A DNA stretch of 64,000 nucleotides from Hemiscyllium ocellatum (GCF_020745735.1 NC_083453.1:15755849-15819848); one strand, 5' to 3'; shown: positions 1-64,000, counted from the first letter of the stretch. Numbers and translations are program-made. The notes: generated by a model not told the origin, from the letters alone.

Positions 1-499
1 TGTTCGGCACATTGCCTCCAGTTCCTCAGCCGAGTTGTACACGGTTGAGATGTCTGGTTTGGTATAACTGTACTTGGTGCTGTGCCTAATGAGCTATACC
101 AGAATCTTTATTGGTCTTGACAGCTTCAAGGCACAACACTCTTCTATCAGTCATTAGCAAAACAACAAGTCACATTTAGGTAGCACCTTTAAGGTAGTGA
201 AGAATCCCAGAGTGCTGCACATGAGAGCACTCAGACAGAATTTGACATTGAGCCTCATGTGGAGAGGTCAGGGAAGGTGGCCAAAATTTCAGACAGAGGT
301 ATATTCTGAAGGCGGGGGAGGGAGGGAATTCTGGAGTTTGGGAATGAGGCAGCTGAAAGAATGATGGCCTATGGTGAGGTGAAGGAAACCAGGAATGCAT
401 AGGATGCCAGAGTTGGAGCGACAGAGAAATTTCAGAGGCTTGGTGACATAGTATGTTTGTAGGTACATTGCATTCCCATGGCAGTCAGCCCACAAAATA

Positions 500-615
500 G
501 GGCCTCTTGTGGAGCAGTGCTCGTGTCCCTACCTCTGGGCCTGAAGGCCTGGGTTCAAGTACCACTTGCTCCAGAAATGTGTCATGACATCTCTGAACAG
601 GTTGAGTAGGAAATA
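500..615 (+). mobile_element. Short tRNA-derived SINE (also at 15241-15345, 48235-48350, and split around 43740/44630 on minus)
   Basis: Repeated cttgtgg..cagtg..gtgtccctacctctg..gggttcaagt..acatctctgaacaggttg motif. Confidence 0.5.
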
Positions 616-1159
616 TCTACAGGGTGAGCTATGAGGAAAGGATTGCGCCTAAGAATTTGGAAAGCTTGGGCCGCTTTGTATCTATGAGTGAATACAGTGC
701 TGCTCAGAGCAGGGCAATAGGAGTCGCTGCATCTTAAAGGGGGAAGGAAAGTCTCAAACAAGTGTTGAGTTTCTGCTGCTTACCTCCAGTCTAGATACCA
801 TTGTTTTCACTTAGCACCCTGCCTTTGAAGATGACAAAGCATTGCTGAAATTTCTCAGTTAGCCATCCAGATACAGCAGTTTAAGTAACCAGACAATTAA
901 TATAAATGTTAAAAACATGAAGGTATATTCCAGATGAAATAAGCACAATACAGGTGAACAGGGCACTTGAGGAAGGATGCCATTTCCAAGGTTGCTGCCA
1001 AAAGTCTGGAAGTTGAATTGAATTGTTTTAAATATTTGTTAAAACATATAAGTTCTTAGACAAAACACTTGCATCCACTTAAACATACATTGCCCATGTT
1101 GGAATATGCACACCGCTGAGGTTTGCCATGTGAAAGCCTCAGGATGTTAAGTAAATTAC

Positions 1160-1820
1160 AAAAACAGAAATTGCTGGAAAAGCTCAACAGGTGTAGAACA
1201 TCTGTGGACAGAACTCAGAGTTAACATTTCAAGTTCAGTGACCCTGCCTCAGAACTGATAGTAGCTAGGAAAAAGTTGGTTCTTATGCAGAAGATCGGGT
1301 GGGAGGGTTGAGGTAAGGAGTAAGCAATAGATAGAGATAGAGCCCAAAGAGAGAGAAGAACAGTTGGACAGGCAAAGGAGTGGATAACAATCAGCTGAGG
1401 AGAATGAGTAGCTAACAATGGACAATTAGTGGCTAACAATGAGTTATGTGTTTTGGCACACCATGTGATAGCAAGGCCTGGTGTGTAGGGGCTGGGAGTA
1501 AAGACATGGGAAAAGGCGCCTCAAGCCCTAACATTGTTGAACTTGATATTGAGCCCAGAAGGCTGTAGAGTTCCCAAGTGGAAAATGAGGTGCTGTTCTT
1601 CCAGTTTGCGCTGAACTGCGTTGGAACACAGGAGCAAGTCTGAGTTAGGGATGTTATCCAGGGAACAGGGTTGTGTTGAAGTGGCAGGCAACTGGAAACA
1701 CAGGGGATTTTTCTTTGCGGACAGAATATAGATGTTCTGCAAAGCAGTCACCCAATCTGCGCTTCATTTTCCCAATGTAGAGGAGACCACATTGTGAGCA
1801 GCAAGTGCAGTCGACTAGAT
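1160..1820 (-). mobile_element. Penelope-like element 3' fragment (GIY-YIG endonuclease remnant, 3' UTR, degenerate hammerhead)
   Basis: The minus strand translates LVDCTCCSQCGLLYIGKMKRRLGDCFAEHLYSVR then (ORF 1521..1751) RKLEEQHLIFHLGTLQPSGLNIKF, the PLE GIY-YIG with a CxxC insert. Degenerate CTGA...GAAA core at about 1222-1252. Confidence 0.8.
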
Positions 1821-2129
1821 TGTTAAATTTTAATTAGGCTGATTCATCAAGCAGTTTCAGCACCTGACTTTGAAGTTCCAACATCTTTCTTCAGCTGTTC
1901 CAGCCAATTTCCATTTCAAAGCGCACTTTATGGGTCGGGAATAATCGCAGATCACTTGCAAAGTATTGGCAGGTTGTGGCACAGATTTGGCAGGGCAAGA
2001 CATTTCTTTATACTGCATTTCCACTGCGCCACCCTCCCCCCCCAACGGTTCAAGTACTACTTCCTCCCCCACCCACTTCAGCCTCTACCACACAGAATTG
2101 AATTCCAAAGGTTTGCCAAGCCACCACAT

Positions 2130-2470
2130 TTTTAAACTTCATTTACAGGATGTGGGCATCGCTGGCTCAGCCACATTTATTGTCCAGAGGGAGTTAAAAG
2201 TCAACCGCATTGCTGTGGGTCTGAAGTCACATGTGGGCCAGACCAAGTAAGGACGGCAGTTCCCTTCCCTAAAGGAAATTAGTGAACCAGATGGGTTTTT
2301 CCAACAATCGACAATGGATTCATGATCATCATTAGACTCTTAATTCCAGATTTTTCTTTTGAATTCAGACTCTAATGTCTGCTATGGTGGGATTTGAACT
2401 CAAATCTGTGGAACACTAGCTGGGTCACTGGTTTAATATTCGAGCAAAAATATCATTCAGCCACCACCTC
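2130..2470 (-). mobile_element. tRNA-headed SINE (family with ...tggtctggcctacatgtgactccagaccc... core)
   Basis: Homologous to the plus-strand copies at 12295-12580, 23010-23370, 24015-26995 (split), 37850-38190 and 44720-45135. Confidence 0.65.
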
Positions 2471-2729
2471 ATGAACACTTTGTTAAGAAGGATTTGAACC
2501 TCCTGGGCTGTAATGTGAGTTAATAAGGAGGCAGAATATTTGTTAAATAATAAGTGATATGTAATTTAACAGGAAATCCTTTGTACTTGATTTATCAAAG
2601 TGGTTCTGAAACTAAAACTGAGCAGAACAGACAATCTCTGGGTTCCTTTCATGCTAACAGTGTGTTTCAAACAACCCCCATGAGCTTCCATTGTTTGATC
2701 TGAACTGGTATTTGATCTTCTTCCACTTT

Positions 2730-3102
2730 AGAGTCATAGAGATGTACAACACGAAAATAGACACTTCGGTCCAACTCATCCATGCCGACCAGATATCCCA
2801 ACCTAATCTAGTCCCACCTGCCAGCACTTGGCCCATATCCCTCCAAACCCTTCCTATTCATATGTCCATCCAGATGCCTTTTAAATGCTGTAATTGTACC
2901 AGCCTCCACCACTTCCTCTGGCAGCTCATTCCATAAATGCCCCACCCTCTGCGATAAAAAGTTGCCCCTTAAGTCACTTTTATATCTTTCCCCTCTCTCC
3001 CTAAACCTATACCCTCTAGCTCTGGAATCCCCCCACCCCAGGGAAAAGACTTTGTCTATTTAGCCTATCTATGCCCCTCAGGATTTTATAAACCTCTATA
3101 AA
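2730..3102 (-). mobile_element. CR1 LINE 3' fragment
   Basis: agagtcatagagatgtac...ccatgccgaccagatatccc... 3' UTR shared with 21560 and 56105. Confidence 0.85.
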
Positions 3103-3362
3103 GGTGAGAACTTGGGGTGGCATTTGGCTAAAGTAAAAATCCAGCTCAACAACATTCCATTTCTCATTCCACACACAATGCTTCATCTGTGCAGCTACAT
3201 GCCTTGATCAACACACGTCTGCACTATTCGGTCCACTTTGGTCTGTCTAAACTAACATCAGTTTCTCCACCTTTTGCCAATGTTTACCTGCCTCTGGCAC
3301 TCAGTCCGAGCAGCTGTTCAGGCTGAGCCCAGTGATGTCCTAAGGTTACTGGATCCTGATCT

Positions 3363-3520
3363 GAAAAAGCATTTGGATGGGTATATAAATAAGGAAGGGT
3401 TTGGAGGGATATGGTCCCGCTGCTGGCAGGTGGGACTAGATTGATTTGGGATATCTGGTCGGCATGGACAGGTTGGGCTGAAGGGTCTGTTTCCATGCTG
3501 TACATCTCTGTGACTCTGTG
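3363..3520 (+). mobile_element. CR1 LINE 3' end
   Basis: gcatttggatgggtatat...gggtctgtttccatgctgtacatctctgtgactc. Confidence 0.8.
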
Positions 3521-4928
3521 GCTCGAGATTCCATCTTTCTGCAGCTTCCAAAACATTAGCAGCTTCTTTCATTTTCTATTATGCCTGTCCATCAGAACTT
3601 TGAGGTGTTCTCCTTAGCTTTCCTTTCACTTCCACCCTTCAATCCTCAAATAATACAAACCTCTCTCACCCATGCTCTCACTTGCCTAGTGATGCCCGCT
3701 AAATCCATCTTTGTCCTCTCCCAACTCTTGGTGACCCAGGGATTGAGTTCATCCTCAGTTTCGAATCCCTCCATGGTTTCTCCTCAGTGTATGAGTAATC
3801 TTCTCCAGGGAGTACCCAACCCAGACCTCTCCATTCCTCTGGCTCAGGATTGCTGCTGCTCTTTCATTCTTTCTGCTTAACCAGTGGGGACTGATCTCGC
3901 AATCATTGCACCTCTCTTCCAAAACTACTTCACCTTCCTGCTACACTTTGAAAATATCTCTCTTGTCAGGTGCCTTTGGTTCTCACTGCTCTATTTCCCC
4001 AACCAGTCCCCTGCTACATGTCCAGCTTGTAAGAACTGAACTGGCCCTTTTATGAGGGACACAAACTTCGTAACAAGGTGTTGCCTCATGTTTGTTGATG
4101 GTGGCTATTGACAGGTTTCTGCTGTGCTCATCCTTGCTGTGGAATCACTTTTACATCCGTTATCCCTATGAATGACAATCCTGGATCCATGCTGCTACAA
4201 TGCATACAGATCTTACAGCAAACCATCTCCTCTGTCAGTGATCCCACCGACATGCTGAACACTGCAGGGGGCGGGGCGGGGCGGGGCAGATTGTTGTGTT
4301 CATTCTGAAAATGCCGCTGGCCAGAGAATAAGCAGAGTGGCAGTTCCAACTGTAGTGGGCACAGGCTGCGAGAAAGTGGAAGAGACTTAATAAACAGGGT
4401 CATGCTGGAGCCCCTGTACACATTAGGAAGGGTTGGCACAGACATTCACCTCAGTGATAGCATCAGGTGCAAGTTCAAGAATAGATCCAAAGGTTAGGAG
4501 TGGGACGAGGCAGCTTTGAAAGGACTCAGAAACTCAGAGGTACCTATCCACTCCCCCCCCCCCCCCCCCCCCCCCCACCCTCCCCCCACCCCCGACCAAG
4601 TCACCAAGCTGAGCTAATAAGATAAACCACCATGTTTGAGATGGCCTCTTAAGACCTTTAGCTCATTGGTAATTTCCCCTTCTCAATCACTTGCTGCAAG
4701 GATTAGATGATGCCAAAGAGATCTTTAGCAAACGTGCTGTTGCTTTCATCCCCTCCCCTATAATGTCACACTGATGTCTGTCAATCAATTGTGACAAGGA
4801 CAGTCTCCAGTCATGTTACACTTGGGTACGCCTTTTGTCCATTATAATATGTAGTGGAAAAAAAAGACAGAAAGAGTCTGTATTGCATGAGAATGAAGCT
4901 GGCCCGGTGTGGGCAGCATTGTGATGGT

Positions 4929-5387
4929 TTACTTGCACACGTTGACCCACTCGCTCACCCTGCACTCATCGCACAACACATAGCAACACCAATGGAACCG
5001 GCAGTGGCACCGCTCACTGCGGCTCTGCTTCAAGATGTTGTGCCCTCTCCCACAGCATAAGCTGTCACAGTTGTCCATCCCCTGGCTTGTCTTATTGCAG
5101 ACCCTTCCCCGTGTGCCTGGAGAGTCCGTGCCAAGGTCCTTCTCACAGAAATCAGGAGATTTCTCAAAGTACACCATGTCCTTGTAAATCCTCTTCCTGC
5201 TGGGCTTCAGGCTGAACTGGCCTGTGTTTTTATTGTGCGTTTTGATGAAGACCGCGTTCTGGAATCGCTCCTTCAACACAGCCCCGACCCGTCGAAAATC
5301 AGGGGTCACCTGCCAGCAAGTTTTAAACTGGCAACTGCCGGAGGTGCCGTGACATTTACACTTGCGTTTCATGTTGTCAATCACTGC
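4929..5387 (-). CDS. wnt10b: Wnt10b last coding exon ([25 protein letters not shown]...EWVNVCK*); full CDS 1152 nt, 383 aa
   Basis: ORF 4929..5498. Lipidation motif [10 protein letters not shown] and Cys-rich C-terminus [23 protein letters not shown] as in WNT10B. cag acceptor at 5390-5388, TAA stop at 4931-4929. Confidence 0.96.
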
Positions 5388-5667
5388 CTGAAATTCAGAA
5401 GAAAAGCAATCAAACAGAAAGAGCAAAGGAAGGACTAGAGCAATGAACAGACTGACTAACCCCTCTCCATCACCCTCTGAATACAACACACAAATCAAAG
5501 GGAATGATCTGATAGGACCCCTGTTATCAGATGCTAGTCTATCCTTGCCTGGAGCAGTCCAATCTATGACATACTTGTAAATCTCTGGCAGTCCTGCTCA
5601 TAGATAGCTGGGAGGGCAGAGATGTGAGTGGGGGAGAGGTGCTTCTTCACTGGAAAAATGAGAAAGC

Positions 5668-5930
5668 AAAGAAAGACTTGCATTTACATAGCGCCTTTTT
5701 TTCCTCCAGGGCATCCCAAACGTGCTTTATGCTAATGAGGCCCTTATCGAGCTGTGAACACCATGGCAAGGTTGGAAGTGCAGCAGCCAATTTGCGCACA
5801 GCAAGCTCTCGAAAGCGGCAATGCGATCAGATAATCTGCTTTTGTGATACTGATTAAGAAATAAAACATTGGCCAGGACACCAGAAAGAATACCCCCTCT
5901 CTTCTTCCAAAAGATTGCAGTAGAATCCCT
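5668..5930 (-). mobile_element. Deu-type SINE (SacSINE1/AmnSINE1-like) 3' half
   Basis: acttgcatttacatagcgcc...gcagccaatttgcgcacagcaagct...cattggccaggacacc matches my recollection of the DeuSINE 3' region. Confidence 0.6.
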
Positions 5931-6669
5931 TCCAAAAATAAAAGGAAAATGCTAGGAATACGGAAATGTGCAGCAGCATATCTGCACCCATCATGGAAAA
6001 AGCAGGAAAAGACCTCAGGTTTGCTGCTCTCTCTTTTCTGCCTTCTCACTATCTGCAAGTTGATCTGTTTCTGTGCTGTATGACTCAAAGTTCAAAATGA
6101 CTATGTCTATGATCGAGGACCAACTAAGAACAGTATGCATCATTTACAGCCTCACCCAGAGATTTTAATGGGCTCGGGACATTTCAGTTTCCAATTTCAG
6201 GGGTATAATATATTCCTAGCAGATCTGCGACATTGCTCACAGTGGTTCCTACTGTATTGCTCTCATTCTGTGCGTCTGATTTCTCTGTGCAACTTGACTC
6301 ACAGTCGATGTTTCACTTTCAGTTAATTTGTTGCCGCTTGTGATAGTTGTACCTTGTGATAATTTATCTGTATTCCTGTGCTGCAATTTGTGTGCATATG
6401 TAAGTTTACCAGAAGATGTATGAGGGGATGCCATGATATGTGTTGAATGATATTTGTTGTAATGAATCTTTGTTTGTTGTTGTAAACCATTTCAGTGTCT
6501 GTTTTGTTTCATCAGTCAATGAGTGCAACATTGGGAACTGCTGGCTTTGTTTTCTCAAAGGATTCTGCATTTCTAGTGGGATGCATTGCTGATTTGTTAC
6601 ATAAAAGACTACTCATGTCCACCTCTGTAATATAGCTCAACTTTGTTGCTGCCTCAGCTCATCAAAACC

Positions 6670-7430
6670 AGCAGAAATAGGAACATTTGGCCCCTTGAGC
6701 CTCTCTGCCATTCAATAGGAGCATGGCTGATGCACCATTCTTCATGTTCACTTTCCAGCCCTTTCCCCATAACCCTTGACTCCCTGACTGATCAAGGATC
6801 TACCCATCTCAGCCTTAAATATACACAAGAGCTCTGCCCCAATAGCTCGCTGTGACGTGCAGTTCTGAAGACTCATAAGCCTCTGAGAGAAGAAATTCCT
6901 TTCATCTCGGTCTTAAATTGGTTCCCCTTTATGTTGAGACTATGCTGTCTGGTCCTCGAGTCTCCCATGAGGGGAAATATCCTCTTAGCATTTACCCTGT
7001 TAAGCCCCTTAGGAATCCTGTATATTTCAATGAGATTACCTCTCATTATTCTAAATTCCAATGAGAGTCCCAACCTGTTTAGCCTTTGCTCATAAGGCAG
7101 TCCCTCCATACTGAGGATCATCAAAGTGAGCCCTCTTTGAACTGCCTCCAATGAAATGATATCTTTTCTTAAATAAGAGGACCAAAACTGCTCTCAATAC
7201 TCCAGATATGGTCTCACCAGCACCTTGTACAGTTGCAGTAAGACTTACCTACCATTATACTCCAACCCCCTTGAAATAAAACTAACAGTCCATTAGTCTT
7301 CCTGCTTACCTGCTGCCCCTGTGGGTTAGCTTTCTGTGTTTTGTGTACAAGTACACCTCAAGTTTTCTTGTGTTACAGCTTTCTGCTTTTTTTACCATTT
7401 AAATAATATTCTTTTCTTTTACTGTCCCTT
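6670..7430 (-). mobile_element. CR1 LINE 3' fragment
   Basis: ORF 6873..7151 (AVQR...GLPYEQRLNRLGL.SLEFR.MRGNLIE). Confidence 0.85.
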
Positions 7431-8328
7431 CAAAGTAAATTGTGACGTAGGATAACCTGCAAATGGCCGAGAAGGATTCCAGATAACCCCCCCCTCAGTT
7501 GCTAAAAAGCAAGCTTACAATTAATTGATGGCACAGTATCTGGGATGGAAGATGAGATCAATGGTGAAGATGGAAAGCAATTGTGGCCATTGGGCACCAG
7601 CATTGGCAAAAATGGTGGTAATGCGAGACAAGTTCGTCTGGAAGCAGAGCAGAGGCAAGCACACACACAAGATAATGTTCATGAAGAGTGGGGTGGAAAT
7701 GGAAAAAAAATTAGATGAAAGGCAGATTATTTAGGAGATTAAGAATATTGAAAACGAGGCCAAAATCAAGACCTTACTGGGACCAAATTGAAGGGAAACT
7801 CAAAATGATTGGAAAGTCAGCAAGATATTAAGATTTAAATTTTAAAAAGTGAAAAAGAAAGTTATCAAATGCACACACAGTAGAGAGAGTTCTATAGGAG
7901 CACTGAGAATAAATCAACAGGATTCCAAGACACTGTGACAAGCAAGTGAGGCCTAACATTGAGATTCCTGCTATAGTGCCACCCACTATCTTCACAGTAA
8001 ATGTGGTCGTCTTAAAGTGAGAATTCTCACAGGAAGTGTTTACATAGCAGCTTCCAATGGAATGTGCATCTGGTTTTGACATAGATAGATATAATGAATA
8101 ATGAAGGCAAGAGTGTGGGGGGCTAAATGGCTTCCTACCATTCTCTATTATTTATTATGCACTAAAATTGCAGAAATGGGCCTTCAGTTCTCAATTCATA
8201 TCACATTTTAAATGATCATTGGGAAAGACTTGAATAGTTTAAGAAAAAGGTCTGTCACCAGATATAGAAGGACTATCTTGATGCTGGCTGAAAGACTTAA
8301 CAAAATTTATGAATGAAACTCTTCATAA

Positions 8329-8644
8329 GGGCGGCACGGTGGTACAGTGGTTAGCACTGCTGCCTCACAGCGCCAGGGACCTGGGTTCAATTCCCACCTC
8401 AGGCGACTGACTGTGTGGAGTTTGCACGTTCTCCCCATGTCTGCGTGGATTTCCTCCGGGTGCTCCGGTTTCCTCCCACAGTCACAAAGATGTGCGGGTC
8501 AGGTGAATTGGCCATGCTAAATTGCCCGTAGTGTTAGGTAAGGGGTATATGTAGGGGTATGGGTGGGTTGCGCTTCGGCGGGTCGGTGTGGACTTGTTGG
8601 GCCGAAGGGCCTGTTTCCACACTGTAAGTAATCTAATCTAATCT
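8329..8644 (+). mobile_element. HE1-like V-SINE, full length
   Basis: tRNA-like head (gtggttagcac...gggttcaattcc), V-domain tgtgtggagtttgcacgttctcccc, CR1-like tail gggccgaagggcctgtttccacactgta plus (aatct)n. Confidence 0.85.
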
Positions 8645-10065
8645 TCAGAAATTGAAATGTCGTACATGGAGAGACATTACTCATTGTGATAGTTGTGTGT
8701 GTGTCCTCCTGGGCCCTATTATCTCACATCTGCCTGGTTTCAGTTTAATTGAGTGTGTGAAACTTTTCCTCAAATTACTGGTGTTAAGAAATTGAGGATG
8801 AGTGAAATCAGTCAGAAAGAGCAGGGATTTCCTGATCAACTTCCTGCATGCACTGAAAATGGATTCTTCCTATGTTGAAGAATTAAATGATACATTTAAA
8901 GCAGAAAGTTGCCAAATCAGTAAAGACTGCAATATAGATTCCAGTCAGACATAATCCTAATCACAGAAGACAGCCTACTATTGTCAGATGGTTAGTAAAG
9001 GTAAGAGGTGGGGCAACTAGCAGTAATTTTAAAAAAAAACTAATTAAAAGCAGACAGTGTCTTCAAACCAAAACCAAAACTTGCCAATTTCAGCCAATAT
9101 TCTGCCATGGTCACACAGGCATCTTTACACTCCTGTGCCAAAGCATGAGTGTTCCAACTAGTCACCATATTGGCACTGTGTGCCCATGCATTCAGCTCAT
9201 TGGCATACTCAGCTTATTCAAACATGCTTTCAGGACAACATGGATGTATAAATTGTTAAGGATTTATGTTAATAATCGCTACATTTCATCTGTGCTAGCA
9301 TATAAACTACAGCCACTTCTATCCACCATCCTGATCTTCATGCCCTTGGGAAACAGGTTTGGCTGAGGATTTAACATCTCTCATAAGATGGCTCTGTTGG
9401 ATTGTTGAAATGACCAGCAAAGCAAGGCCCAAGACAGATTTTTTATTTTGAAAAGCAGATACTTATCCCCCTTTTTTTCAGATTGCATAACTCTCGTCTT
9501 TGGTTTAGCATTTGTGTCTTGTGAACACGAGCAGTTGTTGCCTGGATCACAGCCCAAACTATAATTAGCGACACTGGCTCAATCGAGATTCAGGCATTTC
9601 ACTCTCAACTAGGACGGACAGCACTTCCCCAAACCTGGTTTACAACCCTTCACCGCCAGCCTGAGGGACTCAACTGCTAATGCTACAAACATCGGCGGCC
9701 TTCCTTTCTGATTTAAAGACAAACAGATGACAATTCAGCAGGCACAGGTACAATTCCCCCGGAGATAAGATAATTGAGCGCCGCTCATATGCTCTTTGGC
9801 GCCGCTAACATGCTGATTGGCGCTGTTTAACACTCAGCTACAAGTCGGAGCAGCTTTTCTTTAGAACTAGTGGGATATTGGTTGCTGTAGAACTGAAATC
9901 CTCCAAAATTCTCAGATCATATTACCGAGATAGAATTAGAACATTTTAAACTGACCTTCCTTTCATCCCAGAGTATACTAAAGATCAATTTCACTGACAG
10001 ATTCTGGACAAAACGACGGGCACCAGACTGACCAATGAATGGTCCAGACACACAGATGTGTTTAC

Positions 10066-10430
10066 CTGTCTTCCCAGCTTGTTGTTGTGCAGTCTCATTC
10101 TCCCATGGATGTCTCTCGAGGTTTCCCGGGAGTCCAGAAAGTCCCTGGAGAACTTCTCCCCGAATTCGATGTCATGGTTGCAGTCCCCCCGCTCCCAGGA
10201 GTCCTGGAGGCCGGGGTAACGCTGTTCGGGCTCGAGGATCGAGACTGGGATGCCCTGGGTCAGGGCCTGCACCCGGAGCTGGTGGAGCTTGAAGCGCAGG
10301 TTCTGGTCGTCTTCCCTCCGCTTGAGGTCGCAGCCGCAGCCACGGAGCTTCCCCAGGCTACAGGCTGTCGCTACCGAGTGGGTCACCCCCGCGGCCAGCA
10401 GCGAAAACATGAAGGCGCTTTCCCGAAAAC
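10066..10430 (-). CDS. wnt10b: Wnt10b coding exon 3 ([28 protein letters not shown]...[14 protein letters not shown]...HNNKLGRQ)
   Basis: Overlaps ORF 9991..10410. cag acceptor at 10433-10431, gtaaa donor at 10065. CNHD and [14 protein letters not shown] are WNT10B-type. Confidence 0.95.
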
Positions 10431-11084
10431 CTGCTCGGACACAAGAACATGAGGGTCACCGAGGTACAATTCCAAGGCTTGACACATTGAAGCGAAGCTG
10501 GCCGCTGAACCGAGATGCAGCAATGGGCCTTCAGCGTGTTTGTTGCAACATTACTAAGTGGGAGAGGCCTGAGCTTAACACAAGCGCCTGCAAAATTACC
10601 ACACACCACTTCAGAATGCTGTCCATCTCTTTCCACAGTCACACGCTTCCCAATGGAGTTACATGAGGACAGACGGAGGCCATTCAGCCCCGCCAGCCTG
10701 TTCTCCCATTCATCTGCATCCTGCTAGCCCAGCTCCCCACCCTGCCCCTTATGATGGTGTGTTATAGACCACTCGGGCTGTTGCATTTCAGATGACTGTA
10801 TTTCAATTACATGTTGAGTTTCACGTAAATGTGCTTCACGTTCATGACAATTCCACATTCAATTACATGTTGCATTCCATATACTGTATATGTTGTAGTC
10901 AGGATCAATGGGCAGTGATGGTAGAGGGTCCAATTTCTTTCCATCACATGGCTGACCCAGAATCTCTCCTGCTCTTACTGCCTGCTATTGGGTTAAAAGG
11001 ATTTGCAGGTTGAATGTTAACCTGTTCGGCTGTGTTATGAATACAACTTCCCTGGCCATCTAGCCCTGGAGTGAGACTTGACCC

Positions 11085-11660
11085 GGTTGGCAGAGCGACT
11101 ACACTATGAACGCATTAACCAACCCGACCTTCCGATTGCCACCCACCTTAGTTCCCCCTCCTGGTCCCCCGGCAACACATTCACCCTTGGCCTCCTCCAT
11201 TGTCAGAGTGAGGCCGAATGGAAACTGGAGGAACAACACCTGATATTTCGCCTGGAAAGCTGACAGCCCAATGGCCTCAATGTCGACTTTACCAGCTTCA
11301 AAGTCCCTCTGTCGCCAGCCTTCTCCATGACTAGCCCTCCCCCTCCTCCTTGCCTCCCTGACCTGACCTAACCTGTCCATCTTCCTATTCATCTATCAGC
11401 TCCACCCTTCCCACTGACCAATCACAATAATCCCAGACCTGCATCTACCCATCACCATCCCACCTACCCTTCCTCCAGCCCAACCCTTCTCCCTTTCTTT
11501 ACTTCTGGACTCCCCTCCCCCTCCCCAGTCCTGAAAAGGGTTTCGGCCCAGAACAATGCCTTTCCTGCTCCTCGGACGCTGTCTGACCTGCTGTGCTCCT
11601 CCAGTTTCACATCTATTGATTCTGACTTCTAGCAGATGCAGTCCTTACTGTCTTTGTCTT
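11085..11660 (+). mobile_element. Penelope-like element 3' fragment (GIY-YIG C-terminus, 3' UTR, degenerate hammerhead)
   Basis: ORF 11078..11263 reads PDLPIATHLSSPS...LGLLHCQSEAEWKLEEQHLIFRL, then *QPNGLNVDF. ctgaaaagggtttcggcccagaac at about 11531-11554 is followed by the same tail as other copies. Confidence 0.8.
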
Positions 11661-12884
11661 GATGCTGGGGGAGAGGGGTGGGGAACACCCTATCGAACAA
11701 AAATCTATCCACTGCAGTTTTCGAGTCTTTGCTTGGCTTCTGACATACACAGCTGTTTGGGGTGCGAGGTCGGAGGGAAAGAAGAGAGTTGGAAATTTCC
11801 ATTCCCATTTGTGTGAAGGAGTGCTTCCTGGCATCTCCCTTGAGGGGCCTTGCTTGAGTTTTAAAGTTCTGCCCCTCCTTCTGGACCCTGCACCCTGTTC
11901 CCCCCCCCCCTCCCCCAAACCATCTGAGGAAATTGTTTCTTTCCAGCAGTTCTATAAATTCCTTTAATAATCCTTAGTGGGTTCATTACTTAACCACCAA
12001 GCTTAAGGAAATACCACCTTGTCCTTCTGTACAATTCCTTTAACATATAACCTGATGAACCTGTACCCACTCCAAGCTCAAACATTCTTCTTAAGATACA
12101 GAACCCTGAACTGAGTGCAGAACTCCAGGTGCCATCTGTTATATTCAAGTTTCCTTGAGATATTCTTCTTTCTAATTGTTTTGTTGTACCTTCCTAATGT
12201 TTTCAGTGATTCTTGCTCACAGATTCCCTAAACTCTGTAGCCATTTACAATTCTGGCATTTCATTAGTTAGAAGGGAACTTACTGTATGGGGAGGAGGAA
12301 CAGTGAGTAGGGACATTGTCACTGGGCTAGTAGGTAACTGGTGTAATATAAAATTTGTCTCAGTGATGTTGAACATAACCAATTGTTGTAAAAACCTACC
12401 TGATTTCATTTGTCAGGAGGTCAGTAGATTTTTTTGGCCAGGCCAGCATTGACATGGTAGGCTAAAGAGCCTTTTTCTGTGGTGGAGATCTCTATGACTT
12501 TTATGTCTTTAGGGCAGGAAATCTGTCATCCTTACCTTGTCTGGCCTACAGGTGACTCCAGACCCACAGCAATGTGGTTATGAACATATGATTTAGGAGC
12601 AGAAATAGGCCATTCATCTGTCAAACCTGATCCTCAATAAGATCATAGCTGATCTGTTTGTGTTTCAAATTCCACATTTCCGTCTAGCCTTTAAACAGAA
12701 ATGTACGTAAGCTGAAGCAGAATGCTCAATCTTGGCATTGAACAAGCAATCCTATTATCAGGGACTAAGGGCTTTGGATATTTTGCTCTGAGGTTTGCTT
12801 TTGTAAGAGGCAGGTATTGCCTAATATTTCTAGCTTGTAAGAAAACTGTACAGTCTCAAATTTGTGCAATACAAGTGTATTGAA

Positions 12885-13713
12885 ATGAATAGAAAGGGTT
12901 TAGAGGGATATGGGCCAGATCAATTGAGTCAATGGGCTGGAAAATGGCAGATGGTGTTCCATTTGGATAAATGTGAGGTATTGCATTTTGGGGAAAAAAA
13001 GGGCAGGACTTATACAATTAAAAGTAGAGCCTTGGGTAGTGCTTGTAGAACATAGAGACCGAGGGGTTCAGGTACATAATGTTTTGAAGTTTGCATCACA
13101 TGTAGACAGGGTGGTTAAGAAGGCACTTAACACGCCTTCATTGCCCAGACCTTTGAGTATAGGAGTTGAGGTTGTACAAAACATTGGTGAGGCCTATTCG
13201 AAAATGCTGTGTCCAGATCTGTTATAGGAAGGATATTATTAAGCTGGAGAGGGTTCAGAAGAGATTTACCAGGATGTTGCCAGGAATGAAAGGTGTGAGT
13301 TGTAAAGGAAGGGTGAATAGGCTGGGACGCTTTTCATTGAAGCATAGGATGTTGAGGCATGACCTTATAGAGTTTTATAAAATCATGAGGGGTATAGGTA
13401 AGGTAAATGGCAGGTGTGGGGATTTCAAGACTAGGGGGTATCGTTTTAAGGTGAGAGGAGAACGATTGTAAAAAGACAAGGGCCAGTTTGTTTTACACAG
13501 AGAGTGATTTGTGTGTGGAATGAATTTCCTGAGGAAGTAGTGGATGTGGATACAGTTTCAGCATTTAAAAGACATCTAGATAAGTACATGAATAAGAAAT
13601 ATTTGGAGGGATATGGGCCAGGCAGGTGGGACTAGTTTAGGTTGGGATTATGGTCAGCCTAGACTGGTTGGACCAAAGGGTCAGTTTCCATGCTGTATGA
13701 CTCTGTGACTCTA
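12885..13713 (+). mobile_element. CR1 LINE 3' fragment nested in an older minus-strand CR1 (12580-12690 and 13716-14070)
   Basis: ORFs 12864..13055 and 13166..13471 (KLERVQKRFTRMLPG); tail tgtatgactctgtgactcta. Confidence 0.85.
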
Positions 13714-14805
13714 TCTCTGATAACATTTGATTTCCTGCCGAACAAGAATCTATCTACCTCCACCTTAAAACTATTCAATGATGCTGCCTCCACTGTCTTC
13801 TGAGGCAGAGATTTCCAAAGTTGCTCAACTCTCAGGGGGGAAAAACCCTCAAAGGGAAGCTATGAACTCACCCACAATAGGAAGCATCCTTTTCACATCA
13901 CCTAGTCAAAGCCATTCAGGATGGTATAAAAGTCACCCCACCCCCTCCTGAACTCCAAAGGGAACAAGTCAGTCTGGGCAATCTTTCTTCATAAGACAAC
14001 CTGCTCATTCCAGTAAACCTCCCCTGAGCCTGACTCCAACACTTCTCAGTGTTCTCTGATGTGGTCTAGCAAGGCGTTTAGCTCAAGGCAAATACATTTT
14101 CACATCAGGCCACATCCCATTAAATAATTTTAAAAATCAAAGCCCTTGATCCGTTCTCTGTATACTTCCCACACACTGAACTGCATCTGCCACTGCTGGA
14201 CCCAATCACTCAATCTGACCATGCCACTGGAGAACTGGAGTGAGCAAATATCCCCGAATATCCCGTCAGTAGGACTATTCCTCCGTGGACATGGTGATAT
14301 GGCGATAACAGCTATTCACTTAGCTTGGGTTCATTGCAGATGTTGCGAGCCGGTTGGGATCATATCGTGCAGGAGCGGTTCAGCCACAGTCAACACACAA
14401 ACCAACCAGAGGCACACATCTGCCACTCAGCTGGAACATCTGTTGGGTTTTGTTTTGCATTTCTTCGGTTCTGCAAAGATCTTTCTTCGTAAAGAAACGG
14501 GGCGGGCTCAGTGGATAATGGGGGAGGGGGTGCTGGAGGGGACACAGACACGCGAGGCAGGAGATTGCAGTTAATTGGTGATTTTTTTTACAGATGAAAG
14601 AGCAGTGACGCCGCTGCCTGGGCTGACATGTCCATGGACCCTGCAGCATGCCCAAGCACTTGAAAGCCCACGGAGTACCCGTCAGCACTCTCCGGGAGGA
14701 GGCAGGCTAGCCGATTTGCCCTCCCCCCCCAAACCAGGGGTGAAAAATCTGGCCCCATCCTCCCTGAGGAAATCGCTGGTGGAATCACATTGCCTGGCAG
14801 CTTTT

Positions 14806-15053
14806 AAGATTAGGTTCCTTACAGTGTGGAAACAGGCCCTTCGGCCCAACAAGTCCATACCGACCCTCCGAAGATTAACCCACCCAGACCCATTTCCCTC
14901 TGACTGATATACCTAACACAATGGACAATTTAGCATGGCCAATCCACCTAACTTGCACATCTTTAGACTGCCACAGAAAAGCCACAGACAGTCGCCCGAG
15001 GCTAGAATTGAACCTGGGACACTGTGAGGCAGCAGTGCTAACCACTGAGCCAC
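14806..15053 (-). mobile_element. HE1-like V-SINE, internally deleted
   Basis: Reverse complement of the head and tail of the 8329 copy. Confidence 0.8.
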
Positions 15054-15734
15054 AGTTTTAGTCGCACTCACTGCGTACAAGCAGCGCTCCTTGTAACACA
15101 ATGAACGCCAAACGTACGGTACACTCTCAGAAATCTGTGCCCCCCCCGCCCCGGTCGGTTTCTCTCGCTCTTCGGACCCGAACACCCAGCATCGGTCAGG
15201 TCTGTGTTTGCAGCCCAGCATTTACTGGGACTGGATATCAGGGAGCTTTGTGGCATAGTTATAGTGTCCCAATCTGTGAACCAGGAGGCCCGGGTGCATA
15301 GTTCCACCAGAGATGGACAGTAACATCTCTGAACAGGTTGATGAGAAAACCGAAATCCGCGGAGTTGGAGCTTTGAACCCCTGGCGCTCCCAGCTTGCCC
15401 AGAGGGAGGACTGCTCCTCTGTCGGTGCTTAGCAAAGAAGCCAGAATTCATGGAAACGGACAAAACCTACGCGCATTCTGGCAGCTTTTTTTTGGGGGGG
15501 GGGGGGGGGGGGCGGAATATGCATTTGCTGTCGGACTGCTGTGTTCGGATAGCCGAAGGTCTTGTCGTAATTCAAGGGTGAGCAGGCGATCCGGACATAT
15601 ACGCCGCTACTGCTGGGCTCCCCGCTTCCTGTGCCAGGCCAGACACCGGGGGCTGACCCCTGGAACACGGGGAGGACAAAGTGGATGTGCGTCTGAGGGG
15701 AGGGGGGTTACCAGTAATTCCAGGGCATAGTTAC

Positions 15735-16235
15735 AAATCACACAACACCAGGTTATATCACACAACACCAGGTTATATCACACAACACCAGGTTATATCA
15801 CACAACAACAGGTTATATCACACACCGGGTTATATCACACAACACCAGGTTATATCACACAACAACAGGTTATATCACACAACAACAGGTTATATCACAC
15901 AACACCAGGTTTATTTGGAAGCATTAGCTTTCTGAGCGCTGCTCCTTCATCAGGGGGTTGTGGAACAGGACCATAAGGCCCAGAATTTACAGCAAAAAAT
16001 TCCAGTGTCAGCCAACTGAAACGATATATTGAACAAATCTAGGTTCAACAGGCTTGTTCAATATATCATTTCAGCTGCATGACGCTGTAATCTTTTGCTG
16101 TAAATTCTGTGTCTTATGGTCCTGTTCCACAACCCCCTGATGAAGGAAAGTGCTCAGAAAGCTAGTGCTTCCAAATAAACCTGTTGGACTATAACCTGGT
16201 GTTGTGTGGAGTCCAACACCGGCTCCACAGCATCA
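15735..16235. mobile_element. Two inverted Penelope-like element ends forming a foldback, each with a hammerhead-like core
   Basis: Arms 15906-16036 and 16054-16183 are imperfect reverse complements. CTGATGA...GAAAGCTA cores at 16137-16164 (+) and 15953-15925 (-). Same family as 47510-47745. Confidence 0.7.
15738..15910. repeat. 20-bp tandem array (TCACACAACACCAGGTTATA), about 9 units
   Basis: Read directly: eight units (one shortened to 17 nt) plus a partial ninth, no spacers. Confidence 0.95.
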
Positions 16236-16542
16236 ATCATTTCCAGGGTCACTGTCGCATTATACAATCCCAGAGATGTGTGTGTGTGTGGGGGGGGGGT
16301 GTCGGTTTTTATATAAAAAGAACTCTTCTCCACAACCCCCTCCCCCCCGACAGGAATACCATTGTCACTATGTACCATAACTCATCCAGTCGCTCCCAAG
16401 CACCTTCACATCACACCTGCAATTTGTGCCAATGTTGACATGGGGTCGCTATCTCGCCTGGTCCGTCTATGCGCGCACCCCCCGCCCCCCTCCCCCAACC
16501 CTGTTCCTCCATTCAACAGGATCATGGTCGATCGTCCAACTC

Positions 16543-16665
16543 AAGGGCTTTTGTCCGAAACGTCGATTTCGCTGCTCGTTGGATGCTGCCTGAACTGCTG
16601 TGCTCTTCCAGCACCACTGATCCAGAATCTGGTTTCCAGCATCTGCAGTCATTGTTTTTACCTCG
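16543..16665 (+). mobile_element. Penelope-like 3' end truncated within the hammerhead (aagggcttttgtccgaaacgtcg...)
   Basis: Shares the ...gaaacgtcga...gatgctgcctga...ccagcatctgcagtc tail with 22217-22342. Confidence 0.7.
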
Positions 16666-17035
16666 TCCAACTCAATCCCCTGTTCCTGCTTTCTCCCCCG
16701 TAGCCTTGAATCGCTTTAAGCCCTAAGAACTATATCTAACTCGTTCTTGAAAGCATTCAATGTTTTGTCCTCAAGTGCTTCCTGCGACAGACAATCCCAC
16801 AGGCTCCCCACTCTCTGGGTGAAGACATTTCTCCCCATCTCAGTCCTAAGTGACCCATCCAGTATCCCGAGACTATGACCTCTGGTTCTGAGTAGAATTC
16901 TGGCTCCCCTTCTGAATCTGACTGAACTTGCCTCCTCTCCACCAACTCTGCTCCCTGTCCTCACTGTCTACCACTGGGCGAATTATCAAGCGCCAACTCT
17001 CTCTCTCTCTCTCGCTCCATACAGCTGGTGCTTAC

Positions 17036-17298
17036 CTCTGCTCAGGATGACCGTGTCCTGCAGGACCTTGCCCCCGTTCTCCAGAGTCGAACAGTTCCAC
17101 CGCTGGTCCCAGAGTTGATGCTGACACTCGTGAATAGCGACTTGGATTCCCTGCACGGCGGCGGCGGTCACATCAGGGCTCCGGACACACAGGCCCAGCT
17201 GGCGCTTGCTGAGACCCGGCAGGGTCAGGCACACTGCGTTGGCCGTCAGGATGGGCTCCAGGGGAATCTTCAAGCCCAGAATCTCGTTCCCGGCCACC
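17036..17298 (-). CDS. wnt10b: Wnt10b coding exon 2 ([12 protein letters not shown]...CVRSPDV...[14 protein letters not shown]...ILSRG)
   Basis: Within ORF 16986..17321. cag acceptor and gtaag donor. NEILGLK, ANxVCLTL and [10 protein letters not shown] closely match WNT10B. Confidence 0.95.
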
Positions 17299-17457
17299 CT
17301 GAAGCAAACGACAACAACCACAACGACAAGAAATGAACACTCGAATAGAATGAGCAGCCCTGTCCCCAGAGGAGAGGCACTTTGGCATCTCCTTGGCAGA
17401 GCACAGGGTGCCCATGTGTAAAGGTGTAAGGACGGAACCGCATTCTCGCACTCTTAC

Positions 17458-17522
17458 CCGGACAGTGTGAGTGAGATGGCGAGGAGGAGAGGGACGGGTC
17501 TGGAGATTCTTGGAGCAGCCAT
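17458..17522 (-). CDS. wnt10b: Wnt10b coding exon 1 (signal peptide MAAPRISRPVPLLLAISLTLSG)
   Basis: ATG at 17522-17520, hydrophobic signal-like peptide, GT donor (gtaaga) at 17457. Phase 2 joins correctly to exon 2. Not in the ORF track; read by hand. Confidence 0.85.
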
Positions 17523-17770
17523 GCTGGGGGGAGTGAACCGGCGCAGAACAGTTCGGGGCCGATGAGCGGGTCCGAACCCCCGCCCCTTGCCCCGGTGCCC
17601 TTCCGTCCTGTCCTCCCCCGGACCGAGCTCTCAGATCCGTGCGGAGTACGGTGCGATGCCGGGCTCACCGGGTCATGTTTGAACGCCCCCGTTCGGCTGT
17701 GGTTCACTGCCGCCGAGTCCGTCAGGATTTAAAACAAAAATCCCACTCAGAGACAGAGGGAGGGAGGGAA

Positions 17771-17801
<31 letters not shown>

Positions 17802-17820
17802 GGTGGGGAATCCCCACCTC

Positions 17821-18150
17821 AGTTCAAAGGCAGATTGAACCAAGATAGATCAGTCAGTCTCAAGTTGCTGCGCCAGGGACGCTGCGGAGCGCGCTCTCTC
17901 TCTGGTTCGGTGCTTCACATTGGCTCTCACTCTCACGCCGTAACCCCCTGTTTCTCACCAGCCCCCCAATACACACCCTGTCTATTCTCGATCTCTCTCT
18001 CTCCTCTAGCTCTCTCTCTCCTCCCTGCCCCCACCTCTACCCCACAATCTCGTTTGCTCCTCTCTCCCTCTCGCTCCTGGATCAAACACTAAACTCTGTT
18101 TGAAACCAAAGACTTTGATCATCATAAATACTCAAGTGAAATCTTTGAAA
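17821..18150. promoter_or_regulatory. TCF/LEF motif cluster upstream of wnt10b
   Basis: TTCAAAG at 17823-17829, CTTTGATC at 18113-18120 and CTTTGAA at 18143-18149, 300-630 bp upstream of the ATG. Confidence 0.4.
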
Positions 18151-20289
18151 ATTGAACTTCATTTGAAGTGCATCTGCTCAAGGAGGGAGCCAGTGTGATG
18201 CTGGGAGGGGTTTTTTTTGCAGTATGCGGAGAGAGACAGACAGACAGAGAGATGGAAGTCTGACTCCTGCTCTCCTCCTGGACCTCAAATTTTAAACGCA
18301 CCCCCCCCCTCTCTCTCTCTCCGAACCATCGAGACTATGATCTCTCTCTCTCTCTCTCTCTCCTATAAACGAGCAGCCTTTCATTCAAGCAGAGACGCTG
18401 GGGCAGACAATAAAGGCACCAATGAAAACGCATGGAAAACTTGGGGGGCAATCAGGTCCCGTTAATGGGCCATTAATCCTCCTTCAGCCCCATCCAAAAT
18501 TCCAAACACTTCTTAAGATAGCTCCTGAAGCTTTTTCTGAGCAATTTGACATTCACGCCATCCACCACCAGTAATAGTTTGTAATCATAATTAGTAAATA
18601 TTGACGGATGATGTTAACAGTAATGCAGCATTGTGTAGTAGATTGCTCATTCTGATCCTGTGCTTCAACGTCTCCCCCCCCCCCCCCCCCCCCCCCAACA
18701 CACACACATTCTGCACTCTTTATACACATCCCATTACTGACCCTATTTCAGGGGCAGCGCATTTCAAAACGCGCACAAGAAAAGTACAGGACAGCTGTGG
18801 CTTCCGTTGACAGCCTCTGCAAATCAACTGCAACCGAAGCCCTTTGAGAGCTCTCCCAGAAACGTGACAACGCACATCCAAGCCTTTTATATCGCCATGT
18901 ATATACAATGGAGACGCAGAGAGAGACTGAAAGGGGGCAGGGAGGAGGAGGGGTGGCCAGCCGCCCAGAAGCAAGGGAAGGTGTATGTTCGGGGGGACGG
19001 GGACCGAGGCGCTTTGCAAACCGCGGAAGAGCCCCCGGGGCAAACAAGAACCCGCCGGCGAGTTCCGAAACGGCAGAAGGAATCAAAATGTACCAGCTGC
19101 TTTGCTCCTGTCTGGACACCTCCACTGTCACTTGCAGAGATGTCTCTAGCTAACTTGCGGCTGTGTGCAATGACAGGGTTAGTGCAGCCTGGTCAGTCAG
19201 GATTTGGCACCACCCCCCACCCACTTCCTGGCTCATTTCAGACCGAACCCACTGAAGTCGCCGCCAGACATGATAAAGTTATCGTTTCCTTCAATCCAGG
19301 TGAGAAAAAAACAGTTAGTTAATGACTGAGACTGCGGTCGGTCTACAGAACCGTCTATCCTATCCCAGCTGGATGTGAGAAAGGAGCAGACTGCTGGTGG
19401 CTTCATCTCTCTCTCTCTCTCTGCTCGCTCTCAGGAGTACCGTGACTTTCCTCAGTACCTAGACCACCACCGCTCACAGATTGGCGCCGGGGGGGGGGGG
19501 GGGGGGGAAGAGACTCCTCCGAAAGTTGGGGCTGGCCTGAGCACATTAGAGCTTCTCTATTCCCTGTTCCTGGTACTTACTTGATCCCGAGATCCCAACC
19601 ACAGCGTTCACCATTCCCAGGAAAGGTAGATGTAAAGGTAAAATGAGGCGGGGAGTGGTGGGTGGCGGGAGGGGATTTTTAAAAAAAATCATTGACCGCG
19701 TTAGTAGCGGCGCCCAAAAACGTGCGATTTTGAGATTGTGGCCAGCAAGATATGCAAACAGGCGCGCTAAAGACTCCAACATTGCTCAGCGCAGTGATAA
19801 CAACGGACAGAAGGGATGGAGCACTCTTTGATGTGAGGTGGACAAAATCAGCAATAGATAGTGGCGTTATTTTTGCGTCGGGAATAAGCAATGTCTGCGC
19901 ACAGTTTCAGGATCGTTTTGGTGCTGAGTGTACCCTCACCGGCTGCTGGGCCGAGCCAATAAGCTGCCAGATATGTCATGTTTCATGAAGATTTGAGCAG
20001 CGTTTTCAATGTCCTGCTGTTTGCCGGATGCATCTCCGAAAAACCACATGTGATACCTTGAGAGCTGGGGATACAAATGTTATTTCTGTTCTTTTGGAAT
20101 CTACAGCTTTGTACCGAGTCATTTTCTTCCGTAAATGTCCTCAATTCGAACTTTCTAGTCTCAAAGCATCGCAATGGTAAGGGGTCAAAGGGCTCAGAGT
20201 GCCATGTAGCCAATTGTCCCGAACTGATTCACGACTGACTGAGTTGTCAAACCCGTTGATCCCAGTCTGTGTGCAGGAAGAGGACAGTG

Positions 20290-20460
20290 CATAAAACACA
20301 CGCACACGTAGACACACACTTACACACAAATACAAACACAGATGTACGCACACAGGCACACAAATACACACACATACACATGCACGCCCAAATACACTCA
20401 GACACACAAATGTACACACAAACTACGCACGTACACACAGACACACACACACACACACAC
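20290..20460. repeat. (CA)n-rich simple repeat
   Basis: Visible directly. Confidence 0.8.
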
Positions 20461-20659
20461 AGCCCAACTTTGCACATGCACTTCAGCAAACCTCTTTCTG
20501 CAACCCCACTCTGTCATCAGCATAAATTCCATCTTTCCCCAGTTTTCTTCAGTTCAGACGAAGGGTCACTGGATACAAACATTAACTCTGTTTCTGAGTA
20601 CAGATGTCATGTTCTGTTTTTGTTACCTGGGTCTCTAACCTGGTCGCTCGGCAGTAGAG

Positions 20660-21300
20660 TCGCAGACGCCTACAGCACAGAAAAAGATCCTTCGGTCCGT
20701 CGAGGCTGCGCTGGTCAAAACAATCCCTCAACTATTCAAATCCGCAGAGAAAATCTACGTACTTTTTAAAATGTGATAAGGGTTTCTGATTATACCATCC
20801 TCACAGGCAGTGACTCCCAGATTCCCACATTCTTCTGGATGATTAAATAAAACCTCCCCATATCGCCTCTCAACCTCCTGCCCTTAGACCTCAAATCTGT
20901 GCCCCTTGGTCGGTGACTCTCCACCAAGGGGAAAATTTTCTATCCTGTCTATGCCCCACATAACTTTCATCCCTCTCAATCATGGACCCCTCAGTCCCCT
21001 CTGCTTCAAGGAGAACAACCCCGTTCTTTCCAATTTCTTTTCATAACTAAAATTCTCCAATCCTGCCAACATCCTGGTAAATACCCTCCAAAGCTTATCC
21101 AGTGCAATCTTATCACAATACTGCAGCTGTGGCTTACCAACGTTTTATACAGTTCCAGCACCATCTCCCTGCTCTTAAACTCTATGTCTCGGCTAGTAAA
21201 GACAATCATCCCAAATGTCTTCTTAATCACTTTATCTATCTATCCCTCTACCTTAAGGAACTGGTGGACCCGCACACCAAGGTCTCTGTGATCCTAGGTG
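20660..21300 (-). mobile_element. Older CR1 LINE fragment
   Basis: ORF 21006..21230 (FTSRDIEFKSREMVLELYKTLV). Confidence 0.75.
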
Positions 21301-21559
21301 CATCGCAGGGTCCTGCAGCTCATCATGTTTTCCCCCCTTTGTCCTACTTAAGTGCGCTACTTCACATGTATCCACCCCGACACAACTCCACCTGTTCCCC
21401 AGTGCCAATTAAAAATGCTTTTGACAGTTATCTCTGAGCTCGCTTTATTCGGCAGGTGAAAGCATGCACCAAATTTTAGTTTGCATTGGAATGTTTGCAA
21501 GGTGCAAGTTTAATAAATAGAAAACCAAAAAGTGTCAGATGTGTTGAGAGGGTAAATCA

Positions 21560-22205
21560 AGTCATAGAGATGTACAGCATGGAAACAGACCCTTCGGTCC
21601 AACTCCCCCATGCCGACCAGATATCCCAACCCAATCTAGTCCCACCTGCCAGCATCCAGTCCTTATCCCTCCAAACCCTTCCCATTCATATACCCATCCA
21701 GATGCCTTTTAAATGTTGCAATTGTACCAGCATCCACCACTTCCTCTGGCAGCTCATTCCATACACGTACCACTCTCTGTGTGAAAACGTTGCCCCTGAG
21801 GTCTCTTTTATATCTTTCCCCTCTCACCCTAAACCTATGCCCTCTAGTTCTAGACCCACCCCCAGGGAAAATACTTTGTCTATTTACCCTATCTATGCCC
21901 CTCATGATTTTAGAAACCTCTATAAGGTCACCCCTCAGCCTCCGACGCTCCAGGGAAAACAGCCCCAGCCTGTTCAGCCTCTCCCTGTAGCTCAAATCCT
22001 CCAACCCTGGCAACATCCTTGTAAATCTTTTCTGAACCCTTTCAAGTTTCACAACATATTTCCGATAGGAAGGAGACCAGAATTGCACACCATATTCCAA
22101 AAGTGGCCTAACCAATGTCCTGTACAGCTGCAACATGACCTCCCAACTCCTGTACTCAATACTCTGACCAATAAAGAAAAGCATACCAAACGCCTCCTTC
22201 ACTAT
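21560..22205 (-). mobile_element. CR1 LINE 3' fragment (young)
   Basis: C-terminal part of ORF 21663..22403 (YRTLVRPLLEYGVQFWSP...TRGHRF...FKRHLD). Confidence 0.9.
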
Positions 22206-22209
22206 GAGC

Positions 22210-22342
22210 CTCGCTCCTGATGAGGGGCTTATGCCCGAAACGTCGACTCTCCTGCTCCTCGGATGGTGCCTGACCTGCTGTGCTTTTCCAGCACCACACT
22301 CTCGACTCTGATCTTCAGCATCTGCAGTCCTCACTTTCTCCC
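22210..22342 (+). mobile_element. Penelope-like 3' end with intact hammerhead core
   Basis: ctgatgaggggcttatgcccgaaacgtcgactctcctgctcctcggatg...ccagcaccacac...agcatctgcagtcctcactttctcc. Confidence 0.75.
22213..22248 (+). ncRNA. Minimal (PLE-type) hammerhead ribozyme motif
   Basis: CUGAUGA (22217-22223), stem II GGGC-UUAU-GCCC, GAAA (22237-22240), palindromic ACGU mini helix III, GUC cleavage triplet (22242-22244). Stem I is weak. Confidence 0.6.
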
Positions 22343-23009
22343 TGTAATCCATCTTGCCCAATTTCCACGCAACATTCGGGAGAAGTGTGGAACGTGGAGC
22401 CAATCCATCGCGAAACTACAAGAGCTTATAGGTTTTTACTAACTTGAAAGGTGTTCGTGCAGATGAACGCGGATCAGTTTATACACCCCATGCACTTCCA
22501 CAGGCTTCTCTACACAGATGCGAACACATGACCAATACATACAATGAAACGCCATACCAGCCTATAAACACCCCAGAGACAGCCACATATCCCACACCCC
22601 ATTATCCGTCTCCGGTATACGCTTACCCACCCCCTACCCCCATTCATTCTCTTCCCGTCCAGCTTCCCCAGTCTACCTCCCCTAACCCCCTCCCTTACAT
22701 CTCCCACATACACGTAACCTATCCCGTACAGCTCTATGTGTTGAGAGTTCTAAGGCTGAGCGTTGAAGAGACTAACACTTCCACACCCAGTGGAAACCAT
22801 TTCCAACCAGTATTATTTTCTAAGTTTCTTGGGTTGCCCCCAGGTGCAGGCGATGGAAATTCCCCAGCAACTGACAGCCATCAGCGGGATAAGCTCTGAG
22901 CCAACAAGTTGTGAAGGTAACGCGTTTGCAAATGATTTCAGTTCTGTAATATCCTGCCGTTGCTCCGAGTTCAGTGTGTTGTCAGACGTGCTTTGGGATC
23001 ACAAGTGGG

Positions 23010-23370
23010 GAAAGGTAGTACTGTAATATTAGTGTCACTGAGTCATCATCCCGAAACCCAGACCAATGCTTTTGTTTATTTTTTTGGGGGGGGGGGGCGT
23101 GAGGGAGGAGAGGTTCAAATCCCACCATCATAATAAAATCTGCAGTTGAAAAGCTGTTCTGTTGATAATGTCATCATTGTTTTTTTTTGTAAAAGTCTGA
23201 TTAATTAATACCCTTTAGGGAAGGAAACTTGCATTTTTTGAACCTGGTCTGGCCTACATGTGACTTCAGATCAATAACAATGTGGTTGACACTTTAACTG
23301 CCCTATGGACAATTCGAGAAGGGCCATAAAGGCTGGCCGAGCCAGCGGTGCCCAGATCCCCTGAATAAAA
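23010..23370 (+). mobile_element. Same SINE family as 2130-2470
   Basis: ggttcaaatcccacc head; ctttagggaaggaaac...tggtctggcctacatgtgac core; ggctggccgagccagcgg tail. Confidence 0.65.
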
Positions 23371-24213
23371 ATAACACTGAACTGCACGTAGATCTCAAAT
23401 TATAACACAGCAACTGTAGCACGTAGCAGATAGCCAGACGAAAATAAACCGAGAGAAGATCCATTCTGTTCATTGTCGAACAAAGTTACTGTTAACAGTT
23501 TTTTTTTGTTATGATGCAAATGTTTAACATACTTGTATCAGGCTACTTCCTCCACTGATTAAGTGGAAGCATGTTATTTTAAACATGTTCAAGCTTCGAG
23601 TAAAATAAAGGAGAGAAGAACTTGGTAACAGCCTTTTAACCATTGCACTGTAGAAAGGGGTCATGGTCTGTCCATTTTTGCACAGGTTTTAGCTTTGGTT
23701 ATCAGCAAGTACTTCATTCCTATATCACACACAAGCAGAAGGCAATGTTAACAAACAAGTTTTTCCAAATTTAAAATCCCTCAAGTAAATAACCCATAAT
23801 GAATGATTAAACGGGCTTCACTTTGGCATTTTAATGTTTTTTTGGAATAGTTCTTAAAGCAAGTCATAGCTCTCAACTGTTGTGTTAAAGACATCCATCT
23901 GGGTTCTTAGCCTGGGTTCTTAACGGGTTGGTGCAGGTAGAGAAAGGTATTCACATGGATGAAATTATCTCAAATAATGGGCATGTATACTACCACACAC
24001 TAAAATCTGATCGGAAGTTGGTAGCGTAATGGTAATGTCATTGGACTGATAGCCTAGAGGTCTAGGCTAGAGCGACGTGGGACCAAACCCAGCCAAGACA
24101 ACTAGAGGAATTTAAGATCCATTACTAATCTTGGAAATGAAAGTCAGTGAAGGTGATCGTGACACGATCATTGTTTGTCATTAACAAAAAAAGTCCGCTT
24201 CACCAATATATCA

Positions 24214-26885
24214 CCACAAATCTATGGCACTGAATGACATAGGGTCGGATGATGTGGAGTCTGTGTGGGTGGAATTGAGGAACCACAAAGGCAAAAAAAA
24301 ACATAATGGGAGTTGTGTACAGACCTCCTAACAGTGGTCAGGACCAGGGGCGCAACATGTACCGGGAAATAGAGAAGGCATGTCAGAAAGGCAAGATCAC
24401 GGTGATCATGGGGGACTTCAATATGCAAGTGGACTGGGTAAATAATGTTGCCAGTGGATCCAAAGAAAGGGAATTCTTGGAATGCTTACAGGATGGCTTT
24501 TTGGAACAGCTTGTCATGGAGCCCACAAGGGAGCAGGCTATTTTGGACCTAGTGCTATGTAATGAACCAGACTTTATAAAAGATCTTAAAGTAAGGGAAC
24601 ACTTAGGAAGCAGCGATCATAATATGGTAGAGTTCAGTCGGCGGTTTGAAAGAGAGAAGGCAAAATTCAATGTAATGGTGTTGCAGTTAAACAAAGGTAA
24701 TTATGAGGGCATGAGAGAGGAAATGACGAAAATCGACTGGAAGCAGAGCCTAGCAGGGAAGACAGTAGAGCAAAAATGGCAGGAATTTGTGGGTATAATT
24801 GAGGACACAGTACAGAGGTTCATCTTCAAGAAAAGAAAGATTATCCGGGGAGGGATTAGACAGCCATGGCTGACAAAGGAAGTCAGGAAATGTATCAAAG
24901 AAAAAGAGAGATCCTATAAAGTGGCCAAGAGCCTGGGAAATCAGAAGATTGGGAAGGCTACAAAAACAAACAGAGGATAACAAAGAAAGAAATAAGGAAG
25001 GAGAGGATCAAATATGAAGATAGGCTAGCCAGTAATATTAGAAATGATAGTAAAAGTTTCTCTCTATACATAAGAAACAAATGACGGGTAAAAGTAGACA
25101 TTGGGCCACTGCAAACTGATGCTGGAAGGCTAGTGATGGGAGATAAGGAAATAGCTGGAGAACGTAATAAGTACTTTGCGTCAGTCTTCACAGTGGAAGA
25201 CATGAGTAATATCCCAACAATTAAAGGGAGTCGGGGGCTGAGTTGAGTATGGTTGCCATTACAAAAGAGATAGTGCTAGAAAAGCTAAAAGGTCTTAAAA
25301 TTGGCAAATCTCCTGGCCCCGATGGGCTATATCCTAGAGTTCTGAGGAAGGTGGCTGAGGAAATAGTGGAGCGTTGGTTGAGATCTTTCAAAAGTCACGG
25401 GAGTCAGGGAAAGTCCTGGATGATTGGAAGACCGCTGTTGTAACCCCATTGTTCAAGAAAGGATCAAGATAAAAGATGGAAAATTATAGGCCAATTAGCC
25501 TAACCTCAGTTGTTGGTAAAATTCTAGAATCCATCGTTAAGGATGAGGTTTCTAAATTCTTGGAAGAGCAGGGTCAGATTAGAACAAATCAACATGGATT
25601 TAGTAAGGGGATGTCATGCCTGACAAACCTGTTAGAATTCTTTGAAGAGGTGACAAATAGGTTAGATCAGGGAAACCCAGTGGATGTGGTCTATCTAGAC
25701 TTCCAAAAGGCCTTTGATAAGGTGCCGCACAGAAGGTTGCTGAGTAAGGTGAGGGCCCATGGTGTTCGAGGTGAGCTACTGGCATGGATTCAGGATTGGC
25801 TGTCTGACAGAAGGCAGAGAGTTGGGATAAGAGGTTCTTTTTCAGAATGGCAGCCAGTGACAAGCGGTGTCCCACAGGGTTCAGTGTTGGGGCCACAGCT
25901 GTTCACATTATATATTAATGATCTGGATGAAGGGACTGGGGGCATTCTAGCGAAGTTTGCCGATGATACGAAGATAGGTGGATAGGCAGGTAGTACTGAG
26001 GAAGTGGGGAGGTTGCAGAAGGATCTAGACAATTTGGGAGAGTGGTCCAGGAAATGGCTGATGAAGTTCAATGTGAGCAAATGCGAGGTCTTGCACTTTG
26101 GAAAAAAGAATACAAGCATGGACTACTTTCTAAATGGAGAGAAAATTCGTCAAGGCAAAGTACAAAGGGATCTGGGCGTGCTAGTCGAGGATTCTCTAAA
26201 GGTAAACATGCAGGTTGAATCTGTGATTAAGACAGCGAATGCAATGTTGTCATTTATCTCAACAGGGTTGGAATATAAAATCAGCGATGTGCTACTGAGA
26301 CTTTATAAAGCTCTGGTTAGGCCCCATTTGGAGTACTGTGTCCAGTTTTGGTCCCCACACCTCAAGAGGGACATACTGGCACTGGAACGTGTCCAGCGGA
26401 GATTCACACAGATGATCCCTGGAATGGTAGGTCTAACATACGAGGAATGGCTGAGGATCCTGGGATTGTATTCATTGGAGTTTAGAAGATTAAGGGGAGA
26501 TCTAATAGAAACTTACAAGATAATACATGGCTTGGAAAGGGTGGACGCTAAGAAATTGTTTCCGTTAGGCAAGGAGACTAGGACCCGTGGGCACAGCCTT
26601 AGAATTAGAGGGGGTCAATTCAGAACAGAAATGCGGAGACATTTCTTCAGCCAGAGAGTGGTGGGCCTGTGGAATTCGTTGCTGCAGAGTGCAGTGGAGG
26701 CCGGGACGTTAAATGTCTTCAAGGCAGAGATTGATAAATTCTTGATGTCACAAGGAATTAAGGGCTACGGGGAGAATGCGGGTAAGTGGAGTGGAAATGC
26801 CCATCAGCCATGATTGAATGGCGGAGTGCACTCGATGGGCCGAATGACCTTACTTCCGCTCCTATGTCTTATAGTCTTATGGTCT
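24214..26885 (+). mobile_element. CR1-clade LINE, 5'-truncated; ORF2 (APE C-terminal part and RT) broken by a few stops/frameshifts
   Basis: ORFs 24306..24980 (GVVYRPP, MGDFN, SDHN), 25476..25985 ([25 protein letters not shown]) and 26004..26813. (tcttatg)n tail; 7-bp direct repeat tatatca at both ends. Confidence 0.93.
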
Positions 26886-28314
26886 TATATCATTCCTACC
26901 TGGTCTAGCCTACATATAACTCCAGACCCAAAGAAATGTGATTGTAGGTATTAAGGAATGGTCTAGCCAGTGATGCCCATCTCCCACAAAAAGAGGAAAA
27001 AAATACACTCATATTAAGAAGTCTGCATGCACACGATCCCTCTACAAATGCTAAAGCGAAGGGAGTTACAGACCCGGGGATGGTAAAGCAGGAGCACAGA
27101 ATGTCAAAACTCTGAAAGGCTCTCATACTTAATCCTAAAAAGCTGTATGTACTTGTTAAGTCTGGAATACCTGCTGAGGACCACCATACCAAAGTAATGA
27201 GCCATCCATCATCATTGAAAACCGATCTCTAACCTTAATACTTCAAGTATGCCTAAGGTACCCCATCAGACAGACTTCACTCTAAAGACTAAAGGCCAGC
27301 CCCAAAGTCAATTGCCTCTCAAGCGTAAGGTGTCACCGGGTTACCGACCCATCACGACTTTGAACTTTTCTTTTCATGGTTTTAACAAAGTAGAATTGTT
27401 GGATTTCACTGTGCAGTATAAATATACACACACAAACACTTGCATAAATATGTACGCATTAATGTACAAATCTATGCAAGTGCACACAACCACATCATAT
27501 GCACGCGCTGATTCGCATACATAGACGTACACACAAACACATGCATATAGACACCCAATACACATGTACGCGCACACAAAATCACACATTCACCTGATCA
27601 CCCTCACTCTCTCAGGGCTCAGGCACGCAGACACATAGATTAATCCAGTGACACTCACCCAGGGGCTAAAACCAAACACTGAGATCTTTTCCATTCTATT
27701 TATTATGCAGAATATTTCCTGCACAGATATCCAGCAAATGAAAAATAAACCACTTGATCAGAGAAGCAAACGTTTTTAAATAACCCATTTTCACATCTCA
27801 TGCTAGTGAACATGAACTGGGCCAACATTAGGGAGCCCAATGCTGCAACGATTAATTAACTTGACCTCCTAACACACTGATCTGGGCAGCGTTTTATTAA
27901 TGACCCACAGGGCAAAAGCCCTCTACCTTTTCACAAACATACAAAAATAGCTCTATATGTGTTCAGTCAGAAATGATATATTTCTACTAACTGTTTATAG
28001 CGCTTCTACGCTGCAGGCAACATGCACCTCCTGCCCCGTATCCCCTCTCACAATGGGGTGTACTCCACAAAACACTTAGAAAATTGCTCCTTTTCAAGAC
28101 ATTTTACAATCTTTCAGAGTAGCAAGGTGCGCTAATTTTCATATGTTATCCCTCACTCCGAATTCCTGCCTGGGGACTTTGCAGCGCAGATATGAGTAGT
28201 ATATTCCACCTCATCCCATCCAAAATCCTTGCTCTTTGGATAACAAATGGTTTGCTTTGCAATTTCGGTTTAACGCAAGTTCGAGGAATACTGTCTTATG
28301 GGGAAGCATTCTGG

Positions 28315-28776
28315 CTACATGCAGATGCTGAGTTCTTTTCGGACAGCGCATTGTCTGCACTGCACCACACAGCACCAATGGAAGCGACATTGGCAGTTTT
28401 CCTGGAAGCTCACTGTCTCCTCCCGGTGCCCCCGGCCACAGCACAGGAGATCACAGCCACTGACATCCATAGCTGTGCCATTGCACACCCTGCCCCGCGT
28501 CCCTGGAGAACCAGTGCGCCTGTTGGGGAGGCAGAAATCGGGGGACTCGGCAGAGTAAATCAGGTCCTGTTTATCTGGCTGTTTGATGTTGTGCCCCACT
28601 GGGATCAATGTCTTCCCATCATTGCCGCCCATCACCTTGAAGGCGCCATTGAAGCGGTCCAGTAGGCGGTCGCCAACCTCGCGGAAATGGGGCATTTTCT
28701 TCCAGCAAGTCTTAACAGCACAGGAGCCGGACAGGCCATGACATTTACACTCAGTTCGCATGTAATTCTTAATCAT
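28315..28776 (-). CDS. wnt6: Wnt6-family last coding exon (MIKNYMRTECKCHGLSGSC...RKELSICM*); full CDS 1062 nt, 353 aa
   Basis: ORF 28315..28845. RTECKCHGLSGSC and CRFHWCCVVQC..RKELS match Wnt6. cag acceptor at 28779-28777, TAG stop. Confidence 0.95.
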   Translation of the reverse strand: MIKNYMRTECKCHGLSGSCAVKTCWKKMPHFREVGDRLLDRFNGAFKVMGGNDGKTLIPVGHNIKQPDKQDLIYSAESPDFCLPNRRTGSPGTRGRVCNGTAMDVSGCDLLCCGRGHREETVSFQENCQCRFHWCCVVQCRQCAVRKELSICM

Positions 28777-29049
28777 CTGAAGTTCAAGACGATAGCGGAG
28801 AGAGAGAAACAAGACTTTAACAATATATTTCATGAACATTGTCATTGAAACAACACAAAAACCGCATTGAACTGGTTGACTGGAAGGAGACAGAAGTTTG
28901 ATCTGTACAAGAAATTGATTTTATGCAGCAATTAATTGACTTTGCGCTTGCTATGAAGAATGACATTCCATTGAAATGAGATACGTTTTAAATGCTAGTC
29001 TTGTACGTGAGAGGGGAAATGCAACAGATGGTTATGCTAACAATTAAAT

Positions 29050-29230
29050 GAAGGCTCGCATTTATATAGCGGCTTTCATTTTGTTTTCTGGCCAACTCAA
29101 AGTGTTTGACAGCCTCTCACGTTTTGAAGTGTAGTTACTGTAGTGATGTAGAAAACATGGCAGCAAGCTTTGCACACGGCAGACTCCCCACACCAAGCAA
29201 TGGCATAAGGAACAAATAGTCTATTTTGTG
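29050..29230 (-). mobile_element. Deu-type SINE 3' fragment
   Basis: gcatttatatagcgg...ttttgaagtgtagttactgtagtgatgtagaaaacatggcagc is homologous to 5668-5830. Confidence 0.55.
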
Positions 29231-32200
29231 GATTCTGCTCCAACAGGTTGATGGTATTTGTGTTCCACACAAGGCTCCTGTAACCTTTTCTATCATGTAA
29301 AACTATGTAAAAAGTTAGCTTAAAAGAAAAGTGATCTTGTAAAAGGTGAATACAAAATTAACACTCTCAGGGTTTGTGTTTCATTTATTATGTTTATGTT
29401 GAATAAAAGCATCCTGGTGCAAACGACACTTCTGCTTTGCTAATGTGTCTGTGTTAATTCAAAAGAACATTCCAGTTCGACTACACTGAGGCAGTTGGTC
29501 TCTGCATTATTATCAGTATGTTCTTAGGCAACCGGTGGGACTTCAGAATTTGTGTTGTAAACACAGGAGACTTGACTATATAGTTAAGAATATTGCTACC
29601 CAGTGACAGAAAGTTTGGACGAGGTGTGACCTTCCATTTAAATAGTAAATAATACACTACCGCTTTTAAGGGCCCTAATTGGTTCCTCAACATGTGCCAC
29701 TGATAAATACAAGCACATGTACTTCGAGACAGAAGCATATCTATTCAGAAGTTCAAACTCACTCAAATATTTGGATTAACACATATTAAACACTGATTTC
29801 GGCCAATGAAGTAACTTCGAGTTGAACTCACTATTGCAATTATGATTGTTGTAACTGAGGATTTACATATAAATTCTTCTGTCTATGTTTGCAGTGAAGG
29901 CTACTCTTATATGTTTGTCACTGTAGCTGTACCCTCGTCCTATCCCCATCAGTAAATATACTTCAGTGGCATCATTGGTGGGGGAATGGGATATTGACAA
30001 TCCTAGTGTAGATGTAGACAATGGAGTTAATAATAAAGTACAAAAATAAGAATGATTTTACAATGGAACTGAATTACATTCGCCTCCCTTGGTTCAATGA
30101 CACACATACTCTAATTCTGCTACACCTAAAGACTACTTTTGATCATCACTCTGCGTTTTCAACTTTTTTTTTCTATGAAGTCTCTTAAATGTCAAGATTT
30201 GTTGTGGAAATTGTCAATCTGAACCGGTCAAGCTGTAATGACACCCTCCTGCCAGTGGTAGTGCTGCAGTGCTTTCTCGGGGGGTGAGGTGGAGGCGGGC
30301 ATGGTTTAACAAAAAGGGGCCAAGGACACAGAAAAAGCACTCACGTTGAGGCCTGTCAGATTGTTAATCAGCCGGGGAATATTTCGCATTACTTCACATA
30401 ATTCTGTAAGGGAAGAGTGGAAAGATACAAAAGCAACGTCCATGCTACCCTGTCAGATATTTAATCTACCTGAAAATTCTTCCACTACTTCATGCTGCTG
30501 TTCAATGAAAAAGTGTGAAAATAAACAACTTATAGGAAGGTGTAATTAATTCGTGACAAATTTATTCAGGCAGTTTTAATTATAAATGAGGTCATAGGAG
30601 CTTATAATGGGAAAATATAAATCAAGTAGATTGACCACTTTAAAACGGGGATTTTACTATTTCTGGAATTCCTGGTCAGTTACCCCTAGTCTCTAACCAA
30701 ATTTTACCTGAAGACTACACTTGACTTACCATGACCAACTATCAGTACATATAACTATTCATACACATTCAAATTAACGTTTCAAAAATGTTGCATACAG
30801 TGTGAGAGAGGGATGAATGCTATGTGTTGGTACCATTGCAAACAGATATTTTCTTGACTTGCTATTTACAGTAAAATTATAAATGTATTATTATAATGAA
30901 TAATAAATGCACATATAATGAATCTAGGCTTTTTGTTCTGCTGCCATTATACGCAGTAATCGGAACTCTATTTCCTGTGAAATTCTAGTGTACTGGAACA
31001 TTTTAAAATTTCAAAAATTCCCTCTGGCAATTATTGCAAATGCAAATGTATGTGCTGAAAGAACAAGTTCTCTAAGAGATGTTTCTGTACTTTCCACAGA
31101 AACTAGTCTCAAACCATAATACTGTATTCTTAAGTACTGAAAAGTGTTTATATGTTACATTATGTGATCGCTTTCTGTGAATGCCGAATATAACGTGGAA
31201 GGAATGGCACACTCTTAAAAGAACACTTTTGCTCATGTGAAAAATGAATATTTCAAAATGATTTGTTCTAAAATAATGTTCACATGTCCTAAAAAGGTTT
31301 ACAGGTTCTTAAACGTATGTGGTAAAATAATGTGTTCAGTGTTCTGCAAGATGTGTTCTAAAAGGTCGTGTTTTAAGAGAATGCATGAAAATGTATTTGA
31401 AAACACGTGTTTTAAGGATGTTATTTGTTCTTTTCTAAAATATTCTGTTTCTGTAGTCCAAAAGATTGCAATTAGATGTCCAAAATATTTGCATGGCTGA
31501 ATATGTGTTAATGTTCTAAAGTTATGAACTCCAAAAATATGTTTGAGATTCGTTGGGACTGAACAAAGGAAATCTTCACTAACACACTCAAAACGTTACG
31601 ACACGTTGCGCCCATAGGAATTCTGACCCCCACATGAGTTAACTACCTTAACAACCACACACTCAGAGTTGACAGCAAAAAGATTGCTCCAGATAAACAC
31701 ATATCTTCAGCACAGTGCAGGCAATCGGCTCTTTTTAAAGTCCAACATTGCGAATATTTATATCAAATTACTGTACCAGTATTCAGTACTCTAGAGAATC
31801 ATAAATTCTCTATGTTGGCTCATTTTGCAGACATGGGCACTGACCTGAGACAATGAATTTTCTGTGTCTCAATCTACATATCAGGTCCATCAGCAACTTC
31901 AATCTATCGTTCAATTGTTTCTATTCAGGTCTGCTATGCATTTTGCAATAAGATTATCTAGGTTTGCTATACCTGTAATTGGAATTTGCTTCATTGAAAG
32001 TGTACTTTGTTGAAATATTTCATCAGGATTTGAACAGGTAAACAGTTAAACTATTTAGCATGATACAGGTATTCAAGGCATGGATTGTGAACATGTAGTG
32101 CACCAGAATTTTGTTTAGCATTTGCAAAAGTAAAATCTTAATTACATATTGGACATTACATGACCCAAACGTTAAGTCATTTCCAGAGGGTGTTTTTTTT

Positions 32201-34974
32201 TAACTGCAATTTTAGCATTTCACACAAGTTGCTACATGACAACGCTCCATTTAACTAATGATGCAGGATTTTTACGTTCATTCCAATAAACAAAAAAAAG
32301 TCCACTGTACAAATTATGTTACCTTTTGTCATCTCTCACTAAACAGAAATTTGGCAAAATGCTTTGATGTTCAGTAATTACATTACCAATGAGCCCTTAA
32401 CCTAGAAATTACTATTGCTGATATCTTCAGATCAAAGCACAAAAACATAAAAATTTGAAACCTCCTCTGCCACTCAGTAAGATCAAGGCTGATCTGGTTG
32501 CAACCTATTTACCTCCAATAACTCTTAACTCCCTTGTCAATCAAAAATCTGTCTAACTCAGCTTTAAATAAATTCAATGACACACACTGTGATGACAATT
32601 TCAAGTTCGCATTTACCAACTTAATTTAAGTAGGTGACAGAGCTACAAAAACAGAGGTGACGTATGAAGGTAGCACAAATATTCCAGCACTACACTCGAG
32701 CTTGCTTTGTTTCAGTTCACCTTTTCCTCTTTGGTTTTAGCCTTGGAGGGCTTCGACAGTGGCAAGTGGTTTCCAGGCAACCTTAATCTAATGTTAGATT
32801 TAAGAAGTCTCAGTGTTAACAGTCAACAGCCATGTACCGATATGAAAACAACACCCTGAAGCTTGAATATCAGTAGTTTAAGTGGTTCTGTGACTATTTA
32901 TGTTGAAAATTAGTTTAGCAAGAAGATTGAAGAAGGTCCTTCTACTAGTACAAAAGAGCAATGATGAGGATTGAAAATGATACACAATAGGCACACTGGG
33001 GTAGTTTTTAATGTGTGTGCTTACTGCCTGGAGGGTGAACATGCAATCCTATGATTTAGAAGCAGAAGTAGGCAATTTGGCCCCGAGAGCCTGTTCAAAA
33101 AGATCATGGTTGATCTGTTTGTGGCCTCAACCTCACTTTCTTGTTTGGATGTGATAACCATTGACTCTCTCATTTAGCATTGCCGAGGCAGCCGAGAGAT
33201 AAGGAAATCAGCTGGGAAGAATTACACCATCTGCATTTCTTTGAAGTTAATTTAAAGGAGCAGCATAAACATTTACAGTAACTGGTTTATCAACTGAAAA
33301 GCTATCAAGGAAATATAATTTGGAAACCATCAGTTCACAACCTGAAATGAATAATGAATGTGCGTATTCATTGACATCTTTTATTTATGGTACAGTAATG
33401 GTGAGACTGCCCTATCCAATCTCCTAATACAGCTTGTAAATACAGACCCTTGTCACCTGTCTTTCAGATTGGAATCCAGTTCAGGCTGATTGGGGTTATC
33501 TTGTTTCTCAGTAGAGACTAAGTAATACAGTTACTGAGATTGCTGCCTTTTCACCTCTGGGACATGGTTTAAAGTCTACCCCAAAAATAACTTTATAGGT
33601 TTGCAGTTTAGGTCAGTTCCCTATAAATCAAATTGCCTTAAAAGTCATCAAGTGATTCACTGTTTTAACTTTTAGTGAGTTCTACTACAGCTACGCAGAA
33701 TATAAATACAGTTTTGCACAGTAGGGTTTGAATTAACAGTGATTGAAATGCTTTCACACCATTTCTAGAACAATGCTGAAATGAACATTTAATAAAGTTG
33801 TTTAGTTTAACTTAAATCAGCATTGCAACTGTACTGAAGGTGAAAGGACATGGTAGTTACTAAACGAAGGTATGAAATTGATAAAGTCACTGGCCCTGCT
33901 AACCACTGAAAGTATTGATGCTGGATGAATGTCCAGGTTCTAGTGGAAAGATGTTTTAACTAAATAGTCAGAGATTGCTCAATAATCTAGTTAATCTCTT
34001 GATGATAGGGAAATAATGAATAGTATACATTACCAGCACCTTTATGCCTCTTTATATATAGAACACCAATGCACCTCTGTATTAAGAAGAGATTATGGAC
34101 TTTACTGGTGATTAAGCATTGAATACTGCCAGTGTAAGACTATGTACTGGAGTATTGTCATTGGTCCATATTCACTTTCAAATTGGATACTTTGTTCCCT
34201 CACTATTGCCTGCTATGCTCTATGTGGGTATTAGGTCTGTTAAAGATAAATGCATCTGACATGTCCATCTTTTATTGGTCATGTAACATGTTACTTACTC
34301 ATTACCTTTCAAAAATGATTCTATTCAAATACATTTAAAGAGTGTGCTGACACTTGGTCCATTGGTGAAAAAATCTTCCTCTTCAGACTGTGTTGAAATT
34401 GATTCGTGCATATATATTCCACTTTGAACAGAATTACATTTATATTTTATGGAGAACTAAGGTTTAGTTTTGACATGGAAAAGCACGAGAACGGACAAAC
34501 TCAATATTTTGGGGGTAGAATGAGATAGCGTGAATATATTAATATTTGCAAAGAAGTCAAAGTTAACCAGAACATTTGAAGTGCACTGTGGCATCTCTGC
34601 TTTTTCACTAGTAGAACCTGTGTTGCATTGCGCAAGCTGTTCTTCAAGGATGTCACCCAGTGCACTGCAGGTCCTCTGCTGCTGGGACTGATAGCTCCTC
34701 TATGACATTGACTTGGAGTTCTAAAAGAAAAGTTACTTTTAATCAAGTTGTTGGACATGTTGCAGCATACCTAGAGGGCAGGTGGGACCTTCTGATCCAG
34801 ATATAAGGACACTACCCCAATGCCACAAGGCTTGTACCAGTGACTTGGAGATCCACTATTTTAAATGCTAACTGATCGTCCAAATTAAATAGAGGATAGC
34901 GCTGACAGCTCCCAAGGGGTGAAGTAACAAAAGTCCAAACCACAAATTAAAATTAAAATATTATTTTGGGGGAT

Positions 34975-35537
34975 GATGATGATGCAGCTGTACAGGACAT
35001 TGGTTAGGCCATTTTTGGAATATTGCATGCAAGTCTGGTGTCCTTCCTTTCGGAAAGATGTTGTAAAACTTGAGAGGGTTCAGAAAAGATTTACAAGGAT
35101 GTTTCCAGGATTGGAGGATTTGAGCTATAGGGAGAGGCTGAACAAGCTGGGGTTGTTTTCCCTGAAGCATCAGAGGCTGAGGAGTGACCTTAATGAGGCT
35201 TATAAAATCATGAAGGGCATGATAAAGTCTTTTCCCTGAGGTGGGGGAGTCCAGAACTAGAGGGCATAGGTTTAAGGTGAGAAGGGAAAGATATAAAAGA
35301 GACCTCAGGGACAACTTTTTCACACAGAGTGTGATGTGTGTATGGAATGAGTTGCCAGAGGAAGTGGTGGAGGCTGATATAATTACAGCATTTGAAAGGC
35401 ATCTGGAAGGGTTTAGAAGGATATGGGCCAAATGCTGGCAAATGAGACTGGATTAGGTTAGGATATCTGGTCGGCATGGACAAGTTGGACCGATGGGTCT
35501 GTTTCCAAGCTGTACATCTCTCTGACTCTATGACTCT
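34975..35537 (+). mobile_element. CR1 LINE 3' fragment
   Basis: ORFs 34973..35239 and 35241..35456. Confidence 0.88.
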
Positions 35538-36734
35538 AGTGCTTAGTATCTCACCTGCTATTTAGTGCATGGCAGGAAATTACTTCAATGCAATCAATTC
35601 CCTCTTTTGTTCAGTTTAATCAGCCCATAGCATCAAAGTTACCAATTGTGATACTCATGATAATATTGACTGATTTCTGCAAAATCCATATTTGTTATGC
35701 AACCAAAAAAACACAGCTCCATATGAATTTCTATTTCTGGCTAGTAATAGAACATCAGTACACAATTGTCATCCACAATGTGGAGAAGCTGCATGCTTCA
35801 TGGCAAAGCAAACAGGTTAGGACTGAAACAAAGGTAATTTCATCAGGTGAGGAAGTCTTGAGGAGAGAGAAGAGTGGTTGGGAAGCAGTTTCATCTTAAA
35901 TTTTGGAGGGAGGTTTGATCAAGCTCCGAAAGAGAGACATTTGCACCTTATTGAGGAGAGACCAATTAAATTAGGGTTGTTAACTGCAGGATTGAGGTCA
36001 TACATTTGTGCTTCTCCCAGAGCTAGATCTTCAAATACTTTGCTCTAGAGACTAGTTAAGGCATAGATTGCCAGGTGGAAATCAGAAAAGGAGAGTACAG
36101 GGGATTTGGTTTGGTTTGAGCTGGCAGAGAGCCAGTATAGATATGATGGACAGAATGGTTTCCTTAAGTTCTCTGAAGTCCCATGAAAAACAAAGAGCAA
36201 GACACATCCAAGTTCCAATGAAAGCACCATCTCCTCTTAGCCACATACCACCCTGACTTACAAACCTACAAATGAACATACAAACTAGGACTAGAAATTG
36301 AGACTATGTTGCTGTTCCTTCATTGTTATTGCTCAAAGTCCTGGAACTCGCTCCCAAACAGCACTGTGAGTGTCTCTCTACCTGAACGACTACAACAGGT
36401 CAAGATGGTGGCTCATCACTACCCAAGGCAATTAGGGATGGACAACAAATGCTGGCCTGGCCAGGGAGTGAATTTTTAAAATAAACCTTGCCCATTTTCC
36501 CCTCCAGCAAAGGGAGTTGTCTGGGGGGGGGGGGGGGCTCTGATTTGTCAAAAGGATACAGACAGTGGTCATAACAACAGGAAACAGCACCTACCCTACA
36601 GTGATGAAATCTGGACGTGAAACTATCCTTAAATGTTTAACTAGTTGAATCTTTTCTTTTAAAAAATCGAACCAACTATGTGGAAGTAAGAATTCAAAAC
36701 GTTGCCAGTGGCAAGTCTGACTCTTTAACAAACA

Positions 36735-36840
36735 AAAAAACCCAGAAAGTGCTGGAAATATTCGGCAGGTCAGGTCGCCTCTGTGGAGAGAGAAACAGAA
36801 TTAACCTTTCAGGTCAGTGAGCCTCCCACAGAACTGGACA
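36735..36840 (-). mobile_element. Degenerate Penelope-like 3' end
   Basis: agaaagtgctggaaatattcggcaggtcagg...ctgtggagagagaaacagaattaacctttcagg resembles 1165-1255. Confidence 0.5.
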
Positions 36841-37079
36841 TGCTCCCACTGAATGGTGCCCAGTGGCAGTGTTCATTGATCTCGGACACTGCAGTAACTG
36901 GATGTTCCAGGAGTGCATTGAACAGTGGAATAAGTTGGCCTTTGGGCAGTCAGGATTCTACAGGCAAGCAGGAACAAGTGTTACTAATACTTAAGATACT
37001 TTGTTTCATAAGAAAATCACCCACACAGCAATTTGTGTGAAATAAAGTAGACCCGATTCTGATGGCACTTTGAACCTAC

Positions 37080-37381
37080 CAAGCGCCCAGCCTCGTTATT
37101 GTGCAGGTTAATCAAGGATTTGATGTCGTTCTGTCCTTGCTTCTTCTCGGCATCCATGAACTGCTTGGACTTGGCGTAGCTGAACTCCACGTCATCTCCA
37201 CATCCGCCCCACTCCCAGGCTGTGGCCTCAGTGCCAGGAGTAGGCGAGCGGGGCAGTGGCACCCGGTTCAGGGTGCGCTCACACCCGCACTGCAGCAGCT
37301 CGCCCATGCTGCAGGCCTGGCTCACCGTGTAGAGTACCCCAGCCGAGGTGACAGCAGAAACGAAGGCAGTCTCCCTGATAT
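37080..37381 (-). CDS. wnt6: Wnt6-family coding exon 3 (IRETAFV...QACSMGELLQCGC...WEWGGCGDDV...LHNNEAGRL)
   Basis: ORF 37017..37439. Polypyrimidine tract plus cag acceptor, gtaggt donor. Wnt6 signature QACSMGELLQCGC. Confidence 0.95.
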
Positions 37382-37849
37382 CTGGTGAGAAGAAGAGGGC
37401 TAGTATATGGCAAGTGGCCAACTGTATAACAGCCACCACACAAAATTAACCAGATACACAATGTATGGATTACATACAATGTATGAATGCCACCATAATC
37501 AAATGCATTCACACTGTAAAAGACCATTCAACTCAGGTTAATGCTGTGCTCCAGCTGCCTCTTGTCTCACCCATCACTTCCTATTCCTTTCTCTCCTTTG
37601 AACTGCACTGATACCATCTCCCATCACCACCCCCCCACGCCCACCCCCATCCAATATCAGTGCGTCCCACATTCACCCCTCTCTCTCTGGATTCATTTCG
37701 GCTCTGAGCGTTGGGTTGTTGTCTGCCCACGTGCAGACTCAGCCCAAAATCAAAACTTTGCCCAATTTCGCTGCCTGCCTGCCCTTGTCACACTCCAAGC
37801 TAAAACCTGTGCACCCGAGACCACACTTTTGGGGTTGGGACAAGGTAAC

Positions 37850-38190
37850 AGTGGGAGTCCAGGAATGTAAATGCAACCTGTTCCTAAATCTGGAATTAAA
37901 AAAAGCTGGTTTCACTAATAGTCATAAAACAACTGGGTTTTCCAAAAACTATCTGGTTCATTAATGTCCTTTAGGGAAGGAAACTGCCGTCCTTCCATGG
38001 TCTGGCCTGCATGTGACTCCAGACCTGCAGCAATGTGGTTGACTCTTAACTGCCCTCTGAAATGGCACAGCAAGCCATTCAATTGTATCAAACTGTAACA
38101 GCAAAAGACTGTGGAGTCTCAAGAACAGTTCAGGGATGGGCAACACACGCTGGCCTTGCCAGTGCTAGCCACATCCCAAAACCGAATTTC
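37850..38190 (+). mobile_element. Same SINE family as 2130-2470
   Basis: atctggttcattaatgtcctttagggaaggaaactgccgtcc...gtggttgactcttaactgccctctg. Confidence 0.65.
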
Positions 38191-38514
38191 AAATGCAGAC
38201 AGTTAACCTGGTTGGTCACCATTGGCTGGTCAGGTTTGCTTCCTTGCTGATCCTTCACAGCCTCCCTGCGCAGTTTATAACTGGGAACCGAATGAGGGGA
38301 CCCAAAAAGAATCGGGTCGAGGTTTGGGAAACCAGGACTGTTGTTTTTAAAAATGCAATTAACAGTTTACATCCAGGAAGTGAATTACTTATTGAAAGTG
38401 ATTACGATGTGAACGTGTTCACACAGATAACACCAGACTGGAGGAAGGATTCCGATTGGGGAACAAGTGAGAGCGGATCAGGTAATGGGGGGGGTGGGAG
38501 GCATGAATACACCA

Positions 38515-38730
38515 CGAACATACTTGGAATACATTGGGAATGCACCAGGATGAAACTGGAATAATCAGAAATACACTGGGGAATACACTAAGAATACACT
38601 GGGAATGCACCAGAATTACACCAACAACACTGAGGGGGGACACCGGGATTACACTGGAATACATCGGCAATACAATGGGATTACACGAATGTGACATTGG
38701 GAATACACTGGGAATGCACCAGAAATGCTG
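38515..38730. repeat. Degenerate ~11-bp minisatellite (GGAATACACTG-like) in wnt6 intron 2
   Basis: Repeated ggaatacactg/gggaatgcacc units. Confidence 0.65.
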
Positions 38731-39400
38731 GAGTCGGAACTGACAGCAGAAGTTAGCAATATCCTGGGAAGCTGGGGACGGAATGCCCAGGGCCAGCCAG
38801 CTCTGCCCTGCTGCAATCTGTCTGAGGACTGTGTGTGTGTAAAACCGTATCTTTGACAGTGGCTTGATACCTGGATAGACTGCGATGTGTGTCGTGAATC
38901 AACTTGTATCGTGCGTAAATAAATACATAAATAAATAGATATCCTACAGCAGTGGGACTTGAGGCTGCGCACTGGAGGGCCATGATCCACAGTGTGCAGG
39001 AGCTTTGCTGAATTCCAGTCATGAGATATCCATCCAGACTAAGCAGGGACCCTGCTTTCTGAGGAGGCAAAGTAACTCCTGTGTTTTCTAACCCCTGTTT
39101 AAGCAGTTCATTCACACCCCTCGCTCCCTCTCTGCGGTTTGATTGGCCAGGGTGTTGCCTCGCCCTGCTACCTGACAATCTATTGGACAAGCTTGTTTCC
39201 TGTCTTTGTTTGGCTGTCCCTGTCTGCTTTATAGTCTCGCACGTATGTCTGGGGGTTCTCGCTCTGTGTTTGCCCCTACTCCCCAGGGTCTCCTGCAACA
39301 TGGGTGTGCATTCGATCCTCCAGTTGGTTGGAATAACGTTGGAATAGAATCCCCCTCCTATCCTCCTCAACCTAACACAGGCCAGAGTCAGAATCTCTAC

Positions 39401-39621
39401 CTTGTTGCAGGATCTTGCTGAAGTATTTCTTGTGAGTGGTGCAGTTCCACTTGCGGAATCGGAACTGGTGCTGGCATTCCCGGATCCCAAGGCGGGCTCC
39501 CTTCGCCACCTCGCTGACGATCTCCGGTTGAGTCTGACACAGTTCAGCCTGCCTGCCTGCCAGCCGCTTGGCTTTCCTGCAGATGCTGTTGGGATCCATG
39601 ACCAAGGGGCTTCCTACCGCC
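39401..39621 (-). CDS. wnt6: Wnt6-family coding exon 2 (AVGSPLVMDPNSICRKAKRLAGRQAELC...ILQQD)
   Basis: Overlaps ORF 39372..39605. cag acceptor, gtagag donor. WWAVGSPLVMDP is diagnostic of Wnt6. Confidence 0.95.
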
Positions 39622-39679
39622 CTGCAGCGCGGGGGTCAAACCAGCGGCACAGCGTTACTTCAGAATAAAGCGAGACCTT

Positions 39680-41474
39680 CCACACACATTTCACTGACAC
39701 ACTCATTCACTAACACATATTTACCCTAATCCACATTCACTCACACACAGAAACACACGCTAACGCACTGGCATTCACAAACACGCTCACTGACACGTTC
39801 ACATTCACTCACACAGACTGACACACATTCACTGACAAACACACACATTGATACACACATATGTACTCACATTCACATGCATCACACTGACACTGACACT
39901 AACATTCTAACTCACTAACACATTGATACACACTACCATCACTGATGCACTCACTGATACCAGTGACACTCGCACACTGACACATACTCATACAGCTGGA
40001 CACACAGACTGACACATACACAAACACACACTGATACATACATTTATACAGACACGCACTAACATATACATTCAGGCTCATACTCTCCGTCTCATACTGA
40101 CACTCACGCACAGTCTCACACAATCAGTGGCATTCACACACATGCACAAACTGACAAATACCCACTTACACAAACACGCATACACTTACTGACACACACT
40201 CATGCACTGACTCTCACTCAGAACACAAACCCATTGACTTCATTCACATTCATTCATAGGCACACTCCCATGAACTCTCAGTCATACACTGACACACAGA
40301 GTCACACTCTTAACACACCCAAACACAATCACTGAAACACACACTGATGGAAACATTCATGCAGACATACACTCACTGACACACATATTAACACATATAT
40401 TTATACAGAAACACACATTCACAGACATACAATACCAAACAGTGACACACACATGCATACACACACTCAATGGCACATACATTCATACAGACACACACTG
40501 ACACACTCACTCATAAACATGCACATTCATACAGATACACCCTCACTGACACACACACTGACTCCCACTGACACATACACCCACACTCACATTGACACGC
40601 CCCCCCCACCCCACAGACACATACTGGCGCACACATACACTGACCACCTCCAAAACACACACTGACACACATTCGCGCACACTCACACTGAGACTTGCAT
40701 ATTCACAAACCGATATATTCACCCACACTCACAAACAAATTCATGCAGTGACGCGGGCAAACATCCCCCTCTCTTATATTCACTCACACACACTCCCATA
40801 AATACTCAGACATGTCTAGTGAAACACATACACACACATTCACTCAGTGGGACTCATACTGTCACTACTACACACACACACGCACAGATGTACTCACACT
40901 ACATGCACAATTTCACACACCGACACCTACACCCACAACCAGCCACACTCTAACTCTCCCTCTCTCATACTGACAAATACTGATACTCATGCACTCTCGC
41001 ACACACAGATACACACTCTCACTCACAGACACAAACCCACTGACTTCACTCACACTCATTCGCATACTCCCATAAACTCTCACAGGCACATATTGACACA
41101 CATAGTTGCACTCTACTACACTCAAACTTACATATTGACACACACACACACTTCTACCCAATCTCTCACGCACAGATTCTCACACACGCACTCAGATTCT
41201 CACAATCTCGCTAATGTGCAGATATACTCCCTTGTACACTCATACACATACACGTTCAAAACCAGACACTCGCATTCTCACACAAACGCACATTCAGAGA
41301 TACACTCTCACAGTCAGGCATACTCTCTCACACACTCACATTTTCACATAAACACACACTTACAGAAACACACAGACAAACTCGGAGACACACTCTCTCA
41401 CACAAGCACACTGTCGGAGGCCCACACGTTCACACATTCTCACACAAACATACTCTCGGAAACACACACACACA

Positions 41475-41528
<54 letters not shown>

Positions 41529-41575
41529 TGGAGACACACACTCTCACACACTCATTCATGTTCTCAGGCACACAT
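39680..41575. repeat. Degenerate (CA)n-rich low-complexity tract in wnt6 intron 1
   Basis: Visible directly; source of spurious His/Thr ORFs. Confidence 0.9.
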
Positions 41576-41924
41576 GCACCAGTTGAGTTTTCAGAGGAGT
41601 TGTGCCACAACCGCGGTTGAAGTGTACAAGAAAACGCAACTGATTGAACTCCGAGGCAATTTGTACAGGAATGAGACAAATTCCTCGCAAGTACACAGAG
41701 CGTGATGAATAAACGGCGAGGAGTTAGGAATCCGACTGATGAAGTGGTTCTGCTATTTGTGCGCTCGTTCGCTTCGAAACAGCGGGCCCTGAGCCAGGGA
41801 AAGAGCAACTATCTGGGATTTCCCAGATACAGGTGCTGTTTGCAAATGAGAGTAAGCAAAGGCTGTCAACACAATGGAGCCCCTGCACCCTCACAGTTCT
41901 CACCCTCACTGCTCCACTCTCCAG

Positions 41925-42475
41925 TGCACTCTCTCTCTCCTCAATCTCTCTGTTATATTCTCTCCTCACTTTCTCCATCATCCTCCCTCCTTACTTTCTC
42001 TATTATCCTCTCTCAATACTCCTTCTATTACCGCCCCTTCTCATTCCCTCTATCATATTCTCTCCTCACTCCCTCTATCATCCTTTCTTCACATTTACTC
42101 TATCACACCGTCTTCTTAATCACTATCTCCGCTCTTCTCTCTCTCCCCACACCCTCTTCCCCCATCTTGTTCTCTGCCCTCTCACTCCCTCATACCTCTC
42201 TCCCATTCTCTCTCTCTCTCTCCCATTCTCTCTCCCCTCCTGTCTCTCTACTCCCTCTTCTCCGCCCCGTTCTTCCCTCCTTATCCCTCCTCTCTGGCCT
42301 CTTTCACTGGTCTCTATCTCCCCTCTTCCCTCTCTTGCCCCCCCTTGCACTTTCTTCCCTCTTTCTCCGCTCCCCACTGTACTCTTTTCCCCTCTCTCCC
42401 TCTTTCTCATCTGCTCCTGTCCCTGACTCACTCTCTGCTCTCTCCCCTCGCTCTCTCCTGCTTTCCGCCTCTGCC
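41925..42475. repeat. (CT)n-rich polypyrimidine low-complexity tract in wnt6 intron 1
   Basis: Visible directly. Confidence 0.85.
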
Positions 42476-42621
42476 TTCTGAAAACACCACTGCCTCCTCG
42501 GTTACAAGTTCCCTCAAGCCACCCCCCCCCCCCTCCTCCACCCTCCTCACCCCCACCACCAGCCCGAACAACGCCTTGTCCGACAAGTATCCTCCGGAGC
42601 CCGAGACCCGACCCGACTCAC

Positions 42622-42698
42622 CACCACAGGCTGATGATGTTGGCGGGGTACAGAAGACAGAAGAAAACTCGGAGCTGAGCTGCAGCGAAAGGCCACAT
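42622..42698 (-). CDS. wnt6: Wnt6-family coding exon 1 (MWPFAAAQLRVFFCLLYPANIISLWW)
   Basis: ATG at 42698-42696, signal peptide ending in LWW, gtgagt donor at 42621. Phase 2 fits exon 2. Confidence 0.9.
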
Positions 42699-43785
42699 CT
42701 CGGTGTCTGTCCAGCTCAGAGAGAGGCACTGGAACCCCTTCCTTCCCTCCCTCCCTCCCTCTCCTGTTCCGCTCAGTTCACCCGCGGATTTCCATCTCCC
42801 GCAAGGACTGGGAGAGGGGAGGGGGAGGGAGGGGGTTTCATTTCGCTTCTCTCTCTCTCTCTCTCTCTCTTTTGACTTGTGTGTGTCCGACTGGGTGGGA
42901 CTGAAGGAAGGAGAATCCCGACTCCTCAAATGGGCATGAGGACTAAAACCACAGCTCCCACAATGACACCCCCTCCTCTCCCAAGGTAATACGGCGCCTG
43001 TCCCACTTCCAGTGCCGCTTGAGAAGCAGGTGAAGGGCCGTCATTTCGAGCATCCAGTTTCGGAATGATGCACAAGACTGAGACCAGTAACCATTCAACA
43101 CCCAAGCAATATGTTTAACATCCATCACGTAATATATCTTCACTATGGAATGCGCATATCGAGACCGATACATCAATTGACGTCTTATATATATCTCCCC
43201 GTCCCCTTTCTTCATTTGACTGGACTGTATTTGAAAAGCCTGTTTTCTTCCGTTCCTCAGTTTACTTCCCCCCACCCTCTGTTTTATGAAGAGAATCTCG
43301 CTCCAGTAAATCCCACCGCCAATCCACGAGGCTTTAGCGCCCACGATGCGCTCATGTCTGAGGGCTTTTTCTGGGGAAGCGAGTTTGAACTGGGATCTTT
43401 GAGGAGCTGACATCTGACAAAGGGCTCCGTAAAGGAATGGAACAGGAAATCGGTTCATGTGCATGGTTGCGCCAAGCCATTTCAGATTCCGATGATAAAT
43501 AGAGAGGACTGAGAAATAACTTGAGCAATTTAGAGGAAAGTGATCAATGTTCCCAAAATCCGGGCCCTTGTCCCCTCTGAAATTCCTTATCCCCACCTAA
43601 CCCCGAACACAGCATGATGGGTCACAGTCCTCCAGTCGACTGTGAACAAGCGACTACTCACAACGCTGGGCTGCCATCAGCACATGTATTATCCATAGGT
43701 CTGGGAGCAGTCTTATTTCAGATTTAAATGTTTTTAATCTAGCTGCTCAGTCATGCTAGAATACACCTCTAGAGCAGGTGGGTCT

Positions 43786-44586
43786 TAAGACCATAAGACA
43801 TAGGAGTGGAAGTAAGGCCATTCGGCCCATCGAGTCCACTCCGCCATTCAATCATGGCTGTGTATTTCAACTCCACTTACCCGCATTCTCCCCGTAGCCC
43901 TTAATTCCTTGTGACATCAAGAATTTATCAATCTCTGCCTTGAAGACATTTAGCGTCCCGGCCTCCACTGCAATCTGCGGCAATGAATTCCACAGGCCCA
44001 CCACTCTCTGGCTGAAGAAATGTCTCTGTGTTTCTGTTCTGAATTGACCCCCTCTAATTCTAAGGCTGCGTCCACGGGTCCTAGTCTCCTCGCCTAACAG
44101 AAACAATTTCCTAGCGTCCACCCTTTCCAAGCCATGTATTATCTTGTAAGTTTCTATTAAATCTCCCCTTAATCTTCTAAACTCCAATGAGTACATCCCA
44201 GGATCATCACCCGTTCCTCGTATGCTAGACCAACCATTCCAGGGATCATCCTGTGAATCTCTGCTGGACACTCTCCAGTGCCAGTATGTCCTTCCTGAGG
44301 TGTGGGGACCAAAACTGGACACAGTATCCTAAATGGGGCCTAGCCAGAACTTTATAAAGTCTCAGTAGCACAACGGTGCTTTTATATTCCAACCCTCTTG
44401 AGATAAATGACAACATTGCATTCGCTTTCTTAATCACGGACTCAACCTGCATGTTTACCTTTAGAGAATCCTCGACTAGCACGCCCAGATCCCTTTGTAC
44501 TTTGGCTTGACGAATTTTCTCACCGCTTAGAAAGTAGTCCATGCTTGTATTCTTTTTTCCAAAGTGCAAGACCTCGCATTTGCTCA
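43786..44586 (-). mobile_element. CR1 LINE 3' fragment, same subfamily as 24214-26885
   Basis: ORFs 44246..44668 and 43867..44322 are nearly identical to 26004..26813. Flanking ggtct repeat. Confidence 0.92.
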
Positions 44587-44719
44587 GGTCTGTGTTCTGA
44601 CTCCGAGGTAGGGACACTATTACCATACTATGCTGCAAGAAGTCCAAAGCGATTACAATTGTATGCAATAGTCCATAAAGATGAGAATTGCGACTGAGCT
44701 AGCAGCACCCATCCATTCG

Positions 44720-45135
44720 GGGTAAAGTAATAGTGGTTATGTCACCGGACTATTAAGCTAGAAGCCTGGACTAATGATTCAGAGACATGTATTCAACTTT
44801 CAAAATCAAAGATCTAAGAAATTTAAACTCAATTGAGATTTAACAACTTTGGAACGACTTTTATATTAGCAATGGTGACCATGAAACTAAGGAATTGGTG
44901 TAACTGAAAACTCATCTGGTTCACTGCTGCCCCTTCGGTGACGGAAATCTGCTATCCTCATCTCGTCTGGCCTCCATGTGACTCCAGATCCACAGCTGCG
45001 TGGTTGAATCTCACTTGCCTTCCGAAAGAGGCGCTCAGTCGGATTGACCAAGGCAGTTCACCGCCACTTTCTCAAGGGCAATGAAGGATGGGCAATTCAT
45101 CCTGGCCCAGCCAGCGATAGTCACGTCCCAAAAGA
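44720..45135 (+). mobile_element. Same SINE family as 2130-2470
   Basis: catctggttcactg...tctggcctccatgtgactccagatcc...caagggcaatgaaggatgggc. Confidence 0.6.
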
Positions 45136-46665
45136 AATCCGCAAACAACGCCGCTGCGCAACTTAGGAACAGTTCACGAACTGCAAATCTGTCCCTCACA
45201 TCTCACTAGGCACCACATCAGAACGGGTGCTTCTTTACAATAATAATGCAACATATAGCCGCCTGCCAGAACTCGGCAATAATTCTTCAATCTTGGCTTT
45301 ATTGGCGCTATTAATCCTTTTTGAAACCTGTCGACGAATTTACTCAAAGTGAACCCCATGTCTAAACCTTGCCGAGAACGAGGAGAACTGTCAATCAATC
45401 AATTGCCTGCCCAACACTATTGTTTTCCTCCAGATCAATGGAGATGCGGAGTTATGTTAGTGAAGTGACAGGGGACCCTCCATTGTATTCGAGCAGGTCA
45501 CGTTGACCACCTGCCGAGGAAACTACAGCCATCGTACCACCCAGTGGGGACAGGCTCATGGAGGGAGCAAGGTATCAGGTAACAAGGTAACATTGCCTTA
45601 GCGTAAAAGCGTGTTATACGAAGCGCAATTTACAAGATTTGTTGTTAACAGGAAAGACAAGAACCATCTCACGTAACATTAAAGGGATTACTGAGGTGAC
45701 GGCCCTTGAATTTACAGCAACACTTGGAAAGACAACGGGTGTACTGTCTGGATATTGTATGATATTGTATATTAAATTACAGCAGTTTCCATTACATTGT
45801 GTTATATATGATATCATTCTTTATTATATTCTATCAGCGGGAAGGAATTAGCTAATTGTGCACTTATATTCAGATTGTGAATGTGACGAGGTATCCCTTT
45901 GAGACCACTCCTTAGCAGCCAAATCACTCTCCAGCAGCACAAAATCATACCTTGTGTTTAGTAATAAACTATATGTGCAAACGGCAGCGCTTTGTACAGG
46001 AAATAGCATCAGATGCCATCTCTGAGCCGCACACTACAATGGGCGGACCATCAATAAACAGAGCGCTGCACACCAAGGGCGTTCTGGCTGAAAGCGAATT
46101 GGACTTTCCCAGGGACTATACCGCAGGAGCGCCCCATAGACAAAGAAATTACCAAGGTCTTTCTGCCAAGTGATAGCGAAATGGGGAAACAGTGCTCCTT
46201 GCCAATTATTGAAGGATTTTAAATGTGTGCCTTGGCCTTTTTAGCACTGTCACGTGTATGGGTTATATCTGAATGTCCTTCGGGGTGATGTGAAACTTCA
46301 CCACCGAGAGTGCATAACAATGGCCAAAGATTCAGAAAAATTATAATTAGACTCCAATTGGTTCATCTATCACTTGGCGGCGGGAATGTTGTGTTCACAA
46401 AGGTCATTAGGTAGAACACAAATCTTTTCTGGGACAAGTTCAGGATCTGAATTGTCTATTGCATACACACACAAATTCATGCAGAGTGCGTTTTAAATAC
46501 TGCGTTTCTCTAAATAAACAGATTACTTTAGCAAAATAATTTCCTAATGCTCAAGGAATCTATTTTGAACACTTGCAAAAGCGGCTAGGAATTTTATGTC
46601 ACATCATGTCAGAGATACAGAGACTGAGGTTTGAACATATGGAAACACGGGCGGATAAATCTTTA

Positions 46666-46804
46666 AAGAAGTGAGGACTGCAGATGCTGGAGACCAGAGC
46701 TGAAAATGTGTTGCTGGAAAAGCGCAGCAGGTCAGGCAGCATCCAAGGAACAGGAGAGTCGACGTTTCGGGCATAAGCGCTTTTCCAGCAACACATTTTC
46801 AGCT
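46666..46804 (-). mobile_element. Penelope-like 3' end with 14-bp target-site duplication and internal inversion
   Basis: cggataaatcttta at 46652-46665 and 46805-46818. 46697-46725 and 46777-46805 are perfect 29-bp reverse complements. Confidence 0.8.
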
Positions 46805-47509
46805 CGGATAAATCTTTACACTTGTGCCAGATTCTGAAAACGCACGAACGTTTCTAAAACATCACACGCTCTGGAAATGTAGCAGATACACCTCAGCATG
46901 GTGCTAAAAACGAATCAGTTTGCTCATTGGTGAAAAGTCTAATCGGACTGGATGCCAAACACGTGAAACTAACTCTAGTTTATCAAGGCTACGGCCAATA
47001 TATTAAAACAGCACGTGAATTTTATATATTATTCTAAATATTCCAACTAGACTAAAGATGTGTTTCACAGACTACAAGGAAACCGTTTGCGCCTTGTTGC
47101 TGAATATATTTCTGCTGCTTTGAGAGGATCGGGTTTTGGAGCCATGTCAAACTCTACCGATTGAGGACGTTGCAATCATCTGAATTTGCCTCGCACTTTC
47201 ACTTCTGACGCCTCGGGAATGGCAAGCGTTGAAGCCATTTTCCCTCGTGGGTAAGAAGCAATGTCACATTGAACTAAGGCCCCGGTGGAAACGGCGCCGG
47301 CGTCCTCTCCGTTGCTCTGACGGCTCGAGAGCGCCATCGCAAGGACAGTCATCATCAGGAACACCCCCCCAACTTGTCTGAAGAGGCAATTTTCAAACCC
47401 TTCAGCAACAATATATCGATCTTTTAAATCATCTCATATTGCTAATCTGAGAACAGGTCTATTTGACAAATAGTGGCAGTATACTTTGTTTCTTCCTTTT
47501 CTCGGTTAA

Positions 47510-47875
47510 AAATCACACAACACCAGGTTAGAGTCCAACAGGTTTATTTGGAAGCACTAGCTTTCGAGGTGCTGCTCCATCTGTGGAGCAGGACCATAAG
47601 ACACAGAATTTTTTGCAAAAGGTTACAGTGCCATGCAACTGAAATATATTAAACAAACTTCGATTGAGTCTTTCATCTTTTAGAATGGTTTTGCTAGTTT
47701 CGCTTCGTTAATATGTAAATCCCAGAACTTTTAAGTCACATTCAGCGATTGCTGAAGAAGGGTTATACCCGAAACGCTGATTTCTCCACCTCCTGATGCT
47801 GCCTGGCTTGCAGTGTTCTTCCAGCCCCCTGCCTATCTATTCTGGATTCAAGCATCTGCAGGTTTTTTTTTGCCT
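47510..47875. mobile_element. Two Penelope-like ends head-to-head (47510-47745 minus; 47752-47875 plus with CTGAAGAAGGGTTATACCCGAAAC core)
   Basis: The left part matches the 15.9-16.2 kb family (aaatcacacaacaccaggtt...). The right part has a hammerhead core with GGGT/ACCC stem II and the gatgctgcctgg...agcatctgcag tail. Confidence 0.7.
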
Positions 47876-49108
47876 CCAACTGCATTGAAATAGTGGCCGC
47901 CATGGATGATGTTATAGCATTGATAATTCGCACCGTTTCCAAACGATGGTGGCTGCTCCGGACGCCTTGACATTGATACCATCTTTAGTACATGAAAGGA
48001 CGCGACAGGAGCCGTTTTCACAGCGTGCCCAGCAGTTCCACCTTCAGGTAATTTCCCAGTTTTTAGGGGGTGCGGTGGGGGTTGGGGGAGCGGTTTAATA
48101 AAACGGAAAATTGAGAGTTTAAAACGTTGAAGGGAGACTGGAGAAACAATGAAAGTCGCTGCCACATAACATTGGAGAAAATCCTAGAAACCAACCCAAA
48201 ATCAATGATTCCCTGATTCCAGGGTTGGCAGGAGGGGTGTTCTTGTGGTACAGTGGTAGTGTACATACCTCTGAAGCAGGTGGGGTTTGAACCCAGACTT
48301 CCTGATCCAGAGGTGTGTTATACCATCTCTGAACGGGGTGGTTAGAACATATTTAAAATGTTGACCAGTTTATCAAGTGGGCGATTATATTTCGATGTCT
48401 ATTCTAGTCTCTTCAGCTGCTGTGCCGTGATATTATGGGACTGAGGGAGAGGAATAGATTCTCGGCTTGTTTGTCACTGCGCAACACACACACTCAGAGG
48501 CTTGAAAGCAAGCTGGCTGGGTCCGTGACAGCTCCCAACAAACTCACGGTCACCTTCAGCAAATTTCACTTTGCAAGCGAAAGGAAAACGAAATCAAGAG
48601 CAAACCGCGACGGAGGCGTCAGGAGCGGTTTCAGTGCAGGGCTCCGGGCGTCCCTCGCCGCGAGTGTGTGTGTGTGTGTGTGTGTGTGAGCCGCAGGTTT
48701 GGAAAAAAAAGCGACTTCAAGGAGCACCGCGAGAAGAGAGTGGTCCCCGCGAATGAGACAGCATCACTGTTCGCTTGACAGAAATGCCGACCCCTGCGAG
48801 GCAAGGAGTGAGGCCATTTGCTGGAGAATTGCGGACACGTTCCTCCACACAGTAGCGGCTGGTTGACCGTCCCGGAAAGGACTTGAACAATCAGATTCGC
48901 TGGCTTCCATGGGCATTCAACCGCCTGAATGGGCTGTCTTCCAGCGGGCCGAATGATAGACACTTTGATGGACAGCTCTCGGCTCGGATCGCGCAGGCGA
49001 TAGGGGAAGAATGTGCCCCCTTTCCTGCCATTGTTCCTCTAAACTGGGAGGTTTGTCCGCCACTTACACCCCCCCCCCACCCCCAAATAAAAGCTCGTCC
49101 TACAAACT

Positions 49109-49114
49109 TATAAG
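49109..49114 (+). promoter_or_regulatory. Candidate TATA box (TATAAG) of wnt1
   Basis: About 250 bp upstream of the wnt1 ATG, downstream of a CpG-rich stretch (approx. 48600-49000). Position only, no expression data. Confidence 0.4.
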
Positions 49115-49363
49115 AAGGCAGCAAATCCCGTGATGAAACTTCTGTGATCAGGGCACCCTGCACTCATTGGCGAAGGCTAGACCTGGGTGCACACAAATTT
49201 GCCATCTTTTTCACAATCGAATTCGTGTCTGTGCTGGGCGGGGGTGGGGGAGTGGGGTGGGGGGGGGGTGGGGGGGGTGGTAAAAGGAGGCGACAACCTC
49301 AAGCCCCACAGAAACACTCCTTCTTGTTTGGTTGTGAATGATCGTTCCTGCTCGAACAGCAGC

Positions 49364-49455
49364 ATGACATTAGTTCTGGGACTGAAGACTCTGTGGCTTT
49401 TGGCGTTCGGCTCCCTTTCCAACACGCTGGCGGTTAATAACAGTGGGAGATGGTG
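49364..49455 (+). CDS. wnt1: Wnt1 coding exon 1 ([31 protein letters not shown])
   Basis: ATG at 49364 (A at -3), signal peptide, Wnt1-specific AVNNSGRWW, gtaagt donor at 49456. Confidence 0.92.
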
Positions 49456-49668
49456 GTAAGTTTCAACCCCCCCCCCCCCAACTCCCGCCCCTACCCCCCT
49501 CCCCTCGAACATAAGCCCGAATATGTGTCTTTAACAGATGAAAGAGCCCGCCAGCAGCAGGGACAGGTGCAAGGGCAGTTCTATCAATGCCGTCCGAGTA
49601 GTGGGTCTATTTCTGTGCACCATTCTCCAAAATTGCACGTTTTGTTATTTTGTTTGTGTGTGTTTCAG

Positions 49669-49922
49669 GGGCATTGTAAACATTGCTTCCTCCTCCAACT
49701 TGCTGACCGACTCCAAGTACGTCCAGCTGGTTTTGGACCCGAGCCTACAGCTGCTGAGTCGAAAGCAACGGAAACTGATTCGCCAGAACCCGGGCATTCT
49801 GCACAGCATCACCGGGGGAGTGCAGTCCGCCATCAGGGAGTGCAAGTGGCAATTCCGCAACCGACGCTGGAACTGTCCAACCAGCCAGAGCTCCAACATC
49901 TTTGGCAAAATCGTTAACCGAG
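49669..49922 (+). CDS. wnt1: Wnt1 coding exon 2 ([16 protein letters not shown]...[18 protein letters not shown]...FGKIVNRG)
   Basis: ORF 49538..49951. tttcag acceptor, gtagg donor. Near-identical to vertebrate Wnt1. Confidence 0.96.
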
Positions 49923-51009
49923 GTAGGCTCGGCCAGGCCAGGGGCACCTAGGCCACTTTCAAATCGGTGCCTCCCAGCTCAAGTGTAGCCCAGTCCAGGT
50001 CCAGATGGCGAAATAGGCCCGTTGACCCATCAGATTGGGCCCATGTGCAGACATAGAACAAACAAAAAGCCTCACGAGGTTCCCTGTATAGTGTTGGTCA
50101 GTTCCGACCTGAAATCAGCCGACCCAAGGTGGATTGGACTGAAAGGCCATGGAACACAGTGTCCCGGGCCCATTCCCGGCCAAGTTAGCCTATTCCCCCC
50201 CCCCCCCCCCCCCCCCCGCAGAACAGCCTGCCCAAGCAAAGGTATCGGACTGCGGCAGCAGGTTACTAGGCCGGCTGGGATTGAGGAATCAAACTCTTCA
50301 CCACAGGCCGAGATTCTTCATAAGGAGAATCTCCCCCTCCCCTCACACACACTCGCACAAAGGTCAGTCTATTGTTGTCTCACTGAGTATTTACTAGGCC
50401 AGCATCTTCATTGGGCTGAATGGCAGCATTAAGCCGGTCTGCGCTCCGGTAGCCATCCCTCTCTGTCCTGACACTATCTCAGCTGCCGGCCGAAGGTTGG
50501 GAATTTGCACGGTGTTAACTCGATGACAGGATCTGATAACCATTGCGTGCTGAATGTTCACGTTAGGGACCGGCGTTACTAACCTTGATCTCGCTTGGGG
50601 CTGAATGGTTCCACCAGTTTCAATGCTGATGTGCAGCTCATTCGAGACCATTCTATCAGTCCTTGCCGATGTCCAGTTTGTTTCTTTTAGATGCTCCTCC
50701 AGTGAATTAGTTCTCGTCCTCATTCCCTACGTTTAACGATTTTAACTAACAGTATTTTTTCTTACTCGCCGATGTTCTGATGCTTTCTGCGGTGGTTCTG
50801 GCTTTTGTGTGCACCTTTCTCTCTCTGTCTTTCCCTATTTCCTTTGGACACATCTCCCCGCCCTGCCACACCGCCTCTCTGTTCGCTCTCATTATCTCGA
50901 ATTCGCTGTACACATGACTCTCGCTGTGTTTACTCAACAGTTCGACGTACCGCCGTGTCGTCCGCATGTCTTCATCGCTCTAATAGATTCTTCGCATTTG
51001 ATGTGGAGT

Positions 51010-53920
51010 GAATGTCTGAGCGAGTGAGTGAATGGGTGTGTACGTAAGTATATAAGTGACTGTATGTGAGAGAGCATGAGGGTATGTGAGCGTCTGAGAC
51101 AAAGGGGGTCCGTTTGCGTGAGTGTGTATATCTACGCGTGAGTGTGCGTATCTGTGTGTGTGTGTGTATATCTATGTGAGAGAAAGTGCGTGTGAAAGAG
51201 AGTGGGTGACTGTGTATGCGTGAAAGAGTATGTTGAATGACTGTGCGTGAGTGAGAGTTAAGCGAGAGTGTATGAATGAGTGCATGACCATTGCCTCCCC
51301 GATATGACAGAGTGTCTATATGCATGTGAAAGAAAGAAAGATTGTGGAATGAACGCATTGGTAAGTGTATGTGTGTGACAGAATGTGTGCATATGCGTGT
51401 GAGAGAGTGAGTGTGTGAATGTGAGAGAGATTAAGTGTGTGTGTGAATGAACTTGTGTTTGAAAGAATGTGTTTGTGCGAATGTGTGTCAGAAAGCAAGA
51501 ATGAGCTTGTGTGAATGTGTGTGTATGAATGTGTGAATGTTCGTGAGATTGAGTATGAGAATGTATGTATGTGAGTGCGTGTGTGTGAATGTAGGTGAGA
51601 ATATGAGTGAATGTGTGCTTATGAGAGTGTGTGTGAATGTGCATGAGAGACAGAATGAGTGTGTGAGATACTGTGTGTGAATGTTTATAGGTGTGTGCAC
51701 AAATTTGTGTGTGAGAGAGACAATGAGTGTGTGAATGTGTGTATGAGCATGTGAATGTGCATGTGTGAATGAGTGTGGGGAAATGAATGTATGTGTGTAA
51801 CTGTGTGTTTGAATGTGTGAGAGTGTGTGTGAGACTGAGCATGTGAATGCGTGCATAAAAGTGTGTGAATGTGTGTGAGACAGTAGGTATGAATGCGCAT
51901 GAGAGATTGAGTGTGTCAATGTGTGTGTGTGTCAGAGACTGTGGATGGGTGTGAAACTGAGCAAATCAATATGTGCATGGGTGTGTATGTATGCATGAGA
52001 GGGTGTGAGTGGGTCAGCGTGTGTGTGATTGTGTGTTTATAGGTGTGTATGTGCAAATGCATGTTTGCATGAATGTGCACGTGTGTAAATGTGTTTGTGT
52101 GAATGAGTGCCTGACTAAGTGCATGACTGTGTGTGAGAATGTGCACAGTATTTGATTGTGAGAGTGTGTGTGAATAGGTGTGAAACTGCGCATGTGTGCT
52201 TGTGCGTGTGCATGACTGGATGTGTGTTTAAATGTGTGTTTGAATGTTTGAGAAAATGTGTGAATGTGTCTGAGGCTGAACATGTGAATGTGCACGTGAG
52301 AGAGCATGTGTGAATGTGCATGGGAGAGAGCGTGCGTGAATGTGCACATGAGAGTGTGTGTGTGTGCACATGAGTGTGTGCGAGAATGTGCACATGAGAC
52401 AGCATGTGTGAATGTGCACGAGAGAGCGTGTGAATGTGCATGAGAGAGCGTGTGAATGTGCACGAGAGTGTGTGTGAATGCATGCACGTTAGAGAGCATG
52501 TGTGAATGTGCACATGAGAGAGCGTGTGTGAATGTGCACGAGTGTGTGAATGCATGCACATGGGAGAGCGTGTGTGAATGCACGAGACAGCGTGTGAGAA
52601 TGTGCATGAGAGAGCGTGTGTGAATGTGCACATGAGAGAGCATGCATGAATGTGCACGAGTGTGTGTGAATGCGTGCACATGGGAGAGCATGCGTGAATG
52701 TGCACATGAGAGAGCGTGTGAGAATGTGCACAAGAGCATGTGTGAATGTGCACATGAGAGAGCGTGTGAGAATGTGCACAAGAGCATGTGTGAATGTGCA
52801 CATGAGAGAGCGTGTGAGAATGTGCACAAGAGCATGTGTGAATGTGCACATGAGAGAGCGTGTGAGAATGTGCACAAGAGCATGTGTGAATGTGCACATG
52901 AGAGAGCGTGAGTGAATGTGCACGTGAGAGGGCATGTGTGAATGTGCACAAGTGTGTGTGAATGCATGCACATGGGAGAGCGGGTGTGAATGTGCACATG
53001 AGAGAGCGTGTGTGAATGTACACGAGAGTGTGTGTGTGAATGTGTGCACGTGAGAGAGCATGTGTGAATGTGCACGTGAGAGAGCCTGTAAGAATGTACA
53101 CGTGAGAGAGCGTGTAAGAATGTGTGTGAATGCACGTACATGAGAGAGAGTGTGTGAGAGGATGGTCGGGTATAAGTGAATGCGTGTTTATGTGCATGTG
53201 TGTTTGTGAACGTGTGCTTGTATCAATGTGTGTGTGTAAGAGAGACAGAATGTGCTTGTGTGAATGTGTGCCTTAGCTAGTATATGGGTGTGTGGGTGAG
53301 AGATGGACCACATGAATGTGTGTGAGAGTGAACATGAGTGTTTGAGATAGTGTGTGTGAGAGTGAGTGCATGAGAAAGTGTGAGACAATATATGTGTGAA
53401 TGCAAGCGAGTGTGCGTGTTAGTGTGAGAGAATGTATGAATGTGTGAGAGTGTTTGAACGTAAGTGTGAGGGAGTGAATCTACAATGTGAGTGAGAGTGT
53501 GTGTGAATGTGTGTGCGAATACATGTGACAGAGTGTGTGAATGTATGAGAGACTGCAACAGAGTGAGTGTGAGAGAAGAGATGTGTTTGTGGGAGTGTGT
53601 GTGAATGTGTGTGAGACACTGAGTGTCTGTGTCTGTGTGAATGTGTCTGTGTGTGAGAATGTGTTTGAATGTTTGAGGAAGTGCGTGGGAATATTTGAGA
53701 CTCTGAGCATGTGGATGTGCACACGTGTGTCTGAGAGAGTATGTGTTCGAATATGTGTGTGTGAGTATGTGAATGAGAGACCGAGCATGTGAATAGGCGC
53801 ATGAAAGAATATGCGAAGAGATGCGTGTTATGTGAGAGATTGTGTGTGGGGATGAGCGTGTACAAGTGAATACCTGTTTGAAGGTGTGTGTGTGTGTGTG
53901 TGAATGTAGGTGTGTGTGTT
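51010..53920. repeat. Degenerate (GT)n-rich tract in wnt1 intron 2, with an embedded 24/48-bp minisatellite
   Basis: Visible directly. A perfect 48-bp unit repeats about 4.5 times at 52694-52910. Confidence 0.9.
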
Positions 53921-54312
53921 CCGCTCTCTCTCGCACATGTAGTATCTCATGCTCCCCATCCCTGTGTGTCTTTTGTTTTTGTTTTGCTATCTAAGTCTCC
54001 AAATCTCAGTCTCTCACTCTATATCTTTACGCCCATGTCTCCCCCTGTGCCCTTCCTTCTCGGTCCCTCTCTTTCGGGCTGAGGGTGTTTCTGTGGGAAT
54101 CTGCTTCAATTCCTCTCTCTCTCTCTCTGCTTCTGCACTAGGGTCTGTACCGCTCCTTCTATTCCTTCGGAGGAGCGGCTTGGCTCTGCGATGCGTGGTT
54201 ACCGGGAGGGGTGGGGTTGGGGGGAGTCTCTCTCTCTCTCTCTCTCCGGTGTCTGGATCTCTCGGTCTCTGTCCCTCCCTCTGAATTCTTTCCCGGTTTC
54301 TTGTCCCCGCAG

Positions 54313-54578
54313 GTTGCAGAGAAACCGCTTTTATCTTCGCCCTGACCAGCGCGGCGGTAACGCATTCCGTGTCCCGCTCCTGCTCCGAAGGCTCCATTGA
54401 GTCGTGTACCTGCGACTACCGGCGGCGGGGACCGGGCGGGACCGACTGGCATTGGGGCGGCTGCAGCGACAACATCGACTTCGGCCGCGTCTTCGGCCGC
54501 GAGTTCGTGGACTCAAGCGAAAGGGGCCGGGATCTGCGCTATCTGACCAACCTGCACAATAACGAGGCGGGCAGACTG
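54313..54578 (+). CDS. wnt1: Wnt1 coding exon 3 ([10 protein letters not shown]...[34 protein letters not shown]...LHNNEAGRL); exon 4 lies beyond the window
   Basis: Overlaps ORF 54369..54674. cgcag acceptor at 54312, gtaat donor at 54579. Confidence 0.96.
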
Positions 54579-55716
54579 GTAATGCATGCCATGGTTTCCC
54601 TTTGCCCAGTGGGGCCAGGTGTAACTGTGTTTAAGACAGAACCTCGGCAGCGAAACATTTCCAGGAGGTGTTAGGAAGGCACTAGTTCCCGGCCAGTTCA
54701 AATCACAGGGATTGAAATCTGGGAGGCGTCCGAACTCCAGCTATGAGGGAACTAACACGATCCAGGTGTCCTTTCTCAAGGCTCTTCCATACAAACCCTA
54801 ACCCACTAAGCAGCACTTACAGTAACAAGTGTTTGTCCTTGGCTGACCGGCCAGAGTTCGAGCCTGCTCACGCAGACAGGAAAGAGCCAGCAGAGAGCTG
54901 GTGCGGCTGTGGTCTGGGCACTGGCGAGGAGATGGGAACGCTCATGGGAGGGGTCTGCTTCACACCGGTCCCCCCATCACGAGCAGGCGGCTTGATCTTC
55001 CACATCTGGACAGAGAGCCTGGCTGTTCATTCAGCCAGTGCGCAGGGCCAAAGGGTCCTGGCTCCAAAAGCCCCCTTCACTGGCCAAGGACATTCTCCCG
55101 GCAAATGAGGTCTTTTTCAACAGACTAGTGGGCGTAAGCAGTTTGGAGACTCCCAGCTCACGTCAGTAGTAATGGTCCCTGTCAAGCCCCACTCAGAATC
55201 TTGTATGTTTCAATAAGAACACCCTTCATTCTTCCAAACTCTAATGAATAACAACCCAACCTGATTCGCTGTTCTTGATAAGTGAACCCCTTCAGCCCAG
55301 GAATCAACCTCATGAATCTCTTTTGAACAGCCTCCAATACTGGTATACTCCAGGTGCAGACGCACCAACACCCTGTAGTGGTAACAAGACTGTCGTATTT
55401 TTAAACTCCAACACCCCCCCCCCACCCCCCAGTAATAAAGGCCAAAATGACATTATCTGTTTTAACGATTGCATGCTAATATTTTATACAAATGAGATGG
55501 TTCTTTCAAAGTTCCCCACAACTACATGACCTAGTTTAGTGTGTGGCTCGATTCAACTAGTGGCCCGGTTCAATCCCTGTTACAGTTGAATCCATAGTCC
55601 AGACAACGGTGCTGAAAACACTCCTTTCCAAACTACACAGCCTTTCCAACACTAAAAACACCAGACATCTTTTTGCTGAAATAGAGTTTAATGATGAATA
55701 TATATGCATCGGTTAA

Positions 55717-56012
55717 GGGCAGCACAGTGGCTCAGTGTTAAACACTGCTGCCTCAAAAGCACCAGGAAGCCGGATTCGATTCCAGCCTCGGGCGACTGTC
55801 TGTGTGGGTTTCTGCCCGGCGCTCCAGTTTCCTCCCACAATCGAAAGGTGTGCAGGTTCGGTGAACTGGCCTTGCTAAATTGCCCATAGTGTCCAGGGAT
55901 GTGTAGTTGAGGTGCACAAGTCAGGGTAATAGAGAAGGGGATTGAGTCTGGGTGGGTTACTCTTTGGATGGTCGGTGTGGGCCTGTTTCCACACTGTAGG
56001 GATTCTATGATT
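55717..56012 (+). mobile_element. HE1-like V-SINE
   Basis: Same head, central and tail blocks as the 8329 copy. Confidence 0.8.
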
Positions 56013-56104
56013 AAAAAAAGTAGGTGTAAAGTGATCTCTTATACAGCAATTTAGTTAACAGTTAACATCAATCTTCTGGTGAATAGGTTTGTAATAATAC
56101 AACT

Positions 56105-56712
56105 TAGAGTCAGAGGTGTACAGCATGGGAACAGACCCTTCAGTCCATGCCGACCAGATATCCCAACCCAATCTAGTCCCACCTGCCAGCACCTGGCCCA
56201 CATCCCTCCAAACCCTTCCTATTCATATACCCATCCAAATGCCTCTTAAATGTTGCAATTGTACCAGCCTCCACCACATCCTCTGGCAGCTCATTCCATA
56301 CACATACCACCTTCTGTGTGAAAAATTTGCCCCATAGGTCTCTTTTATATCTTTCCCCTCTCACACTAAACCTATGCCCTCTAGTTCTGGGCTCCCCCAC
56401 CCCAGGAAAAAGACTTTGCCTATTTACCCTATCCATGCCCCTCATAATTTTGTAAACCTTTATAAGGTCGCCCCTCAGCCTCCGACGCTCCAAGGAAAAC
56501 AGGACCAGCCTGTTCAGCCTCTCCCTGTAGCTCGGATGCTCCAACCCTGGCAACATCCTTGTAAATCCTTTCTGAACCCTTTCAAGTTTCACAACATCTT
56601 TCCGATATGAAGGAGACCAGAATTGCACACAATATTCTAACAGTGGCCTAACCAATGTCCTGTACAGCCGCAACATGACATCCCAACTCCTGTACTCAAT
56701 ACTCTGACCAAT
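56105..56712 (-). mobile_element. CR1 LINE 3' fragment
   Basis: ORF 56173..56742. Confidence 0.9.
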
Positions 56713-58275
56713 GTCTTTTGAATGTTGTAACTGTATCTCCATCTACGACTTGCTCTGGCAGTTCATTCCACATATGATCCACCCTCTGTGTAAGAAAATT
56801 ATCCCTCAGTCCTTTTTAAATCTTTCTCCTCTCACCTTAAACCTATGCCCTCTAGTTTTGAACTCCCCTACCCTGAGGAAAAGACCTTGGCTATTCACCC
56901 TATCCATGCCTCTCATAATTTTATAAACCTCTGCCAGGTCACCCCTCAGCCTACCATACCAGTGGAAAATTTCACAGCCTATGCAGCCCCCCTCATAACT
57001 TAAATCCTCCAATCCTGGCAACATCCTTGTAAATCCTCCCCGAACCCTCCCCAATTTAACAACATCCTTTCCACAGCAGAACTAGCAGAACTCTACAAAG
57101 CAGCCCTACCAACACCCTGCACATCTGCTCAAGGAGACCAGAATTGCATGCAATATTCCAACAGTGGCCTAACCAATGTCCTGTACAGCCACAACATGAC
57201 CTCCCAACTCCTGTACTTAATACTCTGACCAATAAAGGAAAGCATATCAAATGCCTTCTTCACTATCCTATTTACCTGCGACTCCTCTTTCAAGGAGCTA
57301 TGAACCTGCGTTCCAAGGTCTCTTTGTTCAGCAACACTCCATTGGACCTTACCATTAAGTGTATAAGTCCTGCTAAAATTTGCTTTCCCAAAATGCAGCA
57401 TCTCACCTTTATCTGAATTAAACTCCATCTGCCACCTCTCAGCCCATTGGCCCATCTGGTCAAGATCCTGTTGTAATCTGAGGTAACCCTCTTCGCTGTC
57501 CACTACACCTCCAATTTTGGTATCATCTGCAAACTTACTAACTGTACCTCTTATACTCGCATTCAAATCATTTATGTAAATGACAAAAAGTAGTGGACCC
57601 AGCTCCGATCCTTGTGGCACTCCACTGGTCACAGGCCTCCAGTCTGAAAAACAACCCTCCACCACCACCCTCTGTCTTCTACCTTTGAGCCAGTTCTGTA
57701 TCCAAATGGCTAGTTCTCCCTGTATTCTGTGAGATCTAACTTTGCTAATCAGTCTCCCATGGGGAACCTTGTCGAACGCCTTAATGAAGTCCATATAGAT
57801 CACATCTACTGCTCTGCCCTCATCAATCTTCTTTGTTACTTCTTCAAAAAACTCAATCAAGTTTGTGAGACATGATTTCCCATGCACAAAGCCAAGTACA
57901 CTATCCCTAATCTGTCCTTGCCTTTCCAAATACATGTACATCCTGACCCTTAGGATTCCCTCCAACAACTTGCCCACCACCGAAGTCAGGCTATAGTTCC
58001 CCGGCTTGTCTTTACCACCCTTCTTAAACAGTGGCACCACGTTAGTCAACCTCCAGTTTTCCGGCACCTCACTTGTGACTATCGATGATACAAATATCTC
58101 AGCACGAGGTCCAGCAGTCACTTCTCTAGCTTCCCACAGATTTCTCGGGTACACCTGATCAGGTCCTGGGGATTGATCCACCTTTACCCGTTTCAAGACA
58201 TCCAGCACTTCCTCCTCTGTAATCTGGACATTTTGCAAGATGTCACCATCTATTTCCCTACAGTTCTGAAACAAG
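56713..58275 (-). mobile_element. CR1 LINE RT fragment
   Basis: ORF 57129..58310 ([25 protein letters not shown]) plus 56806..57054. Confidence 0.9.
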
Positions 58276-59149
58276 TGTTCTCTCTCTGCCAAATTGTAAA
58301 TGGGAATCATCTCATATCTCTAATTTTGTTACCAATTGCACCCTTTTCTGTGGCACAGAATTCCACAGGCTCACTAATCTCCGGGTGAAGACATTTCTCC
58401 TCATCTCAGACCTAAATGACCTACCCCATTTCCTTAGACTGTGACCCTTGGTTCTGGACTCCCCATTCATCTGGAATATCCTTCCTGTGTTTGTCCTGTC
58501 TTGTCATTGCTGGTCAAGATGTAGGTCACAACTATGGCTTTGCTCGGGTTTCTGAAAGCGTGATTGTCAAAATTGCAGTTTCTGGTGTTGGTATTTTGCT
58601 GTTACTATGGTGTTTTACGATACATGATAAAAGTAGTGAAGACAGCCATTTGCAAACTGTGCCATCTGTTTGAGAATGTGGTCCAGAATTGTGATGGACA
58701 TAGGTAGCTCGGGTATAGCAGCAAAAGTGAGGGGTGGAAAAGTAAAAGATAACTTATTACCTGAGAGAATTGGAGCAATGCAAAGTTTGGATACAATGAA
58801 GAACAAGCGCACAAAGAAGCATGATGCAGCTTAACAAGCCCGATCAAGGACAAAAAGCATACTATCAGGCTGTGAACAAAAATGCAGCAAAATAGCAAGC
58901 TCACAAAAAATGGGCTTGAAATATGACATCTGAAAAGACAAACATGCGCACAATGCAACTTGAAGAGAAGTGAGCTGCAAAACATAGAACATAGAAAATA
59001 GGAGCAGGACTAGGCCATTAAGCTTGTTGAGTTTACTCCACCATTTAATATGATCAAGGCTGATCATCCTACTCAGTATAGCTACAATCTCACCACTTTC
59101 TGGATTAAGAAATTTCTCTTCATCTGAAATAGTGAGTTCCATGATCTAC

Positions 59150-61185
59150 ACTCCAATCATGGGAACTGTTTCAGAATTAATAGGATCTTGAAAGGTGACC
59201 ACCAATACATGCATTATTCCTAAGGTCACATATTTTAGTACTCTGGATGTAGATTATTGGGCCCTGGGGATTCATTGGCCTTTCATCCCATCAATTTCCT
59301 CAACACCATTTTCCTACTAATACTGATTTCTTTCACTTCTTGTCTCTGATGAGATTCTGTGTTCCCAACAATTTTTGGGATGTAATCCTTTGTGAAAGTA
59401 GAACCAATGTGTGTATTGAATTAAAACAAAGAACTGTGGGTGCTAGAAATCAAACAAAAACAGAAATTGCTGGAGAAACTCAACAGATCTGGCAGCATTT
59501 GTGGAGGGAAAGCAGATTTAACAACTTGAGTGCAGTGATGCTTTTTCAGTACTGTTTATTTGGTTTGCCATCTCTGTGTTCCCCAATATAATTTTCCCTG
59601 TTTGTGTTACGGATCTACTTTTATCTTAATTAATCTTTTTCCCTTCATGTACCTATGGAAGCTTTTACAAGAAGTTTGTATGTTCTCCGTAAGATTAGTC
59701 TCATACTCTATATTCCCCCTCTTTAAAAATCTCTTTGCTCTCCTTTGCTGAAATCTAAACTGCTCCCAATCCCCAGGTCTGCCATTTTGTATGCCCCTTC
59801 CATGAATATAATACTATCCCTAATTTCCCTTGTTAGCCATAGATGGGCCATCTGTTTCTTTTTCTTTTCATGCCAGACGAGAATGCAGTTCCTCTGTGTA
59901 CTCTTTCAATGTCTGTCATTGACTATCCATCATCATCCTTTTGAGTAACATTCCCCAATATACCATAGCTAACTCGCACTTCATGTCATAAAAGATTCCT
60001 TTGTTTAGATTTAGTATCGTAGTCTCAGAATCAACTATGTCACTCTCTACCTTAAATGAAGAATCCTACCATATTACGATCGATCTTCCCTAAAGGACCT
60101 CGCACAGCGAGATTGCCAATTCTTCCTTTCTCTTGACACAAGGTCCAGTGTAATATGGCCTGTTTTTTAGTTGGTTCTTCAACATAATTGATTCAGAAAA
60201 TTATGGTACATTTGGTACACACTCCAGGAATTCTTCCTCTACTGCATTGTCACTGATATGATTAAGGTCACCCAGAATTACAGCTTTATTGCTTGCATCT
60301 CTAATTTCCTGTTTAATGTCATCCCCAACACTACCACAACAGTTTCCATGTCAAAATATAATCCCTACTAATATTTTCTACACCTTGGCATTTCTATTTG
60401 TGCAGATTGCATTTCACTGGAGCTAATATCCTTTCCCACTATTGCATTAATTTATTCTTTAACCAGCAATGCTACCCCACCTCCTTTTCCTTTTCACTTG
60501 TCTTCTTGAAAACTGAATATCTTGGATATTCAGTTCCCGTCCTTGATCACCCTGTAGCCACATAATCCCAACTATATGATACCCATTTATATCTATTTCT
60601 GTGACTAATTCAACCATTTTACTGCAAATGTTTTGTACATCGAGACATAAGGCCTTAGGCTTGTCTTTTTAACATTCTTAGTCCCATTCATTACTTTGCA
60701 CTATGGCCCTGCTTCATTCTTGCATTTTAATTCTCTGCCTAAACCCTCTCTTATTTCCTATTCTGTATTTTGTTTTTGCCCTTGTTTCTCTTTCTTCTGT
60801 TTCCTCTTCTGTCTTCCCACCCTTGTGCTATTTGAGTTAAACCCTCCCTACCTGCACTACATATACTCCCCCAAGGACATCAGTGTCAATCCTGCCCAGC
60901 TTTTCTAGTCCACCTCTCCCAGAACTAGTCCCGAAGTCAGAGGAATCTGAAACTCTCCCCCTTGCAACATCTTCCCAGCCACTTATTGGATTGATATATC
61001 CTGCCATTTCTACTCTGATTAGCATGTGGCACTGATAGCAAACCTGAGATCACTACCTTTGAGGTCTGACCTTTTAACTTGGTCCCTAACTCCCCATATT
61101 CAGCTTTTAGGACCTCATCCCATTTCTTTTTACCTAGGTAATTCGTATTGATGTATATCACAATCACTGGCTGTTCACTCTCCTG
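59150..61185 (-). mobile_element. Old CR1 LINE: ORF1 SGNH-esterase remnant and 5' part of ORF2
   Basis: ORF 60937..61167 (VIYINTNYLG...LGTKLKGQTSKVVISGLLSVP) resembles the CR1 ORF1 esterase. Decayed APE motifs follow. Confidence 0.7.
59425..59555 (-). mobile_element. Degenerate Penelope-like 3' end inserted in an old CR1
   Basis: aaaaacagaaattgctggagaaactcaacagatctggcagcatttgtgg resembles 1160-1210. Confidence 0.5.
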
Positions 61186-61194
61186 CTGTGTATT

Positions 61195-63542
61195 TGATTC
61201 AGTTTCCTACAACAACATGTTGTGGATCCAACCAGGGATCAGGCTATTTTAGATCTGGCAATGTGTAGTGAGGCTGGTTTAATAAATGATGTCAGAGTAA
61301 AAAAGAACCTCAGAAACAGTGATCATAGTAGAATGTAGCATTCAGTTTGAGAGGGAGGAACTTGTTTCAGAAACAACTGTACTAAGCTGAAACATGGGCA
61401 ATTACAAAGGAATGAGGGCAGAGCTCATTGGAATGGACCGGGAAAGGAGTTTAGCAGCAAAGATGGTTAAGGAACAATGGCAGACATTTAAGAAAATAGT
61501 TCAAGGCTCACAGTAAAGGCACATTCCAAGGAGGAAGGAGGAGTTTAGGAAAAGGATAAAGGCAACTTTGGTTAACCAAGGAAGTTAAGGATAGCGTCAA
61601 ATTGAAAGAAAAAGAACATAAAATGAGTTGAAGATTAGTAGCAAACCAGAGGATTAGGAAAGTTTTTAAAACCCATGAAAGACAACAAAAAAAACCAGGA
61701 AGAAAATAAACCTGAAGGACAACTTGCAAGTATTATCAAGACAGACAGCAAGGGCTTCTTTAAACATATGCATCGGGGGGAGAAGCCAAAGTGAACAGAG
61801 ACCCCTTAGAGAACGAGGCGAGGGAACTGATAATGGGGAACCAGTAAATTGCAGAGGAGGTGAACAAATGCTTTGCATCAGTCGTCACAGTAGAAGACAT
61901 TAATAGCATCTGAAAATCACTAAATAATCGGGGGGGGGGTGCGTGGGGAAGAAATAAACACAATAACTGTCATGAGAAAAAGTGTGAGGGAAACTAATGG
62001 GGTGAAAGATCAATTTGATCCTGTATCCTAGGCTGTTAATAAAGTAGCTACAGAGATAATGGATGTATTGGAAGTAATCTTCCAAGAATCCTAAGATTCT
62101 GGAAAATCCCAGAGGACTGAAAACTACCAAAGTAACATCTTTGTTTGAAAAGGGGATGCAAGAAATGGGTAACTATAGGCCAGTTAGCTTAAACTCTGTG
62201 ATTGGGAAAAAAATTGAAGTTTATTATAAAAGATGTAATAGCAGAGCATTTAGAAATACATAATATGATCAAGCAGAAGTCAGCATGACGTCATGAAGGG
62301 GAAATCATGCCTGACAAAATTACTAGAATTCTTTAAGGAGGTAACAAGCAGTATTAAAGGGGGAAGCGGTGGTTGCAATATATTTGGATTTTCAGAAGGC
62401 ACATGATGAGATACCATACATTAAGCTGCTTCATAAGAACCCTTGGTATTGGGGGCAGTATATAAGCATGGATAGAGGATTGGCGACCTAATAGAAGACA
62501 AAGTGTTGGGATAAGGGGGCAAACTGTAACTAGTGTTATACCACAGAGAATAATGCTGGGGCCACAACCTGTTACAATATATATTAATGACTTGGATGAG
62601 GAAGATAAATGTACAATTGCCAGGTTTACAGATGATACTAAAATAGGTGGGAAGGCAACCAGTAAGGATGACACAAAGTCTGCAGAAGGATATAGACAGG
62701 TTAAGGAATTGGGCAAAAATATGGCAGATGGAATTTAATGTGGTGAAATGTGAAGTTATGCACTTTGACAGGGAGAATAGAGGAGCTGCATATTATCTAA
62801 ATAGAGTAAGATTGCAGAATGCTACAGAAGAGGGATTTGAGAATCCTCATCCATGAATCACAAAAAAAAACTAGCATCCAAGTTCAGCAGGTAATGGGAA
62901 AGCAAGTGGAATATCATCGTTTATTTCAATGGGAATGGAGTATAAAAGTAGGGAGGCTTTGCTAAAACTATACAAAGCACTAGGTAAGTCACTGCTGGAA
63001 TACTGCGAACAGTTTAGGCCTATTATCTGAGGAAAGATAGACTGGCATTGAAGGCAGTCCAGAGAATGTTCACTGGGCTGATAGCAGATATTGAGGGACT
63101 GCCTTATGAGGACAATTTAAATAGGTTGGCTCTGTACTCACTGGGATTTAGAAGAAGGTGAAGCAACGTTATTGAAACATAAGAGATTCTTAAGGGACCT
63201 GACAGGATAGATGCAGAAAGGTTGTTTCCCTTGTAGGACAAGAGGGCATAATCTCAGAATAAAATCTTGCATGTTTAAGAAGAGATAAGGAGGAATTTCT
63301 TCTCTCAGAGGATAGTAAATCTGTGGAATTCTTTACTGCAGGGAGCTGTCAGATCTGGGTTATTAAATATATTCAAGGTTAAGATAAACAGATAATTAAT
63401 CAATAAGGGAATCAAGGATTATGGAGAAAGGACAGGAAATTAGAGTTGAGAATTATCAGATCAGCCATAATCTCATTGAATGGCAGAGCAGGCTCAATGG
63501 GCTGAATGGTCTATTTCTGCTCCTATGTCTTATGATTTCTAT
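61195..63542 (+). mobile_element. Old, heavily decayed CR1 LINE ORF2 and 3' UTR
   Basis: ORFs 62553..62738 (IYINDLDE...RFTDDTKIGG) and 62647..62856; 3' end gggctgaatggtctatttctgctcctatgtcttatg. Confidence 0.85.
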
Positions 63543-64000
63543 AGTGTTCACTCATTTATTTCTCCTTTCCTGTGCAACAGAGCTAACTGTGCTGCAATGA
63601 ATTTGGCTTTTGCTACTTTCCTCAGAGAAGCCATTCACCGACCCCCCCACAACAATATCCAAAGCAGTATATGTGTTTTGCTGGGGAATGGCTACAGTGG
63701 ATTGCCTGCCTATTTCCCTTACTCTACCCAGTGATCATCCTTTAGATTTACCTGTGAAAATCAAACAATATCAATTACTCAAGGGCACTTCTCTGAACCT
63801 CTGCACTATTGCCCTTACAAACGATCAACCCAAAATAAAGATCTTATAAATTATAAGCAATAAAAATACTCACAATGAAGGTTTGGTTTGGGGACGGGCA
63901 AAGGGGAAGCAAATAGTTCACAATGGAAATTAAAACAAGGAAAAAGATAACAGTTCAAGGGAAGTGAGGAAATGCTTCCTTGAACAGGAATTTTGTTCTG

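Follow-up and report, generated by a model that had tools for sequence, protein, structure and literature searches.

The 64,000-nucleotide stretch of DNA analysed here (the window) comes from the epaulette shark, Hemiscyllium ocellatum, and corresponds to its wnt10b-Wnt6b-wnt1 locus. The middle gene, Wnt6b, is very probably a Wnt6 ohnologue that was kept with the wnt10b/wnt1 block and encodes a likely working ligand, under a name that the literature already uses. What we report is a correct rediscovery: NCBI annotates this gene as 'Wnt-6-like', and it has already been called "Wnt6b" in print, so that it is not a new find and adds little as a discovery. It is the same gene as the chondrichthyan Wnt6b of XP_060676907.1 and XP_020380219.1, for which exon coordinates and independent checks are added here.

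Results

Eleven Wnt exons lie in the window, which contains no runs of N, and they make up three genes in the order <-wnt10b <-wnt6 wnt1->. Every exon junction is GT-AG, every frame is open (wnt10b, Wnt6 and exons 1-3 of wnt1), and each exon piece of the three genes matches the Pfam wnt profile PF00110. Both the overall span (4929-54578) and the arrangement had been given in a sequence-only reading of the window, and they are borne out. The layout matches the way in which this contig is publicly annotated: a 353-aa wnt gene has beside it a wnt gene of 366 aa on the other strand, and a same-strand wnt gene downstream. That reading's claim of three intact, canonically spliced Wnt genes stands in full for wnt10b and Wnt6, which are complete, but for wnt1 it stands for exons 1-3 only. 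The Wnt6 protein length that it gave, 353 aa, is exactly reproduced by our exon model. Whether the gene was annotated, which the reading could not tell, is settled by its naming as Wnt6b in the literature and by the 353-aa protein being 100% identical to XP_060676907.1 ("protein Wnt-6-like", Hemiscyllium ocellatum), which means that the middle gene is already annotated. An NCBIfam scan returned 0 matches, the library serving prokaryote naming and being irrelevant here.

The four exons of Wnt6b, a complete minus-strand gene of 353 aa, are as follows, where P0187 denotes the window's own Wnt6b protein:

42622-42698, minus strand: Wnt6b exon 1; ATG, hydrophobic N-terminus, split Trp codon at its end
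39401-39621, minus strand: Wnt6b exon 2; acceptor, frame and junctions present; 100% identity to P0187 residues 27-99
37080-37381, minus strand: Wnt6b exon 3; WEWGGC and HNNEAGR, GT-AG; tblastn match to P0187 residues 100-201, 99%
28315-28776, minus strand: Wnt6b exon 4, including the stop codon; CHGLSGSC acylation motif; 100% identity to P0187 residues 201-353

Exon 1 is the sole in-phase ATG-to-GTGAGT candidate with a ...SLWW end, and the hydrophobic N-terminus that it encodes has ...IISLWW as its end. An alternative first exon at 46774-46695 appears signal-peptide-like, but it would yield 354 aa instead of 353; similar peptide stretches recur in open reading frames elsewhere in the window, and it therefore looks like a repeat, so that 42622-42698 was preferred. 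The protein matches PF00110 over profile positions 2-304 of 305 (E=6.1e-117). It has 25 cysteines in total and fills 24 of the 25 conserved cysteine columns, the same count as in Heterodontus Wnt6b and in Latimeria, and its CHGLSGSC motif starts at residue 212. The protein database was queried in turn with Wnt6b exon 4, with bird WNT6 and with P0187. In two of the searches the best matches are all named Wnt-6 or Wnt-6-like; Wnt6b has 97% identity to Rhincodon XP_020380219.1, 83% to other shark orders, and 77-79% to bird, frog and teleost Wnt6.

Its neighbour wnt10b is likewise a complete minus-strand gene of four exons:

17458-17522, minus strand: wnt10b exon 1 (our own model); ATG, signal-peptide-like N-terminus, in-phase GTAAGA donor
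17036-17298, minus strand: wnt10b exon 2; GT-AG, Pfam wnt; 93% identity to Heterodontus Wnt-10b
10066-10430, minus strand: wnt10b exon 3; GT-AG, Pfam wnt (E=1.6e-24); WERGDC where the motif WxWGGC is usual
4929-5387, minus strand: wnt10b exon 4, including the stop codon; open frame, AG acceptor; 94% identity to Heterodontus Wnt-10b

Exon 4 covers profile positions 153-305 of Pfam wnt (E=6e-60). The model encodes 383 aa, which is the length of Heterodontus Wnt-10b, and the WERGDC variant of exon 3 is common to both proteins. The public wnt10b model is longer (476 aa, with a start near 19614). In a tree of Wnt10 proteins the window gene falls within Wnt10b (support 100/99), confirming that this Wnt10 is of the 10B type, as had been read from its sequence.

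On the plus strand, wnt1 is represented by three exons:

49364-49455, plus strand: wnt1 exon 1; ATG through ...NNSGRW, followed by a GTAAGT donor
49669-49922, plus strand: wnt1 exon 2; GT-AG, Pfam wnt; 89% identity to Callorhinchus wnt1, 99% to Stegostoma wnt1
54313-54578, plus strand: wnt1 exon 3; GT-AG, Pfam wnt (E=5e-30); 94% identity to Callorhinchus wnt1

The start of exon 1 agrees with that of the annotated neighbour, as inferred from the public annotation. For the last exon, which carries the CKCHG motif, neither that motif nor a tblastn match was found on the plus strand after 54668 up to 64000; it lies beyond base 64000, which is why wnt1 is seen intact for exons 1-3 only.

The locus in other vertebrates

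In mammals, no Wnt6 lies between WNT10B and WNT1, which in human are adjacent, and the ancestral invertebrate cluster has the order Wnt1-Wnt6-Wnt10 (wg-Wnt6-Wnt10 in Drosophila). In amphioxus and lamprey the order is Wnt9-Wnt1-Wnt6 (PMC6060547). The invertebrate and early-chordate cluster shares its gene order with the shark locus, with Wnt6 in the centre; compared by order in this way, the shark locus differs in being one of two duplicated vertebrate copies. It is the vertebrate state closest to the ancestral Wnt1-Wnt6-Wnt10 cluster.

Among cartilaginous fishes, Wnt6b has the same neighbours in Heterodontus, Stegostoma, Pristis and Callorhinchus, although in some of these they are seen in part. 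Heterodontus carries the triplet as a wnt gene of 366 aa in opposite orientation, a 353-aa Wnt6-like gene and then a 383-aa Wnt-10b; in Stegostoma we see its wnt1 side (wnt1 and Wnt6-like), and in Pristis its wnt10b side (Wnt6-like and wnt10b). The chimaera Callorhinchus has both loci, a Wnt6->Wnt10a tandem as well as wnt1<- Wnt6-like-> wnt10b->. The wnt gene 8.8 kb downstream of its Wnt-6 has a first exon that ends in ...LCVHR, as in shark Wnt10a. At its wnt1/wnt10b locus the assembly contains just the final exon of Wnt6-like, beside a gap of 25 N, and this exon is 90% identical to the window gene versus 79% to Callorhinchus Wnt-6.

In gar, wnt1 and wnt10b stand head to head, 8.3 kb apart, as a mammal-like pair, and the interval between them holds no Wnt6 exon or remnant at E<=0.01. 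The wnt6 gene of Pygocentrus spans 65 kb and has 0 neighbouring genes within 10 kb. In coelacanth, the accessions H3BIA9 (Wnt6-like) and H3BIB0 (Wnt10b by tree) are consecutive numbers, a weak hint at the position of the Wnt6-like gene.

The sequence-only reading had raised the matter of a separate wnt6 beside wnt10a. Such a gene exists in Callorhinchus, but in elasmobranchs no ordinary Wnt6 protein was found in database lists covering about 20 species, and no Wnt6 exon in the 10-kb upstream flank of Stegostoma wnt10a. The wnt10a genes span 82 kb in Chiloscyllium and 67 kb in Stegostoma, with 0 other called genes within 10 kb. With no ordinary Wnt6 found in any elasmobranch, the paralogy is invisible within sharks alone and rests on the chimaera. 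We consider it somewhat probable that elasmobranchs lost the ordinary Wnt6 upstream of wnt10a and have Wnt6b as their sole Wnt6, with chimaeras keeping both copies and most bony vertebrates only the other one.

Phylogeny and selection

In a maximum-likelihood (ML) tree with invertebrate Wnt6 as outgroup, the vertebrate Wnt6 clade holds the window gene with support of 100/100. Within it, the shark gene forms one clade with the Callorhinchus and Latimeria 'Wnt-6-like' genes (87/96), and Callorhinchus Wnt-6 groups with bony-vertebrate Wnt6 in a canonical clade (81/83). Support for two gnathostome Wnt6 clades is only moderate. Their basal branches are short, and the coelacanth gene is a long branch. 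The separate grouping stood in the best tree, but approximately unbiased (AU) tests leave its alternatives standing, as neither a clade that unites every chondrichthyan Wnt6 (lnL difference 13.7, p=0.134) nor a coelacanth gene placed with the other bony-vertebrate Wnt6 (p=0.259) is rejected. Phylogeny alone is therefore not decisive, and the argument rests on synteny. The conserved and divergent types of teleost Wnt6 are sisters within the canonical clade (85/82).

Wnt6b is clearly under purifying selection, its dN/dS ratios lying far from 1 (0.06-0.14). Against Stegostoma the ratio is 0.11-0.14 at a dS of 0.17-0.20, which fits the roughly 80% identity over intron 3, and against Pristis it is 0.06. 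For Callorhinchus dS is saturated, and no ratio is therefore given.

Origin of the shark Wnt6b

In the account that we favour, early vertebrate genome duplications would have copied the ancient Wnt1-Wnt6-Wnt10 cluster, and Wnt6b would be the Wnt6 that remained in the wnt10b/wnt1 version of that cluster, the sister block giving rise to Wnt6-Wnt10a. Wnt6b would then have been retained in cartilaginous fishes, apparently in coelacanth too, and in ray-finned fishes lost from its slot between wnt1 and wnt10b. The predicted product of Wnt6b would be an ordinary secreted, lipid-modified Wnt ligand; with such a predicted ligand, and under purifying selection, the gene most likely works in signalling. 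This is also what the sequence-only reading had proposed, namely a second whole-genome-duplication copy of Wnt6 that mammals lost and that is probably functional here: the two Callorhinchus loci, the best tree and a gar locus without Wnt6 support the former, and the intact frames together with dN/dS values of 0.11 (Stegostoma) and 0.06 (Pristis) argue for the latter.

A Wnt6 duplication confined to cartilaginous fishes, one copy of which came to lie, or remained, between wnt1 and wnt10b with no counterpart elsewhere, would agree with the single chondrichthyan Wnt6 clade that is not rejected by the AU test (p=0.134, lnL difference 13.7) and with the short basal branches of both Wnt6 clades. We nevertheless regard it as improbable, given that the best tree joins the coelacanth Wnt-6-like gene to the shark genes (87/96), and that in Callorhinchus Wnt-6 adjoins Wnt10a whereas Wnt6-like adjoins Wnt10b. 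Wnt10a and Wnt10b are old paralogues common to sharks and bony vertebrates, so that both blocks look duplicated as wholes, and a later copy would have to hit the exact slot that Wnt6 occupies in the ancestral Wnt1-Wnt6-Wnt10 order. Furthermore, Marlétaz et al. (PMC10115646) class wnt6b as a retained ohnologue.

Less probable still is that gnathostomes have just one Wnt6 lineage, with the shark gene as the plain orthologue of tetrapod WNT6 moved by translocation in one lineage. The two Callorhinchus loci already contradict this, holding two distinct Wnt6 genes at both expected places, as do the greater likeness of the Callorhinchus Wnt6-like last exon to the window gene (90%) than to its own Wnt-6 (79%) and the split between Wnt6-like and canonical Wnt6 in the ML tree. 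It would, however, accommodate the identity to bird, frog and teleost Wnt6 (77-79%) being nearly that to other shark orders (83%), the failure to find a second Wnt6 in any elasmobranch (database lists, about 20 species), and the 10 kb upstream of Stegostoma wnt10a that hold no Wnt6 exon. That the locus is an assembly misjoin, or its middle gene an unexpressed relic, is hardly credible: the same order and orientation recur in four or more further assemblies that are independent of this one (in Stegostoma and Pristis in part), the frames and splice sites of the Wnt genes are all intact, dN/dS is 0.06-0.14, and skate expression is mentioned in PMC10115646.

Discussion

The ohnologue at this locus has a history in the literature. 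Marlétaz et al. 2023 (PMC10115646) count wnt6b as one of the ancestral ohnologues that were retained, term it "previously characterized" and describe distinct skate expression for some of the retained ohnologues; the supplements of that paper do not mention wnt6b. According to a 2025 preprint (bioRxiv 10.1101/2025.03.13.642935), Wnt1, -6b and -10b are X-linked in elasmobranchs.

The canonical WNT6 (human 2q35, upstream of WNT10A) is of the same subfamily as shark Wnt6b, has four exons as well, and is likewise followed in tandem by a Wnt10 gene; the ...LWWAVGSPLVMDP mature-protein start, the cysteine set and the acylation motif are common to both. In contrast, shark Wnt6b sits in the other duplicated block, with Wnt10b and wnt1 and not with Wnt10a, and belongs to a separate clade, with few fixed residue differences between the two (residues 117, 137, 201, 202 and 300 of the window protein, in a comparison of four versus four sequences). 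Teleost wnt6a and wnt6b, as named in zebrafish, are also of the Wnt6 subfamily, and the latter shares its name with the shark gene. In the tree, however, teleost wnt6b (ZFIN) does not come out as a 1:1 orthologue of the window gene: both teleost types group together (85/82) inside the canonical clade, and they resemble duplicates of ordinary Wnt6 that arose within teleosts. The shared name is therefore a trap, the teleost pair apparently not being orthologous to shark Wnt6b.

The locus is a clean case of an ancient signalling-gene cluster that sharks have kept entire and that is split up in mammals, and it illustrates how genome duplication followed by differing losses can put one gene name on genes that are not orthologous. 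According to the 2025 preprint, Wnt6b belongs, together with wnt1 and wnt10b, to the old elasmobranch X chromosome (bioRxiv 10.1101/2025.03.13.642935). If elasmobranchs did lose the ordinary gene, shark 'Wnt6' and tetrapod 'WNT6' would be hidden paralogues through reciprocal loss, and anyone comparing where Wnt6 is expressed, or what it does, in the two groups would be comparing different genes. For inferring ancestral Wnt signalling from sharks, it is relevant that the Wnt6 which they carry is the 6b gene, perhaps as their sole copy.

Results

Wnt-type exons, located by a six-frame motif scan and the ORF list, fall into three groups in the window, for which models were built by hand from reading frames and splice signals.

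Hand-built Wnt gene models (window coordinates)
17458-17522, 17036-17298, 10066-10430 and 4929-5387, minus strand: wnt10b, 383 aa
42622-42698, 39401-39621, 37080-37381 and 28315-28776, minus strand: Wnt6b, 353 aa
49364-49455, 49669-49922 and 54313-54578, plus strand: wnt1, exons 1-3 only

All three models have GT-AG at every junction, each Wnt piece matches Pfam PF00110, and the 64-kb window contains no runs of N. The arrangement put forward in the sequence-only reading, with wnt10b and wnt6 on one strand and wnt1 diverging from them, is present with frames and splice sites as claimed, but wnt1 is visible only in part: neither a CKCHG motif nor a tblastn match that could represent exon 4 was found on the plus strand past 54668 within the window. 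That reading had also left the annotation status undecided. The 353-aa model is identical over its full length (100%) to P0187, the window's own Wnt6b protein, deposited as XP_060676907.1 ‘protein Wnt-6-like [Hemiscyllium ocellatum]’, and the gene is thus already annotated. It sits on a 23.6-Mb contig of GCA_020745735.1, where the public annotation has the same neighbours: a 366-aa wnt gene lies 6.7 kb upstream on the opposite strand, and 8.7 kb downstream comes a second wnt gene, transcribed in the same direction as Wnt6b.

The Wnt6b protein covers the entire PF00110 profile (E=6e-117), has Cys at 24 of the 25 conserved Cys columns, the same count as in Heterodontus and Latimeria, and carries the CHGLSGSC acylation motif and two N-glycosylation sequons. 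Compared with Stegostoma over 351 codons, it shows 15 amino-acid and 59 nucleotide differences, corresponding to a dN of 0.023, a dS of 0.17-0.20 and a dN/dS of 0.11-0.14. Since intron 3 is ~80% identical between the two species, this dS lies in the neutral range. Against the sawfish Pristis, where dS is near saturation, dN/dS is 0.06.

The sequence-only reading was right in calling the neighbouring Wnt10 gene the 10B type: in a tree of 35 Wnt10 proteins it nests inside Wnt10b (100/99), within the chondrichthyan Wnt10b group (100/99), and sharks have a separate Wnt10a as well. The annotated wnt10b product is 476 aa long versus 383 aa in our model, with a coding start inferred at ~19614, ~2 kb upstream of the ATG used here (17522). 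Heterodontus Wnt-10b is also 383 aa long and 91% identical to our model; we therefore regard the 383-aa version as conserved, and the 476-aa product may reflect a 5’ end that is extended too far or an alternative one. In exon 3 (10180-10197), WERGDC replaces the usual Wnt WxWGGC. The corresponding Wnt10b motif is WERGDC in Heterodontus, WEWGDC in Callorhinchus and WEWSDC in Rhinoraja, while WEWGGC is retained in shark Wnt10a and in bony-vertebrate Wnt10b, except for WEWSGC in the coelacanth. On these comparisons, WERGDC is a sign of neither error nor decay; the Gly-to-Asp change looks common to chondrichthyan Wnt10b, and the Trp-to-Arg change to at least two shark orders.

Remains of LINE-type retroelements occur at 24306-26813 (plus strand), between wnt10b and Wnt6b, with an ORF that matches an endonuclease (PF14529), and at 57129-58310 (minus strand), in wnt1 intron 3, with one that matches a reverse transcriptase (PF00078). 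Related ORFs resembling reverse transcriptase tails recur at ~21663-22403, 43867-44668 and 56173-56742. TG/CA-rich low-complexity tracts, which translate as ‘CVCV’ or ‘HTHT’ ORFs, occupy ~39700-42500 (Wnt6b intron 1) and ~51000-54300 (wnt1 intron 2).

Tandem repeats (window coordinates)
52283-53124: 26-bp unit, ~34 copies, part of the TG/CA-rich tracts
15737-15911: 20-bp unit, ~9 copies, in wnt10b intron 2

Discussion

In its genomic setting, Wnt6b recurs across cartilaginous fishes: wnt1, Wnt6-like and wnt10b were all seen in Heterodontus, wnt1 and Wnt6-like in Stegostoma, and Wnt6-like and wnt10b in Pristis. The 90%-identity cluster of Wnt6b comprises the ‘Wnt-6-like’ proteins of Chiloscyllium, Rhincodon and Stegostoma and a partial one of Callorhinchus, a chimaera that also carries a distinct ‘protein Wnt-6’, XP_007906706.2. 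On Callorhinchus MU249857.1 the order is wnt1 (opposite strand), the Wnt6-like last exon and wnt10b, with identities to the window of 70-94% for wnt1 exons, 90% for the Wnt6-like exon and 87% for wnt10b exon 2. MU249837.1 carries Wnt-6 and, 8.8 kb downstream in the same orientation, a wnt gene of 385 aa whose exon 1 ends in ...LCVHR, like shark Wnt10a (...FCLHR|VW) and unlike Wnt10b. A 25-N gap (9768-9792 of L002, our handle for the MU249857.1 piece) lies immediately upstream of the sole Wnt6-like exon in the current Callorhinchus assembly, and probably explains why NCBI has a mere 148-aa fragment. Exon 3 does appear in an older, 229-aa protein model, A0A4W3HQZ5; together with the gap, this makes an assembly effect the simplest explanation for the exons that are missing.

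In a tree of 57 Wnt6 proteins (LG+C20, careful search), one gnathostome clade (87/96) unites all elasmobranch Wnt6-like proteins with those of Callorhinchus and Latimeria, and in the other (81/83) Callorhinchus Wnt-6 is sister to amphibian, amniote and teleost Wnt6. This is the pattern expected if the duplication preceded the split between cartilaginous and bony vertebrates; the signal is modest. Forcing all chondrichthyan Wnt6 together lowers lnL by 13.7 units (p-AU 0.134), and forcing the coelacanth gene, XP_005986305.1, into a group with the remaining bony-vertebrate Wnt6 lowers it by 7.4 (p-AU 0.259); Latimeria Wnt6-like forms a long branch. The ohnologue case therefore rests mainly on synteny, that is, on two blocks each with a Wnt6 and an adjacent Wnt10, and the tree agrees; the proposal that Wnt6b is a genome-duplication copy is supported on this footing. 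Deleting that copy, it had been predicted, would give the mammalian layout, which is what gar has: its wnt1 and wnt10b face each other head to head across an 8.3-kb interval in which a search at E<=0.01 found no Wnt6 exon. The two types of teleost Wnt6 are sisters (85/82) within the canonical clade, and teleost ‘wnt6b’ is thus probably not the orthologue of shark Wnt6b despite the name. Lamprey and hagfish have two Wnt6 genes each, ‘Wnt-6’ and a fast-evolving ‘Wnt-6-like’, which form one clade (100/97) outside both gnathostome clades.

Judging from its conserved sequence, Wnt6b looks functional, and by family membership its product would act as a secreted Wnt ligand. Marlétaz et al. 2023 (PMC10115646) reported that some named retained ohnologues, with wnt6b listed, are expressed distinctly across skate stages and organs; they refer to wnt6b as previously characterized. 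A 2025 preprint (10.1101/2025.03.13.642935) places Wnt1, -6b and -10b among the genes that five elasmobranch species have in common on their X chromosomes, and confirms the registered epaulette-shark X. Given these publications, our finding is a correct rediscovery of a gene already annotated and described.

As to the second wnt6-wnt10a locus that the sequence-only reading implied for this genome, Callorhinchus has one, but searches of protein databases for ordinary Wnt6 in elasmobranchs gave the Wnt6-like type only; Amblyraja ‘Wnt-6’ groups with Rhinoraja Wnt6-like. Shark Wnt10a has no other called gene within 10 kb, and the 10-kb upstream flank of Stegostoma wnt10a contains no Wnt6 exon. The protein databases and this 10-kb flank are suggestive of a scenario in which elasmobranchs may have kept Wnt6b alone, and chimaeras both Wnt6 copies.
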